IMG/VR virus record: IMGVR_UViG_3300042975_000097
Reading direction: 5' to 3' (one strand)
Source of the DNA: a virus
Taxonomy: Duplodnaviria; Heunggongvirae; Uroviricota; Caudoviricetes
Length of the DNA: 64,000 bases
Positions 1 to 64,000 of this stretch are shown here, in pieces. The number at the start of each line of letters is the position of its first letter. Within the stretch, counting starts at the first letter, position 1. Under the pieces are notes generated by a model, which was not told the origin of the DNA, searched no databases, and saw only the letters and a list, made by a program, of their open reading frames with translations. Both the position numbers and the translations under genes were made by a program.

Positions 1-1724
1 TCCGGGTGTACGAGCAGCCGGCGGCGATCGGCGGCGCTCCCCCGCTCCACTTGCTCGACCTCAGGCCGCATGAGCAGCCGCGAGCCCAGTCTGTCGGCGG
101 TGGCGACCACATCGTTCATACGATGGGAGGCGCGTAGCGTGCTCACCAGCAGGGAACGGTAATCGTCGTCGATCTCGGTGTCGCCGGCGCGCACGATGGT
201 TCCCGTGTCCTCCGCGTGAAGCGAGGCCGAGCGATCGTCAAGCACGCTCACGTCGGTGATGCCCGATGCCAGCGATTGTCGGCTCTCGGTGACCGCGCGC
301 ACGGCGAACCCAGTGGACTCGACGGCGTGCGCAAGCGCGGTGACGACGTCGCGCTTACGGTTCACGCGCACGATGCGCTTCGAGTATGACGTGGGGAACC
401 GGTGGCGATTGTACTCGTCGATGTAACGGTCGTACTCGTCCGGCACCCGCAGCCGTTGGATGGCGGTGATGCCCTGGGTCGCCTGCAGCCCGTTCAGGTC
501 ATGCTCGATGTCAAGGTTATGATCGTTCGAGTATATGTACGTTCCGTTGAGTTCAAGGTAGTGCTTCGTGTCGGTGTTCGTGTAATGGCGTCCATTCGTG
601 GTGCGCAGGAACCGGCCGAGGTTCTGAATCTCGAACACTTTGGACTTCGTGTGGCGGAAGCCGACGAGGATCTGCGCTCGCGGGCAGTTCCACCCCATGG
701 CGATGGCCTGCTTGTAGATGAGGACGCGAACATTGGATGTCGGCGATTCAAGGCTGGCGATCTGCCCGCTCTTGCGCGTGTTCATGTAGACGAACAGTTG
801 GCCGTTCGCCTCGGTGATGCCCTTGGCCGCCCAGTACTTGGTGATGCGGTCGAGCGCGTCCACGCTCGGCTTGCCGTTGCTCAACTGGATGCCGATGAGC
901 GGGATAGCGTCATCACCGGCTTCATGATAATACGCGATGAGTTCGTTCTGCATGGCATACGCCTTGTCGAGCAGGTACGTCTCCGCGTCCTCGTTGCCCA
1001 TGTTCTCCATGGAATCACCAAGCATGCTGACGCCGTGGTTCATGTCGATGAACGAGCGGAGGAGACCGGCGTCGCGCGCCTCCGCGAACGAGATGACCTC
1101 CGAGCAGTGGTATGGTCCGATGTCGTTGTGGATCGGCGTCGCCGTCGCTTCGATGACGATCGGCGCGGCCCCGCCGACCTCAAGGATAAGGCCCTTCACG
1201 TCATTCAGGAAGTCGTTGATCTTGCTGGCGGCGTTGGCCTTGCCGTAATGCGCCTCATCGACCATGATGACCACGTTGACGCCGGATTTCACGGTCTCCC
1301 GCAGCCAGCTGAACAGGTTGCCCTGCTCATTGTCGCGGACGAGCAGGTTCTTGTAGTCGTTCGTCTTCTTATCGCGCATGCAGAACGCCTCCCAGTTCTT
1401 CACTAGGATGGTGCCGGGCGTTCCCGGCGTGCGGAACGTCTCCATGGTCACGTCGTTCACCGTGAACGGCTGGCCGGCGAGGTTATCGGCGATCGCGCGG
1501 CGCGTCTGATCGTCAAGACTGCCATTGCCCGGCGACATGAACAGCACGACGCTATCGGCCAGCGAGTCGCGGATGATGTACGACAACATGAGCGTCTTGC
1601 CGGAACCGGTCGGGGCGATGAGCTCGATGTACGGCGATGTCTTCGGCCGCTGGGCGCGGTACGTGCGAATGTTCGACTCCAGCGTGTCCAAATGGCGACG
1701 CTGGAAAGCCATGAGTTTCTTCAT
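1..1724 (-). CDS. res: Type III restriction enzyme Res subunit (SF2 helicase/endonuclease), 3' end beyond window start
   Basis: Minus-strand translation from ATG at 1724 (RBS AGGAAAG upstream): MKKLMAFQRRHLD...PTGSGKT (Walker A)...VIMVDEAHYG (DEAH box). Directly downstream of mod. The listed + ORF 402-1406 is antisense to it. Confidence 0.75.
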   Translation of the reverse strand, partial: MKKLMAFQRRHLDTLESNIRTYRAQRPKTSPYIELIAPTGSGKTLMLSYIIRDSLADSVVLFMSPGNGSLDDQTRRAIADNLAGQPFTVNDVTMETFRTPGTPGTILVKNWEAFCMRDKKTNDYKNLLVRDNEQGNLFSWLRETVKSGVNVVIMVDEAHYGKANAASKINDFLNDVKGLILEVGGAAPIVIEATATPIHNDIGPYHCSEVISFAEARDAGLLRSFIDMNHGVSMLGDSMENMGNEDAETYLLDKAYAMQNELIAYYHEAGDDAIPLIGIQLSNGKPSVDALDRITKYWAAKGITEANGQLFVYMNTRKSGQIASLESPTSNVRVLIYKQAIAMGWNCPRAQILVGFRHTKSKVFEIQNLGRFLRTTNGRHYTNTDTKHYLELNGTYIYSNDHNLDIEHDLNGLQATQGITAIQRLRVPDEYDRYIDEYNRHRFPTSYSKRIVRVNRKRDVVTALAHAVESTGFAVRAVTESRQSLASGITDVSVLDDRSASLHAEDTGTIVRAGDTEIDDDYRSLLVSTLRASHRMNDVVATADRLGSRLLMRPEVEQVERGSAADRRRLLVHP

Positions 1725-1844
1725 CCTATGACTCTTTCCTCTGGTTTAACGGTTTTCATAGTATCCATGGTACCTTCGATTTCGGCATCGCCCGTTCCGC
1801 GCGGTCGCGGCGGACCCGCGATAACGCATCGTCAACGAACGCAT

Positions 1845-3719
1845 TCACTTCTCGCGGGCCAGCAGTCCCTGACGCTCAAGCCCATTAACAGTGCGCCGCA
1901 CGGTCCTCACGTACGGCAACGGGTACACGGTCCCATCATCATCCGACTCATCAAGACTCGCCAGGTACACGGCACCCTTATCACCGGCCCACTCGCGGAA
2001 CCCGGCGAGCGCGGCCTCGTACTCATCATCCCCGTTCATCACGGCTACGGCATCCGCGTACACGAGCACCCGGTCACCGTGCCCGTTCGTGAGCACCATC
2101 GACCTGCCGTTAGTGACGGCCGCGGCAAGCGCCGGGCCAGCGGCCGCCAGCGATTCGGTGCTCACCACGTCATGTGTTCCATGAGCAAGCGCGATGACCC
2201 CAGCGATATCACTGGGCGCAGTGAACGCGCTGGTGAACACGTCCGCGTCATCGGCCAGCGCCTTGAAACCGACGCGGTAGTACCGCAGGTTCCCCGGCAG
2301 CGGGTCATGCTTCTTCCCATCGGCCCAGTCCTCACCAGTGAGTACACGGCGCATGCGAACCGCCGTCACGCTGCGAGCGATGCCGTTCTCCGCGCCGTCC
2401 TGCTCGTAATTATTCGTCACGAGGATTGCACGGCGATGCCCGCCATCCTCCTTGTTCAGCTCCGCGACCGCCTGTCCCGTGGTGCCGGAACCGGCGAAGA
2501 AGTCAAGGACAAGAGCATCCTTGGAAGGAGAACCTATTCTGATGATATCTTTGACGTACTTGGCCGATTTTGGTGAGGAAAACACCTTGTTTCCAAAGAT
2601 ATCCGAGAATATTCGCCCCCCGGCTGTCGTGCTATATTCCGGTCTTTCCCAGACGCTCTTTGGTTTAATGGTTCGCTGCGAACCACCTGACTCCAACCTC
2701 ATCTTTGTATAAAGCACAATACCCCCATGCTGTCTCTTTGCGACGACCTCTGATGCACTGTTAGCGATGAACGTTTCCTTTCCCCATCGCCAGCGGCCCT
2801 CTTCGCCGTTAATCTTTGGATAGACACTAAGCGCACCGTCGAAAGGCTCGGCCTCTATGCGAGATAGATCTTTCGACACATAGATCGGATAATACATCCT
2901 TGGGCGATCTGTTCGAAGCGAGTTCTTCCCACTCTTTTTCAATCCGACGAGCTTATACCTTGATATACTGTCGTGTTCTTTATACTCTGCAATCTGCTCC
3001 TCTAAGAGGGGGAACTCGGCTAACTGCACCGATTTCTCATCCTTTGCGTATACTATAAGATATTCATGTGAAGTCGCTATATGTTTGTCGTCACTACGAC
3101 CCGACCTATTATTAATCGCCGTGATGTTCGCCACGAAATTGCCCTCCCCGAACACCTCGTCCATGAGCACTCTCAGGTACGCTTGCTCGTGATCATCAAT
3201 GCTCACGAAGATCACGCCATCGTTCGTGAGCAGTTCCCGCGCGAGGACCAGTCGCGGGCGCATGAACGACAGCCACTTACTATGCCGGTACGAGTCCTCC
3301 GGGTCAACGAACCTGTCATTATACACGAAGTCCTGGTTACCCGTGTTGTACGGCGGGTCGATGTAGATCACGTTCACCTTGCCCGCGTGCGTGGCTTGGA
3401 GCATGGTCAGCGCGGTCAGGTTATCGCCCTCGATGAGCACGTGATCATCCTCGATGGCGCCGGTCTTCACCGTGGAGTGCGCGGGGTCCGCGGTGAGCAC
3501 GGGCACCTCCCCGTTCAGTAGTCTCTGCGCGTCGCCGGTCTCGGGAATGGTGTTGTACGCGAGGCCGAGGTGATGACCGATGGCGAGCAGCCGTTCCTGG
3601 TCCTTGATCGTGGCATCCTGCGCGCGTAGCCTCTCGGCCTGCGCGTCGATGATTGCTTGCAAATCGTTGGCGTTGTTGTGGTCATCAGTGTTGTTGCTTA
3701 TCATTCCCGTGTTGGTCAT
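1845..3719 (-). CDS. mod: Type III RM Mod subunit, N6-adenine DNA methyltransferase (beta class)
   Basis: Motif IV VIYIDPPYNTG precedes motif I DFFAGSGTTGQA (beta-class order); 624 aa; immediately followed by res on the same strand. Confidence 0.85.
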   Translation of the reverse strand: MTNTGMISNNTDDHNNANDLQAIIDAQAERLRAQDATIKDQERLLAIGHHLGLAYNTIPETGDAQRLLNGEVPVLTADPAHSTVKTGAIEDDHVLIEGDNLTALTMLQATHAGKVNVIYIDPPYNTGNQDFVYNDRFVDPEDSYRHSKWLSFMRPRLVLARELLTNDGVIFVSIDDHEQAYLRVLMDEVFGEGNFVANITAINNRSGRSDDKHIATSHEYLIVYAKDEKSVQLAEFPLLEEQIAEYKEHDSISRYKLVGLKKSGKNSLRTDRPRMYYPIYVSKDLSRIEAEPFDGALSVYPKINGEEGRWRWGKETFIANSASEVVAKRQHGGIVLYTKMRLESGGSQRTIKPKSVWERPEYSTTAGGRIFSDIFGNKVFSSPKSAKYVKDIIRIGSPSKDALVLDFFAGSGTTGQAVAELNKEDGGHRRAILVTNNYEQDGAENGIARSVTAVRMRRVLTGEDWADGKKHDPLPGNLRYYRVGFKALADDADVFTSAFTAPSDIAGVIALAHGTHDVVSTESLAAAGPALAAAVTNGRSMVLTNGHGDRVLVYADAVAVMNGDDEYEAALAGFREWAGDKGAVYLASLDESDDDGTVYPLPYVRTVRRTVNGLERQGLLAREK

Positions 3720-3884
3720 GCGGGCATTATACCGGTGCGCGCACGAGTGGGATCGCGTACTGATTCTCTTCGCCTATCGACGTCGGTTATGCAGGAGAAT
3801 CGTTCACTATTGAGACCACCCCAAAACCGCGTCATCGCCCTCTACGTGGCTTACAGCTTGCGGCCGCCGCCGATGCCAGCGCGG

Positions 3885-4244
3885 TCAGACTCCCGAGTAG
3901 GAATCATGCTCATCATCCATGAGCGAGCGTTGGCGCTCGTACTCCTTGTCGGCGGCGACGGCATCGGCGCCATCGTAGAACGTGATGCGACCCCACTCGC
4001 CGGGGACAGGCGGTGCGGCGAAATCGGGGTTGCCGTCCATGTCGTCGATGCGGACCACACGGTAGGATTCGCCGGCATCGCCGCCGTTCGTCTCCGGGGC
4101 CGGCACGGTGACGTGGAGAAGGGCGAGCGTCTCCACCACCGGTTCATCATCGCTGAAGTCCACTGCATGTTGTTTCAACAGTTCCATCGATTGCCGCCTT
4201 ACCGCGCAGTCCGCGCTTTCCGCATTCATTACATGATCAAGCAT
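3885..4244 (-). CDS. hypothetical acidic protein
   Basis: 119-aa ORF, protein-like composition, no recognisable motif. Confidence 0.35.
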   Translation of the reverse strand: MLDHVMNAESADCAVRRQSMELLKQHAVDFSDDEPVVETLALLHVTVPAPETNGGDAGESYRVVRIDDMDGNPDFAAPPVPGEWGRITFYDGADAVAADKEYERQRSLMDDEHDSYSGV

Positions 4245-4461
4245 AGCGCGTCGCGTGGAATGACACGCCGTGCCGCGCTGGCCCCGTTATTGCTCATCAA
4301 GGTTCCGCATGTCACAGGGATTCGCAGTCGGCGCCGGTGACCGATCCCGGACGCCGTGATACCATGGAAGTCATGAGATTAGACGTATTGAAACTGCGAG
4401 AGTCGATAACGGCCGGAGACCTGCGCTACATCACGGTCATGCGTGTCGAACGGCCGCGAGC

Positions 4462-5286
4462 ATGACGGCGAGAACCGATTCCGTCGATGCCACGGGGTGG
4501 GAATACGAGACCGTGCCGACTGATGATGGAATCATCCACATCGTCAGCGGCGGGCTCGCGCGCGACCAGGGTGACGTCACATTAATCGCCCGCAGGCTAG
4601 AGGCGGCAGGCAACGGCGACTGGTTAATCTCTCCGGATGGAACCATCCTCGCGCACAGGCTGGGAGCGGCTGGACTCTCCGGCGCCAGATGGAGGTGCTC
4701 GATCATAAGGCCGCGGGGCGGCGGTTTGACGTTCCGTTACGTCTGCGGTTCCGGCCCCGGAATTCTGCCGCCATGCTCTATCGTTGCGAATGGTTGCGCC
4801 GGTACGGGGGAGCCGGAGAAAGGCTTCTACCGCACTCTCCCCATCATCAGGCATGGCATGAGGATAGGCGAGATCATCGTCGATGACAACGGCGACGGGT
4901 TCACGGTAGCCGGCGCCGCGATGACGTTCGGAGAACGGCTCGACCGCGCGGTCAGGCATTGGAGCCACATCGTCACGCGCCGCCCGTGGACGTTCGCGGA
5001 TCGCATCATCATCAAGCGGAGCGTGGCCGACCCGATTCCAGTAGGCCACACTCCGGTGGTCACGGCGTCGACGGCGCTCGTTCTCGTTCGTGCGGACCTG
5101 TACGCGCTGCGATTCAACGAGCGCCGATACATGGACATCGACGGGAACGCCCGCATCGACGTCGTGAACGAGATCGCGCGGACGTTCCCGGATGCGACCG
5201 CCGCGATGGTGAACGGCGCGATCGCGGATCTTGATCCGGCTGCTGCGAGCGCGATGCTTGCGCGGATTCAGGAGTTGGAACGATAA
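4462..5286 (+). CDS. hypothetical protein
   Basis: 274-aa ORF. The middle section is R/G-rich, so an internal frameshift is possible. Confidence 0.35.
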   Translation: MTARTDSVDATGWEYETVPTDDGIIHIVSGGLARDQGDVTLIARRLEAAGNGDWLISPDGTILAHRLGAAGLSGARWRCSIIRPRGGGLTFRYVCGSGPGILPPCSIVANGCAGTGEPEKGFYRTLPIIRHGMRIGEIIVDDNGDGFTVAGAAMTFGERLDRAVRHWSHIVTRRPWTFADRIIIKRSVADPIPVGHTPVVTASTALVLVRADLYALRFNERRYMDIDGNARIDVVNEIARTFPDATAAMVNGAIADLDPAAASAMLARIQELER

Positions 5287-5337
5287 CCTCGGCTGCGACG
5301 CTGGTGCTATCCTCGGACTTGTGGTACGATTATCGGT

Positions 5338-6105
5338 ATGGGACTTGATCAGAGTTATCTTGGCGAAGAGTACAGCGCGAACTTCGTACTACAGTCCGTG
5401 GTGCGTCACGTGACGGGCAACGACAAGGCCGGCTACCCCTGCTCGGTGCCGGTCACCGTCGGGCAGGCGCGTCGCGCGGACGCCATCATCCGCTCCATCG
5501 CCGCCGGCACGCGGGCGGGCGACGATGACGCCGAATCGCTCGCCGAGCATATCAGACATGGGTTTTCGACCGGCGACTATCATCACTACGATGCGGAGAA
5601 CGCGCTCGCCTTGACATGGCATGTCGTTGATGACGCCGTGCGGTCCGCGTTCGACGCCGCGTGGTCCACGGCCGCAGACCACGCCATCGCCGCGGCATTC
5701 CCCGAATCCGATGGGCTGACTCTAGACGGGGTGTTCTACGCCACGGCCCACACGCGCATGCTTACGCTGGACGAGCGCACGCTGGTCGATGACGCTCGCG
5801 CGCACGGGCTCTGCAGGCTGGCGTTCGCCAGCGTGTTCACCGCGGAACTCGCTTGCAACGGGATCACGGCGACGGACTCGGAGGTGGAGTCATACTACTG
5901 GCTGGCACGATTGCGGCTCGCCGGCTACGATTACCCGCAGGAGGGCGAGTGGCCGTTCGCGGACGATGCCGACCCGCGCTGCCCGCTGGCGGCGAAGGCG
6001 CGCGCACGGGTTCGCGGCATCATCACCGCGCATCATGATGACGGGTGGGACATCCTTCGACTGCGCGATCATGATCATCATGTCCTACAGTACTCGGAGT
6101 ACTGA
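5338..6105 (+). CDS. hypothetical protein
   Basis: 255-aa ORF with protein-like composition. Confidence 0.45.
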   Translation: MGLDQSYLGEEYSANFVLQSVVRHVTGNDKAGYPCSVPVTVGQARRADAIIRSIAAGTRAGDDDAESLAEHIRHGFSTGDYHHYDAENALALTWHVVDDAVRSAFDAAWSTAADHAIAAAFPESDGLTLDGVFYATAHTRMLTLDERTLVDDARAHGLCRLAFASVFTAELACNGITATDSEVESYYWLARLRLAGYDYPQEGEWPFADDADPRCPLAAKARARVRGIITAHHDDGWDILRLRDHDHHVLQYSEY

Positions 6106-6211
6106 TGGCGACGGGCGCACATGGCAATGGTACCGCGCTCTCGATGGCGTATACGAAGAGCCGGTCCGATCGCTGACCGTCCGCTTACGAGGTTAGATTC
6201 TCCGTGGTTGA

Positions 6212-6535
6212 CGATGTTCGTGTGATCAGGGCATTCGTCGGCGCGCCCGCAAGGATCGAAAACGACGCGCCGACATCGTAGCCGCCGCCCGACGTGACAT
6301 CGCCAAGGCCGAGGCCCAGCATGACATCCCGGACGAGCGCGTCGCCGCCGAGCGGTTGCGACGGTACAACGACCTGTACAACGAGGGCGGCGACGGCTGG
6401 CTCCCCAGCATCATCACCCGCGAACGGTATGAGGAGGCGCGTCGCATCGTGGCGCGTGACCGCTACGAGAAGAAGAACGGGCTCATCGAAACGGACGCCG
6501 ACGCTGACGCCGATGGCGACTCGCCGGCTGCGTAA
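6212..6535 (+). pseudogene. start-less coding remnant (frame 2), protein-like translation DIAKAEAQHDIPDERVAAERLRRYNDLYNEGGDGWLPSIITRERYEEARRIVARDRYEKKNGLIETDADADADGDSPAA*
   Basis: ~107 codons open from the TGA at 6209-6211 to the TAA at 6533-6535, with no ATG/GTG start. Lies between gene 5338-6105 and the IS right end. Confidence 0.25.
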
Positions 6536-6676
6536 TCATGTGAAGTCGTAATCGTAATCGTCCCCGTCCGGGCGTGTCGCCGGCGGGGCCGTACTATGCT
6601 CATGGGTATCAAGACAACAAGTCAGGGAGCGGATGCCATGTCAATGATCGGTAAGTTGGATGCGACGATGTACGCC

Positions 6677-6830
6677 TTGACACTCCCGGGGTTGAAACCC
6701 CGGGATTCCTGCGAACTGGGTTTGCTTGGCTTCCGGTCTTTGTGAGGCCGGCATGCCAGCGGCTCCCCATCTTGAGCAGGCTATCCCCGATTGTCGGTCG
6801 GTTCCAGCTCCCCTTTTACTGTCAGGGGGT
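6677..6830 (-). ncRNA. predicted omega RNA (reRNA) of TnpB, overlapping the tnpB 3' end and the right end
   Basis: Placed from established TnpB biology (ωRNA derives from the 3' end of tnpB plus the right end). Contains the right-end hairpin. Exact 5' end not determinable here. Confidence 0.35.
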
Positions 6831-8006
6831 TTCCGCATGCAGGCGGAGCGCTTCGCCGAGGATGTTGCGTGCAGCGTTCACGTCACGGTCGTGGAGGGTA
6901 CCGCATCGTGGGCATGTCCACTCCCGGTCTTCCAGTTTCAGGCCGGTGTTCTTCCACCCGCATTCATGGCAGAGTTTGCTGGACGGGTAGAAACGGTCGA
7001 CCTGCTGGAAAACGCGACCGTACCATTCGGCCTTGTAGGCGAGCTTGTCCACGAATCCACTCCACGCGGCGCGACGGATATTGCGGTTCATGACTCGTTT
7101 GCGTGACTGCCCGCTCCTCTCATACCTGCCGTCCGCGTTCAGGCGTTTGCGTGCCTTGCGTGTCATGTTCGCCACCATGAGGGTTTCCATGCCGATGAAT
7201 TGGTTCTCTTCGATCAGCCGATGGGTCACCTGATGCTGGTAGTTGTCACGCCAGTCGCGGAGCTTCCTGTGGGCGGCTTGAAGCCGGGCTTTCTGCTTGT
7301 AATAGTTGTTGGATTGCCTGCCTGTTCCTCTCTTCCTGCGGGAGAGCTTGCGCTGCTCGCGGATAATGGCCCGTTCGAGTTGCCTCATACGCTGCGGGTA
7401 GTCGATCTTCTCGCCTGTGGATAGGATGAGGAAGTCTTTAACGCCGAGGTCGATGCCGACCTGTCCGCGTACTTGGGGTTTGGGTTGGATGTCCACGTCG
7501 AACAGGAACACGATATAGTATCTGCCGCCCTCGCGTTTGACCGTCCAACTGGATAGTTGGTCGAGCGGGTAGCGGGGTTTGCGGCGTTTGCGGATGCGGA
7601 TGGAGCCGAGTTTCTTGGACAGCGGGTACCGGCTGCCGTCCATGTGCCGGATGGGCATCGTGTTGCGGAACGATTGCACGTTGCCATGCCGGGTGGCGAA
7701 TCGTGGCCGGTTCTTCCCGTACTGTTTCTTGCGGAAGTATGCGGTTTGGGCTTTCCGGTAGTCCATGATCGCGTTGCTCAGCGAATTCGACGGGATGGGG
7801 CTGTCTTTCAACCATCCGTAACGGGTTTTCATGTCCGTCACGTTTGGGCATGTGGGACGTGGGTTCGTGTCCTTGTCGTAGGCGTTGAACGCCTCGACCT
7901 GCTGGTTGTAGACGAATCTCTTGTCCCCGAAGCATTGCTCCAATAGTGCGGCCTGTGTCTTGGACGGGGCGAACGGTATGCGTTGCGCGAACTTGCGTCT
8001 GGTCAT
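6822..8006 (-). CDS. tnpB: TnpB (OrfB) RNA-guided endonuclease, IS605 family
   Basis: 394 aa. RuvC-like motifs (GIDLGVKDF). C-terminal zinc finger CHECGWKN...CPRCGTLHDRDVNAARNI. Confidence 0.9.
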   Translation of the reverse strand: MTRRKFAQRIPFAPSKTQAALLEQCFGDKRFVYNQQVEAFNAYDKDTNPRPTCPNVTDMKTRYGWLKDSPIPSNSLSNAIMDYRKAQTAYFRKKQYGKNRPRFATRHGNVQSFRNTMPIRHMDGSRYPLSKKLGSIRIRKRRKPRYPLDQLSSWTVKREGGRYYIVFLFDVDIQPKPQVRGQVGIDLGVKDFLILSTGEKIDYPQRMRQLERAIIREQRKLSRRKRGTGRQSNNYYKQKARLQAAHRKLRDWRDNYQHQVTHRLIEENQFIGMETLMVANMTRKARKRLNADGRYERSGQSRKRVMNRNIRRAAWSGFVDKLAYKAEWYGRVFQQVDRFYPSSKLCHECGWKNTGLKLEDREWTCPRCGTLHDRDVNAARNILGEALRLHAETP

Positions 8007-8446
8007 TCCGCGTCACGCCCCTTGGCCCGCTGGTCGTCGATGCATTTGGCAACGGCCTGCTCGTTCACGCTGCCGATGCTTTCCGCGAAGTAGCTGGGCG
8101 GCCATAGGCTTCGCTCCCCGCGCCGTTTCCAGTATTCGCTTTTAAGTTCGGGACGCATGGCGCACAGACGGAGACTACTGGTGCCTTTCAACTGTTTGAC
8201 GATGCTGCTGACGCTGATCTTGAGTGGTGCGGATACGAACAGGTGGATGTGGTCGTCCAATCCGATTTCGACATGGGGGATGCGGTAACCGTGCTCCTTG
8301 GCTATCGCATGGAGGATGGTTTTCAGATCGTCGCCCACACTGTCGGCGAGGACCTTGCGACGGTATTTTGTACACCAGATGATGTGGTAGTTCAGGTTAT
8401 ACACTGAAGTTCTACCATGCGTGTACCGTTCGCCACTTGATTTCAT
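8003..8446 (-). CDS. tnpA: TnpA Y1 HUH transposase, IS200 family
   Basis: 147 aa. HUH motif DHIHLFVS. Overlaps the tnpB start by 4 nt. Confidence 0.85.
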   Translation of the reverse strand: MKSSGERYTHGRTSVYNLNYHIIWCTKYRRKVLADSVGDDLKTILHAIAKEHGYRIPHVEIGLDDHIHLFVSAPLKISVSSIVKQLKGTSSLRLCAMRPELKSEYWKRRGERSLWPPSYFAESIGSVNEQAVAKCIDDQRAKGRDAE

Positions 8447-8630
8447 AGGATTATTATACCATATGTAGTGGATGAGGGCGTTCTAACCCGGCATTAAAAT
8501 ACCGGGTTAGCGAACGCAAATTCCCATCAACCACGCGGAGGAGACCGGTAGGAACATCCATCGGGCGGCCGGGTGGCTGAGCAAGCATTCGGGGTCGATC
8601 AGCCATGGTCTCGACACGGCCCGCGAATCG

Positions 8631-8921
8631 GTGAAATCGCATGCGCCGGCGGCCACGCCATCGGCGTCGCCGAGCGCCGCCGCCGCCCATGACGCCGTGC
8701 GCTCACAGGTGGAATCATCGGCGGCCGGCACCGCGGCCGCGCCGGCGTCACCGGTTCATGCTGCCGCCGTCCACGCCGTGGCCGACAACCCCGGCGTCAT
8801 CGACTGGTTCACGGCCGCGCCCGTTGGCGTGAAGGCCATCGTGGTCATCGCCGCCGTCATCGTCATCGCCACGGCTGTTTCTCTCGTCCGCCGTCTCATT
8901 CGCTCGCGCCGCGCACGGTAG
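8631..8921 (+). CDS. small Ala/Pro-rich protein with C-terminal TM helix
   Basis: 96-aa ORF with GTG start and C-terminal hydrophobic segment AIVVIAAVIVIATAV. Confidence 0.3.
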   Translation: MKSHAPAATPSASPSAAAAHDAVRSQVESSAAGTAAAPASPVHAAAVHAVADNPGVIDWFTAAPVGVKAIVVIAAVIVIATAVSLVRRLIRSRRAR

Positions 8922-9136
8922 GAACGCTCCCGGCGACGTTCCCACCCCACATCGCCATCGAGCGCGCCGAGGATCGCGAGCATCGCCACGGAACGGTGAA
9001 TACGGGCGGCATATCATGTTCCTGCCAACGGGCGTGGGCGGCGCCTGCAAGCGACGCTGAGCATTCGCGTGTGGTGTCCCAAGTGGTATCATGGAGGTCG
9101 TATCATTGAACAGGCACAAGTGAGGAGCCATGCGAC

Positions 9137-9820
9137 ATGGGAACCACGGTCGAATCGGTGCTGACCACGGCGCACGGGTCATGGCACGTGCCAGCCGGGC
9201 TGGGCGTCGACACGCATGATGGCGTGCTCGAGTTCTGGTCGCGGGCGGACGGTGACGATGATTACCGCATCCACTACCGCGTGGCCGAGTCCGACGTGCT
9301 CATGCTGGCCCCCGTGGGCTCGCTGCTGACCGTCACCGCCGACCGCGCGCACGCGAACGATGACGGCGGCGTTGGCGATGCCGCGCAACGGCTCGCCGAC
9401 GTCAACGGGATGATGGCGAGCGCGCGCGTCGGCATCGACGCCATCGCATCGGCGGCGGCCGCCGCGTTCCCCGACGGAACGCTCGCGAGCGGCATGGTCC
9501 GGCGGCTACGGGCGACGGCGGACGCCATCGACGCCCGTACCACGGTCACGGCCCGTCTCATCGACGTGGATTCCACGAGCGGGTTCGCCGTCGACGGGTT
9601 GAACTCCCTTGAGGCCGACGCCGCGCGGCTCACCGGCATCATCACGTCGACCCTCAAGGCTCTTGAGGGCTTGAAACCGGTCGACATGACCGCCATCACC
9701 GGGGACGCCGCCGATATCGTTAGCACGGCGGCGCTCAAGGCCGATAGGACGACCACGCCGCCAATGGAACGGTCGGCGAACGCCGCCGACCATGAACCGA
9801 GGGGAGCGACCACCATATGA
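9137..9820 (+). CDS. hypothetical protein
   Basis: RBS GAGGAG 7 nt upstream; 227 aa. Stop overlaps the next start (ATGA). Confidence 0.5.
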   Translation: MGTTVESVLTTAHGSWHVPAGLGVDTHDGVLEFWSRADGDDDYRIHYRVAESDVLMLAPVGSLLTVTADRAHANDDGGVGDAAQRLADVNGMMASARVGIDAIASAAAAAFPDGTLASGMVRRLRATADAIDARTTVTARLIDVDSTSGFAVDGLNSLEADAARLTGIITSTLKALEGLKPVDMTAITGDAADIVSTAALKADRTTTPPMERSANAADHEPRGATTI

Positions 9821-10939
9821 CCACGATGACCAACACAAGAGGACACGGCGGCACGGCCGCCGACCTTATCGACGTGCTCAACGAGCGTGTGCGCGCGCTC
9901 GGACGTGGAGCGCCAGCGCTCGCGGGCGGTGGTACCACTCTTATCGTCGACCCGGAACCGTGGTCGAACGCGCGGCTGGAGGACATGCTGCGCGTCGTGG
10001 ACGCTGACTTCACGCCGAGATTGTCGGAGCGTTCGGGCATGCGTCATGACCTGGCGGCGCCCGCGTTCGATGGCGATGGCGTCCGCGCCTACCTCGGCTC
10101 ACTGGAACGCGAGCGCGCGGTCGCGCTCATCGCCATGGCCGGTGACGTCGCGTTGGCGGTCGCCGTCATGATACGCGAGCCCGGTGAACTGTACGTGGCG
10201 CTGATGGCCACGATGCCGGCCGCCCGCGGTCTCGGTCTCATGACGTCCATGTACGAGGTCATCGAGGACGTGGCCGATCACATGGCGCTGCCAGTTCACC
10301 TGCGCACGTCCAGCGAGAACGGGGCGCAGGTCCACATTCTCACGAAGCGCGGTTACGAGCGCGCGTTCACGCAGGAGCATCATCGTGGACCAGGCGTTCA
10401 CACGGTTCACTGGCGGAGATCGCCGGTGGCGGTCGATGACGATACGAGGGGGGCGGGCATGATCGAGTGGTTGAGGGATCATGTCAAGGGGGTCGATGAC
10501 GATCGGCTGGCCGAACTGGTCGCATGGGTGGGCCGGCAACGTGATATCGACCCGACAGTTGGCGCAGCCGGCGACAGGTGGGCGGTGGTCATCGCCGAGC
10601 ATAACGGTCAGGTGGGCGGTGGTCATCGCCGAGCATAACGGTCAGGTGGACATCACTGTGGCCGATGGCGGCACGGCCGCGCGGTTTGCGTTGGCGACGG
10701 GCGCGGGCGCGATTGACGACATCGTGACGCTCGATGATGATGGCGCGGCGCGGCTGCGGCGTTTCGAGGAAGTCTGCGCGGAATCGGTGGACGCGCATGA
10801 TTACGATTGGTCGCCGGCGTTCGACGGCGGCGCCGAGCGGTTATCGGTGACGTTGACGGTATCGTTCACCTCGATGGGCGAACTGTTCAAGGCATCGGAA
10901 TCGCCGACCTGCTGGTCTCGGCTGCGGGCGAACCTGTAA
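9817..10939 (+). pseudogene. hypothetical protein gene (weak GNAT-like ARGLGL motif) disrupted by a 34-bp tandem duplication
   Basis: ORFs 9817-10638 and 10481-10939 are in different frames. Removing one 34-bp copy restores a single frame: ...RWAVVIAEHNGQVDITVADGG.... Confidence 0.55.
10575..10642 (+). repeat. perfect 34-bp tandem duplication (CAGGTGGGCGGTGGTCATCGCCGAGCATAACGGT x2)
   Basis: Copies at 10575-10608 and 10609-10642, a partial third start CAGGTGGA at 10643. 34 is not a multiple of 3, so it frameshifts the gene. Confidence 0.9.
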
Positions 10940-10956
10940 TCGCCGGGTCGTCGGCG

Positions 10957-11095
10957 CGCGCTGTAAGCCACGTAGAACGACGAATCACGGTTTTGTGACC
11001 GTGGCATCGAAAAAGCCGTTTTTCGCACGGCGTTGAGAAAATACGCTCATACGATAAGTAAACGCTTGCCGTGTGAACGTAATCGACGTAGAGCG
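10957..11095 (+). repeat. copy A of a ~140-bp structured intergenic repeat family (GCTGTAAGCCACGTAGAAC...AATCGACGTAGAGCG)
   Basis: Near-identical to 33652-33790 and to the reverse complement of 19264-19412. Internal hairpins CACGGT-tttgtga-ACCGTG, CGAAAAA-gcc-GTTTTTCG, and ACGCTCATACG...CGTRTGARCGT with G-U compatible changes. Confidence 0.7.
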
Positions 11096-11209
11096 ATGCC
11101 ACGGCGTCGCGGAAAACAGTCCCCGCCCCGTTCGCGTCATCGCCGGCGTGTCGTTGGCGTTCATGGTGTTATCATGATGATAGTGAACAACCACGCAGGA
11201 GGTATGAAC

Positions 11210-11566
11210 ATGAGCATCGATGAACTTTTCGAGAACGTCATCGCCGGTCCCGAGCGTTATTACGCCGCCGTCGCCGATGGCAACACCGTCATCGTGTACC
11301 GCGAGATCATCGACGATACGTCGGTATCCGACTCCGAGTTCGAGATGCGGCGGGTGACCGCCGTCGACCCGGTTCACGGGTACTCCGGGATGAAACCACT
11401 CACCCCGTGGCTTCTCGTCGCCGCCGATGACATCGATTACGCGCCCGGGTCCAACATCGATGACATCACGTACCTCATGAGCAGCGTCGCAGCAGCCGAC
11501 GATGGCGACGATGGCGAGTACTTCGCGGATAAACTGCGAGAGGCACGCAAGATGCTCATGTTCTGA
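11210..11566 (+). CDS. hypothetical acidic protein
   Basis: RBS AGGAGG 8 nt before the ATG at 11210 (MSIDELFENV...); 118 aa. Confidence 0.45.
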   Translation: MSIDELFENVIAGPERYYAAVADGNTVIVYREIIDDTSVSDSEFEMRRVTAVDPVHGYSGMKPLTPWLLVAADDIDYAPGSNIDDITYLMSSVAAADDGDDGEYFADKLREARKMLMF

Positions 11567-11665
11567 TGACGCTCGCCGGCGATGGTCGGCGATAATGCGG
11601 GGCTGATGATCATCACATCGTGATGGCGTCGGCCCCGTTTGCGTGCACGGTCGCTGGCGTGCCGG

Positions 11666-12832
11666 TCAGTGCGATTTCACCGATGATCGGCGCTCCCCGG
11701 TCTTCAACGCGGACATCGCGCTCAGGTCATCGATGTCACGGCGCAGCGTATCCATGGTCGAATCGTCGCCCAGCACGTCCAGTGACGCGCTCATCTCGCG
11801 TATCATGGACTCGTAATCCTTGATTGTTCGTTCCATCGTCGTCGCGTCGGCATCGTCGGCGGTGCCCAGCAGTCCGATTTCAGCTGCCATTCGCCGGCGG
11901 AGGCCCGACAGGTTGCCACTGAGCAGCCGACGATCCGCCGACTGATCGGGCAGCACCGTGCGCAGTCGGTCGGCGAGGACGGTCACCTCGTCCATGAGCG
12001 AGCGCAGCCGTCGGCGCGCGTCGGCGCTCGCGCCCTCGTCCGAGCTCACTGACGGGCTGTTTGGAGCGGGTTCGGCGAAGGTGGCCGGTTGCGTGACTGG
12101 TTCCGTCATCGCGAGTTCCCTGCCGAGCTCCTGCCAGCGCGGCGTCTCGATGCATTCGTAGAGCCATTCGCCATGTTTGAACTTGGTGCGGGCGGTGTCC
12201 AGTATCTCGCATGCCTTCTCGGGAAGCTTGTCGGAGTCGATCATGACCGAGAACCCGTTATATGCGATGACGTTATCAGTGTCGATGCCGTCGATGTCGC
12301 TTCCGAACCGTGATCGGAACCATGCCCGGTCGGCCCACGCGGGAACATCATCCCCGCCAGTGTATGCGGCGAACATCGGGTGCCGCTTGGTTCTAAGGGC
12401 CCTCGGCAGGAAACGGCCCGGTGTGTTCAATCGCGTGTCGGTAATGGAAGCGCGGATGAGAGGTCGGGCCACTGCGCCCGGGGTCAGTCCCCGTTTTTTC
12501 AGCGCCCTCCGGATTCCCGTTTTACGAATAAGAGCATTAACCCACGCCACTACCGACGTAATGAAAAAGAACAGAGCCGGCACGCCGAACACGAGAACCA
12601 GAGCCAGGTTAGTCAGGTTAATCGGATCGCATGTGGATAATATGAGCGTTATGGCGATACTCGTTAGCATTATGCCGATAAACACGACATTATTGGCATT
12701 ATCAAGCCACATTCTACGGACATCCGGTATCGCGTCGAAATCAGCGTACCGTACCTGCTCATCATCATTATCGCTCATGACCACCATGATAGCATGGTGC
12801 CGCCCACGATCGCCGACGCCGTTCGCCGACAT
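11666..12832 (-). CDS. hypothetical membrane protein (2 TM helices)
   Basis: 388-aa ORF with hydrophobic stretches VVFIGIMLTSIAITLIL and LALVLVFGVPALFFFITSVVAWV. Start uncertain. Confidence 0.5.
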   Translation of the reverse strand: MSANGVGDRGRHHAIMVVMSDNDDEQVRYADFDAIPDVRRMWLDNANNVVFIGIMLTSIAITLILSTCDPINLTNLALVLVFGVPALFFFITSVVAWVNALIRKTGIRRALKKRGLTPGAVARPLIRASITDTRLNTPGRFLPRALRTKRHPMFAAYTGGDDVPAWADRAWFRSRFGSDIDGIDTDNVIAYNGFSVMIDSDKLPEKACEILDTARTKFKHGEWLYECIETPRWQELGRELAMTEPVTQPATFAEPAPNSPSVSSDEGASADARRRLRSLMDEVTVLADRLRTVLPDQSADRRLLSGNLSGLRRRMAAEIGLLGTADDADATTMERTIKDYESMIREMSASLDVLGDDSTMDTLRRDIDDLSAMSALKTGERRSSVKSH

Positions 12833-13106
12833 GCTACCCGATCAGGCCGAGTGCGGCTATGCGCCGCGCCACTGGGGGTCGAAGTCCACGCCGGCGGCGG
12901 CGGCCATGTCGGCGGGATCGGCGGCGTTCGCCCACATCGCCATCGCCAGGCGCGCCGCATGGCGTGGGTTATCGCCGCCCGCCCAGAGTCGTGCCGTACT
13001 CCCGCCGCCGACGATGACGGTGTGCCCATGCCCATGCGAGCGTCGCCCGTCGATGTTAGATTGGTCATGGTGAACAAATGACATGGGTATGGATTCGGAG
13101 GTCAAA

Positions 13107-13928
13107 ATGGCTGGAAGCAATGATTGCTGGCACGTGGTGACTCGCGGCAAGCACAAGGGCGACGTGGCGAAGTGCCGGAGCAACCCGTGCTCGCTCCACT
13201 CGTCGTCCGAGCACATCCACGCGGATTCCAGGCAGGCCGCGCAGGAGGTCGCCGAGCAGCGGGCGGCGGCCGCCATCGATACGAAGTCGCTGTCGAAGTC
13301 GACCCACAGTCATGACACGATCGAGACGTTCGCCGCCCGCATGGAGGATTACGATAAGAGACTCCATGACGTCGCGTCATACGGTTACAGCGCCGACGGC
13401 CTTCAGAACGGTGACGAGGCGTACCGCATCGATGAGGGCACCTACGTCAGCGAGGATGATTTCAACAAGATCATGCCGGATGAGAACGAGCGTTTGAAGT
13501 ACATGCTCTGGGCGAACGGCGGCATCGAGGACGGCAACGAGGACCTCGTCAACTCGGCTGACGCTCACGCCCTTTCCGGCGCGGTGTCCGACATGTTCGA
13601 CTCGGATGGCGCGGATAACGCGTACTTCACCGAGATCGACGATGCCGATTTCGACGCCCCGGAAGAAGACGAGCCGGAGGAAGACGAGCCGGACCGCATG
13701 TATTCGATGAAGCGGGAGGCGGTCGACGCGGTGATCACCGACGCCATCGAGGCGAACGGGAACGCGCGCGCCGACGAGTACGACATGGATGCCATTACCG
13801 ATGCCGTCATCGAGACGCGAACCGATGCCAACGGCCGCGTATCGTACGCCCAGAAGCGCGGTCTTGACACCGATGGATTCTGGGACGTGGTACAGCGGAA
13901 CGCGAAGGACGATGGCCCGCAGTCATGA
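13107..13928 (+). CDS. hypothetical acidic protein with N-terminal Cys/His motif
   Basis: RBS GGAGG, then ATG at 13107. N-terminus CWHVVTRGKHKGDVAKCRSNPCSLHSSSEH resembles the N-terminus of the 23196-24431 protein. Confidence 0.5.
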   Translation: MAGSNDCWHVVTRGKHKGDVAKCRSNPCSLHSSSEHIHADSRQAAQEVAEQRAAAAIDTKSLSKSTHSHDTIETFAARMEDYDKRLHDVASYGYSADGLQNGDEAYRIDEGTYVSEDDFNKIMPDENERLKYMLWANGGIEDGNEDLVNSADAHALSGAVSDMFDSDGADNAYFTEIDDADFDAPEEDEPEEDEPDRMYSMKREAVDAVITDAIEANGNARADEYDMDAITDAVIETRTDANGRVSYAQKRGLDTDGFWDVVQRNAKDDGPQS

Positions 13929-14096
13929 TGCGGCTGTGCTTACGGTCGGCGTGGAGCATTCGTTCCTCGCCGATGACTATGACGGTCTTCCGTTGAACCG
14001 GCCGTCATCGCGAGCGCCCGCCGACAGGATGTGAACCTTGTCGGCGGGCGCTCGCATGATCGCTGGCGATGATGACGTCGCCGGCAGCGCTCGGCG

Positions 14097-14583
14097 TCAG
14101 TGGGCGGCGCGTTTCAACGGTGTGAGCCGGTTCGCGGTGATGTTATACGCGTACACGGTCACCTTGTTGCCCTTGCGGGCGAGAATGCCCATTTGCGGTT
14201 TGCCATCGCCAACGAAGTACGTGATGGACGTGCTGCCCGACTGTGCCCCCGATTGAAGCACACGCATGACATCGCTGGGCTTCGAGATGGTGATGCCGTA
14301 TGCGTTGGAAACGGCATCGAAGTTATTCGATTCCTTAACGATGTCACCACCTAATACGCCGATCGCACATATCATGGCTACACCGATCGCCGCGATTTTC
14401 GATAACTGCAGGGTCATCGTCGGGCGTCGCTTGCCATGGGTCATGACATGGATCAACCAAGTGATTCCTACGAGAAAGACAAACATCACCGCACTGATAA
14501 GCCCGACGAGCACGAACGGTTGCGAGGCCTGCGCGCCGAGAAAGCCTTGCGGGTACTGTGAAATGGTTACTGGATCGGTCATG
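14097..14583 (-). CDS. hypothetical membrane protein
   Basis: RBS AAGGGG before ATG (MTDPVTISQ...). Two hydrophobic helices. Confidence 0.45.
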
Positions 14584-14709
14584 ATATGACCCCTTTCAAT
14601 CGGTTTGGCATTCACCGCTGTTCGCACCATCATCATGATGCCGATGACGGTGATGACGTCGCCAGCGAGTCGGAGTCAGCGAAACGGCGGCGAACGATGC
14701 CGCCCGCGA

Positions 14710-15579
14710 TCACGACCAGCGGCCGGTGTTGTAATCGATGGCGTGCCCGTTCGCGTAGTTCCACACGACCACATGCTGATCGATGCTCCCATCGCTGCTC
14801 CTGACGTCCACCGTGGCGCCGCGGGCGACGATCTCGTTGCCGAAGTAGATGGGATTCACGTAGTACAGCACGGTCGCCCCGTGATTCGCCTTGAGCAGGT
14901 TGCGCACCTCGGTCTCCGTGAACGCCATGCCGCCGGGGTTGGCGGAGTTGTCGCCGACGTTCTGCGTGCGCGTCCCCGTGATGATGTTCTTCCTCGATGA
15001 CGCGCCGCCCAGCGAGTCCGCTATCAGATGCGAGCGGTTATAGAAGTAGCCGCGGTACGAGCGGCCGTTGTCAAGCGCTATCGTCGTCTCATGGTTATTG
15101 CTGCGCCCGTCGGCGTACCAGCCGCTGACGCCGCTGACGTCCGCGTCGAACTTCGCCCGCCAGCCGGCCGACTTCTCGTACATGTCATACGTGAGGTTGC
15201 CGTGCGCGTACCCGGTTCGCCCAAGACCGTCGATGCCCTGATAATCGACTGTTCCGGCAGCCACGGGGGCGTCTGGGAGAACGGCCTTGCCGGTGACCTT
15301 GTAGTAGTTCGGCGCGATGTCGTTCGACCACGCCGACAGCATCGTGGCGTCGCTGGTCGGCGCCGCCGACGATTGCGGGCTGGTAGGCTTCGCGGACGGC
15401 GAGGTCTGCGCGTCCGTCGATGATGATGACGGCGCTGATGCCGACGCTCCGCCCGCGATCGTTGACGATTGCCCGCCCATGTCGGCGGTGTCGGCGCACG
15501 CGCTCATCCCCGCCATCATCGCGATGGCGGCGATCGCCGACGCGATGCGCGCGATTCCCATGCCCGTTGCTCTCCTCAT
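14710..15579 (-). CDS. secreted/lipoprotein DNA/RNA non-specific endonuclease (NucA/EndA-like, Endonuclease_NS_2-type)
   Basis: Signal peptide with lipobox-like MMAGMSAC. Ser/Ala-rich linker. Motif NRSHLIADSLGG resembling the DRGHL nuclease motif. Confidence 0.5.
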   Translation of the reverse strand: MRRATGMGIARIASAIAAIAMMAGMSACADTADMGGQSSTIAGGASASAPSSSSTDAQTSPSAKPTSPQSSAAPTSDATMLSAWSNDIAPNYYKVTGKAVLPDAPVAAGTVDYQGIDGLGRTGYAHGNLTYDMYEKSAGWRAKFDADVSGVSGWYADGRSNNHETTIALDNGRSYRGYFYNRSHLIADSLGGASSRKNIITGTRTQNVGDNSANPGGMAFTETEVRNLLKANHGATVLYYVNPIYFGNEIVARGATVDVRSSDGSIDQHVVVWNYANGHAIDYNTGRWS

Positions 15580-15792
15580 AACCGATTCTCCCTCATTGTC
15601 CGTCTCGTCGGCGTGCGCCGGCGGCTGTCTTCACCCATCATGATACACGATTAGCCGATAGGAAACGCCGGCGGCCGGCGGTCACCGCATACGAATCGAC
15701 TGGTCATGACCTGGTTGCGACCGGTCGGCGTGACCGTGCTCACTCGCCGACGGCGTTCCTTGTCATCCCCGTGAGATCGTTCTGGGTCCTGC

Positions 15793-16757
15793 TCATGATC
15801 TTGCCCGTTTCCTTGTTGTTCCAAGGTTCTGACTATCCTCGCTGGCATGACCGGTGCGGGCGCGCAGCCGGGCCATGACCGCGCGGGATTGCTCCGCATT
15901 CAACGTGGACACGGCCGACGGTATCGCTGACGGTTCGATGATATTCTGAAGCGCGTCGATGACCGTGCTTGCCGACGGGTCCTTGAGTTGCGTTGCGGTG
16001 ATGAGATGGGAGGCTGATGTCGGGATCGAACCGAAATCCCGTACCTGTTGTAACACCAGGTCGATGGCGTCATCACGCGACACGAACGTCGGCGTACCGG
16101 CGTTCTCGTGGATATAGGCCACCTCCCCATTCCTTTTTATGCGGGACCAGCCATCGGGTGCGGCGTCGACCCTCGCATGACATCTCCTGAGCAAGCGGCG
16201 CATTGCCGATGATAAGCGAACTCGAACCGGAGTTCCTCCCGCATTGGTAATGGCGGCTCCCATGCTGTCTATGACGCGCCGCCCCGGAATGTCGTCGTGG
16301 GCGGCGGCGCCACCGGCAATAACCACTATACCAGTGAGGAAACCGAGGAGCGGATACTCAGAGCCGGTTACACCCAATATGGTTGTACCGAGCACGATGG
16401 CGACTCCGCTAACGAGCATCGCGTGCGACAAATAGTTATGTCCGGATAAATCATAGAACGGCCCGATCGCCTTCGGTTCGTCCTCGATGAGTTCATCGCT
16501 GACTGCACCGCTATGGTAGAAGTACCGAACCGACTTGCCTTCCATTTTCTCGGTTCTCACCCAGTAGCACGGATCATCGATATGCCCGAGTTCACGGGCC
16601 TTTCTGTTCACGGCATCATCATCGGGGAGCAACCCGCCGCTGATGATATACCCGCGCTCACCGTCGGCGTTCTCGTACTCGTGGTACGTCCACCTGCCGT
16701 GGTCATCGTTCTCCTCATTACTGGTCATATGCTTCTCCTCACTACTGCTGCTGGTCA
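15793..16757 (-). CDS. hypothetical membrane protein, paralog 1 (conserved N-terminal WTYHEYENADG..GYIISGGLLPDDDAVNRKARELG)
   Basis: Start taken at MTSSSSEEKH (ATG ~16757). Shares N- and C-terminal motifs with the adjacent gene. Confidence 0.5.
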
Positions 16758-16765
16758 TAACGTGC

Positions 16766-17722
16766 TCACTCTGGTACTCGTGTGCGCAGTCGAGCCATGA
16801 CCGAGCGTGACTGCTCCGGGGTGAGCGTCTCCACTGCGGGCGGCACCGACGAGAACCCCACGATACCGCGCAGAGCATCCTCGACGGCCGCCGCGGATGG
16901 TTCTACGATCTTGATTTCATGAACGCTTCGCGGGCTATCATAGGCGTAGTTAACGGTTCGAGAGCGATCATAGGCGTAGTCGTTCGTCTTACCGGCAATG
17001 ATGTCGGCGGCCTCGTCCTCTCCGATTGCGGTGGGCGTACCTGAATGCTCGTGAACATATACAACGGTATCACCGCGGACGATGCGGCGCCAGCCCTTGG
17101 GCGATTCGCCGACAGGGATGTGAAGACGTCGCAGGGTACGCCGAACGGCGATCGACAGGAGCGTGCGGAACGGCACGGCCATGTTGTTCATGATGGATGA
17201 GCCAGCATCGTCAATGACACGGTGTGGCTTACCATCACCATCCGACTCATATAGCAACCCCGCTAACCCGATGAACGTGAGGCTCAGAACAAAAGTGATG
17301 ACGGAAACGGCGCAGACAACGGGATTGGGGATGAATATTGGCAAATAAATCGATGCGCTACCGAGGACTCCACTGAGATAGGTTGGCTTCATCCACTGGT
17401 CGATTCCATGTAGTTTGAGATCATAGAACGCGCCAACCGACTGCCGTTCCCTACCCATCAGGAACCTGCTAATCCCACCGGTGTAGTATAGGTACCTGGT
17501 AGCCACCCAGCCCATCTCCCTGTCGCGCAACGGGACCCTCTTCCACTTAGTGTCAGGATTCGGGAATCCGAGTTCACGCGCCTTGCGGTTCACGGCATCA
17601 TCATCGGGAAGCAGGCCACCGCTGATGATATACCCATGCTGACCGTCGGCGTTCTCGTACTCATGGTACGTCCACTTGCCGTAATCGTCGTTGCCGGTTT
17701 TCTTCTTGCTCATACGATTCAT
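16766..17722 (-). CDS. hypothetical membrane protein, paralog 2
   Basis: Start MNRMSKKKTGNDDYGKWTYHEYENADGQHGYIISGG. Tandem paralog of 15793-16757. Confidence 0.5.
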   Translation of the reverse strand: MNRMSKKKTGNDDYGKWTYHEYENADGQHGYIISGGLLPDDDAVNRKARELGFPNPDTKWKRVPLRDREMGWVATRYLYYTGGISRFLMGRERQSVGAFYDLKLHGIDQWMKPTYLSGVLGSASIYLPIFIPNPVVCAVSVITFVLSLTFIGLAGLLYESDGDGKPHRVIDDAGSSIMNNMAVPFRTLLSIAVRRTLRRLHIPVGESPKGWRRIVRGDTVVYVHEHSGTPTAIGEDEAADIIAGKTNDYAYDRSRTVNYAYDSPRSVHEIKIVEPSAAAVEDALRGIVGFSSVPPAVETLTPEQSRSVMARLRTRVPE

Positions 17723-18027
17723 GATAACACGTCCACGAGCATTCATCCCCGTCAACGACGAATGCCGATTCCATCACGCGCAATCATCGTCTCCGTATAC
17801 TGTTCACGTCATCGTCATCGGCGAGCAGACAGCCGCTAACGATATACCCATGCTGCCCGTTCGTGACTTACTCGTGGTACATCCACTTTTGTCGTGATTA
17901 TCATCGCTAGTTCTCTTCTCCCATACCGCCCATGAATAGCACGGTAATCTGGGCGGTTACCGTCGGCGGTATGCGCTCAGATCAACTCCACGGGCAGGTC
18001 ACCGACCAGCACCGTATCAATGACCGG

Positions 18028-18180
18028 CTTAAACCCCCACGAGTGTGGGGAATGTACACGGGCTCTCTCCTCGCCCGTGAATCCAACCAGAATCAACCCC
18101 ACTAGTGTGGGGAATGTGGTATCTCGTCATCGATGCGCGCCGAGTAGCCCTGGGATCAACCCCACGAGTGTGGGGAATGT
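18028..18180 (-). CRISPR. orphan CRISPR-like mini-array (3 repeats, 2 spacers), no cas genes nearby
   Basis: Repeats cttAAaCCCCCACGAGTGTGGGGAATGT (18028-18055), aATCAACCCCACtAGTGTGGGGAATGT (18090-18117), gATCAACCCCACGAGTGTGGGGAATGT (18153-18180). Period 62-63 bp, spacers 36-37 bp. Internal palindrome CCCCAC-gagt-GTGGGG. The first repeat is degenerate and an AT-rich leader-like region (18181-18290) lies on the right, suggesting minus-strand transcription. Confidence 0.4.
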
Positions 18181-18456
18181 AGTAGCAAAACCGATATGTA
18201 ACAGTTATCATGCCCGGTTATTCTCTACTAGAGAAAACAACTGACTTACAGGATATAATATCATTATACCACATGTTCAGATTATGGGTCACCTATGTCT
18301 ACGGAAGTAGGCGTTATTCTGGTGAACTGTCCTTCCATAGACGGTCATTGGCGTTCCGACCCTATTATGGTGTATGATTTCGCGCAGACCGTCATCGATG
18401 GCGCGCGACCGACATCGTGAGTGCAATATTCCATCAGGCGAGAACAGTTCGCGGAC

Positions 18457-18467
18457 GGGGGGGGGGG
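18457..18467 (+). repeat. homopolymeric G11 tract 8 nt upstream of ATG 18475
   Basis: GCGGAC-GGGGGGGGGGG-ACATCAT-ATG. Candidate slipped-strand phase-variation site in the RBS/5' region. Confidence 0.9.
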
Positions 18468-18474
18468 ACATCAT

Positions 18475-19044
18475 ATGAGCAGCATAATCACACATGAACC
18501 GGGCGGCACGGCCGCAGCCGGGGTCACGTCGACGATCGCGCGCCCGTCTGCGCCGAGCGGTTGGCGGCACGGCGCCGCGTGGACGTACGGCGTCATGCTC
18601 GCGGCGTCCGCCGTCGCGTTGTTCGTGTCGTTCATCCTCTCCGCGGAGACCCTACAACTGGCGCGACACCCGAGGCAATCGCTCAGCCGCGACATCAACG
18701 CAGTGCTCTCATGCTCGGCGGCCGCCGGCTCATGGCGGTCGGAGATCGTGAAACTGGGGACGCTGAGCGTGCCGAAGGCGTTCATAGGCATCGCCGCCGA
18801 GTCGGTCCTCGTCACGCTCGCCGTTCTCGGCATGATCCGCGTCAGCGTGCCGAGGTGGTTCACCGTGTGTACGTGGCTAGGCGGGCTGGCGGCGCTCGCG
18901 TACGGCCTACTGGCTGTTCAGCCAGTCCATGTTCGTCATTCAGGCGTTGTGTCCGTGGTGCCTTGTGCTTATGTTCTCCACGACCGTCCAGTTCATGGCG
19001 TTGTCGCACGCGACCGTCACCGTCCGCCGCGTTCCCGGCCATGA
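18475..19044 (+). CDS. hypothetical membrane protein
   Basis: MSSIITHEPGG... with several TM helices. A GTG at 18421 is in frame through the G tract, so the start is ambiguous. Confidence 0.45.
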   Translation: MSSIITHEPGGTAAAGVTSTIARPSAPSGWRHGAAWTYGVMLAASAVALFVSFILSAETLQLARHPRQSLSRDINAVLSCSAAAGSWRSEIVKLGTLSVPKAFIGIAAESVLVTLAVLGMIRVSVPRWFTVCTWLGGLAALAYGLLAVQPVHVRHSGVVSVVPCAYVLHDRPVHGVVARDRHRPPRSRP

Positions 19045-19263
19045 CCATCACCCCGTGGCGTCAAGACGGCTGGACGCGTATTATCGTCTTCGTTATGACC
19101 TCATGGTCGATGTGGTCGTAGTGCTCGCGCTCGCGGCCATCATACTGGTGCGCGATGGCGCCGCCATATTCCGATGAATCACGGGCACGCACGCACTGGC
19201 CAGCGCCGTTCGCGGTCGTGGCCGGTCGGTGGGGACGATAACGCCGCCGGCTACCGATCACGA

Positions 19264-19412
19264 TGACGCTCTACGTCGATTACGCTCACACGACAAGTAA
19301 ACGCTTGCCGTATGAGCGTATTTTTTGTGTGACGTCGTGAAAACGGCGTTTTCGATGTGACCATCGCAAAACAGTATTCTGTCGTTCTACGTGGCTTACA
19401 GCGCGCGTGGCT
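19264..19412 (-). repeat. copy C of the ~140-bp structured repeat (inverted), abutting the Dcm promoter
   Basis: Reverse complement matches copy A (...GCTGTAAGCCACGTAGAACGAC...AATACGCTCATACGG...CGTGTGAGCGTAATCGACGTAGAGCG). Confidence 0.7.
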
Positions 19413-19443
19413 CACTGCCCGCGCAAGTTGATATAATGCCCGT

Positions 19444-22353
19444 ATGACCATGAAATACATCAGCGTGTTCAGCGGGATCGAAGCGGCCACGGCCGCATGG
19501 TCGCCGCTGGGATGGAAACCGCTCGCGTTCAGCGAGATCGAACCGTTCCCGAAGGCGGTGCTCGCCGCCCATCACCCGGACGTCCCCGACCTTGGGGACA
19601 TCACGAAGGTCGACTGGTCCCCGTACGCGGGCAAGGCCGACGTGCTCGTCGGCGGCAGCCCATGCTTCCCGGCGGGCACGCTGGTGCTCGCCGCGGACCG
19701 GTTGACGCCCATCGAGGACATCCGGGTCGGCGACATGGTGCTCACGCATCGCAACCGTTGGCGTCGTGTGACGGCGGTCGGCTCCAAGACGTCGGCGACG
19801 ATCACGGTCGCCAGCGATGGCGTTACCGTGGAGTGCACACCTAACCACCCGTTCTACGCCGAGTCCGATGAAGGCGCCGACTCTCCCCGCGAGTGGGTGC
19901 GCGCGGACGCGATGGCCGGCCGTCGCTGGCTCACCGTGAACGCGCTGGCGGACCCGCTGCCCACGCCGGCCATGGTGAGCGCCGATGGCGAGGCTGGTCG
20001 AACGTTCGAGGTCGTGGGCCGGGCGCTAGCGAGCGGCGGCGACGCGGACGTGTATCATCGCGGCTGGGCCTGGCTGTTCATCCGCGCCGACGGGCCGACG
20101 GTGCCCGCGTGGGTGTTCGCCGCTCGCGTGGAGTGGCGCGCAGCGCTGAGCCGCGGGTATCATGCGGTCGCCAGCGGTTCGCCGACCCCTGCGGTCGTGG
20201 CGGCCATGCGCATCATCGACGCCGGTCTTCACGGGAACGACGCGGATGGTGATTGGGGAAGCGTGCGATCGTTGTCACGTTCGCGCGATCATGTCAAAGT
20301 ATATAACCTGGAGGTAGAGGATGACCATAGTTACACAGCGGACGCTATCGCAGTTCACAACTGCCAGTCGTTCAGCATCGCCGGAACAAGGGCAGGGCTC
20401 AACGGGGCCAGCGGGCTCATGTGGGAGTATGTCCGGGCGGTTCGAGAACTCCGTCCTCGTTGGTTCCTCTGGGAAAATGTCCCGGGGGCGCTCTCCAGCG
20501 CGCATGGGGAGGATTTCAGATGTCTCCTCACGAGCATGGATGAGCTCGGGTATGGTCTCTCATGGCGAGTACTGGACGCGCAGTTCTTCGGAGTGGCCCA
20601 GCGACGCCGTCGCGTGTTCCTTGTCGGACATCTTGGAGACGAACGCTCCGGCGAAGTATTATTTGAGCCCGAGAGCCTGCGATGGGATACTCCGTCGAGC
20701 AGAGAAAAGAGGGAAGGCCTTACCCGAGGAACTCAGAACGGCGTTGGAGAAGCAAGCGAACCCCGACTGAACCACCATACATGGGAGATCGCCGGGAACA
20801 TCATCGGCAGGCAGGAGAAGAACGGCGGCCATCAATTAGGCATCGTCGACCCCGATAAGACCGGCGCGTTCACGCTCACGACCGCCGACAGGCACGCGAT
20901 CGCTGATTGCCTGACTCCATGGGACAATCAGGGACGCCGACTGTACCGCCCGGATGGCGTATACCCGGCATTGGATGCGAGGACCGGCAACGCGGGCGGC
21001 GACGCGCGGGCGGTGATGACGAACTACGGAAGCGACATCGCCGGCACGCTCACGCGCCGTTACGATTCATCGCCGTGCGCGGACCGCGGGCAGAACATCG
21101 TGCTCGCAGCCGGTTTCAGCGCCGGCCAATCGCAATTTGCCGGCTCGATAGGGTACGAGCACGAGATGACGCCGACGCTCAGGGCGAGCGGATCGGGAAC
21201 GAATCAAGTGCCGACGGTACTGGTGAAGACCGATGACCCGAAGCGCGATCAGCCGACGATCGCGTTCGCCGCTAACCAGCGTGATGAGGTGCGCGACCTT
21301 CATGACCTTGCGGGAACACTCGCCGCCCAGCCGGGAATCAAGGGGCAGACGTACGTTATTCCCGAGAACGCCGCCGACCCGGTGCGCGATCGAGAGGTCG
21401 AGATGCGTAACCTTCATGACCCGGCCGCCGCGATCGCCGCCGAATCAGAGGAATCCACCATCATGTGCCGCGCGGGCGGTCAGGTGAACAGCGAGACCGA
21501 CCGTGACCTGTCGCCAACGCTCACCACGCATGACGCCAAGGACCCGCATATCATATACCCCGAGCGTACCGGCGCATGCTCCGTGCTCCGTATGCGCGCG
21601 GGGTGCGCGGGCGTCGGCAAGGATGCCCTGATTCAGAACGACGCCAGCGGCACGCTCGCGTTGAACAACGATCAGACGCTGTTCCCTCCGCACGGCGGCA
21701 TCCGTCGACTCACGCCGATGGAGTGCGAGCGGCTCCAAGGATTCCCTACGAGAGTGAAGCTTGACGTTTCGGCAATGACCGAGGCCGACATCGCCGCGAA
21801 TCTGCTCGCCGGCGGCGTCATCGCCATCGACCTTGACGATGACGCCGTCCACGCGCATACGGCCGATGGCGATCAGGTGGTCACGACCCCGTTCGTGGAC
21901 GCTATCATGGACGGCGCGCATCACCGCATCCGCACGGACAGGCTCGCTTACCAGTTCGCTTTCGGCGCCATCCCCGATGGCATGGTCATCGTCCATGACG
22001 ATCATGACGAGTCGAACAATCACCCCGACAACTTGTCGCTGGCGCCCGTGGACGATGCGCCCGCGACCGATGACGGGTCGGCCGTCGATGCGCCGACGGT
22101 GACGATGCCGGTCTCGTTCACGCATGATTACATGTCATCATGGTCGACGTACCGTGATCTGGCCGCGTGGTACGGCATCGATGGCGAGCGTATCGACTCC
22201 ATCGTCAGCGAGCGCGGCTGGACGGACATCCCGTGGCATGGCAAGGATCACGCGGCCGACGCGCCGAGGTACCGCGCGCTGGGCAACTCCATGTGCGTTC
22301 AGGTGATGCGCTGGCTTGGCGAGCGCATCGCCCGCGCCGATGCCATGGACTGA
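19444..22353 (+). CDS. Dcm-type DNA cytosine-C5 methyltransferase precursor with an intein in motif IV and an HNH-like insertion between motifs IX and X
   Basis: Extein motifs: I VFSGIEAA; IV GGSP|intein|CQSFS; VI WENVPG; VIII QRRRVFLVG; IX RRLTPMECERLQGFP; X YRALGNSMCV. HNH-like VHDDHDESNNHPDNL at roughly 21960-22040. Leaderless-type promoter TTGATATAATGCCCGT-ATG. Confidence 0.8.
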   Translation: MTMKYISVFSGIEAATAAWSPLGWKPLAFSEIEPFPKAVLAAHHPDVPDLGDITKVDWSPYAGKADVLVGGSPCFPAGTLVLAADRLTPIEDIRVGDMVLTHRNRWRRVTAVGSKTSATITVASDGVTVECTPNHPFYAESDEGADSPREWVRADAMAGRRWLTVNALADPLPTPAMVSADGEAGRTFEVVGRALASGGDADVYHRGWAWLFIRADGPTVPAWVFAARVEWRAALSRGYHAVASGSPTPAVVAAMRIIDAGLHGNDADGDWGSVRSLSRSRDHVKVYNLEVEDDHSYTADAIAVHNCQSFSIAGTRAGLNGASGLMWEYVRAVRELRPRWFLWENVPGALSSAHGEDFRCLLTSMDELGYGLSWRVLDAQFFGVAQRRRRVFLVGHLGDERSGEVLFEPESLRWDTPSSREKREGLTRGTQNGVGEASEPRLNHHTWEIAGNIIGRQEKNGGHQLGIVDPDKTGAFTLTTADRHAIADCLTPWDNQGRRLYRPDGVYPALDARTGNAGGDARAVMTNYGSDIAGTLTRRYDSSPCADRGQNIVLAAGFSAGQSQFAGSIGYEHEMTPTLRASGSGTNQVPTVLVKTDDPKRDQPTIAFAANQRDEVRDLHDLAGTLAAQPGIKGQTYVIPENAADPVRDREVEMRNLHDPAAAIAAESEESTIMCRAGGQVNSETDRDLSPTLTTHDAKDPHIIYPERTGACSVLRMRAGCAGVGKDALIQNDASGTLALNNDQTLFPPHGGIRRLTPMECERLQGFPTRVKLDVSAMTEADIAANLLAGGVIAIDLDDDAVHAHTADGDQVVTTPFVDAIMDGAHHRIRTDRLAYQFAFGAIPDGMVIVHDDHDESNNHPDNLSLAPVDDAPATDDGSAVDAPTVTMPVSFTHDYMSSWSTYRDLAAWYGIDGERIDSIVSERGWTDIPWHGKDHAADAPRYRALGNSMCVQVMRWLGERIARADAMD
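19663..20361 (+). other. intein (233 aa, Hint domain, no obvious LAGLIDADG motif)
   Basis: Starts CFPAGTLVLAADRL (block A) directly after GGSP. Ends VYNLEVEDDHSYTADAIAVHN followed by C of CQSFS (blocks F/G, HN + Cys). Confidence 0.7.
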
Positions 22354-22375
22354 CCAGTAGGTGCACGCCCGGCAT

Positions 22376-22440
22376 GACAACGACGAAGCGCCGTGAGCAC
22401 GACTCGAAATCGTGTTCACGGCGCTTCGTCGTTGTCATCG
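22376..22440. terminator. long near-perfect palindrome (25-bp stem, 11-nt loop) between convergent genes
   Basis: GACAACGACGAAGCGCCGTGAGCAC-gactcgaaatc-GTGTTCACGGCGCTTCGTCGTTGTC, one mismatch. Generates the mirrored artefact ORFs 22205-22438 and 22167-22544. Confidence 0.5.
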
Positions 22441-22492
22441 CTGGCCTTCGCCGGCATCCTTGCTCATGCGCGCGTCGGCAGTGTCCGCAGCG

Positions 22493-22831
22493 TTATCGTC
22501 CACCGTCGAGCGCGCTGACGTCGATGCCGGCGTCAGCGAAATGACGGCGGATGATGGCGTCGAGCGGACCGCCGTCCGGGATCATGCCGACGGGTTCGCC
22601 TAGACCATCGGCCTCCACGGGGATGACGGACCAGCCCTCGCGCTGGTTCGCGTATCGTCTGATGGCCATCTTCGTCCGCAGCGGCGATCGGACCACGATC
22701 GTGTACACCGTCGGCAGTCCGGCTGCGTTCTCCGCGGTCGGCTCGCTCATCGGCCTGACGTCGAACAGCACGGTCTCGTCGATCGTCATGGAATGGTTAC
22801 TTGTATGCTTCTCGTTGTTCTTGTTCATGTG
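22493..22831 (-). CDS. hypothetical small protein
   Basis: MNKNNEKHTSNHSMTIDETVLFDVRP.... No RBS evident, start uncertain. Confidence 0.3.
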   Translation of the reverse strand, partial: HMNKNNEKHTSNHSMTIDETVLFDVRPMSEPTAENAAGLPTVYTIVVRSPLRTKMAIRRYANQREGWSVIPVEADGLGEPVGMIPDGGPLDAIIRRHFADAGIDVSALDGGR

Positions 22832-23195
22832 GCCTACGATAGCATCGATCGGTTCGCGACACGCCGGCGAGCGCGGATTGGTCACACGCTCGGCATCATG
22901 GCCAGCAGGGCGCTGACCCCATTGGAATCGTCGGCTCCGAAGCGGCGTTCCAGCCATCCATCCATGGTCGTGCTGAAATTCAACGCGGCATCGAGCGCCC
23001 ACACCGCCGTCCTCGTCAACGGGTCGTTCGCGTCGATGCGGTCGCCGCACGCCATTGATTCGCATACGACCCGGATGCCGGCGGCGGCGTCAAGTGGTCG
23101 CCGGCACCGGGAACGCGATGGGCGGCCGACCCCGTTATGGAGTCCGACCGCCCATCATCTGATCTTACCGACCGGGCATCACCCGATCACGCCGT

Positions 23196-24431
23196 TCAGT
23201 ATTCCATGTCACCGTAGTCGGCGGCGGCGGCATCATACGATTCATAACCGGCCGCTTTGACGACGCTCGGGGATACCAGCTGCCCGTTGGCGCACCGTTC
23301 GGCGACGTCATCCGTGAAAGCGGCCCATGACGCCTTGTCGCGATGCGCCCGCGCCCATGCAAGCACCAGATTCGCATCGGTATCGTAATTAAGTTTACGG
23401 ATGTAGGCGACGTTATCGCCGTGGCTGGTGAGTTTGCCGGCGAGCGCGTGCTTCTGCTCGTCTGTCAGCTTCACCGACCGGTCGATCATATCGACGTAAT
23501 CCTTCGCCTTCACGCCTTCTGGTCGTTCGCGGGCGGCTGCCGACCTCGCGTACAGATGTAGCCGATCATTGGCGAACCATACCCCCGAACCGTAGGCATT
23601 GGTCATGTCGCGAACCGTCCAGTGGACCTTCCTGAGCGCGTACCGTGTGATGGCCTCACGTTTCGGGTTTTTCGTCCCGCCGTATGCCGGTGTGTAGCCG
23701 GCGATGCGGCTGAGCGACAGCCGGTGCTGGTTGTCCTTCCCGGTCCTGTCGATGATGCGCTGGGAGAGTGCTATCGACGAGCCGTGATCGCCGTCGTCAT
23801 ACCCTGCCGACCGGACGTGCGCGCGTTCCACCGAGTTGACGGGCTTGTCGGCATCGTAGTCGATGAGGTCGTTCGCCAGTTCCGGGGTGATATCGTGGCG
23901 TTCGGCGAGCCGAGCGGCGAACTTGTATCCAAGCCAACGACGGCCATGCTGCCCGCGCACCATGTCCATGGCATCCTCGTCACCCGATGGACCATCGATG
24001 TCGATGCCGTCGGCGAGTATTTCCAACGCCTCGTCATGACGGGAGGCCAGTTCGTCCTTCCTGTATTCTTTCTCCGTGCTTGTGATGCTGACCGCGTTGA
24101 ACGCGGCGTACAGGGACTCGTTATCGTAATCGCCGGACTTCACGAGGTCGCGCAGGTCGCTGATGGCGGCATCCGCCTCGGTTATCTCGGCGTCGACCAC
24201 GGCGCGCCAGCGTTCGGCCTCGGCGTCCTCACGACGCTGCTTCGCTCCCTTGCGCATGACGCCGAGCTTGACGGCGTAGAGTTCGTTGTACGCCTCCATG
24301 TATGCCTGCGCCTGATCCTTGGTGTACTCCTTATGCTCCGTGTGGTACGGGCATTTCGACTTGTCCTTCGCGCGGCACTGGCTGATGGACTTGTCCGCCT
24401 TCACCCCGTATGTGATCTTCTGCTCGGTCAT
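23196..24431 (-). CDS. hypothetical protein with N-terminal Cys/His motif (CRAKDKSKCPYHTEH)
   Basis: RBS AGGAGG 6 nt before ATG (MTEQKITYG...); 411 aa. Confidence 0.5.
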   Translation of the reverse strand: MTEQKITYGVKADKSISQCRAKDKSKCPYHTEHKEYTKDQAQAYMEAYNELYAVKLGVMRKGAKQRREDAEAERWRAVVDAEITEADAAISDLRDLVKSGDYDNESLYAAFNAVSITSTEKEYRKDELASRHDEALEILADGIDIDGPSGDEDAMDMVRGQHGRRWLGYKFAARLAERHDITPELANDLIDYDADKPVNSVERAHVRSAGYDDGDHGSSIALSQRIIDRTGKDNQHRLSLSRIAGYTPAYGGTKNPKREAITRYALRKVHWTVRDMTNAYGSGVWFANDRLHLYARSAAARERPEGVKAKDYVDMIDRSVKLTDEQKHALAGKLTSHGDNVAYIRKLNYDTDANLVLAWARAHRDKASWAAFTDDVAERCANGQLVSPSVVKAAGYESYDAAAADYGDMEY

Positions 24432-24649
24432 CGCTTCCCTCCTGCTATGTATTTCCAATCATCGGTAGCCATCGTTCGCTATCACCGGTTCATCTAACGG
24501 TAGGGCGTGGCGAGGACATGGAGAACAAGTGTCTGGAGCCGACTGTCCATGCCTTCAGCATCGTCGCCCGCATGGGCTTCGCGGGTTTCCGATCGCGTGC
24601 GGCTTCTCATCGTCATCGCGGAATACGAGAAACTAATCGTCGGCAGCAT

Positions 24650-25897
24650 TCATCGACTCCGCACCCCGAGGTCGGCCAGCAGCCCCAAGCCCTCATCGGC
24701 ATTCCCGTCGATCACCTCGTCCGCCAGCGAGGACAGCAGCGATTCCAGATCGGCGTTCAGAGCGGCAAGCATCGTCAACGTCTCGCCGACATGACCGTCC
24801 CCGGCGGCGCTGTCAGCGGTCAGCGACGCGCGGCGGATGCGGGCGTTGGCGATGCGCAGCCCCATGATGTCGAAGCCGGCGAACGCCGACGTGAGACCGC
24901 GGCGGACGATGGCGGCGGCATCGATGTAGGGCCAGCCGAACAACCCGTCATGGAGAGCGGGGTCGCCGGCGCCGACGGCGCTCAGGGGAAGAGCGAACGT
25001 GTAGGTATACCCGGAGCCATCGGAGTCGCAGAGCGATGATGGTAGCGAGCAGAGTCGTCGGCGGATGACCGGCGCGCCATCATCGCCATCGGCATCGATC
25101 ATGGCCGCGGCGCCGAGAACCTGCATGAACATGTCGTCATGATGACGATCGGCAAGCGAACGACCGTACTGGACGCCGAGCGAGCGCAGCGCGGACATCG
25201 CGTGCGCGTGGTCGGCGGCGAACCCGCCTGCGGCGGCCTTCGCCCGGCGTGACTGCTCCGCCAGCGCGACGGCCTGCTCGGGCGTTCCCAGCCGGCCATC
25301 GTCGGCGGGCGCGTACTTGGCGCGCATCCGTCTCATGGCGCGGTGACGGGTGGCGGCGCGCATCGCCGGTATGGTGGTCGCCCATTCGGCGTCGGTCGGC
25401 AAAGTCATCGGTCCGCCGATGATCGGCCGGCTTTTCGACATGGTGGCTGATACCGCGATGTCCAGCGCCTTCATCAGGGTCTTCGTGACGGTCGCGCCGA
25501 TGCTCTTGCTGTCGCAGCCATCGAACATGGTCTTGACTGCGGCGTCGACGAAGAATTTGGGAACGTCGAATCCAGTCGGCGGATCATCGTTTCCGTACGG
25601 CGAGATCACGTCCGGCCATGAGCCGTCCGCGGTTCCCGGCGTTGTCAATGCGAGCAGGTATGGCCGGTGATGATCGTGTCTTGTCGCCAACCCGTAAGCG
25701 ATCAGCATGGGATCGGATCCCAGCCGCTCGGCAGCGGTCATCTCGTTGATGTTCTGAACATAGAACTTCACTGCCGCTGCGTGGGCGGCCGTTGACAGTT
25801 CCGTCCTCCTCTTTTTGATCTCGTCGTTCAATCGCTTCGCCGACGCGATCATGGACGGCAGGTCCTGCTCTTCATGGTTTTCCTGTTGTATTGTCAT
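24650..25897 (-). CDS. hypothetical protein P1 (paralog of 31832-33244)
   Basis: 415 aa. Shares DRHHDDMFMQVLGAAA...TYTF with P2 (DRYHDDMFVQFLGASA...TYSF). Confidence 0.5.
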   Translation of the reverse strand: MTIQQENHEEQDLPSMIASAKRLNDEIKKRRTELSTAAHAAAVKFYVQNINEMTAAERLGSDPMLIAYGLATRHDHHRPYLLALTTPGTADGSWPDVISPYGNDDPPTGFDVPKFFVDAAVKTMFDGCDSKSIGATVTKTLMKALDIAVSATMSKSRPIIGGPMTLPTDAEWATTIPAMRAATRHRAMRRMRAKYAPADDGRLGTPEQAVALAEQSRRAKAAAGGFAADHAHAMSALRSLGVQYGRSLADRHHDDMFMQVLGAAAMIDADGDDGAPVIRRRLCSLPSSLCDSDGSGYTYTFALPLSAVGAGDPALHDGLFGWPYIDAAAIVRRGLTSAFAGFDIMGLRIANARIRRASLTADSAAGDGHVGETLTMLAALNADLESLLSSLADEVIDGNADEGLGLLADLGVRSR

Positions 25898-26815
25898 GTC
25901 CCCAGTGGTATCACGGCATCGCCGGCGAAACGCCGTTGCGCGCGCATAACATCCATCACGCGATGCCCCAGTGGTCGCGGTACTCCTTGTCGAACTCGGA
26001 GATGGCCTTCAGCGCGGACTGGTCGCCGGGGGTGGGCGCCGCGGTCGATGAGCGCGTTCGCCTTCCCCACGAGTTCATGGAATCTGGCGGCGACGTACTC
26101 GTCGGTCCGTATGCCGCCGTCGCTGGAGAACACGGTCGGCTCGTCGGCGAGCGCGGCCGCGCACTCGCCGAACTTCGCCGACGCGCGGTTCTCCGGCGCG
26201 AGTTCGTCAAGACCGGCGTGCTCGTCCGCGTACCGGGTGAGCGCGGACTCGATGTCGGAGCCCATGCGGGCTCTCTCCATGATGGTGAGCGGGCGGTCGA
26301 ACCCGTAATCGCCGAGCACCACCTCCGCCGCGCGGGATGATTCCGGGGTGGACAGCATGACCTGGGTAGGCCTCCACGAGCCTGATCGGGTTCACCGGCT
26401 CGTCATCGCCCGCGCCGTCGGCGACCCACTCGCTCAGCCTGAACGCGGCGTCATCCGGTGCGATGTTGGCGAACACGGCGACGTCGCGGACCCACCGGAC
26501 CACGGCCGCCGCCGCCTCCTCGGCGCTCGACGCCGATTCCAGGCCACCGGGCACCGGCGTCGCCGTGAGTGAGAACCCGTCCTCGATGGACCGGGCGATT
26601 CCCTCGGCGCCGGGGTCGGGGTGCGCGCGCATGTACTCCGCGAACTCGTCCACACGGGCCATGGCGACCAGCCGGGCCACGCCCTTGGCGGCCGTCAGCG
26701 CGGCCGCGCCGTCGGCGTCGTCATCCTTCGCGCCATTGGCGGCGAGCACGTAGCGCACGCTCGCGTCATACCAGTCCCTCAACTCGTCCTCGCTCATCGC
26801 CCGGCCCCCTGACGT
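25894..26815 (-). pseudogene. hypothetical protein gene with apparent frameshift near 26340-26400
   Basis: N-terminal part (MSEDELRDWYD...) is in the frame of ORF 26207-27016. Protein-like continuation (LSTPESSRAAEVVLGDYGFDRP...) is in the frame of ORF 25894-26358. The stop sits 3 nt from the next gene start. Confidence 0.3.
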
Positions 26816-26923
26816 GCCCATACCTGATGATCTCATCATGAGTATACCGTGCGCGGTTGCGTGACGTCGCCGCGGCGTGCTATCATGGGCATCGAACGCC
26901 ATGCTCGGCAGGAGGCAATCACT

Positions 26924-27163
26924 ATGAAGACCATCATCGTGCCAGTGGAGTCGATGCTCGCACCGACCCCCGTCTACTCGTTCCCATCGGCATACGGTTC
27001 CATCGACGTGTATCACGCCAAGGCCAGCGGTTTCGCCGTCATCGCCCGCAGGGCCGACTCGGCCGCGGATGCCATGGGCGAGTTGCTCAGGTCATTCGCC
27101 GGCGACGAGGACGCTGTTGATTACGCGCAGGACATGGCGGTGATGCTCGGAGCGCTGGCATGA
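26924..27163 (+). CDS. small hypothetical protein (79 aa)
   Basis: RBS AGGAGG before ATG (MKTIIVPVESMLAP...). Stop overlaps the next ATG (ATGA). Confidence 0.4.
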   Translation: MKTIIVPVESMLAPTPVYSFPSAYGSIDVYHAKASGFAVIARRADSAADAMGELLRSFAGDEDAVDYAQDMAVMLGALA

Positions 27164-27430
27164 GCGGGGTCTCGCGGGCGACGGACGGCGGCGCGGACGC
27201 GAACGCCGGACCGGTGGATGATGATGACAGGGAACTCGAGGCGGCGCTGCGCGGCGTCATCGAGGAGCGGCTTGCCGGCCTGGGCGACGCGGAGCGGAAC
27301 GACGCGATGCTGGCGGCGCTGGCGGCCGCCGCCGACGGTGGTGCGGTCGATGGACCACGCTGGCATCGTCGACGTGGCCAGCGTGGTCGCCGAGGCCTGC
27401 GAGGCGCGCGCGTCATGAGGGAGGTCGGGA

Positions 27431-28414
27431 TTGACTTTTTACAAACCAGAGTATGGGTGGGTTCGCTGGAAGTGGCCGAGCCGATGGTCCGCGGCGCGGA
27501 TGTTCTCCGGATGGATCGCTGCGGCCGGCGTTACCGGCATCGTCATCCGCAGCGAGAACGATCCGTTCGCCGCACCGTTCGATGGCGTAGATCGTATGTG
27601 GCCGGCTACTTATGATCAGAAAAGTGCTTCGGATAGGAGAGCGAAGAGCATCAACGCCGAACTGTCGAACACCATGATCCGCGTGACCGCAAACAAGTAT
27701 GTCACTTCGATGGTGATAACCGGCCAGTATGTGTTCTCCGACCCCATATGTTATCATAGAGAGCAGCCACGCATCCGCATAGGCGATGACGAGTACCGGT
27801 ATGCTGCGGTTGCGCTGTCGAGGCACATGGTCATCGATCAATGCGATGACATGCCCGGAAACGATGTGCTTACGACCCGTGACCGTGAAACGTTGATGCG
27901 TGGCCTGATCGGCATGATCAGTATGTCTCCGCGGAAACGAAAGCAGTTCGCGAGCATCATCACGCATGTGTCGTTGACGACCGACCCGGCGTCGTTCCTC
28001 ACGGGCAGCGAGGACGGGACGGTAACGCCTTCGAACAATCGCGATCGCCGGCGGGCGGCGACATTCATCGACCATATGAGGAAGACCCGGGATGGACTCC
28101 GGCCGATCATGCCGGGCGCCATCATGGAACTGGCCGACCGGTATGTCGGCATGGCCGATGAGTCGGCCGAACTGATTCCGACCGCCATCGACCGGTCGGC
28201 GATCGACACCATCGAGGACGCGATGCTATCACTCGATGCGCTCGCGTTCACGGCAAGGAGTACGAGACTCGCCGGCGAGGGCCGCCGGCTTGATGCCGCG
28301 CTCGCCGCAGCAATGCGCGACATCGAACTCATGGACGGCGAGCACGCGCGGCGCGGGCGCGAGGTCATCGACTCGGCGCTGGCGACAGAAAGGGAACGTG
28401 AGCATGTTCGGTAG
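27431..28414 (+). CDS. tandem paralog family, copy 1 (divergent N-terminus, TTG start after RBS GGGAGG)
   Basis: Shares ...GITSITIRSPFDPYER.../...GVTGIVIRSENDPF..., AELSN(I/T)M(F/I)R, and C-terminal RDIELM..EH..RGR.VIDSALAT.REREHVR with copies 2-4. Confidence 0.55.
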   Translation: MTFYKPEYGWVRWKWPSRWSAARMFSGWIAAAGVTGIVIRSENDPFAAPFDGVDRMWPATYDQKSASDRRAKSINAELSNTMIRVTANKYVTSMVITGQYVFSDPICYHREQPRIRIGDDEYRYAAVALSRHMVIDQCDDMPGNDVLTTRDRETLMRGLIGMISMSPRKRKQFASIITHVSLTTDPASFLTGSEDGTVTPSNNRDRRRAATFIDHMRKTRDGLRPIMPGAIMELADRYVGMADESAELIPTAIDRSAIDTIEDAMLSLDALAFTARSTRLAGEGRRLDAALAAAMRDIELMDGEHARRGREVIDSALATEREREHVR

Positions 28415-29441
28415 GAAGAAGAAAGTCGTTAAGAGCGAGCCTGACGTCGTGCGTCACAATAAGGCTTACCCGGTGATGACAGTGAACATCGATGAGATGA
28501 ATGCCGATGACGAGTCGTTCCGCAACTGGATTCACTCGGCTGGAATCACAAGCATCACCATTCGCAGCCCGTTCGACCCGTATGAGCGTAAGGACATGGG
28601 GCTGCCGGGGCAAGGCGATAACATCAGTCATGAAAGTTACGATATGATGTCGGCTGAGATTAACGCGGAGTTGTCGAACATCATGTTCCGGATCATTGGC
28701 TCCCGGTACCGCACCTCGATCCTAGTCAATAACGGCTACTGGGTCAGGGCTAACTACGTAAGTCCAAGTTTTCGTATCGATCATGACGAGTACATACTCC
28801 GGAGCATGGTACACGCAAAACCCGATAACAACAATGGCTTCGACTACTGGCTATCCCAGTGCGATGACGCGCCCGGCAATGATGCGCTCGACGTATTCGA
28901 GAGAACGGAACTCGGCAAGGCGATGACATGGTTCATGGAGGCCAGCCCTGAGGAGCGGAAAACATACGCGGACATCATCACATGGGTGGGACCGGACGTC
29001 AAACCGGTGGCGTTCCTCACCGGTAGTGGTAAGAACGTCGCGCCGGCAAGGCTGATCGAGCGCGCTGAGGATTACATGAGACATATCCATGCGAGCCGCG
29101 CCGGCATCCCCGAAGCAACGCCGGATGACATTGCGGACATCGCCGACGGTTACGTGGCGAACGCGGAGTCAGCGATGACGATGATGCGTGAACCGAAACC
29201 AGCCGGCAACGCGGACTGGAACGCCATCGTCGACGTCATCGACAAGGCCATGTCCGACATGGATGCGCTCGTGTTCGCCACGAGCACCATGACGATGGAG
29301 AACGAGAACAGACGTCTCAGGCTGGCGCTTGTCGACACGATCCGCGACATAGAACTCATGAGCAGCGAGCATGAGCAGCGTGGCCGCGCGGTCATCGACT
29401 CGGCGCTGGCGACAGGAGGGGAGCGCGAGCATGTTCGGTAG
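28404..29441 (+). CDS. tandem paralog family, copy 2 (intact; MFGRKKKVVKSEPDVVRH...)
   Basis: ATG lies inside ATGTTCGGTAG, which also holds the TAG stop of copy 1. 345 aa. Confidence 0.6.
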   Translation: MFGRKKKVVKSEPDVVRHNKAYPVMTVNIDEMNADDESFRNWIHSAGITSITIRSPFDPYERKDMGLPGQGDNISHESYDMMSAEINAELSNIMFRIIGSRYRTSILVNNGYWVRANYVSPSFRIDHDEYILRSMVHAKPDNNNGFDYWLSQCDDAPGNDALDVFERTELGKAMTWFMEASPEERKTYADIITWVGPDVKPVAFLTGSGKNVAPARLIERAEDYMRHIHASRAGIPEATPDDIADIADGYVANAESAMTMMREPKPAGNADWNAIVDVIDKAMSDMDALVFATSTMTMENENRRLRLALVDTIRDIELMSSEHEQRGRAVIDSALATGGEREHVR

Positions 29442-30465
29442 GAAGAAGAAAGCCGCGAAGAGCGAGTCGGACGTCGTGCGTCACGATACCGATTACCCGG
29501 TGATGGCAGTGACATCGATGAGATGAATGCCGATGACGAGTTGTTCCGCAACTGGATTCGCTCGGCGGGGATCACGAGCATCACCGTTCGCAGCCCGTTC
29601 GACCCGTATGAGCGCAGGGGACATGGGGCTGCTGGCGCGGACAGAGCGATAGACATCAGCCATGAAAGTTACAACATGATGTCGGCTAAGATTAACACGG
29701 AGTTGTCGAACATCATGTTCCGGATCATCGGCTCCCGGTACCGCACCTCGATACTGATCGATAACGGCTACTGGGGCAGCAGTATCTCCCGACCCCAGCT
29801 TTCGCATCAATCATGACGAATACGTATACCATAGCATGGCAAAAGTACGCCATGGTGACGGCGATTACCTGTACTGGCTATGCCAGTGCGATGACGCGCC
29901 CGGCAATGATGCGCTCGACGTATTCGAGAGAACGGAACTCGGCAAGGCGATAACCTGGTTCATGGAGGCCAGCCCGGAGAAGCGGAAGACATACGCGGAC
30001 ATCATCACATGGGTGGGCCCGGACGTCGACCCGGTGGCGTTCCTCACCGGTGATGGTATGAACGCCGCGCCGGCAAGGCTGATCAACCGGGCGGACGTGC
30101 TTATCGAGCACATGGAGCACGCACGCGATTCGATGTCATCGACCATGCCCGATGACATCATGGGCATGGTCGATGCGTGTATGAACACGGCGCATACGGC
30201 GGCGTCAGCGCTTCGTACGCGATCATTGGCGGACGTCGACTGGAACGATCAGATGGACATCATCGACACGTCCGCGACCAACCTTGATGCGCTCGTGTTC
30301 GCCGCAAGCACCATGACAATGGCAAATGAGAGCAGACATCTTAGGATGGCGCTTGTCGACACGATCCGCGACATAGAACTCATGAACAGCGAGCATGAGC
30401 AGCGTGGCCGCGCGGTCATCGACTCGGCGCTGACGACAGGAAGGGAACGTGAGCATGTTCGGTAG
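29431..30465 (+). pseudogene. tandem paralog family, copy 3, inactivated by a -1 and a +1 indel
   Basis: N-terminus in frame 1 stops after ...VMAVTSMR*. Conserved middle (ORF 29523-29816) is in frame 0. C-terminus (29836-30465) is back in frame 1. Indels are at GTGAACATC->GTGACATC and TATTCCCG->TATCTCCCG relative to copies 2 and 4. Confidence 0.6.
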
Positions 30466-31456
30466 GAAGAAGAAAGTCGTGAAGAGCGAGCCTGACGTCG
30501 TGCGTCACGGTAAGGCTTACCCAGTGATAACAGTGGACATCGACAATACAGATGCCTACTCCGAGTTGTTCAAGAACTGGATTAACTCGTCGGGGATCAC
30601 GAGCATCACCGTCCGCAGCCCGTTCGACCCGTATGAACGCGGGGATATGGGGCTGCTGGCGCGACAGGGCGATGACATCAGCCATGAAAGTTACAACATG
30701 GCGTCGGCTAAGATTAACACGGAGTTGTCGAACATCATGTTCCGGATCATTGGCGCCCGATACCGCACCTCGATACTGGTCGATAACGGCTACTGGGGCA
30801 ACAGTATTCCCGACCCCAGCTTTCGCATCAATCATGACGAATACGTATACCATAATATGGCAAAAGTATGCCATGGTGACGGCGATTACCTGTACTGGCT
30901 ATGCCAGTGCGATGACGCGCCCGGCAATGATGCGCTCGACGTATTCGAGAGAACGGAACTCGGCAAGGCGATAACCTGGTTCATGGAGGCCAGCCCGGAG
31001 AAGCGGAAGACATACGCGGGCATCATCACATGGGTGGGCCCGGACGTCGACCCGGTGGCGTTCCTCACCGGTGATGGTACGAACGCCGCGCCGGCAAGGC
31101 TGATCGAGCGCGCGGATATACTCGTCGAGCACATGGAGAAAATCCGGGGAACGCTGACGACCGTCCCCGACGACATCATGGCAACGGTTGACAAGTACTT
31201 CGGAACCGCGAGATCGGCCCTGACCATCATCCACTCGCCGGCGACAACACCCTCCGCCAGCCGCTCATGGAACGATCTGCTTGACATCATCGAACATTCG
31301 ATGATGGCCGTCGACGCGCTGGCGATGACCGTGATGACATCGAATCTCGCACAGTCGAACAAGGCAACTGGACATGGCGTTCGCCAGCGCGATTCACGAT
31401 ATCGAACTCATGGACGGCGAGCACGCAGCCAAACCGAACCGCAGGCATGTTCCCTA
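30455..31456 (+). CDS. tandem paralog family, copy 4 (C-terminal frameshift/truncation)
   Basis: Conserved to ...NLAQSNKA. The family C-terminus (LDMAFASAIHDIELMDGEHA...) continues in the +1 frame and ends at TAG 31454-31456. Confidence 0.5.
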
Positions 31457-31831
31457 GAAGACGACCGTCTGAGTTCTCGTTAACGCCTGAGCCGATCACC
31501 CGGTGATCGACGGCGGCGATGTGATGCCGGGCAATGGCGCCGACATGCTATCATCAATCGACAACGCCCGAGTACGAACGCACGAACCGCGAGCACGGCT
31601 CGAAGCCATGACCGGACAGTATGAACCCATCGATGACCTCGCGGAGCTCCGCGCTCGGGTATGTCGAACGTTCACGCGCTTGATTCCATGTCAGCCCGTC
31701 ATCGGCGCAGATGCCAAGCCAATCGCTATCGGCCGTCGTCGTGTAAGCGAACGGCCGACCCTCGTACCCGTTGTCGTTTAAGAGCGGAAGATACCAGCCG
31801 ACCGAAAGCGGCCGACCGGTCGATCCTCGGC

Positions 31832-33244
31832 TCATGATCGGGGCGCTGGCATGAGCGAAGCCGCCATCTCAGCCAACTTCGTCAGCTCGTCGGCGCCCGC
31901 GGCTCCAGTCAGATCGGCGATGCCCACATTCAGCGTGTCGATGGCGTTGATGATCGCAGACGATTGTTCACTGTACTCGATCCCCCGGGAGAGTTCGCGC
32001 ACGGCCTCGATCTCGGCTCGCAGCAGCGCGTCCTCAAGCCCCTCCTCCGTCAACGTCGCCGCATCGGCGTCACGCCAATCCGAATCGATGCCCATGGTGA
32101 ATGAGTACGTGAGCGTACAGCCGCTCCACTCGGCGATACTGCCGCTCAGCATCGCCAGCGTGGGCCAGCGGTCGGGCTCGTCGACGTAACCGAGCCACTC
32201 GCCCTGCGCGGACGCTCCGAGGAACTGTACGAACATGTCATCGTGATACCGGTCGACGATCAGTCGAGCGATATCCACGCCAGCGAACGCGAGCGCGCCC
32301 ATTTCCGGCCGGTGATTATCCATGAACGCGTCGGCCACCGCACGCGCCGTCCGTGACTTGCCCACGAGCAGTTCACGGTCGGACTCGGCGAGTTTCGGCG
32401 GCCGGCGAGCGTGATCGTCACGGATGCCGCGCTCGATGCGATGGCGAAGGGCGGCGAACGCCTCATCCAGCGCGCGGGCGTCACACGCGGCGAAGCACGC
32501 GTTCCCGGACGGGTACGAGGCCACGTTCACCGAGGCGAGCGCCCGGTCGACGTCATACGTCGGCGTTCCCGGAACCGGAACCGGTGCCGATGGTCTCGCG
32601 TCGCGCGGCGTCGGCATGGCCCACGGGTACGGGGCGACGTACCTGGGCTTGACGCCGCCCGTAGCCTTTTCGTGCCGGAGGAACCGTGACAGGTCATCCG
32701 GGTGCCCGTTCGTCACCGCGCCGATGACGGCGACGTCGAACGCGAGCGACATGACTTCGAGTACCCGTTGCCGAATCTCGTCGACATTCATCGTCTCAGC
32801 GAGCGCGAGCGTAACCGCGCCGGCGCGCTCGATGTTCGGCAGGGCGGCGCGGTTATCGAGCTTGAACCCGGTCATCAACGATCCCACGCGTCTGGTTTCC
32901 TTGACCGGCCAAGCGCCATCGTCGCCGATGTCAAGCGGATCGATGCCGGTAAGCGCGTACGCGGCGCGCGAACGATCGTCGATCGATGCCAGTCGGCGGT
33001 CGATGGCGTCGCCGGTGTGGTGTGCCGTCGGCCGATCTGCTCCCCACACCGTGTCCCCGGCGATGGTCTCGATGTCGAAGCCCCTGCGCCAGGCCGCGTC
33101 AACGGCGTCGGCGCGACGGTCGATGTAGTCATGGCGCGCAGTGACGGCGGCGTCGACGAGCGCCCGGCGCATGTCGCGTATGGTCGTGCCGAGCCCACGT
33201 TGGCGTTCCAGCAGTTCCCTGATCCCGTTCCTGTTATCGGTCAT
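31832..33244 (-). CDS. hypothetical protein P2 (paralog of 24650-25897)
   Basis: 470-aa ORF. Shares the DRYHDDMFVQFLG region with P1. Confidence 0.5.
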   Translation of the reverse strand: MTDNRNGIRELLERQRGLGTTIRDMRRALVDAAVTARHDYIDRRADAVDAAWRRGFDIETIAGDTVWGADRPTAHHTGDAIDRRLASIDDRSRAAYALTGIDPLDIGDDGAWPVKETRRVGSLMTGFKLDNRAALPNIERAGAVTLALAETMNVDEIRQRVLEVMSLAFDVAVIGAVTNGHPDDLSRFLRHEKATGGVKPRYVAPYPWAMPTPRDARPSAPVPVPGTPTYDVDRALASVNVASYPSGNACFAACDARALDEAFAALRHRIERGIRDDHARRPPKLAESDRELLVGKSRTARAVADAFMDNHRPEMGALAFAGVDIARLIVDRYHDDMFVQFLGASAQGEWLGYVDEPDRWPTLAMLSGSIAEWSGCTLTYSFTMGIDSDWRDADAATLTEEGLEDALLRAEIEAVRELSRGIEYSEQSSAIINAIDTLNVGIADLTGAAGADELTKLAEMAASLMPAPRS

Positions 33245-33651
33245 GTGATGGCTCCTTGTTCTCTCGATGTATCGGCTCTTACCCGTTCCCCATCATACTA
33301 CCGCCGACATGCCGATGACGCGAAACAGCGGCGATCACGACGATGCCGGCTGGCGTGTGATGCCGAGCGCTGCGGTCAGGTAACCGTTCACTTGTTCGCG
33401 GGCCTCGCTCGCGGCCATGCCGTCCGCGAGCGGCGGCAGCGCCGGGTCGGGCCATGAGCCGTCCTCGGCGAGGTCGCCTAGTTGGATGCCGGCGAGCACG
33501 TAATCGGCTCGGCGCCGAGAATCAGCGGCATTCATGGCCGCGGCGATGGCGTGGGTGAAGCGTCCCGGTGAGACGGATGGCCCGTGTAACGGCGGTCCAG
33601 CGACCGGCTGGTGGCAGGAACGGGCGACGACGCTGGCGACCGATGCCGTGC

Positions 33652-33790
33652 GCTGAGAGCCACGTAGAACCCGGAAACACGGTTTTGTGACCGTGGTATC
33701 GAAAACGCCGTTTTTTCGACGGCGCATGAAAATTACGCTCACACGTCAAGCGTTTGCTTACCGTATGAGCGTAATCGACGTAGAGCGATG
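33652..33790 (+). repeat. copy B of the ~140-bp structured repeat
   Basis: GCTGAGAGCCACGTAGAAC...CACGGTTTTGTGACCGTGG...ATTACGCTCACACG...CGTATGAGCGTAATCGACGTAGAGCG. Confidence 0.7.
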
Positions 33791-33891
33791 TGGTCAACGA
33801 TCGTCGGCGAGGTTTTCACCGGTTCGCACCGTTCAACCGCGCGCAGGCGTCCCGGTCGACCTGATGGCGTTCGCCGGCGAACCGGCGACGG

Positions 33892-34981
33892 TCACCGGAT
33901 TCCCCGTTTCCGTTGTCCGTCGGCGTAGGGTGCGGCGCCGGCTGTCCCGCTGGTCTCACCACCCGTTTGCCCCGGTGCCGTGGCAAGCCGTCTGATCGCG
34001 GCGTACAGCCCGCCGGCATCCGTCGGCGACAACGAGGCGACGGCCTCGCGCATGTTCCCGCCGACGCCGCCCGGAAGCAACGCCGACAACGCGGACTCGA
34101 CATCATGCGCGGACGGTTCATCGACTGCCACCCGGCGTTCGATCGCGCCGCGCTCGGTGCTCACCATATCGACCGGACTGGACCATGACGCCCTCTCATG
34201 GAACGTGGCTTCGAGTTCACGGTTCGTGTACGACGTGGGCGCGAGCCCGATGGCGGTGCGGGCATAGTCGCCATCATCGTCCAGTGTGACCTGTCCGGCC
34301 GGCTTGCTGTACAGGTTGTTTCTCGGCTCGTCGAACATCGGTTTCGGTGAGAGCAGGTCATCGAACGATTCGCCGTGATCGTTCACCACCGATGTGGTCC
34401 TGTGTCGGCGCGCGGTGGAGAGCAAGTCGACAAGACCCCCCGGCGCAGAGCAGCGATGACATGACTGCGAGGAAAGCGAGGAGGGCTGTGGGCGCCGATT
34501 GACTAAGTATTGCGATCGCGACGAACGGACCGGCGGTAACCGCAGCGGCAATCAAGAATGGCAGCGGCAATAGCTTGGATATGTTGCGCCATGGAACGGA
34601 GCGGAGGTGCGTATGATACTCGTAGAACGTTCCATCCGATGCGGCGTCATCAAGATACCGGTCATGGCATCGTCGATCGCGTCCGTTCACGATGTAGCAC
34701 CAGCGGGCGATGCGGTAGGCGTCGTTGTTATAATCGTCCAGCGACACGCGGCGACGCTGGACGGGGATGCCATCATGGCCCAACCGGCCGATCGCGTCGG
34801 GGAACTGATCGCATATGCGGGCGATCACGGCGCCGGGATCGTCCAAATACCCGCCGGTGAGCATATACTCGGCGTCATCTCCCGTGCCGTACCTGCGCGC
34901 GACCCACTTGTTCACGTTCCCCTTGTCCACGGCCGCGAACATGTCATCGGCCCTGGCGTCGTGCCTGTGCCTGAACCACAT
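33892..34981 (-). pseudogene. hypothetical membrane-anchored protein gene split by a C6/G6 homopolymer frameshift (possible phase variation)
   Basis: ORFs 34358-34981 and 33892-34551 fuse into one ~360-aa frame (…LLCAGG|LVDLLSTARRH…) if one nucleotide is removed from the C6 run at 34436-34441. Confidence 0.4.
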
Positions 34982-34985
34982 GATT

Positions 34986-35600
34986 TCACTCCTTATCGAT
35001 GCGCACGCCCACGGTATGCGTGTCGGCGACGGTCGCCGACACTACCTCGATCGAGGCGAGCACGCGACGCGCGATGTCCTCCAACGCCACGCCGGGGCGT
35101 TCCGGGGCGAACGATGAATGGTACATCGGCTGGCGCTGGTCATCGGTGAGGGCGAGCCAGTCGCGCAGCGTCCTCGGCAGGTCGACGAAACCCTCGACGT
35201 ACTTGCGCGCGTCGCAATCCGGGAACGTCCTGACCATCCCGTTCGACATACCGATGTAATCGTCGCCGCCATCCACGTCCACCGCGTGCCGGAGCAGCCA
35301 GTCAGCGGTCATCGAACCGAGGACAAGCCCCGGCTCGTCGATGTCGGCCACCAAGGGGCCGTCGACGCCGGCCGCATGGAGGTCGCCGGCGATGCCGACG
35401 AGGTCGTCGATGGTCAGCGCGTTCGCGTACTCCTCGTCCGGTGCCGACGGGGCCGACGCGATGGCGTCGAACGAATCGGCGACGGCGCCGCCGTTGAAGG
35501 ATTGCTCCGACCAGCGGCCGCCGCTCGCGATCGCGTCCTCCAGCGTGACCGGACGCCGGCGTGGCGGTGTCACCGTGACGTCGCCCGCGGCATCGCTCAC
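34986..35600 (-). CDS. hypothetical protein
   Basis: 204-aa ORF with protein-like composition. Confidence 0.45.
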   Translation of the reverse strand: MSDAAGDVTVTPPRRRPVTLEDAIASGGRWSEQSFNGGAVADSFDAIASAPSAPDEEYANALTIDDLVGIAGDLHAAGVDGPLVADIDEPGLVLGSMTADWLLRHAVDVDGGDDYIGMSNGMVRTFPDCDARKYVEGFVDLPRTLRDWLALTDDQRQPMYHSSFAPERPGVALEDIARRVLASIEVVSATVADTHTVGVRIDKE

Positions 35601-35890
35601 CGGGCCACCTCGGCCATCGCTTCCACGTCATCATGGAACGTGAACCTGCGCGCCGTGGCGTCATAGGGGCCGTACGGCGTGCGCTCGTCGGCCCAATCGC
35701 CGGCGATGCCGTCGAGCAGGTTCTCTACGCCCCCGGGGACGAAAATGGAGTTCCTGCCCGGGTCAAGCCCGTAGGCCGACAGGTTCACGCTGGCGATGTC
35801 ACGCCCATCGTCCCCTTCCGCCAGCACCGCGAGCGTGTCATCCACCTGATACCGGGCGATGACGATTTCATCGCCATGAGCGTTCTTCAT
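35597..35890 (-). CDS. hypothetical protein (MKNAHGDEIVIARYQ...)
   Basis: RBS AGGAGG + AGTCAA + ATG. Overlaps the upstream stop (ATGA). Its first 26 nt are duplicated next to the IS right end. Confidence 0.45.
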   Translation of the reverse strand: MKNAHGDEIVIARYQVDDTLAVLAEGDDGRDIASVNLSAYGLDPGRNSIFVPGGVENLLDGIAGDWADERTPYGPYDATARRFTFHDDVEAMAEVAR

Positions 35891-35959
35891 TTGACTCCTC
35901 CTCAGCCATGTTTCTTTATCTCCTTCGGTTCACATTTCATCGCCATGAGCGTTCTTCAT

Positions 35960-36120
35960 TTGACTTCTCCCCACGGCTAAAACCGGGGGATTCCAAGCCC
36001 TAGTGAGACATGCGCCTCCGGCACAGCGTCCGGGTGGCGTCTTACGGTCTCATGGGATTCAGGGACAAGTCCTGCCCTGGTGAGCATGTTCACAGCCGCG
36101 TTCTTATCACGGTCCTTCAC
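35960..36120 (-). ncRNA. predicted omega RNA of TnpB (scaffold over the tnpB 3' end and right end)
   Basis: Placed by established TnpB biology. The conserved right-end sequence shared with copy 3 supports a structured 3' element. Confidence 0.35.
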
Positions 36121-37245
36121 CATTCCGCAATATCGGCAACGGTACACGCGCTCCTTTAACCCGATTGGGGGATTGGCTATCTCCCCGCATTCGGAGCAGG
36201 TCTGCGTGGTGTACGCCGGGTTGACCGGAATGAATCTACGACCGTTCTTAACGGCTTGCCAATGCAGTATTTGGATGTCCATGGCGATGGCGGCATCTTG
36301 GGCGTTACGCGCCATGGTGGTTTTCGACAGGAACTTCGGTTTGAAGTCCTCACTGGCGATGATGTCGTTGCGTTCGCACACGCGTTTCGCCCATGTGTGG
36401 GCGATGGTGAGGCGTTGCGCCGCTATGCGCTGGCAGAGTTTTCGATATTGTGTTCTCGCTTTCTTGTAGCCTTTCGACTGGTTCGGATACCTAACGCCTT
36501 TCTTATGTCTGCGTGCCATACGTCGTTGCAATCCGGCCATTTGACAGTGGCGTATCCTCTCGAATCCCATATGCGGGAAATCGTCTGGGGAGTTTTCGGA
36601 AATCTCGCCTGTCGAAAGATTCATCCCGACCGTCGAGGCGGTGGTCTCGACGCCCCAGTCAATACCGACCGCGTGTCCCGTTTCCGGGAGTGCTTTCACG
36701 TCCGTTTCGACTACGAACGAGGCGTACCAGTGTCCGTCCGGGGATTTGTATACGCGGACGCTCCTGGGTTGCGAGGGCAGTTTTCGGGACCATACAACGG
36801 GGATGAGCACTTCCTTCGGCAGTTTGAGTCGGGTTTTCCCGTCCTGCTCCACGAGCTTGAATCCGCCGATGCGATAATTGAGGGACGGCAACGTGATCTT
36901 ACGGCTCTTATACCGTGGCATTCCCGATTTGCGTTTCCTTGTGGGCGACTTGCGGTCGGAGACCGCTTTCCCTCTGGCTTGACTATAGTCTCTGACTATC
37001 TGCTGTTGGGGTACGCACGAGTGCCCGGCGAGCCATTTATCGCCGTTTCCGTCCGTTCTGCTTGCCCTGAGAAAGGTGAGGTGCTTCTGCGCCTGTGCTG
37101 CGCCGAACGTCTCGCCCCGTTCGTACCGTGCTTGGGATTCGTCCACCATACGGTTCCATACGTACCTGCATGCATCCCATTCGGCAACCAGGTATTGTTC
37201 CGCCTGCTCGCCGGGGCGCAGCCTGTACTTGTATCGAACCTTCAT
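35977..37245 (-). CDS. tnpB: TnpB RNA-guided endonuclease
   Basis: Start MKVRYKYRL (ATG 37245), preceded by TGGTATAAT. RuvC motifs, zinc finger CSECG...CRYCGMVKDRDKNAAVNM. Confidence 0.85.
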   Translation of the reverse strand: MKVRYKYRLRPGEQAEQYLVAEWDACRYVWNRMVDESQARYERGETFGAAQAQKHLTFLRASRTDGNGDKWLAGHSCVPQQQIVRDYSQARGKAVSDRKSPTRKRKSGMPRYKSRKITLPSLNYRIGGFKLVEQDGKTRLKLPKEVLIPVVWSRKLPSQPRSVRVYKSPDGHWYASFVVETDVKALPETGHAVGIDWGVETTASTVGMNLSTGEISENSPDDFPHMGFERIRHCQMAGLQRRMARRHKKGVRYPNQSKGYKKARTQYRKLCQRIAAQRLTIAHTWAKRVCERNDIIASEDFKPKFLSKTTMARNAQDAAIAMDIQILHWQAVKNGRRFIPVNPAYTTQTCSECGEIANPPIGLKERVYRCRYCGMVKDRDKNAAVNMLTRAGLVPESHETVRRHPDAVPEAHVSLGLGIPRF

Positions 37246-37477
37246 GCAAATCATTATACCACAGTACGCGCAGAACCAACACAACGCATAAGAAAGGGGC
37301 GGCTTACCCCAGTCTTAAAAGGCGGGGCTTGCGCCGCCATTGCCGGTCATATCCTCCTGATAGGTGTTATCAACAGCCGACCGGCGGCCGCCATGTACGA
37401 TGGCGATCGCCGACCGGCATGACACCAATGATAGCACGAACCGCCGACCAGTACCGCGGCGCGCCGGCGACGGGCGT

Positions 37478-38588
37478 TCACGACTTGGTTTTCAATAGGT
37501 ACTTGTTGCTTATCGACTTGAAGTGGCGCCAATCGTCGGCCATCCTGTTCACGGTCGGCCCATCGTAACGCCACACGATGCCCTCGGCGAGTCTTGCCGG
37601 GTTCAGCGCCGACCTGACGCCATCGGAGGCGGCGATGATCGCGTCCACGCCATCGTCAGCGGTCATGTTCTCGCTCAACGGCAGTCCGACCGCGCGCTGC
37701 GGCACCGTGATGTCGGCGAGACCGTACCCGTCGGCGTAGGGGTCGATTCGGCACCCGTCGATGACGAGGTTGAACGCGTGGAACTCGAGGGATCGCGCGT
37801 CGAGCCTGTTGCCGAGGATGCCCGGTCCCGTGGACTCGCCCTGTATGACCACGGAGGAGGCCCCCGTGTCGGCTGCGATGGCGTCCAGCCGGTCACGAAT
37901 GGAGTACGCTTCATAATTGTCCCAGTACGGGTTGTGGACGCTCACGTCGACGCGCTCCACGCTCGCATCATGCGAGCACACGCCGTACTCGGTCTCGTCA
38001 TCGCGCTCCACGCGGTAGTACGTCGTGCTCATGCCGTCCAGCTTCTCGCTGCCGTGGTAGGCGGCGGCGACGTCGAGGTGGCCATCGAGCATCCATGCCA
38101 CCATGTCGGTGAGGTCCTGTATGCGCTGCTCGTCGGTCCTCGTGATGAACCCGGGGAATCCGCCCAGACGGGCGCCGGGGATCTCGATGAGCGGCTGCTC
38201 GTACTTGTGGACGTGTAGCGCGGCGCTCACGTCGGCGCCCTCGGGGGTTCCCGGATCGATGCCGAGCTCCGCCGGCGACATGACGAGTCCCTGCGACAAC
38301 TGGCCGCGAAGCTTCACGCTCCGCAGGATGACGCAATCGACGCCATCCGGATTCACGCCGTGCGCGCCACGGCCAGCGAGCGCGGCGAAATCGGGACGGT
38401 CCAGCGGCAGCATGGAGTCCGGCTCGAAGTACACCACCTTGTCGCCGGCCTTGAACTCGTCGCGCCCGATGACGACGGGCCAGCCGCCGACGCGGGCGAC
38501 CGCTATCCTGTCCGCGTTCGGTATCCGATCGACCCTGCTGATGATCCTGACCGTGGCCAGTTTGCGTGCGCTTGTCGTTCCCGTCATG
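37478..38588 (-). CDS. ATP-dependent RNA ligase family protein (Rnl, DRB0094/NgrRnl-like)
   Basis: RBS GGGAGA before ATG (MTGTTSARKLATVRII...). N-terminal OB-like region ...IPNADRIAVARVGGWPVVIG..FKAGDKVVYFEPDSMLP. Nucleotidyltransferase motif I SEKLDGMS. Confidence 0.55.
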
Positions 38589-38601
38589 ATTGATCTCCCT
38601 A

Positions 38602-39250
38602 TCATTCGATGATTCCCTCTCGATGATAGCACCCGCCGGCGATCGGCGACGGGACCACGGAGCGGGCGCGGAGCCAACGCCCGATGGCATCGCCGTCACC
38701 GCTCTCGTAATAGCGCACGAGCGACGCGCGGAACGCCGGGTCGGCGCCGTCCGGGATCATGAACAGGCCCGCGCCCGATCGGACCATGACGTGGTTGGCG
38801 GCCATGATCGCCGTGCGCTTGTTCCCGTCCTCGAACCACTGGCCCCCGACATACGGTCAGGAACAGCCTGATGGCGCGCTCGCGAGCGTCACCGGGAGCG
38901 GTCGCCGACGCGATGGCGGCGCGGGCATCGTCGAGCGTTGGCATCGCCGGCGTCCATCCCGTGCCGGTCATGCCAACGGGGAAGCGTCTCATGGCGCCGG
39001 GCTCACGGGTGAGACCGGCCGTGAGAAGACGGTTGTACTCGGATATGTGCGCCCAATCGACGGCGGGGTCGGCGTCGTCGGCGAGCAGGAACGTCCACGC
39101 TGCGGCGACGTTCCGGATGATCAGGATGTCATGGCCGCCGGCGGCGTCGGCGCGGAGCGCGCGGTTCACGTCATCGAGGGTAACCGTCGGCATTTCGATG
39201 CGCGCGCATGACCATATGAGCGCGGCGAGGTCACACGCCGTCATCATCAT
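38602..39250 (-). pseudogene. Fic/Doc-family gene interrupted by a frameshift in a G5 run
   Basis: Removing one G (plus C5 at 38843-38847) joins ...AIRLFLTVCRG to QWFEDGNKRTAIMAANHV... (Doc-type FxDGNKRTA motif, with Q in place of H). Confidence 0.5.
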
Positions 39251-40500
39251 GCCCGCGCCCGTTCTCGCTTGTGCGCGGGTTCGCGAGCGCCGCCGCCACC
39301 GCTCCCCTTGGACAATCGTGATTCGCTCTCCACGAGTTCGCGGACGGCCGCCAGCAGCCGGCCATCATGGCTCTCGACGTCATCGCGCAGCATTCCCCGA
39401 AGCGCATCCACGTCAAGACCATTGCCCGCGGCGACGCCAGAGGCCAGCGATGACAGCCCGACCTGAACGTCAACCGGCACCGGGTCGGTGATGCTGATGT
39501 CCGCGTCCGCGGGGCGCCTCGCCATCGATTCGAGTTCGCGCAGCACGTCGACATCCTCCTCGCCCATCATCGCCAGCGCATCCTCGACGGTACGCGTGGA
39601 TCCCGTCGAATCGCGGGCGAGCGTGAAGTAGCCGGTGGCGCCTCTGACCACGGGCATCGAGCCGCGACGCCGGATCGCACTCTCACTGTTCGACCAGCGG
39701 AGCCGCCGGCCGTCGGCGACCGGGATGTCCCTGATGAGCGTGGGTTCCGATTCGGCGCGCAGCTGTGTCGCCAAAGTCAGAAGGGGCGGTCCGCTTATGA
39801 GCAGCGAGATAATGAGAACGATGATCACGCCGAGTGGATCCCCAGAATAGGCGATGGCCGTCGGCACGCCCAGAATAATCGAGACGATGATAGCAAAGAT
39901 ACTGGTGCCAAGGATGATCGGGTTGAATGAATACAGCATCAGCCGACGATAGGCGACGCAGTGCCGTCTGATGAACCGGCGCACCCATCCGCCGCGGTCA
40001 TGGACGGTCAGTTCGGCATCCGGTGAGCCGCCGGCGTTCTCGTCGGCGTGGGCTCGCGCCCACTTGCCGCCCTCACGCTTGAGCTTCGCGTCCCCGATCA
40101 TCGCTGTCCACACGACGGCGATGCGCGAGCCGTACGCCGTCTGCGTGGTCAACAATTCCTCGTCGGCACGGTGGAAGGATTTGTAATCCCATTCCCTAAA
40201 CTTCGGCATGTCATCGGGGTTCATTCCTCGGAACCAACTAATCTCCTTAACGAGTTGGGGGAGGTCGTGGAGGGAGTCGCGCATCGACCATGGCACGCAT
40301 ACGCGCGCTTGCATGATTGCGCCATCGCGGACGATGATGTCCGCGTCCGTGTTGCTGAGATCCTTGTTGCTGATGTCCATATGGCCGAGTGTAGCACTAG
40401 TCAGTGGCCGACGCCTTGGAGCGGAATCCCGTGCCGACGCGCGCTATACCTGATAGCTCCCACCTTTAACACGATTTGAGGGGGTCGTCCCGTAGTTTTA
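39205..40500. repeat. segmental duplication, copy 1 (paired with 53893-55200)
   Basis: Near-identical DNA including the gene and a flanking 60-bp repeat unit. Confidence 0.8.
39247..40380 (-). CDS. hypothetical membrane protein (copy 1 of a duplicated gene)
   Basis: 377 aa, ~95% identical to the 53934-55076 product. Central TM region. Confidence 0.55.
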   Translation of the reverse strand: MDISNKDLSNTDADIIVRDGAIMQARVCVPWSMRDSLHDLPQLVKEISWFRGMNPDDMPKFREWDYKSFHRADEELLTTQTAYGSRIAVVWTAMIGDAKLKREGGKWARAHADENAGGSPDAELTVHDRGGWVRRFIRRHCVAYRRLMLYSFNPIILGTSIFAIIVSIILGVPTAIAYSGDPLGVIIVLIISLLISGPPLLTLATQLRAESEPTLIRDIPVADGRRLRWSNSESAIRRRGSMPVVRGATGYFTLARDSTGSTRTVEDALAMMGEEDVDVLRELESMARRPADADISITDPVPVDVQVGLSSLASGVAAGNGLDVDALRGMLRDDVESHDGRLLAAVRELVESESRLSKGSGGGGAREPAHKRERARA

Positions 40501-41582
40501 GTGAGGGACATGATGCCTTCCGAGGATGGCCGGGGCATAGGTTCCTGCTGGGGAGTACGGGCCGTGGTGCCGGGGATTGCCATGGCTGAACTGTGCTTCG
40601 ATCTGCCTGTGGCCGCCGCCATACCTGATAGCTTCCACCTTTAACACGATTTGACGGGGATCGCTCTTAGTTCTCGCCACTAGGGAGCGGGGTGGTGTGG
40701 ACCGATGGAGTGCTGGTGGCATTGGCATGTGTGGCATCGTCCTGTGGGACCATGATGGTGGGTGCTGGTTGATCTTGCTTCGCCTGTGGATTCGCTATAT
40801 CTGATAGCTCCCTCCTTTAACGCGATTCCGAGGGGGTAGGACGGGGATTTCTCGATGGAATGAATCACGATCGCTATTCGAGCAGTACCGCTGTCGAGAT
40901 GACGTCGTTGACAGCGGTATCGGAGCCCAGTGGTTTCGTCGGCAGAACGTAATCGCCGAACGTCAACAGTAAAACAGGGCAGATATCCATATATGCCCTG
41001 AGAGCCACAAAAAGGGGCATTAGACGGAGTTTATGTCAAAAACGATAGATTATACTTATTTGATATAAAAACGTCTTACGCGGAAACCTCGCAAGCATGA
41101 GCACCCCTGTATCATATGTGTTCCGTTGCCCACGTCACAACATGATGGATGCCATCGATGTATAACCACTCTCCGTAGATCGAGTCGGAAGTACCCTCGG
41201 AATCGTGTTAAAGGTGGGAGCTATCAGGTATAGCACCGGCAGAGCGAAGGGAAGTTCGGACGTGGCCACCACCAGCAAACCACCATCCTCATCAGGAGCG
41301 CATCCTCCACCCCTCGGATAAAGCATCATGGCCCTCACAAAAGCTACGGTCCTACCCCTCCGAATCGTGTTAAAGGTGGAAGCTATCAGGTATAGCGGGC
41401 GACAGCACGCGAGGCAAACCGCGCACATCATCCCTCCATTCCCATGCCAGCACAGCCATTATCACCCCATGCCCCGGACGAGGAGCAGCCATCACGTCGA
41501 CGTCCATCAATCAGGAACAGCAGGACAGCTATGGATGACCCCCTAGAATCGCGTTAAAGGAGGGAGCTATCAGGTATAGCGA
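40444..41582. repeat. inverted array of six ~175-bp units (3 forward, AT-rich centre, 3 reverse), each with the conserved core GCTATACCTGATAGCTCCCACCTTTAACACGATTCCGAGGG
   Basis: Forward cores at 40444, 40620, 40795. Reverse-complement cores at 41190, 41358, 41541. Core hairpin GCTAT-acctg-ATAGC. AT-rich centre 40960-41150. Unit flanks are partly conserved (F1 ~ R2). Confidence 0.7.
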
Positions 41583-41680
41583 AGCCACAGGCGTCTGTGA
41601 TATCACATCAACAGGTACACCCGCCCGAACGCACCCAGGAGTGCTATACTGGAGGCAGTCACACAGGAAGGCCAAGCACA

Positions 41681-42475
41681 ATGTCACGGACGATCAAGGA
41701 CAGGCCCTACATCTCGATGGCCGCCGAGGCGTCGCGCCGCGGCTTCACGGAGACGCCACGCTGGCGCGGGCACGGCGGCCGGCGCGACGGGTACGGCTCA
41801 TACGGCTTCAAGGTCGCCGTGCCCGTCGATGACGACGGTCTGCTCATGGACTGGCTACACTACGTCGACCAGTTCGCCGTGGACATCAATGTCGAATGGG
41901 ACGTGAGCAACATGACGTTCATCGCCGTCGAGGACATGTTCGGCGATGCCCGGCGGTTCGCCGACGTTCGTCAGGTCGGCCCCGATGGCAACGTCATCGG
42001 CTATGAGTTGTACCACTACGCCCGCGTGTGGACGGATGGCCACGTGCCCATCATCTGGTGGTCGTACGGCGTTAGCGCGGCATCGGACGTCTTCAACGAG
42101 TACCCGCCATCCGAGCGCGCATTACAGCCATGGGCATCCATGGTCGGCGAGCGCCGCGTGAACGTCATCAGCGGCACCGTCCGCTTCGCCCGCACGTCGG
42201 CGGGCGGGCTCGTACATGACCCGCGTTACGCCGCGTCGATCAGCGCGGACATTCCCGCGTACCTTCGGGCCACGGGCCGGCGCGGTCGACGGTGGGAGCG
42301 GTTCGCCGCCCCCGGTCGCGGGCACAGGTCGGCGCCGGTCGCCGATTCGAGATCGACGGTGAACGACCGGCTGCGCCGCGCGGTCACCGAGTTCAACGGC
42401 GGCGATGCCGACGAGGACTGGGATGACCCGGCGGTCACCGTGGACAGGCATGACGACCGCTGGTGGATCGATTAG
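41681..42475 (+). CDS. hypothetical protein (MSRTIKDRPY...)
   Basis: ORF 41597-42475 with an internal ATG at 41681. N-terminus shared with the 50404-50667 product. Confidence 0.45.
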   Translation: MSRTIKDRPYISMAAEASRRGFTETPRWRGHGGRRDGYGSYGFKVAVPVDDDGLLMDWLHYVDQFAVDINVEWDVSNMTFIAVEDMFGDARRFADVRQVGPDGNVIGYELYHYARVWTDGHVPIIWWSYGVSAASDVFNEYPPSERALQPWASMVGERRVNVISGTVRFARTSAGGLVHDPRYAASISADIPAYLRATGRRGRRWERFAAPGRGHRSAPVADSRSTVNDRLRRAVTEFNGGDADEDWDDPAVTVDRHDDRWWID

Positions 42476-42580
42476 AGGGCGTTTTCGCCGGCCACGACGC
42501 CATGCCCGGCGAGCACGCGAGCGCGTGTCGCGGGATCGGCGTATGCTGGCGCCACGTACGACAAATAGAAAGGTGATGAC

Positions 42581-43069
42581 ATGAGCATCAAGGATGAGAT
42601 CAGGAAGCGGATGACCACGGCCATGCGCACGGGCGACAGGAAGACTCGGCTGCTGTGGTCGACGGTGCTGTCGGAGCTCCAGAACGCGGAGAAGAGCGGG
42701 CGCGACCCCCGCGGGTTCGATGATGCAGCCGCGACGGCGTTCCTGCGCTCGCAGATCAAGCAGCGCGCGAAGAGCGCCGCCGAGTACCGGGCGCATGCGG
42801 TCGCGGGCACGCCAGCCGGTGACCGCGCGTTGGAGCACGCAGACGCAGAGGAAGAGGAGGCGGCGGTCATCAACGAGGTGCTGCCCGCAATCGAGAGCGA
42901 CCGCGCGCGTCTGAAGACGGCGTTGCTCGCCGGTCGTGACCGCGCCGACAGGAAGGCGTTCGGCCATGCTATGGGCGTGATCGCGCGCGCGACCGATATC
43001 GACGCGGACGCTGCGGTGACGATCGCGGATGACGGGGACGTCGTGCTGACCGGCGTGGTCGCCGGTTAG
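42581..43069 (+). CDS. GatB/YqeY domain protein
   Basis: MSIKDEIRKRMTTAMRTGDRKTRLLWSTVLSELQNAEKSG... is a typical YqeY N-terminus. Confidence 0.7.
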   Translation: MSIKDEIRKRMTTAMRTGDRKTRLLWSTVLSELQNAEKSGRDPRGFDDAAATAFLRSQIKQRAKSAAEYRAHAVAGTPAGDRALEHADAEEEEAAVINEVLPAIESDRARLKTALLAGRDRADRKAFGHAMGVIARATDIDADAAVTIADDGDVVLTGVVAG

Positions 43070-43175
43070 CGACCCACGCCGCGACACGCCCGGATCACCG
43101 TGACGTTGACGGTCGTTGGCCCGCATGATACCATGAGTGTCATCAGGCAAACGAAGTCAAGTCGAAGGAGTCATC

Positions 43176-43589
43176 ATGGGTTACACGCACTACTGGAACG
43201 GTCGTTATCATCTCACTGAGAATCTTGTTGAGGATGTGAAGTCCATCATCGCGAAGGCCAGGGAGGATGGCATCGTCCTTGGCGACTGGGAGGGCAACGG
43301 CGAACCCGAGGTCAGCACGCGGCTGATCTCGTTCAACGGTTCCGCAGCGAGGGACGAGGATTTCGAGACCGCCGCGTTCGATGACGATTCGGAAGGCTTC
43401 TGCAAGACCGGGCGCAAGCCTTATGACGTCGTGGTCGGCGCGGTGCTGCTGCGCATCCGGCATTACAATCGGAACTTCCGCATCGAGTCGGACGGCGACT
43501 GGGACGACGAGTACGAGTGGGTTCCGGTTCGCGCGCTGTACCGCGAGGTGTTCGGAGAGGAGCCGACCAAGCCGGAGGGCATGAAGTAA
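43176..43589 (+). CDS. hypothetical protein
   Basis: RBS AAGGAG before ATG (MGYTHYWNGRYH...). Confidence 0.5.
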   Translation: MGYTHYWNGRYHLTENLVEDVKSIIAKAREDGIVLGDWEGNGEPEVSTRLISFNGSAARDEDFETAAFDDDSEGFCKTGRKPYDVVVGAVLLRIRHYNRNFRIESDGDWDDEYEWVPVRALYREVFGEEPTKPEGMK

Positions 43590-43609
43590 GAACGCGGTAA
43601 GAATCATGA

Positions 43610-43644
43610 CTTGACACTCCCGGGGTTGAAACCCCGGGAGTGTC
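43610..43644 (-). terminator. hairpin GACACTCCCGGGG-ttgaaa-CCCCGGGAGTGTC; solo copy of the IS605 right-end terminus, likely an intrinsic terminator
   Basis: 31 nt identical to the right end at 6677-6707, including the GTCAAG terminus. 13-bp perfect stem. T-rich tract follows. Confidence 0.5.
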
Positions 43645-44263
43645 AATTTCGTTCCATTGGAAAGCGTTGAGGTAATCATATGGATTATATAACGTTGGAG
43701 AGTACCGCTGATTCTCTGTTGTCAACAGTTGCTGGCATGGTGATTTTCTGTGGTTAGATTCTTGTATCGATAGTAATGTGCGATATTATCATGGTATGAA
43801 AAAGCATTAACGTGCGAGCATGATGGGCGTTACCACGCAAACCATACGTGATCACGTTCACAAACTCATCAAACAAGCACAACATAACAGTAATGGCGGG
43901 TACCCCATAACCGTGAGTACATCGCATAAGGAAAGGCTAACCACCACCTTATTGAGCAATCACATTACCACCAGTCACGCGCGCACCATGGCACACCATG
44001 GCAAAACGCAACGAAACTGGTAACGGTGGTATCCACCATACTGTAACGTATCTAGATCAAGCCTTTTCGCGCATCCATCGATCCGACTATGCCGAGATCC
44101 CTACAAGGGCGCGGCGATCTCAGCATGGTCAAAATCTAGCGTCGGAGCGAGGGTCCTAAAACCGGTTTTCAGCGCGTCACGGGTGATCCTGTGCTAAGAT
44201 TGCACCTAGAGGTTCTAGAGGTTCCAGAAGGCCAATAATCAAGATCAAGGAGCAGTGAAGGGA

Positions 44264-45400
44264 ATGGCAAGAACAGTGAAGAAGGTGACGGCATCCGTGT
44301 CTACGTCCGTGGATGCGCCCGTAGGCAATGACGCTGGCGCGGACGGCATTGCGGGAGACGACGTCGACGGTATGGCATCATCCGTGGATTCTACGGCGCA
44401 TGTCGTGGACGGGATGACGTCCAATGAGGGGAAGGCGGTCATGAGCGCTTTCGCCGCGAACGTCATCGTGGCTCTGGCGAAGCTGATCTGCGGTCTTTTC
44501 GGCGTCACCGCCATGCTCAGCGAGGCGGTGCACTCCGCCGCGGACTCTCTGAACGAAGTGGCGCTGATCGTCGGTAGAAGAAAGAGCCATGAGCCTCCCA
44601 CAAGGGATCGTCCTCTTGGCGGAAGCAGAGCGCGGTACTTCGCGTCGTTCCTCGTGGCGGTGCTTCTCTTCGGTCTTGGAGGCGTCTTCACGATGTCCAC
44701 GGCCGTGTCCAAGGTCGGAGCGATCGTGAAGGGCGGTCCCGGCGCGCATGACATAGATTCCATGGCGTTGATGGCGTCGATCTTCGTGATCGTCGTCAGC
44801 GCGTTAGCGGAGGGATGGAGCCTTCACACGTCCATCGGTGAGGCGAAGGAGCGTTGGCATGTCGTCGGTATGAGAGGAAGATTCTCCCTCGTGCGATTCT
44901 GGGTTGACACGAAGTCAAGTGATCTTACCAGCGTGCTTGCTGAGGACGTTCTCGCGCTCGCGGGTCTCGCCGTGGCTCTCATTGGATGCGTTCTTAGTTT
45001 GTCCACCGGGGACGAGATCTGGGATGCGTTCGCGTCTCTCATGATTGGTCTCATCCTAGTGGTGGGATCCGTCGCGCTTGGCGTCCAGAACGCATCCCTA
45101 CTGACGGGGGAGGGCGTGGACGGCGCGGTGTATGATGAGATCATGTCCGTCGTCAGTGCCAACAGGGACGTGAAGGCGGTGCTGCATCCGCCGATCATCT
45201 ACCATCTGTCGGAGAAGCGGATCAGTGGAACCCTCAAGCTCCAGTTCGCCAGACGTCGAGGGACCACCGTGGAGTCTCAGATCAACTCCCTTGAGGACAA
45301 GATCCGCGCCGCCGTGCCCTACTACACGATCGACCTGTGGATCGAACCCGACGTCTATGATCCCGACAAGGCGGCGGTGGAGATCACGTCCGTGGACTGA
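44264..45400 (+). CDS. cation diffusion facilitator (CDF) family metal efflux transporter
   Basis: RBS AAGGAG. Motif LSEAVHSAADSLNEV in TM2. Six TM helices. C-terminal cytoplasmic domain. Confidence 0.75.
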   Translation: MARTVKKVTASVSTSVDAPVGNDAGADGIAGDDVDGMASSVDSTAHVVDGMTSNEGKAVMSAFAANVIVALAKLICGLFGVTAMLSEAVHSAADSLNEVALIVGRRKSHEPPTRDRPLGGSRARYFASFLVAVLLFGLGGVFTMSTAVSKVGAIVKGGPGAHDIDSMALMASIFVIVVSALAEGWSLHTSIGEAKERWHVVGMRGRFSLVRFWVDTKSSDLTSVLAEDVLALAGLAVALIGCVLSLSTGDEIWDAFASLMIGLILVVGSVALGVQNASLLTGEGVDGAVYDEIMSVVSANRDVKAVLHPPIIYHLSEKRISGTLKLQFARRRGTTVESQINSLEDKIRAAVPYYTIDLWIEPDVYDPDKAAVEITSVD

Positions 45401-45465
45401 TCCGCCATGTGACTATAGTAGGTATTCGGATTTACTATCAATACATAATATTCCAAGGCGCCGCA

Positions 45466-46491
45466 TCATCTGCGTGCGGTACGTCTTTGCTGATTGTCCT
45501 TATCGAACGTCTTCCACTGTTCTATGCTTATGCTCCTGTCTATTGAGTTGACTCTTCTCGTCGCCCATTTATTGTATTCGGTGTTCTCATCGCATGCAAG
45601 CCATTGTCGGTGAAGCTGCGATGCGGTGACCGCCGTGGTTCCTGAACCTGAGAATGGATCGAGTATCATGTCTCCGTCATTGCTTGATGCAAGTATGAGT
45701 TTCCTGATGAGTTCTTCCGGTTTCTGGGTCGGGTGCGGAGTCTTTTCATGCATGCCATTGCAGGTCGTAGGTATTTCTATCACGTCCTTTGGTTTTGCCC
45801 CTCTTGGATTCGGTGTCCAGTGCTGATCATCGTTTCCATATTGTGATGAATCGGCTTGTGGATGATCCGGATATTTCAGCGTGTGATTTCCGTATGGAAT
45901 GCGTACATCATCATAATTGATGTGGCTGAAATCCTTTTTCCGAAGATGGAGGATGCTTTCATGCGATCTTCCCCAATCCTTTCCCAGGTTCGCCTTGTTC
46001 CTATAGAACCAGACCAGCCATCTGCATGAATCGAAGTATTCCATTGCGGGATGTTTGATATCCGCTAGTATTTCACTGAATCCACATACGTAGAGGCTCC
46101 CTGTTGGTTTAAGTATTCGTGACGCCTGTGAAATCCATTGCATCGACCATGATATATACTGCTCCTGTGATGCGAAATTATCCCATGCGGCTTTTCCGAT
46201 ATTGTATGGTGGATCTGCAAATACCATATCAATGCTCTCGTCCTTAACATTATGTAGCCATTGTATGCTGTCTCCGGTGAATAACGCCCCGTCTTGGAAT
46301 ACGGTTAGATCGACTGGCGGTGCTGGCCGGCATAAAAAGAATGGCGCAATGTCGAGCGGTTCGTCTTGCTGAATTTCGTCGCCTTTGACTGTTCGCCATG
46401 TAGTCATCAGGTACCTGCTTTCGTTCAAGTCTTTTATTCTTCGGTTTTCCATGATGCCATTGCCGACAAATGTCGGTGATGGCATTTGTAT
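45466..46491 (-). CDS. DNA methyltransferase, beta class (N6-adenine or N4-cytosine), orphan
   Basis: DPPYNIG (motif IV) upstream of LDPFSGSGTT (motif I). Lies in a low-GC island with no adjacent nuclease gene seen. Confidence 0.7.
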   Translation of the reverse strand: MQMPSPTFVGNGIMENRRIKDLNESRYLMTTWRTVKGDEIQQDEPLDIAPFFLCRPAPPVDLTVFQDGALFTGDSIQWLHNVKDESIDMVFADPPYNIGKAAWDNFASQEQYISWSMQWISQASRILKPTGSLYVCGFSEILADIKHPAMEYFDSCRWLVWFYRNKANLGKDWGRSHESILHLRKKDFSHINYDDVRIPYGNHTLKYPDHPQADSSQYGNDDQHWTPNPRGAKPKDVIEIPTTCNGMHEKTPHPTQKPEELIRKLILASSNDGDMILDPFSGSGTTAVTASQLHRQWLACDENTEYNKWATRRVNSIDRSISIEQWKTFDKDNQQRRTARR

Positions 46492-46606
46492 TCTCGATAT
46501 GCTGAATATGAACATGATGATTGAACTACGTATGGTGTTCCATTGAAAACAGTCCGAGCCTAGACGGACAAATTGACCGCCCGCGATCATACGCCGCGGC
46601 GCGCGG

Positions 46607-47166
46607 CTACACGATCGTCGGCGAGGAAGGGGAGATAGCGTCTGGTCTCAATGACCAGCGCCGACGGTACAGCGCGCGCATGGCCGTCAGGTCAAGACCG
46701 AGGGGCGTGAGCCGGGCAAGCGTTTCGATGTCGTCATCGTCGGCGGCCGCGCGCCAAGCGCTTGCGGATTCGCCGGCGGGGCGGTCGACGGAATGGATCG
46801 TGACGCCAGCGCAGCCGGCTCCGGCATCGCGCACCTGCCTATCATAGCCGGCGGCGCGATCGACCCCCACGACGACGTCGTTGACGGCGATGCCGTTATC
46901 GGCAAGCCATGCGATGATGTCGGGGAGGTACCCGTTCGCTGCCGTGAGCGCGGGGATGCCGGGAAGAGCCGAGCGGATCATGGCCACGCGGTCGTCGAGA
47001 GTGAACGGCCGGCGACGATCCAGCCGCCCCGCGTCGATGACGAGCACGAGCGGGTTCGGGCATGATTCGATGAGGCGGACGTGCCCCGTGTGAAGCGGCT
47101 GGTAACGGCCGGGAACGAGCGTGAACGGGCCATGCCCGGTCGGCGGCATGATCATTCTCATGCTGT
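46607..47166 (-). CDS. cytidylyltransferase-like nucleotidyltransferase (HxGH family)
   Basis: GRYQPLHTGH motif near the N-terminus. Start MNSMRMIMPP at 47166. Confidence 0.45.
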
Positions 47167-47368
47167 TCATGATACGGCATGCCGTTGACGAGCCGACGCC
47201 TCTCTCCCTAGAATGTTTCAAAATCCTAACATCGTATACATGTAATGATATCGTAACATATTAAGAATGTAACAGTTAACGAACATTCTGCGGTATCCAT
47301 GCCCGGTCGGCAGTATGATCATTCTCACACCGTTCATAGTACAGCATGCCGTTGACGAGCCGGCTTCG
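47133..47368. repeat. ~65-bp direct duplication (47133-47205 and 47296-47368) flanking a 90-bp AT-rich insert with 8-bp terminal inverted repeats AGAATGTT/AACATTCT
   Basis: Both copies contain CATGCCCGGTCGGC.GCATGATCATTCTCA...GCATGCCGTTGACGAGCCG. The insert has three (C/G)TAACA repeats. Confidence 0.6.
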
Positions 47369-47415
47369 GCGTTGATGGTGTATCATGGCGAGAGTAAGAG
47401 CATATACGGGAGGTC

Positions 47416-48945
47416 GTGATCGTGAACATTGACGTCAACGGGCGGATACGGGCGTTCGGCAGGCGGGTCGGTTCGCTGGTAGTGGTGCCGGTGACGACCC
47501 CGCCACCGAACGCCGACAAGCGCGATGACGGCGACAGCGACGCTGACGGTCGGCCATTGTTCACCACCGAGGACCCGTGGAGCGTGAGCATCGACAGGGA
47601 CCGGGACGGCACGGTCGGTCACATCGACTATTCGGGGCCGGCCGTTACCTCGGATGAACTCATCGAGCGCGCCGCGTCCGATCTCCATGTCACCGTGGGC
47701 GAGGTGCGCGCGCTGGCACCGGTGATCAGCATGCGGGCCACGCGCTTCCCCGTCCGTTATCGCGTGACGTTCCATAAGAACGCCGCCGGCGAGCCGTTAT
47801 CGGTGGATGACGATGATGATGCCCTACTGCGCCCCGTGGATGCCGATGCCGATGACGATGCTGCCAAATCGATGATCCTGGTGTGGTTGGGCGATCCATG
47901 GAAGGTCTTGGCTTCCGCGGGTCCGTTGATGATGGCGGCAACTAATAACGCGGTGGTTGTTTTTACTGGCCTGGTTTTATCGGTCGGTCTCTTTCTCGTC
48001 TCGACGATAGAACTCATGGGTAATGGCGTGGCCGGCTGCGCGGTGTCACGTGATGGTATCGCCTTGATGGTCAAGGGAAGGATGTCGCGCTGGTCGCTGT
48101 ACCTGAGCATCCGCCGCGCTCTGCGGGCTGCTCGCAGGAAGGGTCTTGAGCCGGCCGGTATCGACACTTCGACCAGCTGGGCGCGCTCACGCGCCGCGTG
48201 GAGACTATCCGGCTCGTGTACGGCGTTATCACGCGATGACGGCGACATGGGCCTCGTTCGTCTTGACTGGCGGCCGGTCCGGCTGCCGGTAGAGCGGGAT
48301 GATGACACCGGGCTGGTGAACCCCGCCGAAATCGACGCCATGCTGCCGAGCGCGCACGAAATCGGCATGGCGATACGATACATCAATCTCACGCGCGACG
48401 TTTCGAGCATGGATGACGATGACGTCGACATGATACGCAGCACCAAGAGGGAACTCGGCGTCGAGTCCATGCGCGTTGTCGGCAAGCATCATCGGCGCGC
48501 GGCGGCGGACATGCCCGAGGATATCCCGTGGGAGCGGCTGGCGAACGATTACATCCGCGCCCGCGACTCGCTGGCGGCGCTGGACGCCCGCGATGACGTC
48601 GACGCGGATGCGGCGGCGCGTCTGCGCGGCGTGCTGTCGGCGGCGATGGCCGAGTTGTCCGACAGGGGCGTGGAGTCCATGACGCCGACGGACGCCAGCG
48701 TGCTCGCCGACCGGTGCGATGACTCGGTGGGCGCCGCGGCCACCGAGGTCGATGGCCTGGTGCGCCGCGCGGAGGCGTTGAGCACGGTGAACGGGTTCAT
48801 TGACGATCTCGGCGACGCGTTGGAGTTGAAGCGCCAGCGTGAGGCCGAGCGCGCGCGGTCGTTGCGGCCCATGGTCGACAAGGCCATCGAGCGCGCCCTC
48901 GCGAAGCAGCAGCCGGTGGCCGGCGAGCGTCAGCGATCACGGTGA
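47416..48945 (+). CDS. hypothetical membrane protein
   Basis: 509-aa ORF. TM region AVVVFTGLVLSVGLFLVSTI. Confidence 0.45.
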   Translation: MIVNIDVNGRIRAFGRRVGSLVVVPVTTPPPNADKRDDGDSDADGRPLFTTEDPWSVSIDRDRDGTVGHIDYSGPAVTSDELIERAASDLHVTVGEVRALAPVISMRATRFPVRYRVTFHKNAAGEPLSVDDDDDALLRPVDADADDDAAKSMILVWLGDPWKVLASAGPLMMAATNNAVVVFTGLVLSVGLFLVSTIELMGNGVAGCAVSRDGIALMVKGRMSRWSLYLSIRRALRAARRKGLEPAGIDTSTSWARSRAAWRLSGSCTALSRDDGDMGLVRLDWRPVRLPVERDDDTGLVNPAEIDAMLPSAHEIGMAIRYINLTRDVSSMDDDDVDMIRSTKRELGVESMRVVGKHHRRAAADMPEDIPWERLANDYIRARDSLAALDARDDVDADAAARLRGVLSAAMAELSDRGVESMTPTDASVLADRCDDSVGAAATEVDGLVRRAEALSTVNGFIDDLGDALELKRQREAERARSLRPMVDKAIERALAKQQPVAGERQRSR

Positions 48946-49475
48946 TGATGAACCGGTATAATGACATCGGAATGATTGAGTTGATCGTTCCCCTGCTTGC
49001 GGTGGTGGCGATGGTGATGATTGCACAGTCGCGTAACCAGTGCGCGCCGGAGTCGGCGTGGTGGACTCGTGATGGCATCGTGCTTCAAGCAGATCCGTTG
49101 CGGTCGGCGTTGGCGGCGGTGAGGCTCCTTGACATCGACGATCGCAAACGGGCGGACGCGCTCATGGATGTGTACTTGAAGTTGAAGGATGGCGGCGATC
49201 TTAGTGATCAGCCGACCATTCCGGCGCCGAGGTTCAATCGTTTCGCCTCGGCGTGGTGTATTCGGGCTGTGATGCGCCGCGCGTCCGTCCTCGGTGTACA
49301 CCCACACGGACTTACAGGCTCGACATGGCGGCAAGCATGGGCGTTGTCGGCGTTGACGGTCAAGCGCGCGAACGACGGGACGTTGATCGCTCCGTGCGTG
49401 TGGGAGGATGCTGATGGTCGGCTATTTGGCAACGGCGTTGGCGGAACCGGCTCCGAGTCACCCTCGGAATCATAA
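48942..49475 (+). CDS. hypothetical protein
   Basis: 177-aa ORF overlapping the upstream stop (ATGA). Confidence 0.4.
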   Translation: MMMNRYNDIGMIELIVPLLAVVAMVMIAQSRNQCAPESAWWTRDGIVLQADPLRSALAAVRLLDIDDRKRADALMDVYLKLKDGGDLSDQPTIPAPRFNRFASAWCIRAVMRRASVLGVHPHGLTGSTWRQAWALSALTVKRANDGTLIAPCVWEDADGRLFGNGVGGTGSESPSES

Positions 49476-49652
49476 GCGCGATCGCAATACGGGGAGGGCG
49501 ATAATCGGCGACCAGTCGATAGCGCTTAATGGGCAACCGTCGAATGCGATTGAATACCCCGTGTGACCGTGATCGACAAGCAGGCGCCGTTACCGTGGCG
49601 GCGTAGTCGTCGAGTGGCATCGAATGACATCACATGCCGCTCGCAAGCGGCG

Positions 49653-50132
49653 TCATGAAACCGTGATCTGCGTTTCCTTGAGGCCGCGATCCTCGATGAT
49701 GTTGGCGGTGATGAAGGAACCGCCGTCATCGCCATCATGGAGATCGATCTTCGCGAAAGAATCATCGTCCTCATCAAACAACGGTACGATGGTCCTAAGT
49801 AGGCGTTCCGGAGCAATCACCATATACACGGGGACCAACTCGACTTCACGGTTGTCGTCGATGATGACGATTGGTTCATCGCCGCGGATGGCGAAGGTCA
49901 CGTCGTCAACGGTATAGTTGACATCGGGATCATTCAGGACGTTCCTCAGCATGGTCTTGCCGGCATCATTGATCTCGGCGACGCTATCAAGGATATCGAA
50001 TGAAGTATCAGTGAACATGAGAGCGTATGGCTCGCTATTCTCTGGAACTGGAATCCTTACCGTGCGGGTATTCGCTTTCGCCTCGGAATCATATGATGTT
50101 TTCGGGTCTACAAGCATGTCATTCGTATTCAT
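49653..50132 (-). CDS. hypothetical acidic protein (low-GC island)
   Basis: 159-aa ORF. GC falls markedly across 49500-50800. Confidence 0.4.
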   Translation of the reverse strand: MNTNDMLVDPKTSYDSEAKANTRTVRIPVPENSEPYALMFTDTSFDILDSVAEINDAGKTMLRNVLNDPDVNYTVDDVTFAIRGDEPIVIIDDNREVELVPVYMVIAPERLLRTIVPLFDEDDDSFAKIDLHDGDDGGSFITANIIEDRGLKETQITVS

Positions 50133-50403
50133 GCTTGCATCATACCACGAATCGGTTCACGTATCATGATAGCGACAGTCATTAATACTAGTTATCAGAT
50201 TTTTACCCGTTGACTCGATAACTCTTTATTGACGTTTGACAGCCAAGAGATGATGCCGTTATTATGATCAAGATAATGATCCGATAAGAGTTGATTGAAC
50301 TCTACGGATCGTTCATCCGAGGGAACAGTGATACAGGCTACATTCTGATATGATAGGAGCCCATGGCGATTTTTCTCCATGGACTCCTGTTTTGTCTTGG
50401 TTA

Positions 50404-50667
50404 CTACTGTTCATTCTTGTAATCGTTAATAGCGTCCGTGCATGATGCCTTGCGCTGGCTGGTAGAATGAGCTTTGTTCTCATCACACCATTCACACAGA
50501 TTCTCGCAACGATGATCTCCGCGGAGGCTCTCCATCGAGTGGATCTTATCCCAGCTAGTACGGGTCTTCTCTAGAAAATCAGTGTAATCGCCAGCGTTCT
50601 CATACCCGAGCTTGCGAGCTTTGCGGTCAGTTCCGTTGTAAGTACGATCCTTGAAAGTTCTGGACAT
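50404..50667 (-). CDS. small Cys-rich protein (MSRTFKDRTY...CENLCEWCDENKAH...C)
   Basis: 87 aa in low-GC DNA. N-terminus matches the 41681 product. Confidence 0.35.
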   Translation of the reverse strand: MSRTFKDRTYNGTDRKARKLGYENAGDYTDFLEKTRTSWDKIHSMESLRGDHRCENLCEWCDENKAHSTSQRKASCTDAINDYKNEQ

Positions 50668-50806
50668 ATCGTCTCCTTATAGTACTCCCGGTTGTCTTGG
50701 GGTCCATTTGATTAGCCTCGTGAACTGGAAACAGGTGACTTCCAATCTTGAAGAGTTATCTCCACACGGGTTTATTCCATAAACTCATTATATCATACTG
50801 TTTTAA

Positions 50807-51634
50807 TCAACGTGGAATCATGATCGGCGTTGTCGTTCTGTCAGCGCCGGTCGGCTCGTAACAGCGGTCGATCGCCCGCGCCACGCTGACGATCAGGTCA
50901 TCCATGTCGGCGGACGTGACTTCAAGCCGCGGGTCGCGGACGTCGTGGAGCGGCTCCACGGACAGCCGGCCGTCGCCGAGGAACGATTGCCAGCCCATGA
51001 GACGGCTGAAGTTGCCATGCGTGATTATCGAATGCCGGTCATCATCATCGACCCACCAGCCCAACGGGTGAGCGTCGATGGCCTCGTAAGCGTTCACGGA
51101 GCCGCCGTCCGCCAGCCATCTCGGGTGAACGTACCCAAGGTAATCCGCGTAATCCGATGCGGCGACCGCCAAATTCTCCAGGAACCCCGGTTTCATGTGG
51201 ATCGCGACAGTATCCTGCCATATCCCGCGCTCCGAGTCGCGGTACTTCACGCACGCGAGCGACGGCATCGGCGACGTCGCCGTGTGCTCGCGGAACTCGT
51301 GCTCGGCGACGTTCATCAGCATGGTCGGGCTCCACGGCTTTCCGTCGATGCCGTTCACGGTGGCGTCAAGCCATACCTGCTCGGCGGAGTCGGCGATCGC
51401 CCGCGCCGCCGAGCGCAGCGCGGCGTTCCCGTTCCTGTCGTTCCTCGCGTAATCGGCACGACCGCCATCGGGGTCGATGACGGCAATGGCGTCGGCCCCG
51501 GCGTCATAGCCGACGATCCAGTACCGGTCGGGAATGAGCGACGTGATCTCGCCGCGAATATGATCGGGCAGCGCGATCGAGTCCACGTCGATGCCACCGA
51601 TGTCGATTGGCCCGTCCTGTTTGCTTGTAGTCAT
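50807..51634 (-). CDS. hypothetical protein
   Basis: Start MTTSKQDGP, overlapping the upstream stop (TGATGA). Confidence 0.45.
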   Translation of the reverse strand: MTTSKQDGPIDIGGIDVDSIALPDHIRGEITSLIPDRYWIVGYDAGADAIAVIDPDGGRADYARNDRNGNAALRSAARAIADSAEQVWLDATVNGIDGKPWSPTMLMNVAEHEFREHTATSPMPSLACVKYRDSERGIWQDTVAIHMKPGFLENLAVAASDYADYLGYVHPRWLADGGSVNAYEAIDAHPLGWWVDDDDRHSIITHGNFSRLMGWQSFLGDGRLSVEPLHDVRDPRLEVTSADMDDLIVSVARAIDRCYEPTGADRTTTPIMIPR

Positions 51635-52842
51635 CACATCCTCTTCTCCATGTTGTCGACCGTCGCCGATAGGTCGTCGATGGCGGTTCTCATGTCCACG
51701 TCCAACGCCCGTTCGAGGTTCGCCCACTCGTCCACGAGACCCGCCATCCGCGTGACGTCCGCGGTCCTGCCATCCACGGAGCGGAGAATGCCGAGCGCGG
51801 CCGCGCTGACGGCGCTACCGTCAGCCCCGCTGTCATCGAGCCGCACGCGCATGACGTTCAGTTGGACGGCGAGGTCATCGGCCCCGTCCAGGGCGCGCAC
51901 CACCGTGTCGCGCAGCGCGTCCGGCATCGTGTGGACGCGACCGAGCGCCTCTCTCGTCTCACGGCAATGGTTCGCCAGCCTGTCGGCGGCGGTCGTCAAC
52001 TCGTTCGCGTACCCCGTTTTCCTCGCGTCGATGGGCAGCATGTCCATGGTCGTCGCGGGCACCCCGGTATCGGATGACACGATCATCGCCGGACCGGCGC
52101 ATGACGGGCCGTCGGCGTGCCAGCCGTTCAGTAGGTCGAGAATCGGCGCGACCATGGCGACGGCGAACACGTCCCACTTGTAATCGATTCGGTCTCGTCG
52201 CGAGTGCGAGTAAGCGTAATGGGAATCCCTGCGCACGTCTTCGTACCGGTAGAGCGTGGCCCCGGTGAGCGCTTGGTATGATGACGGCATCGCGGAGTCG
52301 GCCCCCGGCGCCACGGGGTTCGAGATGATCATCACGTCACCCGGCGTGATGATGTCGACGTGCTGCGACCAGCCGACGCGGCGCGTCCCCGTATCGGCTT
52401 TTTCGTTCCTTTTGAACAGGCCGCCGGCGTTCTTCCTGCCGTCATCGTCCTCCTCGTGATCGACGTTCCATGCGGTCATGGTGTCGCGCCGGCGTCGCGG
52501 CCAGTCGCGCCAGCATCGCATATGGACGATGCCGTTGTCCCAGCGTGGACCCTCCGGAAGGTCGGGCAGGTAATCGAGATCGGCGTGCTCGACCCAGATG
52601 GCGTCAAGCGCCGAGATCATGATGTGCTCGAACAACGTGGCCGCACCGGGATTACCCTCACGGTAATAGGCATCAGTACGCTTGGCGATTCGTTGGACGC
52701 TGGCGCGACCGGCGATTCCCCGCGGGCGGGAGCGCGGGCGCGGGGTGCCGTTGACTATGGCCGACATGACGTCAAGCGCGAACAGCCGAACACTCAGATC
52801 ATACATAACCACGAGCATACCATGCCACGGCGATATACCCAT
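51634..52842 (-). CDS. hypothetical protein
   Basis: 402-aa ORF, start uncertain. Confidence 0.4.
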   Translation of the reverse strand: MGISPWHGMLVVMYDLSVRLFALDVMSAIVNGTPRPRSRPRGIAGRASVQRIAKRTDAYYREGNPGAATLFEHIMISALDAIWVEHADLDYLPDLPEGPRWDNGIVHMRCWRDWPRRRRDTMTAWNVDHEEDDDGRKNAGGLFKRNEKADTGTRRVGWSQHVDIITPGDVMIISNPVAPGADSAMPSSYQALTGATLYRYEDVRRDSHYAYSHSRRDRIDYKWDVFAVAMVAPILDLLNGWHADGPSCAGPAMIVSSDTGVPATTMDMLPIDARKTGYANELTTAADRLANHCRETREALGRVHTMPDALRDTVVRALDGADDLAVQLNVMRVRLDDSGADGSAVSAAALGILRSVDGRTADVTRMAGLVDEWANLERALDVDMRTAIDDLSATVDNMEKRM

Positions 52843-52897
52843 GCGGAACGGGACATGCGAACCGGCATGGCCCTGCGATCGATGAATCGGAGGAAGA

Positions 52898-53116
52898 ATG
52901 GGCAGGAAGCGAACGCTGGCGACGCTGGCGAAGGATCAGGGGTTCCGCGACATGCTGGCGACGGCGCTCAGGGAGAAGGCCGCCGAATACGGCGACGACC
53001 CCGACGTGGACGCGCTCGCCGATGACGTGATGAAGCAGATGCGCGCGAACCACGTGTACGTGCCGATGACGCACAGGATGGTCGTTCGACTCATCGGCGA
53101 CGCGCTCGCCTCGTAG
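52898..53116 (+). CDS. small hypothetical protein
   Basis: 72-aa ORF. Confidence 0.3.
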   Translation: MGRKRTLATLAKDQGFRDMLATALREKAAEYGDDPDVDALADDVMKQMRANHVYVPMTHRMVVRLIGDALAS

Positions 53117-53232
53117 AGTCCCCTGACGGGGCATGAGACGGCCGACGGCCACCAACACGGGTGATCTTACATGTTGGTGGCCGTCGGCCGTCAGCGGGCG
53201 TTCTCGGAGCGCTCGCGGTAGTATGCGCGCGC

Positions 53233-53805
53233 TCAGCCGATGGCCACGATCAACGGCAGCGTCGCATCGTACCGCGCGCGCCCGGCGCGCACGTCATCGT
53301 CGATGGCGGCGATCAGCCGCTCGCATTCGCAGGCGGCGCGCTCGACGATGGCGTTGTCGCCGGGCATGATGGCGCAGTCGCGCAGCGCGTCCCTGACGAG
53401 CGAGCGCATGGTCATCGGTATCGTGGGGATGCTCACGGTCATGCCGAGGAGCCGCGCCGGGGCGTGGAGGATAATGCGCCGGCGGATGATGGCGAGCGTG
53501 CTCCGCAGGTTGAGCACCATGTCCATGTTCCGCGCATGCTTGCGCCTCGCGAACCGCTCGGCGGCGTTAACGAGCCGCGCGCGGTCGGCGTCGGTCGGGT
53601 GGCCGTGCGCGATGATGTCGAGCAGGAGCGGCGACCAGTCGAAGCCTCCGCTGACGGCCGCGAGTTCGATCCTCGACATGACGGCGGCGTCGCTGACCTG
53701 CTCGCCCTTGGTCCCGATGAGTCTGGCAAGCGATATGTTGGCGCCGATCCGGCTGCTCGCCGCGATGATCTCCTGTCGTATGCCCCTCGTGCTCGTGTGT
53801 TCCAT
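53233..53805 (-). CDS. hypothetical protein
   Basis: 190-aa ORF directly upstream of the duplicated segment. Confidence 0.45.
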   Translation of the reverse strand: MEHTSTRGIRQEIIAASSRIGANISLARLIGTKGEQVSDAAVMSRIELAAVSGGFDWSPLLLDIIAHGHPTDADRARLVNAAERFARRKHARNMDMVLNLRSTLAIIRRRIILHAPARLLGMTVSIPTIPMTMRSLVRDALRDCAIMPGDNAIVERAACECERLIAAIDDDVRAGRARYDATLPLIVAIG

Positions 53806-53892
53806 GATTCATGCTCCTTGTGGTGATTCTGTCGCTTTGCGCTTAACCATATGATACGCCGCGGACGCGCGCGACACGCCGGCGGCGTGAGC

Positions 53893-55200
53893 GCATGACC
53901 ACATGAGCGCGGCGAGGTCACGCGACGTCAGCATCACGCTCGTGTCCGCTCCCGCTCGCGTGCGGGTTCGTGAGCGGGAGCGGTGGCGCCGCCACCGCTC
54001 CCCTTGGCTAGTCGTGATTCGCTGCCCACGAGTTCGCGGACGGCCGCCAACAGCCGACCATCATGGTTCTCGACGTCATCGCGCAGCATTCCCCGGAGCG
54101 CATCCACGTCAAGGCCATTACCGGCGGCGACGCCAGAGGCCAGCGATGACAGCCCGGCCTGAACGTCAACCGGCACCGGATCGGTGATGCTGATGTCCGC
54201 GTCCACGGGGCGCCTCGCCATCGATTCGAGTTCGCGCAGCACGTCGACACGCTTCTCGCCCATCATCGTCAGCGCATCCTCGACGGTACGCGTGGATCCC
54301 GTCGAATCGCGGGCGAGCGTGAAATAGCCGGCGGCGCCTGCGACCACGGGCATCGAGCCGCGACGCCGGATCGCACTCTCACTGTTCGACCAGCGGAGCC
54401 GCCGGCCGTCGGCGACCGGGATGTCCCTGATGAGCGTGGGTTCCGAGGTGGCGCGCAGATGTGTCGCCCAGGTCAGAAGGGTCGGTCCGCTTATGAGCAG
54501 CGAGACGATGAGAACGATGATCGCGCCGAGCGGATCCCCAGAATAGCCGAAGGCCAGCGGGAGGCCAAAGCCAGTCAAGACGGCAAGAGTAACGATACTG
54601 GCGGTAATGATGATCGGGTTGAATGAATACAGCATCAGCCGACGATAGGCGACGCAGTGCCGTCTGATGAACCGGCGCACCCATCCGCCGTGGTCATGGA
54701 CGGTCAGTTCGGCATCCGGTGAGCCGCCTGCGTTCTCGTCGGCGTGGGCTCGCGCCCACTTGCCGCCCTCACGCTTGAGCTTCGCGTCCCCGATCATCGC
54801 TGTCCACACGACGGCGATGCGCGAGCCGTACACTGTCTGCGTGGTCAACAATTCCTCGTCGGCACGGTGGAAGGATTTGTAATCCCATTCCCTAAACTTC
54901 GGCATGCTGTTGGGGTTCATTCCTCGGAGCCGACTAATCTCCTCGACGAGTTGGGGGAGGTCGTGGAGGGAGTCGCGCATCGACCATGGCACGCATACGC
55001 GCGCTTGCATGATTGCGCCATCGCGGACGATGATGTCCGCGTCCGTGTTGCTGAGATCCTTGTTGCTGATGTCCATATGGCCGAGTGTAGCACTAGTCAG
55101 TGGCCGACGCCTTGGAGCGGAATCCCGTGCCGACGCGCGCTATACCTGATAGCTCCCTCCTTTAACGCGATTCCGAGGGTACTCCCGAATCGATCTATGG
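53893..55200. repeat. segmental duplication, copy 2 (paired with 39205-40500), ending in one 60-bp repeat unit (55138-55200)
   Basis: 55138-55200 matches the reverse complement of the innermost right-arm unit 41170-41230 (...CCGAGGGTACTYCCGAMTCGATCTAYGG). Confidence 0.8.
53934..55076 (-). CDS. hypothetical membrane protein (copy 2 of the duplicated gene)
   Basis: 380 aa, near-identical to the 39247-40380 product. Confidence 0.55.
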   Translation of the reverse strand: MDISNKDLSNTDADIIVRDGAIMQARVCVPWSMRDSLHDLPQLVEEISRLRGMNPNSMPKFREWDYKSFHRADEELLTTQTVYGSRIAVVWTAMIGDAKLKREGGKWARAHADENAGGSPDAELTVHDHGGWVRRFIRRHCVAYRRLMLYSFNPIIITASIVTLAVLTGFGLPLAFGYSGDPLGAIIVLIVSLLISGPTLLTWATHLRATSEPTLIRDIPVADGRRLRWSNSESAIRRRGSMPVVAGAAGYFTLARDSTGSTRTVEDALTMMGEKRVDVLRELESMARRPVDADISITDPVPVDVQAGLSSLASGVAAGNGLDVDALRGMLRDDVENHDGRLLAAVRELVGSESRLAKGSGGGATAPAHEPARERERTRA

Positions 55201-55363
55201 ATAGCGCTCACAGGAGGATGAGAGCGCCCAGCACGATGGCGACGATCCCGACCGCGCCGGCGCACGCGTCGAGGAGGTCCATCGGATCGTCATGGGTGAA
55301 CGCGTCGACCATGTACCCGATGATGATGACCCCACACAGCACGAAGCAGATGCCGACGCCTAT
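55200..55363 (-). CDS. possible small hydrophobic protein (52 aa)
   Basis: MIGVGICFVLCGVIIIGYMVDAFTHDDPMDLLDACAGAVGIVAIVLGALILL. Weak RBS. Confidence 0.2.
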
Positions 55364-55558
55364 CATGATGCGCTCGTTCCCGTGCCGTTCCCGTGATTTT
55401 CGTTCATGTTATGCCCCCGACGTTTTCCATGCCCCCGATTATACCACGGGGAGCACGCGGCGTCGCCAGCGCGTCGCGGGCGGTATGATGACGATGCGAG
55501 GGCGGCTTGCCCGCATGACCGCGGCGGCGATATTCGCGGCGTAACGAAGGGAGCCCAT

Positions 55559-56161
55559 ATGAGTGCTTTGGATGCTGCGAGGAAGGCCATGCTGATCCTG
55601 TCGACGGTGCTGAAGACCGCGCCGGATGAACTGAGCCCGGACGAGCGGCTGCAGACCGTGTTCATCGTCTCTGAACTCGCGTCCGCGGATGAGGATGACG
55701 CCGCCGATCGCATCGTCGACGTCTCCACGAGAACGGTGAGCACGATCGAGGATCATCTCCAACGCTCGGATGGCGGGACGCAGGGCGTGATCGTGCTGCG
55801 CACGCTCAAGGAGGCGCTGTCGGCGCTCCCCATGAGCGAGGACGTCGCCGATCTCACGGAGCGCATATCCTCGCTGCTGTCGGATGAGTACTCCACGATC
55901 ATGAACAAGGCCATACAGGAGCTGCAGATCATGCCGGACGCCGCCGATTTCGCCGCCGTGGGCGCGGCGAAGCCCGATCGCAAGGCCATGAAGGGCTACC
56001 GGAACATGCTGGAGACGGTGCTCGCCCGGACGGCGGTGCCGGAGAGCACGCGCGACGGCATGTTCTTCGAGATGGACGTCCACGGCCGCGCGGGCCTGCT
56101 GGCCGCTTACGACCGTGAGCGCGAGCGCGTCCACGGCATTCTCGACCGGCTGGATTCCTGA
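55559..56161 (+). CDS. hypothetical protein
   Basis: ATG at 55559 (MSALDAARKAML...), 200 aa. Confidence 0.45.
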   Translation: MSALDAARKAMLILSTVLKTAPDELSPDERLQTVFIVSELASADEDDAADRIVDVSTRTVSTIEDHLQRSDGGTQGVIVLRTLKEALSALPMSEDVADLTERISSLLSDEYSTIMNKAIQELQIMPDAADFAAVGAAKPDRKAMKGYRNMLETVLARTAVPESTRDGMFFEMDVHGRAGLLAAYDRERERVHGILDRLDS

Positions 56162-56249
56162 ACCGGAGGGCCGACGCCACCGGGCATAAAAGGGCCGCCG
56201 CGAACAATCATCATGATGTTCGCGGCGGCCCTTCCCGTTCCCGCGCGTG

Positions 56250-56885
56250 CTACGAGGCCACGGGGAACGATGAGAGGATGGAGCGCGCGAGCGCCCGCGG
56301 ACTCTCGCCTGCGCCGTCCATCCACATGAGCAGGTCCGAGCCGGCGAGGTCGAGATGCTTGCTGACCGGGGCCAGCGCCACGCCGACCCTGCCATCGTCA
56401 TCGGGCAGCGCGGTCGCGGCGGTCATGGCCTCGTCCACGGTGGCGAACACGCCGTTGACGAGCATGGTCCGCCTGCCGTCCCCGTCCACGGTGAAGAGCA
56501 CGACCGCGTGGTCGATGTCCGCGGGCGTGATGCCGTCATCGTCCGCGTCCTCGCCGCGCTGCGCGACGCGGAACGCCAGCGTCGTCAGCGTCTGGTCGAA
56601 CAGGCCCATGTCCTTGGACCTGAGCGCCTTGAGCCGTGCCGTGGCGACCGGGCCGATCGATGGGGCGAGCGATCTGAGCAGCCGCTCGTAATCACCCTCG
56701 TCGGCCGGACTGATCGCCCATATGCGGGCGGGGCCGGCGACCGTCCGCCCCATCTCGTAGGAGCACACCGTGGCGTTGCCGCCGTGCGGGGCCGCCCCGC
56801 GTGCGAGCGCGAACGCGTCGGCCAGCGTCCGGCACAGCATATCCGGTCGACGGCCACTGCCGTCCATGACCATGTAGATTCTCAA
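56250..56885 (-). CDS. hypothetical protein
   Basis: 211-aa ORF. Confidence 0.4.
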   Translation of the reverse strand: MRIYMVMDGSGRRPDMLCRTLADAFALARGAAPHGGNATVCSYEMGRTVAGPARIWAISPADEGDYERLLRSLAPSIGPVATARLKALRSKDMGLFDQTLTTLAFRVAQRGEDADDDGITPADIDHAVVLFTVDGDGRRTMLVNGVFATVDEAMTAATALPDDDGRVGVALAPVSKHLDLAGSDLLMWMDGAGESPRALARSILSSFPVAS

Positions 56886-57032
56886 CAGCGCTCTCCATTC
56901 CCGTGGTGATTCCCGTGATGCTATACATATCGATCTAACGCCATCGTGCCCGGACGTCGGGGCATGGGGGCGGCCCGCGAGCGCAATCGTATGCGCTCGC
57001 GGGCCGTTGATGGTTCTCGTTTGTCGGAGACG

Positions 57033-57911
57033 TCAGTCCTTGGCGCCGGTGGAGGCCATCAACTGCTGGACGGCCTCCTGATAGCCGCCAGCGTCGCCGC
57101 GCATGAACACGACCTTGCCGTCGCCGCCGATGTTCTCCATGGTGTTGAAGTACTGGGTCATCATGAGGAGCTCGATGACCTCGTGGCTGTCCACCCCGGT
57201 CTTCTGGAGCGTGGACAACTGCTCGGCAAGACCGTCGGCGATGGCCTTGCGCTGGTTGGCGATTCCCTCGCCCTGCAGCTTCGCGGCCTCGGCGTCGGCG
57301 GTGGCCTTGGTGACGGTCTTGATGCGATCGGCCTCGGCCTGCTGCTGCGCGGCGTCCTTCATGCGCTGGGCGGCGTTGATGCTGTTCATGGCCTTGACCA
57401 CGGAGGAGTCCGGCGTGAGTTCGGTGATGAGCACGTTGTTGATGACGTACCCGTAGGCGGCCATGCCCTCGGCGACGGTATCCTTCACGTCCTTGGCGAT
57501 GTCGTCCTTGCGCTCGTACGCCTCATCGAGCGTGAGCACCGGGACTGCCGAGCGCACGGCGTCCTGGATGTACGATTCGATCTGCGGCTTCGGGGACTGT
57601 AGCGTGTAGTAGGATTCCTTGATCTTCATGGCGTCCACGTTGAACTGGACGGCCACGTTGACCGAGCACGATACGTTGTCCTTCGTCTTCGTGTCCACGT
57701 TCATGGTGTTCTGAATGACGCGAAGCTGGACGGTGGTGGCCACGCGGTCCACGAACGGCACGATGACGTGGATTCCCGGCTTCAGCGTGGTCCGGTACTT
57801 GCCGAGCCGCTCCACGATGACGGCCGACTGCTCCTTGACCACGATCAGCGTCGAAGAGACGATGATGCCCGCGATGAACAGCATGATGACGAGAGCGATG
57901 ATTGCGCCCAT
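57033..57911 (-). CDS. SPFH/band 7 (stomatin/prohibitin-like) membrane protein
   Basis: RBS AAGGAG. N-terminal TM helix, then VVKEQSAVIVERLGKYRTTLKPGIHVIVPFVDRV. Ala/Gln-rich coiled coil. Confidence 0.8.
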   Translation of the reverse strand: MGAIIALVIMLFIAGIIVSSTLIVVKEQSAVIVERLGKYRTTLKPGIHVIVPFVDRVATTVQLRVIQNTMNVDTKTKDNVSCSVNVAVQFNVDAMKIKESYYTLQSPKPQIESYIQDAVRSAVPVLTLDEAYERKDDIAKDVKDTVAEGMAAYGYVINNVLITELTPDSSVVKAMNSINAAQRMKDAAQQQAEADRIKTVTKATADAEAAKLQGEGIANQRKAIADGLAEQLSTLQKTGVDSHEVIELLMMTQYFNTMENIGGDGKVVFMRGDAGGYQEAVQQLMASTGAKD

Positions 57912-58118
57912 GATGTACTCCTTTTCCAATCGGGCGTTCCCGCCCGTTCACGGACGGCATGCGATGCCGCACGCCGTTACGCGGGCATTATACCGTTCGC
58001 GGGCGCGGCCGGTCGCCGACGGCGGGCGTAATCTGCGAACAGTATCGGGGCCGTATATTCACATGGGCGTCGGCTGTCGGCGATCGACGTCGGCGGAACG
58101 ACATACGAGGAGGTCGGC

Positions 58119-58274
58119 ATGGGAAGATTGAAGAAGGCGGCGCTCGCGTTGCTCGCGCTGCTCGCGGTGATGATCGGGGCGTTCGCGGCGCTGTCCGCGT
58201 ACACGATCATATGGGAACGGCGCCACCCGATGACCGGGGGGCGGCGCAAGCCCCGTCTTTTAAGACTGGGGTAA
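58119..58274 (+). CDS. possible 51-aa membrane peptide whose 3' end is supplied by the IS left end
   Basis: RBS GAGGAGG. MGRLKKAALALLALLAVMIGAFAALSAYTIIW.... The last ~15 codons lie inside the IS left end (from 58230). Confidence 0.25.
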   Translation: MGRLKKAALALLALLAVMIGAFAALSAYTIIWERRHPMTGGRRKPRLLRLG

Positions 58275-58320
58275 GCCGCCGTTTTTGATTAATCACTATT
58301 TTCGTGGTAAGATGTAAAGT

Positions 58321-59781
58321 ATGAGCCAGAAGGTACGAATCATCAGAGTCAGGCACACGGGCGCGACCGTGTACCTTGGCGACGATTCATACCACAACCA
58401 TTGCTGGACGCGCAACCCCGAACGCATCATGGACTGGCTGTGTGATGGTTGGCGCACCCGTTTCAACCAGCATCGGGAGCATCGGGTCATCCGCCGCTAC
58501 ATGGAGGGTATGGAATCCCATGAGCGCATGTGGGTGGACGTCCCCTTGGGTGGGGCGGCCGTCGGGGAGCCATGCAAGGACAGTGAGGCACGAACCCGGT
58601 GTTCTTGGCTCGCATGCATTCCCGCAGCCGTTCTCGCCAGTCCCACGCGCGTGGAGAACTCGGAATGGTACGCCGCATTGAAACGCAAGAAGAATAATGG
58701 CGGCCGTGTCCCGGGGTTCAAATCCCGCAAACACAACCCCCAGTATTTCGTATGTTGGCGCAACCAAACCAAGACGGGCAACGCCATCTACCATCAGGTG
58801 TCACGCAAGCGTGGCGTGGTCGTCATCACCGGAACCGTGAAAAAAGCATTCCGCAAGCCGGGCGAAACGGGATGCCGTTGGAGGCTCACCATTCACGTGC
58901 GCGTCAGCCAACCCGTCAGGGATTATACGAGTGTCGGGGTGAATTGGACGGAACGCACTCTGACGTTCACCAACATTCCGTCACCCATCCGGCGGGATGC
59001 CACCGGTCGGCAGACCGGCATCGACCGTGGTTGCGCCCACACATTGGCCTTGTCGAATGGGACCATGCTGGACATGCCGCAACCGTCCAAACGGGAGAAG
59101 CAAGCGTATCTGCGTCTGCAACGCAAGCTCGCCCGACAAGATGCGGTTAACAGCCGGCGTGGTGGGAAAACCGCGAAATTCCAATCGAAACGACGCAAAC
59201 TCACATTGAAGCGCATGGGTTCGATACGCAGCCGCACCAACAACCGCAAGGACGATTGGGTCGCGAAGACCACGGGCCGACTGGTCGAAGAATACGATCT
59301 CATCGCCTTGGAAGCGTTGAACACCCGGCAAATGACCCGCAAGCCGAAACCGAAACAGGACCCCAATCGCAAGGGGCGCTACCTGCGCAATGGTGCGGCG
59401 GCCAAAGCGGGATTGAACCGTAGTATCCTCAACAACCGTTGGGCGGATATCCAGAGCAAACTCGAATACAAGACCCGTCTCGCCGGAACCCGACTCATAC
59501 TGATCGACCCGGCGTACACGTCCCAGACCTGCAACCGTTGCGGTCATGTCGCAAAGGAGAACCGCGAGAGCCAAGCGGTCTTCCAATGCATCAACTGCGG
59601 CAACAAGGACAATGCGGACATCAACGCGGCCAAGAACATCCTCGACCGCGCGACACACACAACCGGCATGGACGATGCCGAGGGCGTGGAGGGACACGCC
59701 ACCCGTGAAACCTATGTTTCATGGGAAGGTCCCGTTGAAACGCCAACCCCTGCCACACGTATCGGAAGGCTCCTCCACTGA
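58321..59781 (+). CDS. tnpB: TnpB RNA-guided endonuclease
   Basis: 486 aa. GIDRGCAHT. EALN. CNRCGH...CINCGNKDNADINAAKNI. Upstream -10 TGGTAAGAT. Confidence 0.9.
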   Translation: MSQKVRIIRVRHTGATVYLGDDSYHNHCWTRNPERIMDWLCDGWRTRFNQHREHRVIRRYMEGMESHERMWVDVPLGGAAVGEPCKDSEARTRCSWLACIPAAVLASPTRVENSEWYAALKRKKNNGGRVPGFKSRKHNPQYFVCWRNQTKTGNAIYHQVSRKRGVVVITGTVKKAFRKPGETGCRWRLTIHVRVSQPVRDYTSVGVNWTERTLTFTNIPSPIRRDATGRQTGIDRGCAHTLALSNGTMLDMPQPSKREKQAYLRLQRKLARQDAVNSRRGGKTAKFQSKRRKLTLKRMGSIRSRTNNRKDDWVAKTTGRLVEEYDLIALEALNTRQMTRKPKPKQDPNRKGRYLRNGAAAKAGLNRSILNNRWADIQSKLEYKTRLAGTRLILIDPAYTSQTCNRCGHVAKENRESQAVFQCINCGNKDNADINAAKNILDRATHTTGMDDAEGVEGHATRETYVSWEGPVETPTPATRIGRLLH

Positions 59782-59840
59782 GGAACGTGTCCCATACGCG
59801 ACAGGAATCCCCCCGGCTTCAGCCGTGGGGAGGAAGTCAA
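59650..59840 (+). ncRNA. predicted omega RNA of TnpB (3' end of tnpB plus right end)
   Basis: Conserved right-end segment shared with the element at 35960. Confidence 0.35.
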
Positions 59841-59968
59841 GGACTTCTGGTCGGAATCATCATACCCGGTGGAACGCGACAGGGAGTCGCAACGGGGCTG
59901 GTGAGCATGATGGGGGTCAACGGCGCCCGCCGGCGCCCGTGAGGGCGGGTGGGAGACGTTCGCGGGCG

Positions 59969-60650
59969 TCAACATGTGTTGACGGCAGGCGTGCGATTCC
60001 CGCTCACCGGAACGGGACGAAGCCGTAGAGCACCAGCGTGAGCACGATGATCCACAGGCACGCGCGGCGCAGCATGTAGGCCACGGGGGGAACGCATGGC
60101 CCTCATGAGCATCATCTTCGTGTCATCGCCGATATCGTCGTCGCCGAGAATGGCCGCCAGCGCCCCGTCCTTCGACCATGATATGTACACGATCGGCAGG
60201 AACGTCATGTCGGGAATCAGCAGTGCGGCCGCGGTGACCACGTTCACTATCGCCGGAAGCGTGTACATGTACGAGGCGTTGAGCACGGCGCCGGCGGCGT
60301 TCGTCAGCGATCTGTAGCAGAGGGCGCAGAACGCGGCGATCAGTCCCAGATTGAGGCCGACGGTGATCATTTGATTGGCCCCTCGAACGACGCGGGCGCG
60401 AACGCTCATGTCGACGGTGGACTGGACGTCCGCGCTGATGATGCTCGATCGGGTCTCCATGATCATATGATGGCGAAACGTTCTGACGTTCCCGTTGGCC
60501 GTTTCGTCGGCGACCGCTGACGGCGCCGGTTCGGACTCGTCAGTGGTACCGGCCGCGGGTTCGCCATCATCGATCGGCGTTACCCCTGCGGTCGCTCTCG
60601 TCTCGTCATCATCATCGTTCGTCTCGTCATCGTTCATGTCATCAATGATA
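59969..60650 (-). CDS. hypothetical membrane protein, divergent from the pilin-like gene
   Basis: Start taken at MNDDETNDDDD. TM helices ITVGLNLGLIAAFCAL and VVTAAALLIPDMTFLPIVYI. C-terminus uncertain. Confidence 0.3.
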
Positions 60651-60733
60651 TCACGGCGGGCTGGAAGCCGCGCCGACCCGCAATCGGCCCGATATTCGTT
60701 CGTCGGCATTGTTACCGGCATGGACAGGGGAGC

Positions 60734-62536
60734 ATGATGGCGCGTAGGCATGGCAGTACGTTGACGGAGCTTGTGATGGCGGTCGGCATCATGATGGTGC
60801 TGGCGGCGGTGAGCGTCCCCGTCTTCCTGAACCAGCGGCAGCAGTCATGGCGCATGAGCGTGAAGAACGACGTGGCCGCCGCCTCCGTCGTGGCTAACTC
60901 GTTCATGAGACAGGGTTCGACGGGCACGAGCGGCGGCGTCGCCGGCGCTTCGTATGTGGTCACGACGGCGGATACGCCGGCCGATTGCTCACCGACGGCT
61001 TGCTCCGTGACGTTCGATAACGCGAACGGCGACACGCCGACCGGTAATCTGGATGCGCAGCACATGGTGACCATAGCGAAGGGGAACTCGCTGAAAATAG
61101 AGATCGCCGATCATAAGTACACCGTCACGGGAACCAGTGGGCGCATTTCCGGGTGGTCGTACGCATTCGATTCGACCACCGGGGCGGGTACTTGGAAGCA
61201 GAACAACACGACTAATTTCAAGAAAGCCGGTCCGTCCGACCCGAGCGTTGGCTGCGCGGCGGTGCTGGATGGCACGAAGCTCATCATCGGTAAGGACGGC
61301 ATGACATGTAAGCTGAGTACCGCCATGGTGGATGCGGTCGCCGGCGGAAACCGGGACGCCATCACTGAGATCGATCTCCACGGGCATATCGTGATCGTGG
61401 ACGGTTTTAATCTGTTCTCCAGAATGCCTTCTCTCACTTCGATTCCCTACCTGCCCGGGCAGTCGGTGACGTCCAGCGTTAATGGTGTGGTATACGCGGA
61501 AATGTTCCGGTATGACTACAAGCTTGAGCAAGCAGAATCTATCAGTCATTGGGATACCCGTAACGTCACGGACATGTCGCACATGTTCTGGGATGCGGAA
61601 GCGTTCAACCAGCCCGTGTCGAACTTCGACACGAGCAAGGTCACGGACATGTTATTCATGTTCTGTGGTGCGAGCGCGTTCAACCAGTCCGTGTCGAACT
61701 TTGACACGAGCAAGGTCACGGATATGGGCGGCATGTTCGCTGGTGCGAGCGCGTTCAACCAGCCCGTGTCGAACTTCGACACGAGCAACGTCACGAGCAT
61801 GTATGAAATGTTCCAAGATGCGAGCGCGTTCAACCAGCCCGTGTCGAGCTTCGGCACGAGAAATGTCAAGGACATGAGCAGGATGTTCCAAGATGCGAGC
61901 GCGTTCAACCAGCCCGTGTCGAACTTCGACACGAGCAACGTCACGAACATGGCATGGATGTTCGCTGGTGCGCATGCGTTCAACCAGCCCGTGTCGAACT
62001 TCAACACGAGCAACGTCACGAACATGAACGGCATGTTCAACGGTGCGCGCGCGTTCAACCAGCCCGTATCGAATTTCAACACGAGGAACGTCACGAACAT
62101 GAGGGACATGTTCTCTGATGCGTATGCGTTCAACCAGCCCGTATCGAGCTTCGACACGAGCAACGTCACGAACATGGCATACATGTTCAAAAATGCGTAT
62201 GCGTTTAACCAGCCCGTATCGAACTTCGACACGAGCAACGTCACGAACATGGCATGGATGTTCTCTCGCGCGTATGCGTTCAACCAGTCCGTGTCAAACT
62301 TTGACACGAGCAAGGTCACGGACATGAAATACATGTTCTGGTGTGCGTATGCGTTCAATCAGCCGATATCGAACTTCGACACGAGCAAGGTCACGGACAT
62401 GAGCAGCATGTTCAACGAGGCGCGTGCGTTCGATCAAGACCTGGCCGGTTGGAACGTCGCCAACGTCACCCTTCATGACTATTTCTCCACCGGGTCCGCG
62501 CTGACCGCGGACCATCTTCCGAATTTCAAGTCCTGA
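60734..62536 (+). CDS. prepilin-type N-terminal domain protein fused to ~13 DUF285-type (WDTSxVTxMxxMF..A.AFNQPVSNF) repeats
   Basis: N-terminus MMARRHG|STLTELVMAVGIMMVLAAVSVP (class III signal, Glu at +5). RBS GGGGAG. 25-aa repeats from ~61560. Confidence 0.7.
   Translation: MMARRHGSTLTELVMAVGIMMVLAAVSVPVFLNQRQQSWRMSVKNDVAAASVVANSFMRQGSTGTSGGVAGASYVVTTADTPADCSPTACSVTFDNANGDTPTGNLDAQHMVTIAKGNSLKIEIADHKYTVTGTSGRISGWSYAFDSTTGAGTWKQNNTTNFKKAGPSDPSVGCAAVLDGTKLIIGKDGMTCKLSTAMVDAVAGGNRDAITEIDLHGHIVIVDGFNLFSRMPSLTSIPYLPGQSVTSSVNGVVYAEMFRYDYKLEQAESISHWDTRNVTDMSHMFWDAEAFNQPVSNFDTSKVTDMLFMFCGASAFNQSVSNFDTSKVTDMGGMFAGASAFNQPVSNFDTSNVTSMYEMFQDASAFNQPVSSFGTRNVKDMSRMFQDASAFNQPVSNFDTSNVTNMAWMFAGAHAFNQPVSNFNTSNVTNMNGMFNGARAFNQPVSNFNTRNVTNMRDMFSDAYAFNQPVSSFDTSNVTNMAYMFKNAYAFNQPVSNFDTSNVTNMAWMFSRAYAFNQSVSNFDTSKVTDMKYMFWCAYAFNQPISNFDTSKVTDMSSMFNEARAFDQDLAGWNVANVTLHDYFSTGSALTADHLPNFKS
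61560..62430 (+). repeat. 75-bp in-frame tandem coding repeats (DUF285-like)
   Basis: Repeated ...GCGTTCAACCAGCCCGTGTCGAACTTCGACACGAGCAA(C/G)GTCACG(G/A)ACATG.... Confidence 0.85.
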
Positions 62537-62998
62537 CCGCCGCCAGACCGGCGAGCGCGTCGGCCAACGCCGAAGACGTTGACGATTCGTTAACGTACGC
62601 GAACGATTGCGGCGCCGAGCGCAGGCCAGCGTCCGCGAGCGTCAACGGGGTCGCGAGCGCCGTCGCGTCGGCGAGCAGGTACGCGAACGCCCTCGACCGT
62701 CCCGCGTGGTACGCACTGTACTCGGCGCGCGGCACCATGGAGGCCGCCCCGCATGTCGCCCACACGTCGCCGGCCGCGCCCGATTCGATGCCGGTGACGT
62801 TGGCGACGCCGACGATCGAGGACACGGGCGCGGTCTCATAGATGACGAGCCGCCCCACCGGTCCCGATGGCGCCCGCCGGCGAAGCTCCGCGGTCTTCGC
62901 GCCTGCGAGGATGAGACGCGACCACCTCGGGTGGATGGCGAGGACGACGGTCGCCGACGTATCGTCGTCCATCGTTCCTTGATGCTGGCCATTCATGC
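62526..62998 (-). CDS. ASCH domain protein
   Basis: VVLAIHPRWSRLILAGAKTAELRRR...GRLVIYETAPVSSIVGVANV pattern. RBS GGAGAG before ATG (MNGQHQG...). Confidence 0.4.
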
Positions 62999-63351
62999 CT
63001 TGCTCTCCTCTCCCGGCCGTCGAACCCGGTTGGTTACCCATGCACAGCGCAGCGTGGTTCACCGGATCAGCTGGCGCCGGCGACAACGGTTTGCGCTCGG
63101 CCGCGCGTGCGTTGATTCGATGTTCCTGCTGGTATAATTAACGAGGGACGTGGAATTATTGTCGCGTCCCTACCGGTGCAGAGAACTCCCAACCCGAGTG
63201 CTCGAGACCGGTGGGCTGCCCGTGAGGCACCCCCAGTAAGTTCTAACAGGTCACACAGGGTTACTCTAAGTGAGTCTAGTGAATTGTAGAACTAACAATG
63301 CAGAAGAGAATTTATGAGTGTTCGGCTCTGAATTAAGGAAGGACAATCATC

Positions 63352-63507
63352 ATGTGGTACGTTCAAGAGAACGGGCGGAATGAGTGCAGACCTGAGTATC
63401 GCTCGCGGATCGGCGGCGTCGGCGCTATCCGCGCCGTCATCGATGCCGTGAACGATCGTCTCCGCCGCGCGGCATCGCGGGTGTTGCGCAATAACTTGTG
63501 GTTCTAA
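63352..63507 (+). CDS. small hypothetical protein (51 aa)
   Basis: RBS AAGGAAGG. MWYVQENGRNECRPEYRSRIGG.... Preceded by an AT-rich structured leader at 63150-63340. Confidence 0.3.
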   Translation: MWYVQENGRNECRPEYRSRIGGVGAIRAVIDAVNDRLRRAASRVLRNNLWF

Positions 63508-63517
63508 GGGGGTCGGC

Positions 63518-64000
63518 ATGATCGTCATCATCAGCGGCGGGCAGACCGGAGTCGACCGGGCCGCCCTCGACGCGGCGGCGGAGGTCGGCTACCCCGTCGC
63601 CGGCATGGTCCCCAAGGGCTGGCTGACCGAGGACGCCTCGGAGACGGCCGACGTCATGCGCGCACGGTACCCCTCGCTCATCGAGTCGGAATCACGCTCG
63701 TACCCGCCGAGGACGCGATGGAACGTGGAGCATTCCACGGGCGTCATCATCATCGTCCGCGGCGGCATCGAGCGTCATCGCGGCACCATGCTCACGTACC
63801 GTCTTGCCCGTCGTCTCAATCGCCCGGCCATCGTCATCGACCCCGATGACGGTGATGGCATCGCCCGCGCGCTGACGTTCGTCATGACGCTCGGACGGGC
63901 GCCGCGCGTCATGATCGCCGGGCCGCGCGAGTCCGGCGACCCCGGCGTGTACGAGGCCGCGCGGGGCTGGACGGCTATGCTGCTGAGAAGGCTGCGGTGA
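63518..64000 (+). CDS. SLOG-family putative molybdenum-carrier-like protein
   Basis: IISGGQTGVDRAALDAAAEVGYPVAGMVPKGW motif. Stop at 63998-64000. Confidence 0.55.
   Translation: MIVIISGGQTGVDRAALDAAAEVGYPVAGMVPKGWLTEDASETADVMRARYPSLIESESRSYPPRTRWNVEHSTGVIIIVRGGIERHRGTMLTYRLARRLNRPAIVIDPDDGDGIARALTFVMTLGRAPRVMIAGPRESGDPGVYEAARGWTAMLLRRLR

Follow-up and report, generated by a model that had tools for sequence, protein, structure and literature searches.

The repeat analysed here lies in a 64,000-nt stretch of viral DNA (IMGVR_UViG_3300042975_000097), hereafter the window, and it raised the question of what a hairpin-bearing unit of about 140 bp does between the genes of such a genome. The host replicon is giant (at least 346 kb), uncultivated and ORFan-rich with 62% G+C, and its host is probably a Bifidobacterium-like actinobacterium. 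About 90% of the genes in this replicon are without recognisable function. The Hodor megaplasmids (PMC12934698) were considered as the kind of replicon and set aside, being Bacillota-associated. Three copies and a 5' fragment had been proposed in the sequence-only reading, and their places were confirmed by alignment and a covariance model, which were also used to refine the boundaries of copies A, B and C (Table 1). The repeat family is real, discrete and dispersed. Any two of A, B and C are 76-80% identical, and their BLAST E-values (1e-29 to 1e-33) are far too low for chance. Taken alone, the 5' remnant is weak (77.8% over 54 nt, E 0.002; model 13 bits, E 0.77) and is devoid of hairpins 2 and 3; it is kept in every related contig spanning the site, including L004/L005. 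The covariance model found no further copies in the window beyond these four, and its match at 22884-23001, in coding sequence, was rejected as spurious. Recombination between the two ACGTAGA motifs could have left the remnant as an empty site or solo footprint, an idea discarded because the remnant runs on into a hairpin-1-like segment matching copy D. A small conserved ORF within the element (JGI-called, 59 aa over A; 43 aa in L008) was likewise discarded because stops and indels vary among the copies.

Table 1. Coordinates of the repeat copies, their parts and the adjoining genes in the window
Feature	Position	Strand	Remarks
5' remnant	about 3800-3862	-	end motif and hairpin-1-like part; closest to copy D
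5' remnant, flanking genes	3885-4244; mod 1845-3719	-	
Copy A	10955-11098	+	full 144-nt element; 161 bits (covariance model)
Copy A, conserved 5' end motif GCTGTAAGCCACGTAGAAC	10960-10978	+	columns invariant in 8 sequences except copy B
Copy A, hairpin 1 (UCACGGUU/GACCGUGG)	10985-11004	+	better paired on top strand
Copy A, hairpin 2	11014-11032	-	bottom strand followed by TTTTTCGAT; terminator-like site 11031-11015 (-)
Copy A, hairpin 3	11042-11081	-	40-nt quasi-palindrome; bottom strand followed by TTTTCTC
Copy A, conserved 3' end motif AATCGACGTAGAGCG	11081-11095	+	
Copy A, flanking genes	10619-10939; 11174-11566	+	top strand co-directional; GC3 of flanking ORFs 0.78-0.79
Copy C	19264-19407	-	full element; 157 bits (covariance model)
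Copy C, hairpin 1	19358-19377		element on -
Copy C, hairpin 2	19330-19348		element on -
Copy C, hairpin 3	19281-19320		element on -
Copy C, terminator-like site	19301-19319	+	followed by ATTTTTTGTG
Copy C, flanking genes	18929-19177; Dcm 19444-22353	+	bottom (terminator) strand co-directional
Copy B	33647-33790	+	full element; 164 bits (covariance model)
Copy B, hairpin 1	33677-33696		element on +
Copy B, hairpin 2	33706-33724		element on +
Copy B, hairpin 3	33734-33773		element on +
Copy B, flanking genes	33892-34551 (upstream); 33335-33535, 31832-33244 (downstream)	-	bottom strand co-directional

Three more loci (D, E and F), along with three allelic variants, came from related metagenome contigs. 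Over 151 nt copy E matches B at 93-94% identity, while the flanks are dissimilar by both blastn and tblastx, so the unit is discrete and portable. Of 146 positions, 13 distinguish copy D from its allele D2, whereas the flanks differ by about 3.6%. Five of the 13 are crowded into 8 nt, and both versions have counterparts among the other copies. In L016 the allele of B is patchy in the same way and its patches, too, match other copies; this clustering suggests gene conversion between the copies.

The family is absent from the public catalogues searched and was previously uncatalogued. The element was not found in IMG/VR, among plasmids or in 185,579 species genomes, and no match to the element came from BLAST searches in which it was compared with plasmids and the region with phages; the sole plasmid match was to the resident IS200/IS605 (75% to Bifidobacterium longum megaplasmids). 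A pattern containing both ends gave no match in genome contigs or viral contigs, and in metagenome contigs it returned one true copy (L008) and one chance match (L007). Viral contigs also gave no matches for the patterns of the 3'-end 19-mer, the 5' motif with hairpin 1, hairpin 3 and the 5' motif. The 3'-end 19-mer matched 18 times in genome contigs of unrelated taxa; none of these was recognised by the covariance model and they were therefore taken as chance. The Rfam search that the sequence-only reading had suggested matched no family: the whole window gave nothing at gathering thresholds, and around copy A, with E up to 10, only chance-level matches outside the element appeared. A sister giant element (567-kb scaffold; rumen-sample contigs were among the places returned) was free of copies over 21 kb, and the sequence examined there had no hairpin repeat of an analogous kind. 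Absence from the 185,579 reference genomes and IMG/VR makes the family a lineage-specific marker for tracking the replicon in metagenomes.

The ends of the element are strongly conserved (GCTGTAAGCCACGTAGAAC ... GAGCGTAATCGACGTAGAGCG) and able to pair with each other. These ends of roughly 20 nt, along with the stems, are invariant in copies that are about 20% diverged overall. The conservation reaches about 5-10 nt upstream of GCTG, and the 3 nt (ATG) beyond GAGCG are also conserved in four of the six loci. The end sequences reported earlier needed correction for copy B, which starts GCTGAGAGCC and not GCTGTAAGCC. The direct ACGTAGA motifs described there are indeed present at both ends; they also pair mutually via the palindromic ACGT core, so the ends can equally be read as a terminal inverted repeat, though an imperfect one (CGCT-G/C-T ... 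ACGT-A/C-GA). This pairing (CGCU.U/A.AGCG plus ACGU.GA/UC.ACGU, with a 5-nt indel) is short and imperfect, about 13 nt, and its invariant columns offer no covariation evidence.

Three hairpins were predicted in every copy, as had been described before. The stem of hairpin 1 is 5-8 bp, with 87.5% of cells paired on the top strand against 65.6% on the bottom strand. Hairpin 3 is a quasi-palindrome of 16-17 bp, unrelated in sequence, which pairs to 95.3% on the top and 94.5% on the bottom strand. In copy A the central 16 nt of hairpin 3 are inverted relative to the other copies with the stems unchanged; compared with the inner 16 nt of D2, one difference remains when read as an inversion and nine when read directly. 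The inversion is solid only for these inner 16 nt of copy A, as the apparent flip of the whole hairpin 3 in B, E and F was downgraded once the T·G, T-A and C·A states were seen to be linked by single transitions. The earlier claim of strand-specific G-U compatible substitutions in the longest hairpin was not supported, because one kind of transition gives G·U or C·A on the top strand depending on the copy. A C·A on the top strand of hairpin 3 is a G·U on the bottom strand.

The predicted folds beat shuffles in most copies (z -1.7 to -5.3), the consensus fold comprises 40 pairs, and in copy C the pairing of hairpin 1 survives top-strand changes from G-C to U·G and G·U. Whichever strand was taken, each covariation measure was at or below its level in the shuffles (score 0.058 and shuffle mean 0.070 for the top, 0.035 and 0.050 for the bottom), and a compensatory, two-sided change was seen in 1 of 30 pairs, no better than shuffles; with only eight sequences this test is low-powered. 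The structural conservation proposed earlier was thus not borne out.

On the bottom strand of all eight distinct sequences, hairpin 3 (-14 to -24.6 kcal/mol) is followed by T4-6 and hairpin 2 (-8 to -15 kcal/mol) by TTTTCGAT, and the two hairpins look like tandem intrinsic terminators. The A-runs encoding the U-tracts are invariant while adjacent columns vary, and the top-strand tails are T-rich in none of the copies. All copies share one ancestral sequence, so this anatomy is effectively one observation that has been maintained. A generic terminator scan of the region returned 11 sites against 10.2 in shuffled sequence, and the support therefore comes from conservation across copies and not from enrichment. 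In the region of copy B, the two terminator-like sites are both located within B, on the - strand. Being strand-neutral and tolerant of an inverted centre in copy A, hairpin 3 fits a terminator stem whose loop sequence is immaterial.

The placement of the copies was also analysed. All seven loci, the remnant included, lie between co-directional genes, a type that makes up 10 of the 25 window gaps of at least 150 nt (0.4^7 about 0.002). The terminator strand is the transcribed strand in five of the six full copies (B, C, D, E and F), a bias short of significance (one-sided p about 0.11). Within 36-38 nt of the element, copies C and F are followed by a -10 box and a leaderless ATG, giving the layout gene, element, promoter, next gene. 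No promoter-like sites were found inside any copy, and Dcm, mod and the gene following F all have their -10 boxes outside the conserved unit. A link to methyltransferase promoters, which the sequence-only reading had drawn from Dcm and mod, is coincidental: the 5' end of copy C faces Dcm whereas the 3' side of the remnant faces mod, and the other five loci (A, B, D, E and F) flank unrelated genes.

The preferred reading, held tentatively and at slightly less than even confidence, is that of a lineage-restricted intergenic repeat family which serves as a one-way intrinsic terminator or insulator, is copied in blocks and exchanges patches by conversion. A polymerase leaving the upstream gene in the bottom-sense orientation would meet hairpin 3 with U4-6 and then hairpin 2 with UUUUCGAU, and the element would separate neighbouring transcription units in an orientation-dependent manner. 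In the opposite orientation, that of copy A, the U-tract is missing and read-through is expected. Block-wise copying would bring the unit to new intergenic sites, and its copies would trade short patches by ectopic gene conversion. Termination itself is putative and is predicted from the sequence. Among the findings against this reading, copy A lies in the non-terminating orientation and has nonetheless kept the conserved ends, and the element is no more conserved than its flanks between orthologous alleles. The conservation of the 20-nt end motifs and of top-strand hairpin 1 is left unexplained by termination; these parts look like protein recognition or mobilisation signals.

Such signals are expected for a selfish non-autonomous transposable element, either MITE-like or of the HUH/Y1-mobilised single-strand IS200/IS605 'PATE' type, in which a transposase would recognise the ends and subterminal hairpins, with terminator activity, if any, as a by-product or a means of limiting harm. 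This explanation is unlikely, with several observations in its favour; the hairpin-recognised mobile unit suggested in the sequence-only reading is possible. The unit is sharp-edged at 93-94% identity in unrelated flanks, its ends are highly conserved while the rest is about 20% diverged, and they pair as an imperfect terminal inverted repeat. The distance from the 5' end to hairpin 1 is about 25 nt and that from hairpin 3 to the 3' end is 14 nt, a layout similar to IS200/IS605, and the hairpin 1 substitutions are all compatible with top-strand pairing (G·U in C, D and F). The replicon also encodes a Y1 transposase and several TnpB genes. Against this, comparison by inspection of the flanks of A-F gave a target-site duplication at none of the six loci and neither a shared nor a copy-specific direct repeat next to the ends, and no longer element with the same ends was seen in about 90 kb of the lineage (window and about 25 kb of flank). 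As to insertion 3' of a fixed tetra- or pentanucleotide, a PATE trait, the left flanks are all GC-rich (CGCGY-like) but the boundary itself is fuzzy. The ends of the resident IS200/IS605 (6640-8530) are unrelated to the repeat, and an origin from this IS or from TnpB right-end (omega-RNA) regions was rejected for lack of similarity. The left and right hairpins are dissimilar, and the 4 nt on the 5' side of hairpin 1, the IS200/IS605 guide position, form the most variable part. A Pfam scan of 40 window ORFs showed no other transposase or recombinase domain. An empty-site check through the flanking 470-aa protein gave only four homologues, with B kept in L016 and absent from L015; no empty site was found, as this sole relative without B misses a 1.7-kb block which is not bounded by the element.

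Neisseria Correia, enterobacterial ERIC/IRU and pneumococcal RUP/BOX are structured intergenic repeats of the bacterial MITE-like kind. They are dispersed units of 100-150 bp with long stem-loops and complementary ends, restricted to a single lineage, often co-transcribed and sometimes acting as terminators. The present family shares with them the size, dispersal, intergenic site, foldability, complementary ends and lineage restriction. In Correia and RUP the terminal inverted repeats are clear and 20-26 bp long and the target (TA) is duplicated, whereas the present repeat has an inverted repeat of about 13 nt with an indel, and no target duplication. With the IS200/IS605-derived PATEs and the REP/REPIN-RAYT systems it has in common the subterminal hairpins and the lack of target duplications and long inverted repeats. 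The GTAG tetranucleotide of REP heads likewise occurs in both end motifs, but at least 13 nt from any palindrome. The repeat differs from PATE and RAYT systems in its dissimilar left and right hairpins, hypervariable guide position and unrelated resident IS ends; copies were not seen to flank any RAYT-type gene, the only Y1_Tnp gene sitting in the tnpA-tnpB IS. Bacterial stem-loop repeat families are surveyed in PMC2267715.

It is improbable that the repeats are the footprint of an as yet undescribed mechanism that moves or shuffles DNA in giant extrachromosomal elements of actinobacteria, by a hairpin-guided single-strand transposon that makes no duplication or by a crossover module resembling the promoter-early stem-loop (PeSL) regulatory cassettes of T4-type phages (Arbiol et al. 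2010, PMC2839356; Comeau et al. 2014, PMC4122927). The proposed transposon would end in direct motifs containing ACGTAGA, and next to hairpin 1 it would have an 8-nt hypervariable segment. The proposed crossover module would carry gene cassettes between genomes, for example mod-res, flanked by the remnant and D.

Still less probable is a recombination or protein-binding module of the PeSL type, at which crossovers insert, delete or invert the flanked gene modules. The remnant and D are direct repeats around the mod-res restriction-modification module (L009: 1574-1668 and 7170-7315), A and C enclose 8.2 kb as inverted repeats, and the patchy allelic differences that match other copies are consistent with exchange. 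Gene content changes beside B in two relatives: L015 is without 1.7 kb that includes B, and L016 carries an additional 1.75 kb about 100 nt from B. Such shuffling has been ascribed to PeSLs, intergenic stem-loops that combine a promoter with a terminator (PMC2839356). PeSLs and the present repeat are both repeated intergenic modules of roughly 100 bp between co-directional genes of a large ORFan-rich genome, with terminator-type stem-loops (here two predicted hairpin and T-run sites per copy, on one strand), sequence exchange among copies and, in the present repeat, gene-content variation near one copy. In PeSLs a strong sigma-70 promoter adjoins the stem-loop and conservation is loose, whereas the present repeat has no internal promoter and has three hairpins, sharply conserved ends and both orientations. 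None of the observed indels (L015, L016) has the element at both borders, and no dedicated recombinase was identified. The inverted pair formed by A and C, 8.2 kb apart, stood as described, but not a role in inversion: the 11.1-19.3 kb block, which might have been inverted or absent in relatives, is present and collinear in all four contigs spanning it (L001, L002, L004 and L006), and the mod-res block is likewise present and collinear in every related contig covering it.

A structured non-coding RNA gene or cis-regulatory RNA, which was the main proposal of the sequence-only reading, is very improbable: beyond the Rfam and covariation results, hairpin 3 is strand-symmetric and the inverted centre in copy A would alter the RNA loop and bulge sequence, the conserved part has neither a promoter nor a terminator at the top-strand 3' end, the orientation to neighbouring genes is mixed, and the divergence between alleles is greater within the element than in the flanks.

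The family is most likely a further example of a familiar bacterial and phage kind, the terminator-bearing dispersed intergenic repeat. If the terminator reading is true, the copies would be ready-made markers of transcription-unit boundaries in a giant genome and portable one-way terminators for a high-G+C, leaderless-mRNA setting. If the family is mobile or recombinogenic instead, it would help to explain the gain and loss of gene modules in giant elements.

Small inversions associated with hairpins in non-coding DNA are familiar from chloroplast intergenic hairpins. They are a mutational phenomenon that defines no functional family and accounts for one feature of the repeat only, the likeness being the 16-nt centre of copy A, which is reverse-complemented with one mismatch while the stems are kept.

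The repeat is a genuine, previously uncatalogued and lineage-restricted dispersed element. Copies A, B and C were present where the sequence-only reading had described them, and their boundaries were refined by alignment, repeat finding and a covariance model; B begins with GCTGAGAGCC and not with GCTGTAAGCC as had been read. The three copies share 76-80% pairwise identity (BLAST E 1e-29 to 1e-33). The 5' remnant is conserved in all related contigs covering the site, though weak alone (BLAST E 0.002; 13 bits with the covariance model). The model revealed no further real copy in the window, and its match at 22884-23001 was rejected as coding sequence. Outside the window, D lies ~1.8 kb past the left end and F ~2 kb past the right end, E is carried by a 1,260-bp ENA contig, and an allele of B is cut by the end of its contig. 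E and B are 93-94% identical over 151 nt while neither blastn nor tblastx detects similarity between their flanks, indicating a discrete unit placed in different contexts. The density is ~6.5 copies per 76 kb.

Coordinates of element copies and other features (L numbers are other metagenome contigs or scaffolds)
Feature	Location	Strand
Copy A	10955-11098	+
Copy B	33647-33790	+
Copy C	19264-19407	-
5' remnant	~3800-3862	-
Copy D (allele D2 in L011/L012)	L009:7170-7315	
Copy E	L008:304-447	-
Copy F	L035:17537-17680	-
Allele of B, cut	start of L016	
8-nt spacer, examples	10979-10986, 33671-33678	
Variable spot beside B	~33320-35059; L015:2309-2358; L016:175-1926	
Duplicated 3' gene end	33335-33400	
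mod start region	3719-3745	-
Dcm start region	19425-19446	+
Gene after copy F	L035:17719	
Dcm gene	19444-22353	+
Hairpin after Dcm	22360-22452	
IS200/IS605 (tnpA + tnpB)	6640-8530	-
TnpB gene	35977-37284	-
TnpB gene	58321-59781	+
46-nt block upstream of TnpB genes	37293-37338 / 58240-58285	
TnpB-like gene, some strain variants	L004:17910-19538 (replaces window ~4581-5048)	
~56-nt repeat family	40427-41600, 55123-55204	
Paralogous genes	39247-40380, 53934-55076	
Aligned parts of paralogues	39291-39590 / 53987-54286	
Tandem triplication	28232-31483	
DUF285 repeat protein	60734-62536	+

The distribution of the element was analysed in several catalogues. A comparison with Rfam, proposed in the sequence-only reading, gave no match, and plasmid and phage searches left the element unmatched. 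It was not found in IMG/VR by sequence-pattern scans or a protein-based scan. The genomes of 185,579 species (one each) gave 0 matches to a both-ends pattern and no true copy, the 18 matches to a 19-mer being chance according to the covariance model. The 21 kb examined of a sister giant element held 0 copies, and a search of 5.8 billion proteins gave only four homologues of a flanking 470-aa protein. These results indicate that the repeat family and its host lineage are both rare.

Every copy contains, in order, a conserved 5' block (CGCGCGCTGTAAGCCACGTAGAAC), a hypervariable 8-nt spacer, hairpin 1, the invariant block ATCGAAAACGCCGTTTT forming half of hairpin 2, a variable spacer, an A-run, hairpin 3, which is a 40-nt quasi-palindrome, and an invariant 3' block (GAGCGTAATCGACGTAGAGCG). 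The terminal ACGTAGA motifs are direct repeats as first described, but their ACGT cores can also pair with each other, and with CGCT/AGCG included the ends make up an imperfect terminal inverted repeat. No target-site duplication was visible at any locus. Comparison of orthologous alleles shows the element to be conserved no better than its flanks; 13 of 146 positions separate D from D2, whereas nearby sequence differs by ~3.6%. Five of these differences lie within the 8-nt spacer (element columns 25-32, separating the 5' end motif from hairpin 1), where D agrees with the neighbouring remnant and D2 with A and the consensus. Most differences between B and its L016 allele are likewise in this spacer (3-4 of 8 nt), which is hypervariable even between orthologous alleles of near-identical genomes, far above flank divergence. 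From these patchy differences we infer short-patch gene conversion between copies.

The arrangement of hairpins and T-runs differed between the strands. On the bottom strand, all eight sequences showed hairpin 3 (-14 to -24.6 kcal/mol) directly followed by T4-6, and hairpin 2 (-8 to -15 kcal/mol) followed by TTTTCGAT, while on the top strand of the same eight no hairpin was followed by a T-run. The A-runs encoding the U-tracts are invariant and the neighbouring columns vary. All seven loci sit between co-directional genes, a class comprising 10 of the 25 window gaps of at least 150 nt. The direction of transcription matches the terminator strand in B, C, D, E and F, and the opposite strand in A and the remnant; the orientation bias of the copies was not significant. 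C and F are followed within 36-38 nt by a -10 box with a leaderless ATG, giving the order gene, element, promoter, next gene. A generic terminator scan showed no enrichment over shuffled sequence. The best, though tentative, reading of the repeat is that it would act as a portable one-way terminator module.

Functionally, the element comes closest to the PeSL cassettes of T4-type phages, which are intergenic stem-loops combining promoter and terminator and mediating modular shuffling (PMC2839356; PMC4122927). In PeSL the promoter is part of the cassette, whereas the element has no internal promoter and its ends are sharply conserved. The MITE-like structured repeats Correia, ERIC and RUP are similar, but the element is without clear inverted repeats or target duplications. 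The hairpin-end, duplication-free layout is common to the element and IS200/IS605 derivatives and would suit a selfish hairpin-end mobile element; the two end hairpins are, however, unlike each other and the position expected for a guide is hypervariable. The ends of the resident IS200/IS605 are unrelated to the element. Such a mobile element is considered unlikely, and owing to the differences from each family the repeat was assigned to none of the three.

A recombination module is a further reading, judged quite improbable. A and C are inverted repeats as previously noted, but each of the four related contigs spanning the block between them carries it in collinear form. The mod-res module is flanked by the remnant and D as direct repeats, and no strain without this module was seen. 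At the variable spot beside B, L015 (77% amino-acid identity) is without 1.7 kb including a 219-aa gene and B, while L016 (90%) has an extra 1.75 kb ~100 nt from B with glycoside hydrolase family 6 and prepilin N-methylation-domain genes. A duplicated 3' gene end marks the junction there, and neither indel is bounded by element copies. The proposed link with methyltransferase promoters is a positional coincidence: the distance to the gene start is 36 nt for C (Dcm) and ~80 nt for the remnant (mod), the element ends turned towards the two genes are opposite ones, and unrelated genes adjoin the other five loci.

Pairing was counted across the three hairpins in the eight distinct sequences. Paired cells amounted to 91.3% on the top strand and 85.8% on the bottom strand; the respective values were 87.5% and 65.6% for hairpin 1, which pairs better on the top strand, 85.4% and 89.6% for hairpin 2, and 95.3% and 94.5% for hairpin 3. 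A conserved RNA structure was not borne out, as a two-sided change occurred in only 1 of 30 pairs and no covariation measure exceeded shuffle controls in these sequences. Hairpin 3 is strand-symmetric, its variable pair being T·G in A, C and D, T-A in D2 and C·A in B, E and F; the G-U compatible substitutions reported for the longest hairpin therefore represent one half of a symmetric pattern. The innermost 16 nt of this hairpin in copy A correspond to the reverse complement of those in the other copies (1 difference as an inversion, 9 read directly), a hairpin-associated small inversion that would be hard to reconcile with a sequence-specific RNA. A structured RNA is considered very unlikely.

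The host replicon was characterised from its relatives and gene content. Exact-protein matches place the window in a JGI metagenome contig family (longest Ga0527070_018, 346,143 bp), whose related contigs are 99.4-99.9% identical across shared parts. Forty window ORFs were scanned against Pfam, ten of them also against PHROGs, and almost none matched; exceptions were the Type III mod methylase, an intein-carrying C5 methylase, a GNAT-family acetyltransferase, a PHA02142-type phage RNA ligase, a cation-efflux protein, two TnpB genes and a few others. The separate IS200/IS605 tnpA-tnpB element was recognised through a plasmid BLAST match and JGI gene calls. The cation-efflux protein has 52-59% relatives on 350-570-kb metagenome scaffolds (L036-L042), some from cow rumen, and its best cultured match is in Bifidobacterium sp. 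ESL0704 (44%). At the DNA level, the resident IS is 75% identical to one on Bifidobacterium longum megaplasmids. The mod and Dcm genes share the start region TATAATGCCCGYATGACC, in which a TATAAT box precedes the ATG by 6 nt, a spacing that suggests leaderless transcripts; downstream of copy F, the next gene carries TATCAT 7 nt ahead of its ATG. A leaderless arrangement is typical of Actinobacteria. The cation-efflux match, the IS match and the methylase starts together make a Bifidobacterium-like host probable. The replicon is a giant, uncultivated, ORFan-rich element, phage or plasmid. It has 62% G+C, ~90% ORFans and no cultured representative, and is a more unusual object than the repeat.

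Other features of the window were also recorded. The Dcm-type C5 cytosine methylase (969 aa) contains an intein (Hint/Intein_splicing) and also has an HNH_3 endonuclease domain; its stop codon is directly followed by a long hairpin with 43-nt arms, 84% complementary, and a 7-nt loop. The two further TnpB genes have a common 46-nt upstream block, and an additional TnpB-like gene of 542 aa occurs in some strain variants. A second repeat family, with a ~56-nt unit (CGCTATACCTGATAGCTCCCACCTTTAACACGATT...) in at least 7 copies of both orientations spaced ~160-180 nt apart, adjoins paralogous genes that are 94% identical over 300 nt; no tRNA was found in this region. A tandem triplication with a period of ~1,027 bp holds paralogous ORFan genes in blocks 67-98% identical. 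A 600-aa protein consists of 25-aa DUF285 (BspA-like) repeats, corresponding to 75-bp DNA tandem repeats, and has a type IV pilin-like hydrophobic N-terminus.

Follow-up and report, generated by a model that had tools for sequence, protein, structure and literature searches.

Three short palindromic repeats, regularly spaced between two divergent genes and flanked on one side by an AT-rich tract, raise the question of whether they form a CRISPR array, and, if they do, what such an array could achieve in a stretch of DNA that has no cas genes of its own. The stretch in question, referred to below as the window, is the whole of the 64,000 nucleotides analysed here. The original prediction had set an isolated mini-array, a decoy and a series of periodic regulator-binding sites side by side as possible answers. 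From the evidence set out below we take the locus at 18028-18180, together with its leader, to be a true CRISPR mini-array with two spacers.

Read on the minus strand, which is a correction to the first reading, the locus runs from the leader through R3, S1, R2 and S2 to the degenerate R1, and all three copies of the repeat fall within 18028-18180 (Table 1). The three palindromic CCCCAC/GTGGGG repeats reported at first were confirmed: a 23-nt core is found in three copies at no more than one mismatch, where 100 shuffles lead one to expect 0, and the rest of the 64 kb has none. The core of the repeat measures 28 nt, or 29 nt if a variable first base is counted, and the start-to-start distances are 63 and 62 nt; the period of 62-63 nt given earlier stands, the repeat length of 26-28 nt does not. 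The spacers, which had been put at 36-37 bp because a repeat of 26 nt had been used, are actually 35 and 34 nt long.

Table 1. Coordinates in the window of the elements of the array locus, of its borders and of the two TnpB genes.
Feature	Position	Strand	Description
Leader, AT-rich, upstream of R3	18181-18380	-	Without counterpart in relatives; homology to L003 stops at 18381
Promoter-like site	18263-18292	-	-35 GTGACC, 18-nt spacer, TG-extended -10 TATAAT; directed into the array
R3, leader-proximal repeat	18153-18180	-	ACATTCCCCACACTCGTGGGGTTGATCC
S1, 35-nt spacer	18118-18152	-	CAGGGCTACTCGGCGCGCATCGATGACGAGATACC
R2, repeat	18090-18117	-	ACATTCCCCACACTAGTGGGGTTGATTC; 2 mismatches to R3
S2, 34-nt spacer	18056-18089	-	TGGTTGGATTCACGGGCGAGGAGAGAGCCCGTGT
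R1, terminal degenerate repeat	18028-18055	-	ACATTCCCCACACTCGTGGGGGTTTAAG
Trailer	17926-18027	-	Unique, without counterpart in relatives; no match other than the window itself and contig L001, identical to it
Paralog remnant, distal edge of the rearranged segment	17802-17925	-	Decayed N-terminal part with stop codons
TnpB 1	6822-8012	-	About 10 kb from the array; adjoins an IS200 TnpA (IS200/IS605 unit)
TnpB 2	58318-59781	+	About 40 kb from the array; without a TnpA neighbour

On folding, R3 gives a 6-bp CCCCAC/GUGGGG stem with a tetraloop at -11.1 kcal/mol, and each of the repeats comes to about -11 kcal/mol. The TTGATCC tail on the 3' side of the hairpin stem corresponds to the crRNA 5' handle as predicted from sequence and fold. 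R1 has kept the stem and lost the 3' handle, its degenerate 3' end reading GGGGGTTTAAG, in agreement with the earlier description of the distal repeat as degenerate; it has also kept the G after GGGG, the consensus base of related type I-E arrays, which has been lost from R3 and R2. The locus thus shows what is generally asked of a CRISPR array, namely at least three near-identical repeats of 23-47 nt, regular spacing and unique spacers of similar length, with an AT-rich leader ahead of the first repeat and a degenerate last repeat, the promoter being a candidate.

Three copies are few, and an intergenic position between divergent genes would also suit periodic protein-binding sites, such as iterons or operators, or a repeat that arose by chance and has nothing to do with CRISPR. 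The expectation of 0 copies speaks against chance, no replication or regulator gene lies nearby, and both the sequence and the architecture of the repeats are those of type I-E repeats linked to cas genes; what decides the matter are the sequences between the repeats, to which we return below.

The leader is conspicuous by its composition. Its GC content is 0.355 over 18181-18290 and 0.40 over 18181-18380, against 0.615 for the whole window, and only 0.07% of all 110-nt segments match 18181-18290 in low GC. The lowest value for any 110-nt stretch of the 64 kb, 0.327, falls at 18176-18285. The AT-rich tract with a TATAAT-like element that had been placed on the non-degenerate side of the array is therefore borne out. 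The promoter-like site matches the consensus at 10 of 12 positions and is the sole such site in 17700-18500; since shuffled sequences lead one to expect 1.0 site, it is to be taken as suggestive. Leaders of arrays of the same type I-E class are AT-rich relative to their loci and end in a run of T followed by A(G/C) before the repeat, as is the case here, and no similarity in leader, trailer or spacers was found between our locus and 120 metagenomic type I-E loci. Leader, promoter-like site and the degeneracy of the distal repeat all point the same way, and the minus-strand reading, with the AT-rich tract as the putative leader, is the orientation of type I-E arrays.

The class of the repeat follows from its relatives. 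A degenerate search pattern that retains the stem and the TGAT of the handle (TTCCCCACNNNNGTGGGGNTGAT) recovered over 120 loci in metagenomes, and these include many long arrays, with as many as 57 repeats at a 61-nt period. The repeat of one such array, L148 (GTCTTCCCCACACACGTGGGGGTGATCC), is identical to that of the window at 23 of 28 positions, and the array lies directly downstream of genes for Cse1, Cse2, Cas7e (CT1975), Cas5, Cas6e (PF08798) and Cas1, which share the strand on which the repeat is read. At another locus (L131) the identity reaches 24 of 28. Because the array of L148 adjoins a type I-E cas operon in the same orientation, we assign the repeat to the type I-E class.

The comparison with a canonical type I-E array such as that of L148, for which the repeats of Escherichia coli and Thermus thermophilus are further comparators, extends to a repeat of 28-29 nt, a 5' end of the form xxxTTCCCC, the 6-bp CCCCAC/GTGGGG stem with its tetraloop, a 3' handle of the TGATCC type, an AT-rich leader, a degenerate terminal repeat and GAA before the protospacer of S1. 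The differences are that the array here has two spacers, that it stands 5 of 28 positions away from the closest cas-linked repeat, that its period is 62-63 nt as against mostly 61 nt in related arrays (which do include some units of 62-63 nt), and that Cse1, Cse2, Cas7, Cas5, Cas6e, Cas1, Cas2 and Cas3 are all absent from the 64 kb. Searches of 185,579 species genomes, IMG/VR and the JGI metagenomes gave no repeat identical or nearly identical to ours, and no second array with the same repeat appeared in those JGI metagenomes that contain relatives. Rfam matched neither CRISPR-DR nor any other family, whether the whole window was scanned at the gathering score or 17900-18400 at E<=10. The database search that had been proposed for the repeat and for cas loci was thus successful for relatives of the type I-E class, and gave neither an identical repeat nor the array's own cas locus in the data searched.

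That there are no cas genes in the window holds for scans with Pfam (about 58 ORFs), NCBIfam (43 ORFs) and PADLOC (59 ORFs; best 25 of 94 families), in the last of which the matches to 'Cas12f' are the two TnpB genes. These had been pointed out as present but distant, which they are, at about 10 and 40 kb; the accompanying hint that they might be relevant did not survive, since one of them forms part of an ordinary IS200/IS605 unit, neither lies near the array and the repeat is no type V repeat. An array served by TnpB or Cas12f-like genes was a candidate that we rejected on these grounds, and the same distances and the type I-E class of the repeat separate the locus from type V (Cas12f/TnpB) arrays.

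The spacers can be traced through relatives of the window. The gene that adjoins the array, at 16766-17755 on the minus strand, is one of a family that counts 8 members in 5.8 billion proteins. Contigs from metagenomes that carry its homologues, the relatives in what follows, run collinear with the window for 20 kb or more, with a DNA identity of 85-97%. S1 matches at 35 of 35 positions within a gene for a 77-aa protein in four of them (L005, L006, L007 and L221, from four JGI samples), and at 31 of 35 in L003 and L004; its score was reached by 0 of 300 shuffles. The match is confined to the spacer, ends exactly at the repeat borders and is inverted with respect to the strand expected from collinear homology, which makes S1 an acquired spacer. 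A match left over from collinear homology was considered and rejected for the same two reasons, its inversion and its bounds at the repeats. S2 matches a gene for an 80-aa PF21825 protein in L003 and L004 over 29 of 32 aligned columns with one 1-nt gap, at an alignment score of 25, compared with a maximum of 18 in 300 shuffles. In the relatives the PF21825 gene adjoins the 77-aa gene. Both S1 and S2 are acquired spacers of foreign origin. The segments between the repeats are hence fragments of foreign genes bounded exactly by the repeats, and these protospacer matches effectively refute the reading as iterons, operators or a chance repeat, the probability of which we consider negligible. Where spacers without protospacers had been named as the outcome that would count against an array, both spacers found their matches in closely related genomes.

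The two protospacers are separated by about 0.9 kb and share the coding strand, which fits primed type I-E adaptation, as far as two spacers can indicate it. The 5' flank of the S1 protospacer is GGGAA in every locus read, and type I-E systems use an A-rich 5' flank at the protospacer, GAA-like as before S1. The imperfect target of S2 is preceded by TGA, so that any PAM would be drawn from two spacers in all. Within the window there is no self-target: the longest other exact match is of 12 nt, or of 15 nt with one mismatch, and both target genes are absent from the 64 kb. In IMG/VR, S1 has 0 matches, and a 17-mer of S2 has three, none of which extends past 17 nt. Searches for homologues of the two target proteins returned only the proteins themselves, and the exact source allele of S2 was not found; PF21825 relatives in IMG/VR were confined to unrelated jumbo-phage contigs of 30% GC. 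The AlphaFold model of the 77-aa target has a pLDDT of 55 and is too poor for use. PF21825 itself has recently been described as 'Sequestin', a family of phage sponges that sequester 3'cADPR and so block type I Thoeris (bioRxiv 10.1101/2025.07.12.664507).

The nature of the spacers also bears on the possibility of an RNA decoy, that is, an RNA-based anti-CRISPR in which the repeats soak up Cas6e or Cascade subunits of a host type I-E system and the spacers are incidental. Repeats of a host-like class that stand without cas genes, possibly on a mobile element, would suit such a role, and phage-borne solitary repeat units acting as RNA anti-CRISPRs were reportedly described by Camara-Wilpert et al. 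in 2023. The locus differs from solitary repeat units in that both of its spacers are of full length and have specific targets in sibling genomes, and for this reason we consider a decoy very improbable; moreover, the ordered succession of leader, array and degenerate terminal repeat would be unnecessary for it, and the carrier is no more than a possible mobile element. Full-length foreign segments whose matches stop at the repeat borders thus disfavour both the decoy and the regulator-binding sites of the original prediction, and its isolated mini-array with an AT-rich leader gains support from the type I-E class of the repeat and from the protospacers in relatives.

The position of the targets is as informative as their identity. 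The window and L003 cease to be homologous at 18381 and at 17795, and the 585 bp between these points (17796-18380) stand in place of 1334 bp of L003 (8586-9919) that bear both target genes. The 585-bp segment is made up of the leader, the array, the trailer and the decayed N-terminal remnant of a third paralog, which has 74-76% DNA identity to the 5' ends of the genes at 16766-17755 and 15793-16878. The targets are, in other words, allelic to the array: the syntenic site holds a two-gene module in the relatives and a leader-array cassette here. Further variants of the site exist. L005 has the 77-aa gene and lacks VKOR, and in L002, the closest relative, a deletion from about 17805 to about 18870 has removed the array, the leader and the 5' half of VKOR; a breakpoint of rearrangement recurs near 17796-17805. 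Since L003, L005 and L002 differ in content at the same site, the site of the array reads as a rearrangement hot spot with alternative cargo. Such variants coexist, as the L002 type and the L006 type, the latter with a perfect S1 target, are found together in JGI sample 3300045594. As a separate observation, the VKOR gene of the window is frameshifted.

The sequence of the array is identical in two independent SRA assemblies. In SRR16526436 the contig with the array (L001) starts at 18182 and the contig with VKOR and the leader (L218) ends at 18155, and a contig of SRR35181508 (L219) ends at the same base as L218. These breaks on either side of R3 are possibly relevant, in that they are what a population varying there, with spacers newly gained or lost, would give.

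An array that occupies the place of its own targets could be a relic: a piece of a host type I-E array captured by recombination between spacer and protospacer, which deleted the targets, and now inert cargo. S1 and S2 both come from the very stretch that the cassette has replaced; the VKOR frameshift, the paralog remnant and the L002 deletion speak of decay and repeated rearrangement near 17796-17805, and so of an array that could have fallen out of use; and no compatible repeat was found elsewhere in the species genomes, IMG/VR or the JGI metagenomes. The capture of array pieces by phages through recombination has been discussed before (PMC7099407). Against an inert state stand the good preservation of R3 and R2 with their hairpins intact, the extreme AT bias of the leader and its near-consensus extended -10, both of which have been kept, the match of S1 at 35 of 35 positions to targets still circulating in four samples, and the identity of the array in the two SRA assemblies. 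We therefore regard a non-functional relic as unlikely; an origin by capture and a present function are compatible with each other.

What kind of genome carries the array is less clear-cut. About 43 of the 59 ORFs have no match in Pfam or NCBIfam (43 ORFans with 0 NCBIfam matches), the 20 ORFs tested gave 0 matches in PHROGs, and scans of the window ORFs found no virus or plasmid hallmark genes. The ORFs that can be annotated are mostly of mobile-element or defence type: a type III restriction-modification system, a Dcm methylase split by an intein and with an HNH domain, a non-specific nuclease, two TnpB genes and a phage-type RNA ligase, which alone has phage homologues, at about 35%. Genes of cellular type are VKOR, a cation-efflux protein, an SPFH/Band 7 protein and YqeY. 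The best matches of the Band 7 protein in 185,579 GTDB species genomes are found in Pseudoclavibacter and Actinomycetaceae at 47-49% identity, and the IS200/IS605 unit has about 74% nucleotide identity to copies on Bifidobacterium longum megaplasmids. There are no tRNAs in the window. A search of 17000-20000 against a phage collection matched only VKOR and the methylase, and no match was obtained with tblastn of ORFans against phages, with tblastn of two window proteins against 72,556 plasmids or with a 486-aa ORFan in IMG/VR, from which the relatives' contigs that bear the S1 target are absent as well. If collinearity is assumed, the genome would measure at least about 94 kb, judging from the coordinates of the relatives' contigs. 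We are inclined to see the carrier as a mobile element or island, large and uncharacterised, that may belong to an Actinomycetota-related host, rather than as core chromosome.

Alternatively, the locus could be a secondary array of a cellular chromosome, with a type I-E cas operon and the main arrays lying outside the 64 kb. E. coli, for example, keeps a second array far from its cas genes. The array would then record encounters with a mobile islet, made up of the PF21825 gene and the 77-aa gene, that inserts at the hot spot in sister strains. The genes of cellular type fit such a chromosome, as do the size of the implied genome, the failure to find virus or plasmid hallmarks and the absence of the target-bearing contigs from IMG/VR. 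The preponderance of ORFans, the empty PHROGs search and the mobile or defence character of most annotated genes do not, and a Band 7 protein with best matches at only 47-49% implies that this is not the core chromosome of a known lineage. A second array with the same repeat was not found in the JGI metagenomes that hold relatives, and targets allelic to the array in collinear genomes are the pattern of element against element (PMC6858448). A chromosomal array is thus a possibility to be taken seriously, if a doubtful one.

The reading that we prefer, with a probability of roughly 57%, is that of a cas-less mini-array of the type I-E class that serves in trans with machinery encoded elsewhere, against sibling genomes. 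The promoter of the leader would give a minus-strand transcript of the array, which a Cas6e-type nuclease would cut at the 3' base of each hairpin; the nuclease would be encoded elsewhere in the same genome or, if the carrier is mobile, in the host cell. The crRNAs would load Cascade/Cas3 machinery that is likewise encoded elsewhere and that would destroy incoming sibling genomes bearing the two-gene module, which would make the array a weapon between closely related elements or strains. The allelic geometry of array and target suggests two possible origins for it: a piece of a host array may have been captured through recombination between spacer and protospacer, or the spacers may have been acquired in situ by primed adaptation.

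More tentatively, we speculate that the window represents a hitherto undescribed lineage with hardly anything but ORFans, of high GC content and at least about 94 kb, be it a giant phage, a plasmid or an island, with an Actinomycetota-like host, whose siblings fight at one anti-defence hot spot. One allele of the hot spot would consist of the PF21825 sponge and the 77-aa gene, and the other of a leader-equipped type I-E mini-array that targets both, came about by recombination or priming and is still turning over. Continuing turnover of the array, if true, would account for the two SRA assemblies that break inside the leader-proximal repeat.

Several known systems resemble the mini-array with machinery in trans that we propose. 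With mini-arrays of mobile elements it shares one or two spacers, the want of cas genes and targets that lie in close relatives, 85-97% identical to the window in their flanks, and not in the carrier. Orphan arrays on plasmids, targeting other plasmids, are reported to have been described by Pinilla-Redondo et al. in 2022; these are likewise cas-less and aimed at competing elements, on a carrier that may be extrachromosomal here too, with the difference that the window has no plasmid hallmark genes that we could find and that two of its proteins have no match among 72,556 plasmids.

A close parallel is provided by SPV1 and SPV2, portogloboviruses of Sulfolobales that carry cas-less mini-CRISPR arrays (Medvedeva et al. 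2019, PMC6858448). Their arrays, too, have one or two spacers and a promoter-bearing leader, and the spacers match close relatives at or near the position of the array, in a carrier that is without the targeted sequence. In contrast to the bacterial type I-E class found here, their repeats are of the archaeal type I-A/I-D style and their carriers are viruses of about 20 kb, whereas ours sits in an unclassified genome, rich in ORFans, of 64 kb or more; the repeats and leaders of their hosts are known and identical to theirs, and amplification from virions has been demonstrated. Mini-arrays of phages and prophages (Faure et al. 2019, as relayed by PMC6858448 and PMC7099407) are closer in being bacterial as well as cas-less with one or two spacers, and they also target adjacent genes of close relatives and not of the carrier. 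They are reported to have no host-like leader, unlike the AT-rich leader here, and their repeats are those of the host, whereas no identical host repeat was found for ours. Conflict between viruses mediated by mini-arrays has been proposed (PMC6858448) and modelled (PMC7099407), and both studies noted, without explanation, that the targets lie close to the mini-arrays.

That a mobile element can borrow its host's CRISPR machinery against relatives is well documented for a small number of archaeal viruses; for some phages it has been inferred. The locus described here would add a bacterial example of the type I-E class that has a leader, in which both spacers can be traced and in which the targets are allelic to the array. 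An array that replaces its own target genes bears directly on the question, raised in PMC6858448, of why targets adjoin mini-arrays, and the allelic geometry suggests an origin that can be tested, either by recombination with a host array or by primed adaptation in place. One of the two targets belongs to a recently characterised family of anti-Thoeris sponges. The array also flags an uncharacterised lineage of genomes with very few relatives in the databases.

The leader-proximal repeat of the mini-array is a place at which assembly stops. In the independent Logan assemblies SRR16526436 and SRR35181508, the contigs are broken on either side of this repeat: one set of ends belongs to L001, the contig that is identical to the window and carries the array, and the other to L218 and L219, the contigs that hold the VKOR gene and the leader. 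These breaks may reflect heterogeneity of the population at the leader-proximal repeat, for example through gain or loss of spacers, or the presence of the same repeat elsewhere in the sample. The positions of these edges are collected with those of the other features in the table.

Features of the window and contig edges at the leader-proximal repeat
Feature	Position (nt)	Strand	Remarks
IS200/IS605 unit	6822-8482	-	TnpA and TnpB
Tandem family of ~320-aa proteins	15793-17925	-	2 copies and a decayed remnant
Contig edge, L218/L219	18155		at leader-proximal repeat
Contig edge, L001	18182		at leader-proximal repeat
VKOR gene	18421-19177	+	split into a 207-aa and an 82-aa frame
C-5 cytosine DNA methylase, 969 aa	19444-22353	+	Hint/intein interruption; HNH endonuclease domain at C-terminus
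Tandem paralogous units, 3 of ~1,026 bp each	28232-31181	+	mutual identity 82-85%
40-nt direct repeat, 2 copies	35865-35973	+	95% identical, 69 nt apart
Low-GC segment, ~1 kb	49900-50800		GC ~0.48 vs 0.615 for the window
Second TnpB, longer, 487 aa	58318-59781	+	without adjoining TnpA
DUF285 (BspA-like repeat) protein, 671 aa	60521-62536	+	

On one side of the array, the VKOR gene is intact in the relative L003, where it encodes 234 aa, whereas it is split in the window; a truncated product of 189 aa was called identically in two SRA assemblies. Just upstream of the ATG of this product lies a poly-G run (~18457-18467), which comprises 10 G in L218, 11 in the window and 12 in L219 and is a candidate site of slippage or phase variation. 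On the other side, the tandem family of ~320-aa proteins, which is present in three copies in the relative L005 (5821-8735), has a conserved N-terminus (GKWTYHEYENADG...) and two TM-like segments in its centre, and has just 8 homologues among 5.8 billion proteins. The region near 17796-17805 is a repeated site of rearrangement breakpoints, seen in three different relatives. The intein-interrupted methylase is kept in L003 and L005. An IS607-type resolvase with TnpB is inserted in L005 and there is none at the corresponding place in the window; the IS200/IS605 unit of the window shares ~74% nucleotide identity with copies on Bifidobacterium longum megaplasmids (169-198 kb).

The window as a whole is extremely rich in ORFans: for 43 ORFs (100-515 aa) neither Pfam nor NCBIfam gives a match, the 20 ORFs tested against PHROGs have none there, and neither tRNAs nor Rfam families were found in the 64 kb. 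In 185,579 species genomes, the closest counterpart of the Band 7 protein reaches 47-49%. ORFan proteins are also the products of the ~1,026-bp tandem units; the stretch that contains these units shows a positive AT skew and a reduced GC content. The 40-nt direct repeat is located at, or close to, the 5' end of a short ORF (35597-35929, minus strand), and the DUF285 protein gene shows a DNA periodicity of 75 nt across ~760 bp. The low-GC segment includes the stretch that ranks second in the window for AT richness (50183-50292); this segment may have been inserted as foreign DNA or may serve in regulation.

Among the metagenome loci matched by the degenerate I-E repeat pattern, L131, L135, L122/L178 and L128/L144/L191/L206 have no more than four I-E-class repeats per contig, and as few as one. 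These repeats are of the same stem-and-handle type as those of the window array, and in some of these contigs their spacing is irregular (114/51 or 61/304 nt). Such contigs could represent additional solitary repeats or mini-arrays.

Follow-up and report, generated by a model that had tools for sequence, protein, structure and literature searches.

The gene at positions 19444–22353 of the DNA stretch analysed here (the window, 64,000 nucleotides) is, in our reading, an orphan and probably multispecific cytosine-C5 DNA methyltransferase that is likely to have been colonised by two independent selfish elements: an intein that would be spliced out, and a relic HNH module that would be retained in the mature enzyme. 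Its carrier is an uncharacterised element, mobile or extrachromosomal, that belongs to a gut actinobacterium of Coriobacteriia type (Collinsella-like). The features of the locus are collected in Table 1.

Table 1. Features of the doubly invaded methyltransferase gene (window positions; aa, residues of the precursor)
Feature	Position	Strand	Basis
Whole ORF, 969-aa precursor of a predicted orphan C5 DNA methyltransferase	19444..22353	+	
N-extein, aa 1–73: motif I (FSGIEAAT) to first half of motif IV (VLVGGSP)	19444..19662	+	
Predicted intein, aa 74–306, 233 aa	19663..20361	+	Hint_2, Intein_splicing and intein_Cterm matches; empty-site homologues
Degenerate LAGLIDADG homing-endonuclease remnant in the intein, 'VVGRALASGGD' and 'LSRGYHAVASG'	20005..20178	+	Alignment with phage inteins
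Cys307 codon: predicted +1 extein splicing nucleophile and catalytic Cys of PCQ motif IV	20362..20364	+	
C-extein catalytic core: second half of motif IV, motif VI (WENVPGA), motif VIII (QRRRRVFLVG)	20362..20730	+	
Long variable (target-recognition) region	20731..21693	+	Alignment of relatives
Motif IX, RRLTPMECERLQGFP	21703..21747	+	
In-frame I-HmuI-like HNH module, most likely non-splicing, aa 769–925, 157 aa	21748..22218	+	
HNH active-site stretch	21994..22059	+	P0126 insert aligned to 1u3e; family alignments
C-terminal extein: WTDIP.., motif X (RYRALGNSMCVQVMRWLG, 22267–22320), tail	22219..22350	+	
Long hairpin directly after the stop codon, between convergent genes; unit membership uncertain	22360..22452	.	

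The reading frame is uninterrupted over 969 codons, and its product is identified from profile matches as a Dcm-type C5 DNA methyltransferase. In line with the original prediction, both Pfam DNA_methylase (PF00145; 1e-46, 160 bits in three stretches, cut-off 22) and NCBIfam dcm (TIGR00675; 1e-45, 157 bits, cut-off 100.65) match above their curated thresholds. Motifs I, IV (PCQ), VI (ENV), VIII (QRR), IX and X are all found in this order; motif IV becomes contiguous only once residues 74–306 are conceptually removed, and is then identical to that of intein-free homologues. The mature enzyme is predicted to have 736 residues once the intein is out. No intact PCQ occurs elsewhere in the frame, the sole other 'PC' (DSSPCADRGQN, residues 541–551) lying in the variable region and being shared with homologues that lack the intein and carry a PCQ of their own. 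In PADLOC the 'orphan methyltransferase' model matches best, and no recognisable restriction partner lies near the gene. The hairpin that follows the stop codon probably ends or stabilises the transcript.

The variable region contains six units centred on x[TS]L (residues 475–480, 533–538, 576–581, 623–628, 690–695 and 735–740), and its cassettes come and go among close relatives. Read by analogy with the Bacillus phage enzymes described below, these repeated TL-type units and the cassette variation suggest that the enzyme is probably multispecific.

Across five orthologues, and with few substitutions per sub-region, dN/dS was 0.00–0.23 in the N-extein, 0.02–0.24 in the C-extein catalytic core and 0.00–0.10 in the C-terminal extein; it was relaxed relative to the exteins in the intein (0.25–0.52), and reached 0.28–0.64 in the HNH insert, with 0.10–0.22 for the HNH core in the more divergent pairs.

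The first insert reads as a class-1-type intein. Pfam Hint_2 (30 bits, cut-off 28.4) and Intein_splicing (26–31 bits, under its cut-off of 35.8) cover residues 73–306, NCBIfam intein_Cterm (TIGR01443) matches residues 285–307 with 33 bits (cut-off 15.6), and the PDB match is a bacterial intein-like domain (2lwy, 4.6e-5). Block A (C74-FPAGTLV), block B (T132-P-N-H135, 19831–19854) and blocks F/G (VYNLEVEDDHSY..AVH305-N306, 20293–20361) can all be assigned, and C74, T132/H135, H305-N306 and C307 are unchanged in 12 of 12 relatives, down to 56% identity; the Hint match and the block residues by which the original intein call was to be checked are thus both present. A point against is that block F has Asn (VYNLEV), at a position that varies between N, D and S among same-site inteins; many characterised class-1 inteins have Asp there.

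Empty sites define the insertion point. Intein-free Collinsella and Aphodovivens homologues (loci L004–L008) read 'VVGGSPCQSFSVAG', which fixes the boundaries of the insert and its length exactly where they had been placed. The gene reads GGSP/C..HN/CQSF, as against the uninterrupted GGSPCQSF of these homologues, and the Cys of PCQ is therefore the +1 extein residue, again as predicted. More than 100 metagenomic relatives have an intein at this same GGSP/CQSF site.

Mechanistically, the precursor would be inactive, with its PCQ loop split by 233 residues and Cys307 placed as the +1 residue for trans-esterification. An N-S shift at Cys74, attack by Cys307 and cyclisation of Asn306 would then yield GGSPCQSF and the active enzyme. 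Since the catalytic Cys adjoins GGSP only after splicing, methylation would require it. The low extein dN/dS (0.00–0.24), together with the presence of the intein in every member of the clade, points to production of a functional enzyme, and thereby to splicing of the intein.

The endonuclease part of this intein has degenerated. Inteins at the PC/Q site are found in dmt of OP279344 (named Escherichia phage P1), Propionibacterium phage B22 gp50, EBPR siphovirus 2 gp44 and Mannheimia phage 587AP2 gp35; in these four translated genes the insertion point is the same as in the window (GG[ST]P/CF.AG...VVHN/CQ), and their Hint blocks are homologous to those of the window intein. They measure 322–376 residues, and the alignment shows that all four retain their ..GDG.. 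and ..DG.. LAGLIDADG motifs; in contrast, the window intein lacks about 100 residues of the endonuclease part, and both its motifs are degenerate, without their acidic residues. Pfam LAGLIDADG_3 matches the P1-like and B22 inteins, and no Pfam LAGLIDADG match was found in the window intein or P0007. Decay of this domain would have left the intein an immobile, vertically inherited passenger, which must go on splicing for the host enzyme to function. The Mannheimia phage homologue is disrupted directly after its intein. RCS47 and Ro157c2YLVW likewise show intein matches under their annotated dmt methylase genes, and similar matches, at gene level only, coincide with methylase genes in Lactobacillus phage Nyseid, in the E. 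coli jumbo phages A4 and ph0011, and in Pseudomonas phage Lana. An actinophage survey (bioRxiv 10.1101/2025.01.02.630785) also counts C-5 methylases among the proteins that host inteins. No HNH module was found in the four translated phage genes, three of whose reads end before motif X.

The second insert is flanked by motif IX (ERLQGFP) on one side and by WTDIP/motif X on the other. Its ends are fixed by empty-site relatives reading 'RLQGFPDDYTDIP', so that the insertion is real and lies between the two motifs, as had been proposed, while its length is 157 residues rather than about 175. The HNH-like signature noted in it, VHDDHDESNNHPDNL, proved to be an HNH_3 core (Pfam HNH_3, residues 832–868, 4.8e-9, 36–39 bits, cut-off 24.8); PHROG HNH endonuclease families match the insert at about 1e-6. 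A helix and a beta-strand-rich N-terminal part precede this core (21919–22047), which is followed by a disordered D/A/P linker (~22063–22113) and a three-helix HTH (~22114–22206). The AlphaFold model of the insert has its best PDB match in I-HmuI (1u3e), an HNH nicking homing endonuclease that Bacillus phage SPO1 encodes within an intron, and in which the HTH likewise comes after the nuclease core. The module differs from this enzyme, and from free-standing NUMOD4/HNH_3 proteins, by sitting in the frame of a methylase.

The insert belongs to a family of I-HmuI-like modules of about 177 residues, with a beta-rich N-terminal part, HNH_3 and a helix-turn-helix, that are inserted in frame, always at this one position, in C5 methylases of diverse kinds. 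A library-wide phmmer search located the module at the motif IX/X site in such enzymes, and a profile search returned 106 proteins, about 54 of them full-profile matches at E<1e-43, 30 of which also match PF00145. About 50 metagenomic protein clusters of this family were found, whereas curated phage and plasmid records yielded no member, and the family seems undescribed; among free-standing proteins, NUMOD4/HNH proteins of phages and plasmids are closest to it.

Within this family, the window copy looks catalytically decayed. H851 and N863 correspond to I-HmuI H75 and N87, and H851, N859 and N863-L864 are invariant in an alignment of 35 sequences; V850 stands in the place of D74, and A872 in that of N96. 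The His and two Asn that the proposed H-N-H check concerned are conserved; the helix that would carry the residue matching N96 is deleted. This Asn and its helix are absent from the window clade and invariant in about 30 full-size members, one of which (P0126) aligns to 1u3e at 1.4e-5 over D74/H75, N87 and N96. The 'ENS.KA' helix that full-size members have is missing from the window insert, as is, upstream, the RGPGG..GY beta-hairpin (a 13-residue deletion). Model residues 130–146 (residues 874–890), where the helix should follow, have pLDDT <50, and the model leaves the linker disordered. Against P0126 the inserts are 31% identical, compared with 72% for the methylase cores. The inserts are not better conserved than their hosts, no direct sign of recent homing was found in the family, and both the intein and the HNH insert are patchy on a rough neighbour-joining methylase tree without support values.

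These observations are consistent with an HNH homing-endonuclease module having entered in frame in a surface loop between motifs IX and X, where the fold would tolerate an extra domain. The full-size versions are probably the active homing form, and the module of the window clade would be a relic, its hairpin deleted, its metal-binding Asn helix gone and its sequence diverging fast.

An alternative that we regard as unlikely is that the HNH-HTH module is an exapted working domain, serving in DNA binding or targeting and, in its full-size form, in methylation-coupled nicking or cleavage (for instance a restriction-modification enzyme in one chain, or a nickase that, like Vsr, handles T:G mismatches left by 5mC deamination). 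The module has been kept in frame without indels in five of five orthologues, with the low HNH-core dN/dS given above; its three-helix HTH and beta-strands are modelled at pLDDT ~70–83, it occupies one site in many methylase lineages, and H851, N859 and N863 are still conserved. However, its architecture is that of an I-HmuI-type homing endonuclease with NUMOD4/HNH proteins as nearest free-standing kin, it is patchy among close methylase relatives, and insert-free close relatives retain strongly conserved methylase motifs. The window clade, moreover, has lost the metal-ligand helix segment and its insert diverges much faster than the host. The module may nonetheless be more than junk, kept because it still has a task, for instance in binding DNA. 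In a bolder version, which we consider improbable, the module would not be a parasite at all: it would define an undescribed class of bifunctional C5 methyltransferase-nucleases, methylating and nicking or cutting from one polypeptide, with the window copy as a DNA-binding-only derivative. If true, such enzymes could act as self-contained, selfish restriction-modification units, could couple homing to methylation, or could nick DNA for repair in the manner of Vsr.

For the intein, one may ask whether conditional splicing, through a Cys74-Cys307 redox disulfide, temperature or DNA, acts as a regulatory switch that times methylation after entry into a new host. The insert sits at the one residue whose release catalysis needs, has cysteines as both splice-junction nucleophiles, and has been retained across a large family despite the loss of its endonuclease. 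Insertion in an active site is, however, a general intein pattern that is explained by homing-site conservation, and the relaxed dN/dS of the intein and the existence of intein-free homologues in the same bacterial group also make such a switch doubtful, with a low probability in our estimate.

We find it very improbable that the gene is a non-functional relic, its intein unable to splice or its fold broken by the HNH insert. In favour of this, the endonuclease domains of both inserts are degenerate, another sample contains a frameshifted copy (P0006), and the Mannheimia phage homologue is broken past its intein; against this, the frame is intact in five diverged orthologues with extein dN/dS of 0.00–0.24, and all ten methylase motifs and every splicing residue are intact.

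Removal of the second insert before maturation, as a group I/II intron or atypical second intein, has almost no likelihood: introns often encode HNH endonucleases of this kind and the ShiLan element was at first suspected to be a splicing element (PMC11855218), but no Rfam intron match at E<=1 was found in window positions 18500–23500 or at 3600–5800 of locus L029, the 471 nt are filled by a conserved protein module in frame with both flanks in 35 of 35 aligned sequences, and the insert has neither a Hint match nor C/S/T...HN-C/S/T junction residues. As no intron or intein features were found, the HNH module most likely stays in the mature enzyme. Two candidate identities are also disfavoured: a group I/II intron carrying an endonuclease ORF, by the same Rfam result, and a ShiLan-type insertion element with its HNH in an alternate frame (PMC11855218), as the HNH_3 match here is in the methylase frame.

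Taken globally, our preferred reading of two selfish elements in one methylase would provide a natural case of DNA methylation strictly gated by protein splicing, with the catalytic nucleophile doubling as the intein +1 nucleophile. Such an enzyme could be used to study conditional splicing, or as the starting point for engineering methylases that can be switched. The HNH module tells more as a family (about 50 or more metagenomic clusters) than as the window copy; its full-size and decayed members offer a testable system for host tolerance, and perhaps later exaptation, of a selfish nuclease. The locus itself would mainly be an end-stage example, a working gene that preserves the remains of two dead endonucleases.

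The multispecific Bacillus phage enzymes M.SPRI, M.Phi3TI and M.H2I are not known to carry an intein or an HNH module, unlike the window enzyme. By layout, the likeness would be a single catalytic core with a long variable region holding several tandem target-recognising units, in an orphan enzyme on a mobile element. They are referred to as multispecific C5 methyltransferases in the work cited by PMC8936443 (Wilke 1988, Lange 1991).

The original prediction found the combined arrangement unfamiliar; each kind of insert has published precedents, and the novelty seems to lie in the in-frame HNH family. Actinophage methylases of the Dorothy_75/ShiLan_65 family carry an intein and further non-splicing endonuclease insertions (Gosselin et al. 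2023, PMC9957025; Arsenault et al. 2025, PMC11855218). Like the HNH module of the window gene, these insertions occupy conserved sites, are read through in frame without splicing signatures, are patchy and are predicted to form separate domains. This methylase family is presumably not C5, because intein-bearing mycobacteriophage methylases of the same phage clusters have been typed as N6_N4_Mtase (Kelley et al. 2016). Its extra in-frame endonuclease is a LAGLIDADG and the ShiLan HNH is an ORF out of frame with the methylase, whereas the window HNH is in the methylase's own frame, in a C5 enzyme and in the motif IX/X loop. The family described here would thus extend the reports of homing endonucleases persisting in methylase genes without a splicing element (PMC9957025, PMC11855218) to an in-frame HNH in a different methylase class.

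The reading frame of the gene under study stays open across 969 codons and, in line with the original prediction, encodes a Dcm-type C5 methyltransferase: the Pfam DNA_methylase profile matches in three stretches (1e-46), together with the NCBIfam dcm model. Profile searches also bore out both predicted inserts, with Hint_2 and Intein_splicing at aa 73-306 and HNH_3 at aa 832-868 (Pfam), while NCBIfam placed a C-terminal splicing region of an intein at aa 285-307. In PADLOC the best match is to a model for an orphan methyltransferase; scans with Pfam, PHROG and PADLOC found no restriction partner among the ~25 neighbouring ORFs. At the start of the gene, the stretch TGATATAAT, an extended -10 consensus, ends 6 nt ahead of the start codon (ATG, 19444), with no Shine-Dalgarno sequence in front of it, a combination that suggests a leaderless transcript. 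Orthologues begin two codons later, at MKYIS. At the other border, 7 nt past the stop codon and between convergent genes, lies a long, near-perfect hairpin with 43-nt arms that are 84% complementary, the inner 27 bp containing one mismatch; its RNA fold reaches -74.6 kcal/mol (z = -9.7), it carries no T-run, and it is unique within the window.

Table. Positions of the methylase gene, its parts and neighbouring features in the window
Feature	Coordinates	Strand
Methylase precursor ORF	19444-22353	+
Stretch with extended -10 consensus	19429-19446	
Intein (aa 74-306)	19663-20361	
HNH insert (aa 769-925)	21748-22218	
Hairpin after the stop codon	22360-22452	
N6/N4 methylase, orphan	1845-3719	-
N6/N4 methylase, orphan	45466-46590	-
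TnpB	35977-37284	-
TnpB	58321-59781	+
RNA ligase, PHA02142-type	37478-38677	-
Endonuclease_NS (non-specific endonuclease)	14710-15579	-
VKOR (VKOR-like)	18421-19044	+
DUF285 protein	60734-62536	+

The first insert occupies exactly the coordinates predicted for it. A genome-collection scan retrieved homologues from Collinsella and Candidatus Aphodovivens in which VVGGSPCQSFSVAG runs uninterrupted. This puts the insertion point exactly after the Pro and before the catalytic Cys of motif IV, as had been proposed; Cys307 thus serves both as +1 extein residue and as nucleophile of the PCQ motif. The residues Cys74, T132-x-x-H135 of block B, H305-N306 and C307 are unchanged in 12 relatives with identity down to 56%, and more than 100 clusters (785-860 aa, ~45% identical) came up in a protein search, all with an intein at the motif IV site. 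By tblastn, homologous inteins were also found under annotated C5 methylase genes of GenBank phages, and the junction GG[ST]P/CF.AG...VVHN/CQ (slashes marking the intein ends) was confirmed in four of them: the P1-like dmt (OP279344), Propionibacterium phage B22 gp50, EBPR siphovirus 2 gp44 and Mannheimia phage 587AP2 gp35. Mycobacteriophage matches were rejected as the same intein allele, being weak (8e-4) and in a different methylase/helicase gene.

These four phage inteins are longer, at 322-376 aa, and have both LAGLIDADG motifs intact, whereas the window intein has only 233 aa. The P1-like and B22 inteins match LAGLIDADG_3 in Pfam; no LAGLIDADG Pfam match was obtained for the window intein, where the acidic residues are gone from the motif remnants VVGRALASGGD and LSRGYHAVASG and ~100 aa are deleted. 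The window intein is therefore of splicing type but probably no longer mobile.

Selection was estimated by the Nei-Gojobori method on the window gene and the recovered DNA of four orthologues (protein identity 74-82%). The dN/dS values were 0.00-0.23 for the N-extein, 0.02-0.24 for the catalytic core, 0.00-0.10 for the C-terminal extein and 0.25-0.52 for the intein. Such strong constraint on the methylase, with an intein in every copy of the clade, provides the best indirect evidence for functional splicing.

Broken copies of the methylase also occur. In Mannheimia phage 587AP2 (gp35/gp34, locus L022 1489-3325) the methylase ORF stops just past the intein +1 Cys (CQSDKGG..), and the remainder is annotated as a separate gene. 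A free-standing homologue of the window intein, 46% identical, occurs in Eggerthellaceae and Coriobacteriaceae genomes (L010 5893-7074, also L012 and L013), flanked by unrelated chromosomal genes; only ~17-44 aa precede its Cys1 and 5 aa (CALVR) follow the terminal HN. Such a gene may represent an intein that was orphaned or domesticated, or else all that is left of a deleted methylase.

The variable region of the window protein (aa ~431-750) contains six TL-centred units. Among close relatives (74-90% identical), whole cassettes of 20-60 aa have been gained or lost in the target-recognition region (alignment A1, columns ~520-900), which suggests rapid shuffling of specificities. The region is reminiscent of the multispecific methylases of Bacillus phages (references in PMC8936443), and by analogy the window enzyme may be multispecific as well. 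A 90%-identical metagenomic copy of the gene (P0006) has a frameshift in this region.

The second predicted insert is also real, but comparison with insert-free relatives sets its length at 157 aa rather than ~175. Those relatives read RLQGFPDDYTDIP, while the window reads RLQGFP-[157 aa]-WTDIP; the DNA junction of the insert-free allele is of the type ..GAGCGGCTCCAGGGCTTCCC/GGACGAC... Queried with only the window insert, a word-index search retrieved a single fragment; to find its family, phmmer had to be run exhaustively against 1.84 billion representatives. This search revealed the module toward the C-terminal end of metagenomic C5 methylases that are diverse in other respects (P0125, P0126, P0130, P0135, P0138, P0140 and P0144), which match DNA_methylase and HNH_3 and often a Sigma70_r4-like HTH (Pfam). 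In all of them, a module of ~177 aa lies between ERLQGFP and [WY]T..PRYKxxGNS. A profile built from the inserts retrieved 106 proteins, with ~54 whole-profile matches at E < 1e-43; 30 of the latter also match PF00145. The majority of the proteins are C-terminal methylase pieces on short contigs.

The window insert, used as a query against PDB sequences, gave nothing meaningful, and the full-size insert of P0126 was required to reach I-HmuI (1u3e, 1.4e-5), an HNH nicking homing endonuclease. In this alignment, the D-H of the full-size family corresponds to D74/H75, the N of N(L) to N87 and the N of 'ENS' to N96. An AlphaFold model of window aa 745-969 (mean pLDDT 68.5) shows a helix, five beta-strands, an HNH beta-hairpin, a segment with pLDDT < 50 (aa 874-890) and a three-helix HTH, in that order; its top PDB match is again 1u3e, with a weak E-value (0.013), probability 1.00 and an rmsd of 2.8 A over 85 columns. 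In curated collections, HNH endonucleases of phages and NUMOD4 proteins of plasmids come closest among free-standing relatives (~27-35% identity), and no methylase::HNH arrangement was found in curated phage or plasmid records. A match in a Pantoea plasmid 'Dam' protein (H156), at first sight a further methylase with an embedded HNH, proved to be an insert-free C5+Dam fusion that aligns to motifs IX-X only.

Separate translation of the HNH module from the conserved Met778 was dropped for want of evidence: the apparent Met778 starts of two relatives (P0170 and P0172) are contig-end cuts, the related locus L030 continues upstream as '..WSEDMTKDE', and no Shine-Dalgarno-like sequence precedes Met778 in the window clade. 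Nor did Rfam E-value scans detect an intron in window positions 18500-23500 or in positions 3600-5800 of the related locus L029, the only matches being weak 'miRNA' ones that trace back to the hairpin past the stop codon. A second intein is dismissed because aa 769-925 have neither a Hint match nor nucleophile/HN junction residues. The conserved protein module fills the 471-nt insert from end to end, and all 35 aligned sequences keep it in the reading frame of both flanks. With no intron, no intein features and a module filling the insert in frame, the HNH domain most likely stays part of the mature enzyme; a similar case has been made for the ShiLan and LAGLIDADG insertions in methylases of actinophages (PMC9957025, PMC11855218).

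Two further arrangements occur among HNH-bearing relatives. On the phage-like contig L029 (ERF, SSB), a related C5 methylase (3634-5750) is divided between two ORFs at a stop/restart overlap (..TGATGATGATGG..), the second of which contains the final recognition units as well as motif IX, an HNH module of full size and motif X; the pair may represent a naturally two-subunit methylase. Several members of P0179-P0199 (alignment A3) are tandem methylase fusions, in which motif X leads straight into motif I of another C5 methylase, with the junction ..ATLGSLFDGIGGF..WASEIEEFPIAV...

The window copy of the HNH module has diverged quickly. Its dN/dS is 0.28-0.64 overall, 0.10-0.22 for the HNH core in divergent pairs, and up to ~1 and above in the N-terminal part and linker (Nei-Gojobori); between the window protein and P0126, the inserts are 31% identical versus 72% for the methylase cores. 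The RGPGG..GY segment is missing, V occupies the D74-equivalent position, and the 'ENS.KA' helix with the N96 equivalent, invariant among full-size members, is lost. Given these losses, the replaced residue and the fast divergence, the nuclease is probably dead, and the module may persist as an appendage that is tolerated or that binds DNA. On a rough neighbour-joining tree of the methylase cores, built without support values, HNH- and intein-bearing genes fall into several separate lineages interspersed with empty alleles, a distribution that fits gain and loss of mobile elements.

The sequences themselves show the anatomy, the identity of the insertion sites, the conservation patterns and the lack of intron or intein features in the second insert; for splicing, methylation and the fate of the nuclease we infer the following course. 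The precursor would be made, possibly from a leaderless mRNA, and the intein would fold and splice through an N-S shift at Cys74, attack by Cys307 and cyclisation of Asn306, linking Pro73 to Cys307 and forming the PCQ loop. The 736-aa product would then methylate several targets and shield the element from host restriction, with the HNH-HTH relic protruding from the motif IX/X loop.

The window is part of a 346-kb JGI metagenome contig (3300051660, Ga0527070_018) carrying three orphan methylases. No nucleotide match to phage and plasmid collections was found, likewise by megablast of the 24 kb around the gene, and relatives point to Coriobacteriia. Nearly all surrounding ORFs, ~25 large ones included, lack a Pfam, PHROG or PADLOC match, no phage or plasmid hallmark genes appear among the ~25 neighbouring ORFs scanned, and the window contains no tRNAs. 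In the first N6/N4 methylase of the table (624 aa), 310 residues align to only 205 positions of the N6_N4 profile; it may carry a ~100-aa insertion, and no Hint or HNH match was seen in it.

The window locus is solidly real, and its inserts are of known kinds. The arrangement had been put forward as unrecognised, which holds only in part. An actinophage survey (bioRxiv 10.1101/2025.01.02.630785) lists C-5 methylases that contain inteins, and GenBank phages carry inteins at the catalytic-Cys site itself, though we found no paper discussing this position. The in-frame I-HmuI-like HNH family in the C5 motif IX/X loop was not found in the searchable open-access literature or in curated phage and plasmid records; this family-level finding outweighs the decayed window copy in value. 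A methylase with an intein and further non-splicing endonuclease insertions has been described in the Dorothy/ShiLan family (PMC9957025, PMC11855218), which, judging from Kelley et al. 2016, appears to be of N6/N4 type. There, the extra in-frame endonuclease is a LAGLIDADG and the HNH of ShiLan is out of frame, whereas the window gene carries an in-frame, I-HmuI-like HNH in the motif IX/X loop of a C5 methylase.

What the first reader, a model, noticed from the sequence alone, without database searches (positions are those of the whole stretch)
24650..33244. Candidate uncharacterised multigene locus: four-copy tandem paralog array, coupled by overlapping stop/start codons, flanked by two large paralogous proteins
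Four ~1-kb paralogs (27431-31483) are joined head to tail.

Each junction is ...GAG CAT GTT CGG TAG, where the downstream gene's ATG TTC GGT AGG (MFGR) overlaps the upstream TAG stop.

Copy 1 has a divergent N-terminus and a TTG start. Copy 3 carries compensating -1/+1 indels. Copy 4 carries a C-terminal frameshift. So the array is actively decaying or diversifying.

The array is bracketed on the opposite strand by P1 (24650-25897) and P2 (31832-33244). These share DR(H/Y)HDDMF(M/V)Q(V/F)LGA...TY(T/S)F and are otherwise unannotatable.

An upstream 411-aa protein (23196-24431) has a Cys/His N-terminus.

This looks like the variable-cassette arrays found in polymorphic toxin/immunity or defense islands, but no family could be assigned.
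Basis: partly seen in the sequence, partly recalled or inferred. Interest (0 to 1): 0.75.

Follow-up and report, generated by a model that had tools for sequence, protein, structure and literature searches.

The report
Recombining tandem gene array, giant actinobacterial element
Four head-to-tail copies of a previously undescribed gene sit on a roughly 346-kb phage- or plasmid-like element of an uncultured actinobacterium; the copy number changes between strains by unequal recombination, but what the proteins do is unknown.

Summary
Four ~1.03-kb paralogs lie at 27431-31483. They are joined by three exact CATGTTCGGTAG stop/start overlaps, and a degenerate fourth overlap ends the array.

The family has no Pfam, PHROG, PADLOC, NCBIfam, PDB or fold match. 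It is found almost only in one clade of ~346-kb elements: 18 clusters among 5.8 billion proteins.

Related assemblies carry 2, 4 or at least 5 copies. The extra copy is a D/C chimera, which is what unequal crossing-over produces.

A near-identical second genome has no differences from the window over 8.5 kb upstream. It has 101 substitutions plus 9 indels across the module itself (two small genes, the array, p93 and P2). So the module is a polymorphism hot spot.

Most frameshifts are private to this assembly. The five in copy 3 each sit at an allelic SNP, which suggests consensus artefacts from a strain mixture.

P1 is a true paralog of P2, but it is deleted in several relatives.

I found no toxin, immunity or defence signature. 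My best reading is a lineage-specific, translationally coupled gene "accordion" with a variable helical C-terminal domain. A host-interaction or counter-defence role is inferred, not shown.

The parts
26924..27163 (+). p79, the first small gene of the plus-strand operon. The ORF is open from 26849; the conserved start is at 26924.
   Evidence: 91-97% amino-acid identity in L001-3, L011 and L012, always directly upstream of the array. No Pfam hit for the L011 orthologue above threshold.
27160..27434 (+). p92, the second small gene (90-93 aa in relatives). In the window it is frameshifted by +G at 27351 and +T at 27397. Its TGA stop overlaps the TTG start of copy 1.
   Evidence: Intact 90-93-aa ORFs in L001, L002, L006, L011, L012 and L018. 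Indels mapped. TTGA overlap shown.
27431..28414 (+). Copy 1 (type A), 327 aa, the divergent first paralog, with a TTG start preceded by GGGAGG.
   Evidence: 100% identical to the L006 copy and 64-86% to the first copies of L001, L011 and L012. Always the first unit of the array.
28404..29441 (+). Copy 2 (type B), 345 aa, intact.
   Evidence: Identical to P0001. 99% identical to the second copy of L006.
29431..30465 (+). Copy 3 (type C), broken in the window by five 1-nt indels within 29510-29785.
   Evidence: Intact 343-aa orthologues in L004, L006 and L007. Indels mapped. Each indel coincides with an allelic SNP.
30455..31483 (+). Copy 4 (type D), the terminal copy. A +G at about 31362 shifts the frame; the intact form would stop at 31457 within CATGTTCCCTAG.
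   Evidence: Intact 333-342-aa orthologues P0004, P0005, L004 and L018. Indel mapped. Terminal motif.
31554..31835 (-). p93, a small gene convergent with the array and overlapping the stop of P2.
   Evidence: 97-99% identity in L001-4, L012 and L013. No family hit.
31832..33244 (-). P2, 470 aa, a conserved convergent neighbour of the array.
   Evidence: Present downstream of the array in every locus long enough to show it, at 77-96% identity. Only 4 homologue clusters in the database. No Pfam, PHROG, PADLOC or credible PDB match.
24650..25897 (-). P1, 415 aa, a distant paralog of P2. It is an accessory gene, not a conserved partner of the array.
   Evidence: BLASTP E = 4e-15 against P2. Full length only in the window and L018. 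Reduced to a remnant of about 100 aa in L001-3, L011 and L012.
25959..26797 (-). Homologue of a 279-aa gene, divergent from the operon. It is split by two +1 insertions in C runs (about 26366 and 26032).
   Evidence: The same split is present in L018 (123 + 196 aa; sequence identical to the window).

Best explanation
**What it is.** The array is a lineage-specific tandem expansion of a previously undescribed protein family. The element is a roughly 346-kb extrachromosomal element (jumbo phage or megaplasmid) of an uncultured actinobacterium.

**The proteins.** Each unit encodes a soluble, acidic protein of about 340 aa. It has a conserved alpha/beta N-terminal part and a much more variable C-terminal bundle of long helices.

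**The operon.** The units form one operon with two small upstream genes. Each downstream start codon lies inside the last codons of the upstream gene (ATGTTCGGTAG), behind a purine-rich Shine-Dalgarno-like stretch. The copies are therefore probably translated in a coupled way (inferred).

**How it changes (shown).**
- The array grows and shrinks by unequal homologous recombination between copies.
- Segments are homogenised or swapped by gene conversion and by exchange between strains.
- The whole module (p79, p92, array, p93, P2) is the polymorphic hot spot of an otherwise near-identical genome.

**Likely role (inferred, low confidence).** A host-interaction or counter-defence function. The conserved N-domain would carry the common activity or scaffold. 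The variable helical domain would give each paralog its own target. Copy number and alleles would be tuned by an arms race, as in a natural gene accordion.
For: **Array and junctions.**

**Rarity and novelty.**
- Only 11-18 clusters among 5.8 billion proteins, and 6 representatives among 1.84 billion.
- No Pfam, PHROG, PADLOC or PDB match.
- No fold match.

**Copy number.**
- 2 copies in L001-3, L011 and L012.
- 4 in the window and L018.
- At least 5 in L006.
-.

**Unequal crossover.** The fourth copy of L006 and L007 matches type D at 100% for about 240 nt. It is then 100% identical to the neighbouring C copy.

**Mosaic copies and gene conversion.**

**Variable region.** It maps to residues ~225-345, which are helices in both AF2 models.

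**Selection.** dN/dS is 0.5-0.8 with ORFs kept open. dN is 5-10 times that of the flanking genes.

**Hot spot.** Window versus L018:
- 0 differences in 8.5 kb upstream.
- 101 substitutions plus 9 indels in 26905-33456.
- About 7 substitutions in the next 6 kb.
-.

**Composition.** Array GC is 58.6-58.9%, against 66% in the flanks.

**The element.**
- Two contigs of 347,100 and 346,143 bp carry the same genes.
- The same contig carries a GHKL rIIA-like gene, rIIB, NT5C, CrgA and FtsK/SpoIIIE.
- rIIB is closest to Streptomyces phage proteins.

**Neighbourhood.** It holds DNA methyltransferases, an RNA ligase and a cytidylyl/NMN-adenylyltransferase-like gene. A jumbo-phage review treats RNA ligases and NAD+ synthesis enzymes as ways to counter host defences, and DNA base modification among conflict-related adaptations (PMC7824862).
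Against: - There is no functional evidence at all: no homology, no confident fold (pLDDT 60-64), no expression data.
- dN/dS stays below 1, so positive selection is not demonstrated. Relaxed constraint would explain the fast evolution equally well.
- Several copies and neighbours are broken in various assemblies, which fits a dispensable locus.
- Part of the window-versus-L018 'hot spot' may be inflated by chimeric consensus in the window assembly.
- Phage versus plasmid is unresolved. No capsid, terminase or relaxase was seen in the roughly 100 kb inspected.
Confidence: 0.55

Rival explanations
1. Polymorphic toxin/immunity or host defence cassette array. The paralogs would be immunity or effector cassettes kept for exchange.
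For: Conserved junction sequences, a variable C-terminal part, copy-number variation and mosaic recombination resemble orphan-cassette arrays.
Against: - No toxin, immunity, trafficking (Rhs, LXG, WXG and similar) or defence HMM hit in the array or within about 10 kb.
- The only Hint / PT-HINT signal is the intein inside the C5 methylase.
- Units are uniform 330-345-aa proteins with no alternating small immunity ORFs.
- There is no upstream full-length toxin gene in the same orientation.
- The locus is on a giant mobile element.
Confidence: 0.07
2. Paralogous virion-associated or ejected (internal) proteins of a jumbo phage, diversified in tandem in the way head or ejection protein families are in giant phages.
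For: - The element carries rIIA-like and rIIB genes.
- Types B-D share a conserved basic N-terminal peptide, MFGRKKK..SE.DVVRH, that could act as a targeting or propeptide.
- The comparison with paralogous ejection and head proteins of giant phages rests on recalled knowledge; the one such paper retrieved (PMC5694885) was seen only as a search listing.
Against: - No PHROG or BFVD match.
- The N-terminal peptide is absent from type A and type E.
- No structural genes lie nearby.
- A phage identity is itself unproven.
Confidence: 0.12
3. Functionally unimportant duplicates: neutral tandem amplification in a dispensable region, now drifting and decaying.
For: - dN/dS of 0.5-0.8 is high.
- Frameshifted copies occur in L012 and L018, and broken neighbours in the window, L013 and L018.
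- Many relatives carry only 2 copies.
Against: - ORFs of about 340 codons stay open in copies that differ by 20-55% at the nucleotide level.
- Orthologous types A-D are recognisable across strains.
- dN/dS is below 1 in every comparison.
- Stop/start junctions and Shine-Dalgarno-like stretches are conserved.
- A distant single-copy relative is conserved elsewhere in the same genome.
Confidence: 0.18
4. The array is an assembly artefact: a mis-assembled repeat.
For: The window assembly does show probable consensus errors inside copy 3.
Against: Tandem arrays with the same junctions are seen in at least eight independent assemblies from JGI, ENA and Logan. The copies are diverged, not identical.
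Confidence: 0.01

Closest known systems
Segmental amplification ('genomic accordion') of counter-defence genes in viruses. Examples are T4 tifA amplification under toxIN pressure (PMC9391042) and SegB-promoted amplification of anti-defence loci (PMC13096335), both known here from their abstracts. The poxvirus K3L accordion is recalled from memory.
   Same: Head-to-tail repeats of a gene-sized unit on a large virus-like genome. Copy number differs between close relatives. Change is generated by recombination between repeats, with chimeric units at the breakpoints.
   Different: - Here the copies are old and diverged (45-80% nucleotide identity), with recognisable orthologous types, rather than fresh identical amplicons.
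- The unit is exactly one ORF with a built-in stop/start overlap.
- No link to any defence system has been shown.
Polymorphic toxin / immunity cassette arrays.
   Same: Conserved recombination-prone junctions, variable C-terminal segments, mosaic alleles and strain-to-strain variation.
   Different: No toxin, immunity or secretion domains. Units are of uniform size. There is no master gene upstream. The array sits on a mobile element rather than a host chromosome.
Lineage-specific expansions in jumbo phages, for example about 35 zinc-ribbon copies in Bacillus phage G (PMC7824862).
   Same: A family that is otherwise rare or absent is multiplied within one giant element.
   Different: This expansion is small (2 to at least 5 copies plus one distant copy), strictly tandem, and translationally coupled. 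The fold is unknown.
Bifidobacterium megaplasmids of the pMP7017 type.
   Same: A large actinobacterial element with an RNA ligase next to an NT5C-like gene, orphan DNA methyltransferases, IS200/IS605 TnpA/TnpB and FtsK/SpoIIIE genes.
   Different: Only about 8 proteins are shared, at 29-42% identity. There is no homologue of the array, P1, P2 or p420 on any PLSDB plasmid.

Membership tests
Polymorphic toxin-immunity cassette array | A full-length toxin gene with an N-terminal trafficking or secretion domain (Rhs/YD, LXG, WXG100, PT-HINT and similar) upstream in the same orientation. | tested here: not met
   Pfam scans of the array proteins, P1, P2, p420 and neighbours found none. The weak PT-HINT/Hint hits lie in the intein of the C5 methylase at 19444-22353.
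Polymorphic toxin-immunity cassette array | Alternating toxin-tip and small immunity ORFs belonging to known Tox/Imm families. | tested here: not met
   Units are uniform 327-345-aa ORFs with nothing between them. No Pfam hit.
Polymorphic toxin-immunity cassette array | Conserved junction sequence that allows cassette exchange. | tested here: inconclusive
   A conserved CATGTTCGGTAG junction and mosaic copies exist. Any tandem family would show the same.
Known anti-phage defence systems (PADLOC models) | A match to a defence-system protein HMM. | tested here: not met
   0 families for copy 1, copy 2, P0003, P0004, P0025, P1, P2, p420, p93 and p104 at E <= 0.1.
Tandem segmental amplification (gene accordion) | In-register head-to-tail direct repeats of a gene-sized unit. 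| tested here: met
   Spacing of 1018-1032 nt and three identical junctions.
Tandem segmental amplification (gene accordion) | Copy-number polymorphism among close relatives. | tested here: met
   2, 4 and at least 5 copies in syntenic loci whose flanks are 85-99% identical.
Tandem segmental amplification (gene accordion) | Chimeric unit at the recombination breakpoint. | tested here: met
   The fourth copy of L006 and L007 is type D for about 240 nt, then 100% type C, and is followed by a type D copy.
Tandem segmental amplification (gene accordion) | Amplification driven by a defined selective pressure, such as a host defence. | not testable with these tools
   No host, phenotype or expression data are available.
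Jumbo phage (the element as a whole) | Genome larger than 200 kb. | tested here: met
   Contigs of 347,100 and 346,143 bp carry the same genes. L018 and L020 both lie on the 346,143-bp contig.
Jumbo phage (the element as a whole) | Virion hallmark genes: major capsid, portal, terminase. | tested here: inconclusive
   None were found among about 50 window ORFs scanned with PHROGs, Pfam and NCBIfam. Only about 100 of 346 kb could be inspected.
Jumbo phage (the element as a whole) | Phage-type accessory genes (rIIA/rIIB). | tested here: met
   A GHKL 821-aa protein plus a PF26926 rIIB protein lie on the same contig. rIIB matches 2823 phage records, the best being Streptomyces phages at about 40% identity. 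It also matches 13 plasmids.
Diversity-generating retroelement target | Adenine-biased substitutions plus a reverse transcriptase and template repeat. | tested here: not met
   The substitution spectrum between the window and L018 is rich in transitions and not A-biased. No reverse transcriptase was found in the scans.

The most novel reading that the evidence does not exclude
The module (p79, p92, paralogs A-D, p93 and P2) is a new kind of counter-defence or host-takeover system of an uncultured actinobacterial giant phage or plasmid. A shared N-terminal domain would be combined with interchangeable helical specificity domains. Strains would retune the repertoire and dosage by unequal crossing-over and allele exchange. 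That would make it a naturally occurring, long-lived gene accordion built from a protein fold with no known relatives.
Probability: 0.2. Interest if true: 0.65.

Novelty: new member of a known kind. Interest (0 to 1): 0.4.

Why it matters
**If the functional inference is right.**
- This would be a natural, population-level example of a tandem gene accordion in a giant bacterial mobile element. So far such amplification has been shown for phages mainly in laboratory evolution.
- It would add a new protein family to the host-interaction repertoire of actinobacterial elements.

**Even without a function.**
- The locus is a clean marker of strain-level recombination. It is the only polymorphic patch between two otherwise near-identical ~346-kb genomes.
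- It is a reminder that frameshifts in metagenome-assembled repeats can be consensus artefacts.

**As it stands.** This is an orphan family with a well-documented evolutionary mode and no known activity.

Tried and rejected
**Family assignment. No credible match from any search.**
- Pfam, PHROGs, PADLOC and NCBIfam.
- PDB sequence searches. The designed-PPR hits to P2 are compositional.
- afdb50 was not available.

**Finding relatives in collections. All empty.**
- GTDB genomes with P2 and with TnpB.
- IMG/VR with P2 and with the array profile.
- JGI metagenome contigs by profile and by the junction motif.
- Phage and plasmid megablast and tblastn.

**Other ideas tested.**
- A link between the array family and the P1/P2 family: hhalign probability 0.6%, rejected.
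- DGR-type hypermutation of the hot spot: rejected because the spectrum is not A-biased.
- Close kinship with the Bifidobacterium megaplasmid pMP7017: rejected, only about 8 weak shared genes.
- Promoter and terminator scan: fewer hits than in shuffles, so uninformative.
- tRNA and Rfam scans: none found.
- Sample accessions were not found in the paper library.
Full report
**1. The observation**

The window has about 62% GC. On the plus strand, four paralogous units follow each other with start-to-start spacings of 1018-1032 nt. They occupy 27431-28414, 28404-29441, 29431-30465 and 30455-31483.

The junction CATGTTCGGTAG occurs at 28403, 29430 and 30454. In it, the ATG of the downstream gene lies 8 nt before the upstream TAG. 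A degenerate copy, CATGTTCCCTAG, lies at 31446, where the terminal unit would end if it were intact. Shuffled sequence gives no matches.

A purine-rich stretch precedes each ATG: GGGAACGTGAGC or GGAGGGGAGCGCGAGC. The end of each gene therefore doubles as the ribosome-binding site for the next. Translational coupling is an inference from this layout.

Copy 1 starts at a TTG that overlaps the TGA of an upstream small ORF (TTGA), behind GGGAGG. This arrangement is conserved in L002 and L006. The N-terminal extension is conserved at the protein level in P0015.

P1 (24650-25897) and P2 (31832-33244) are real paralogs (E = 4e-15).

**2. A new and very narrowly distributed family**

- Copy 2 has only 11 homologous clusters among 5.8 billion proteins.
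- A profile search of 1.84 billion cluster representatives found 6.
- A second profile search added a distant single-copy subfamily, 'type E', at about 22% identity.
- The array proteins, P1, P2, p93, p420 and the small upstream proteins have no match above threshold in Pfam, PHROGs or PADLOC. PDB sequence searches of the array profile, P1, P2 and p420 gave none either.
- Two AlphaFold models (11- and 16-sequence alignments, pLDDT 60 and 64) agree on the layout. There is a disordered N-terminus, an alpha/beta part up to about residue 210, and then three or four long helices from 215 to 335.
- The proteins have no hydrophobic segments and are acidic.
- The motifs QCDDxPGND and HDEY are conserved in types A-D but absent from type E. 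They are therefore not universal catalytic residues.

**3. The module and the element**

Syntenic loci from ENA, Logan and JGI assemblies (L001-L004, L006, L007, L011-L013, L018) share one order:
- a 279-aa gene on the minus strand;
- then, on the plus strand, a 79-aa gene, a ~92-aa gene, a type A copy and one or more further copies;
- then, convergent, p93 and P2;
- then two small genes and an RNA ligase.

P1 is full length only in the window and L018. In L001-3, L011 and L012 only its last ~100 codons remain. It is not a conserved partner.

Two contigs of 347,100 and 346,143 bp each carry the copy-2 type, type E and P2. A ~346-kb genome has therefore been recovered twice.

On the 346,143-bp contig, type E lies about 70 kb from the array. 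Near it are CrgA, an FtsK/SpoIIIE protein, an NT5C-like gene, a GHKL 821-aa rIIA-like protein, a Pfam rIIB protein and TelA.

The rIIB protein matches 2823 phage records. The best are Streptomyces phages at about 40% identity. It also matches 13 plasmids.

The RNA ligase has 34-36% homologues on actinobacterial megaplasmids, including Bifidobacterium pMP7017. The rest of pMP7017 shares almost nothing with this element.

No capsid, terminase or relaxase was seen in the parts I could inspect. No relative exists in GTDB genomes, IMG/VR, or the phage and plasmid collections. I therefore call it a giant actinobacterial extrachromosomal element. Jumbo phage versus megaplasmid is unresolved.

**4. 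How the array evolves**

*Copy number.* It is 2 in five assemblies, 4 in the window and L018, and at least 5 in L006.

*Orthologous types.* They can be followed across strains:
- window copy 1 is 73% identical at the nucleotide level to the first copy of L001;
- copy 3 is 96% identical to the first copy fetched from L004;
- copy 4 is 94% identical to the second copy of L004.

*Unequal crossover.* The fourth copy of L006 and L007 is 100% type D for its first ~240 nt. It is then 100% identical to the neighbouring type C copy, and a type D copy follows. This is the product expected from unequal crossing-over between D and C.

*Gene conversion.* The single non-A copy of L001 is itself a mosaic. 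The central 300 nt of window copies 3 and 4 are 98% identical while their 3' thirds are about 45-55% identical. This points to gene conversion.

*Where the variation lies.* Among non-A copies, residues 46-60, 90-104 and 150-209 are 85-94% identical. Residues 225-345 are 25-64% identical.

*Selection.* dN/dS between copies, and between orthologues, is 0.5-0.8. For flanking genes it is 0.07-0.46. dN is 5-10 times higher in the array. The proteins evolve fast but remain under some purifying selection. Positive selection is not shown.

*Composition.* The array has lower GC (58.6-58.9%) than its flanks (66%).

**5. A polymorphism hot spot**

L018 and the window were compared over their shared stretch:
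- They are identical over 18402-26904 (8.5 kb, no substitution, no indel).
- They differ by 101 substitutions and 9 indels between 26905 and 33456.
- They differ again by only about 7 substitutions over the next 6 kb.

The divergent patch coincides almost exactly with p79 through P2 (26924-33244).

The substitutions are transition-rich, clustered in short tracts, and about half synonymous in P2. This fits imported alleles rather than targeted A-biased hypermutation.

This is the best evidence that the array operon and the convergent p93-P2 pair behave as one variable unit.

**6. The frameshifts**

Relative to both L006 and L018, the window has private 1-nt indels at 27351, 27397, 29510, 29616, 29652, 29785 and 31362. 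It also has one at 29638 relative to L006.

In copy 3, each of the five indels sits on or next to a position where the L006-type and L004-type alleles differ. The window's 29507-29848 patch alternates between the two alleles. That is the signature of a consensus built from a strain mixture. Both allele types do co-occur in JGI sample 3300051660.

I therefore regard the 'compensating indels' of copy 3 as probable artefacts. The other private indels are unverified.

Real inactivation does happen in this neighbourhood:
- L018 copy C carries a single extra C and is otherwise like the intact L006 copy.
- The second copy in L012 is split.
- P2 in L013 is in three frames.
- The 279-aa gene carries the same two +1 shifts in the window and L018.
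- A 377-aa homologue at 33806-34930 is broken in the window.

**7. Interpretation**

*Shown:*
- an orphan family;
- a tandem array with conserved junctions;
- expansion and contraction by unequal recombination;
- mosaicism;
- a variable C-terminal domain;
- a module-wide polymorphism hot spot;
- location on a giant mobile element.

*Inferred:* coupled translation of the copies.

*Inferred with low confidence:* a host-interaction or counter-defence role. This rests on analogy with viral gene accordions (PMC9391042, PMC13096335). It also rests on a neighbourhood rich in methyltransferases, an RNA ligase and a nucleotidyltransferase. A jumbo-phage review treats RNA ligases and NAD+ synthesis enzymes as counters to host defence, and DNA base modification as a conflict-related adaptation (PMC7824862).

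*The toxin/immunity or defence-island reading.* It fails its defining tests. The array family and the P1/P2 family are unrelated.

**8. Verdict**

This is a genuine and well-delimited feature. The protein family is new. The phenomenon, tandem lineage-specific expansion with recombination-driven variation on a giant mobile element, is a known kind. Interest is moderate. It would rise if a counter-defence activity or a new fold were demonstrated.

Noticed in passing
window 19444-22353 (+): A C5 cytosine DNA methyltransferase interrupted by an intein (Hint / Intein_splicing) and carrying a C-terminal HNH domain. It is conserved in L001, L003 and L018.
   Followed up: partly
window 35903-37345; also 6822-8006 (-) with 8003-8446 (-), and 58321-59781 (+): Three TnpB (Cas12f-like) genes. 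The one at 35977-37284 sits in a 1.44-kb insertion that is absent from L001 and L004 but present in L018. The ORF at 8003-8446 is most similar to an annotated IS200/IS605 tnpA of pMP7017 (38% identity).
   Followed up: partly
window 39247-40380 (-) and 53934-55076 (-): A second paralog pair (377 and 380 aa, 88% identical) lying 14.7 kb apart. It has no family assignment. Homologues lie next to the RNA ligase region in L001, L004 and L011.
   Followed up: no
window 25959-26797 (-): A homologue of a conserved 279-aa gene is split by two +1 insertions in C runs (about 26366 and 26032). The same state is found in the independent 346-kb contig (L018), so this is probably a real pseudogene.
   Followed up: yes
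window 33806-34930 (-): A homologue of the L004 377-aa gene is read in three frames in the window (shifts near 34440 and 33910). Downstream of P2, L004 carries a 1.6-kb insertion absent from the window, encoding an N_methyl pilin-like protein and a GH6 glycosyl hydrolase.
   Followed up: partly
L020 (346,143-bp contig, positions 118587-139654) and L009: A single-copy distant relative of the array family (type E, 347-359 aa) lies downstream of a DUF285-like 247-250-aa gene. In L009 the two are adjacent; in L020 a resolvase and TnpB lie between them. It is in the same neighbourhood as CrgA, FtsK/SpoIIIE, NT5C, rIIA-like and rIIB genes and TelA.
   Followed up: partly
window 27353-27388 and 31484-31518: An 18-nt-arm palindrome with no spacer (89% complementary) lies inside the p92 gene, right next to the +G indel at 27351. 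A palindrome with 17-nt arms lies between the convergent ends of the array and p93. It may be a bidirectional terminator or a binding site.
   Followed up: no
window 23196-24458 (-): The 411/420-aa protein has an N-terminal C-x7-C-P-Y-H motif and is 85% conserved in L001. A small protein in L009 (106 aa) has a similar C-x7-C-P-W motif. Neither has a family or PDB match.
   Followed up: partly
window 44255-45400 (+), 57033-57929 (-), 60734-62536 (+), 46607-47221 (-): Cell-like cargo is present: a cation-efflux transporter, an SPFH/Band 7 protein, a DUF285 repeat protein of 600 aa, and a cytidylyl/NMN-adenylyltransferase-like gene. This cargo is one reason phage versus megaplasmid stays open.
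   Followed up: no
window 26905-33456 compared with L018: All sequence divergence between two otherwise near-identical ~346-kb genomes in this 22-kb stretch is concentrated in the array-plus-P2 module. P2 itself carries tracts of clustered substitutions (31971-32000 and 32734-32792).
   Followed up: yes
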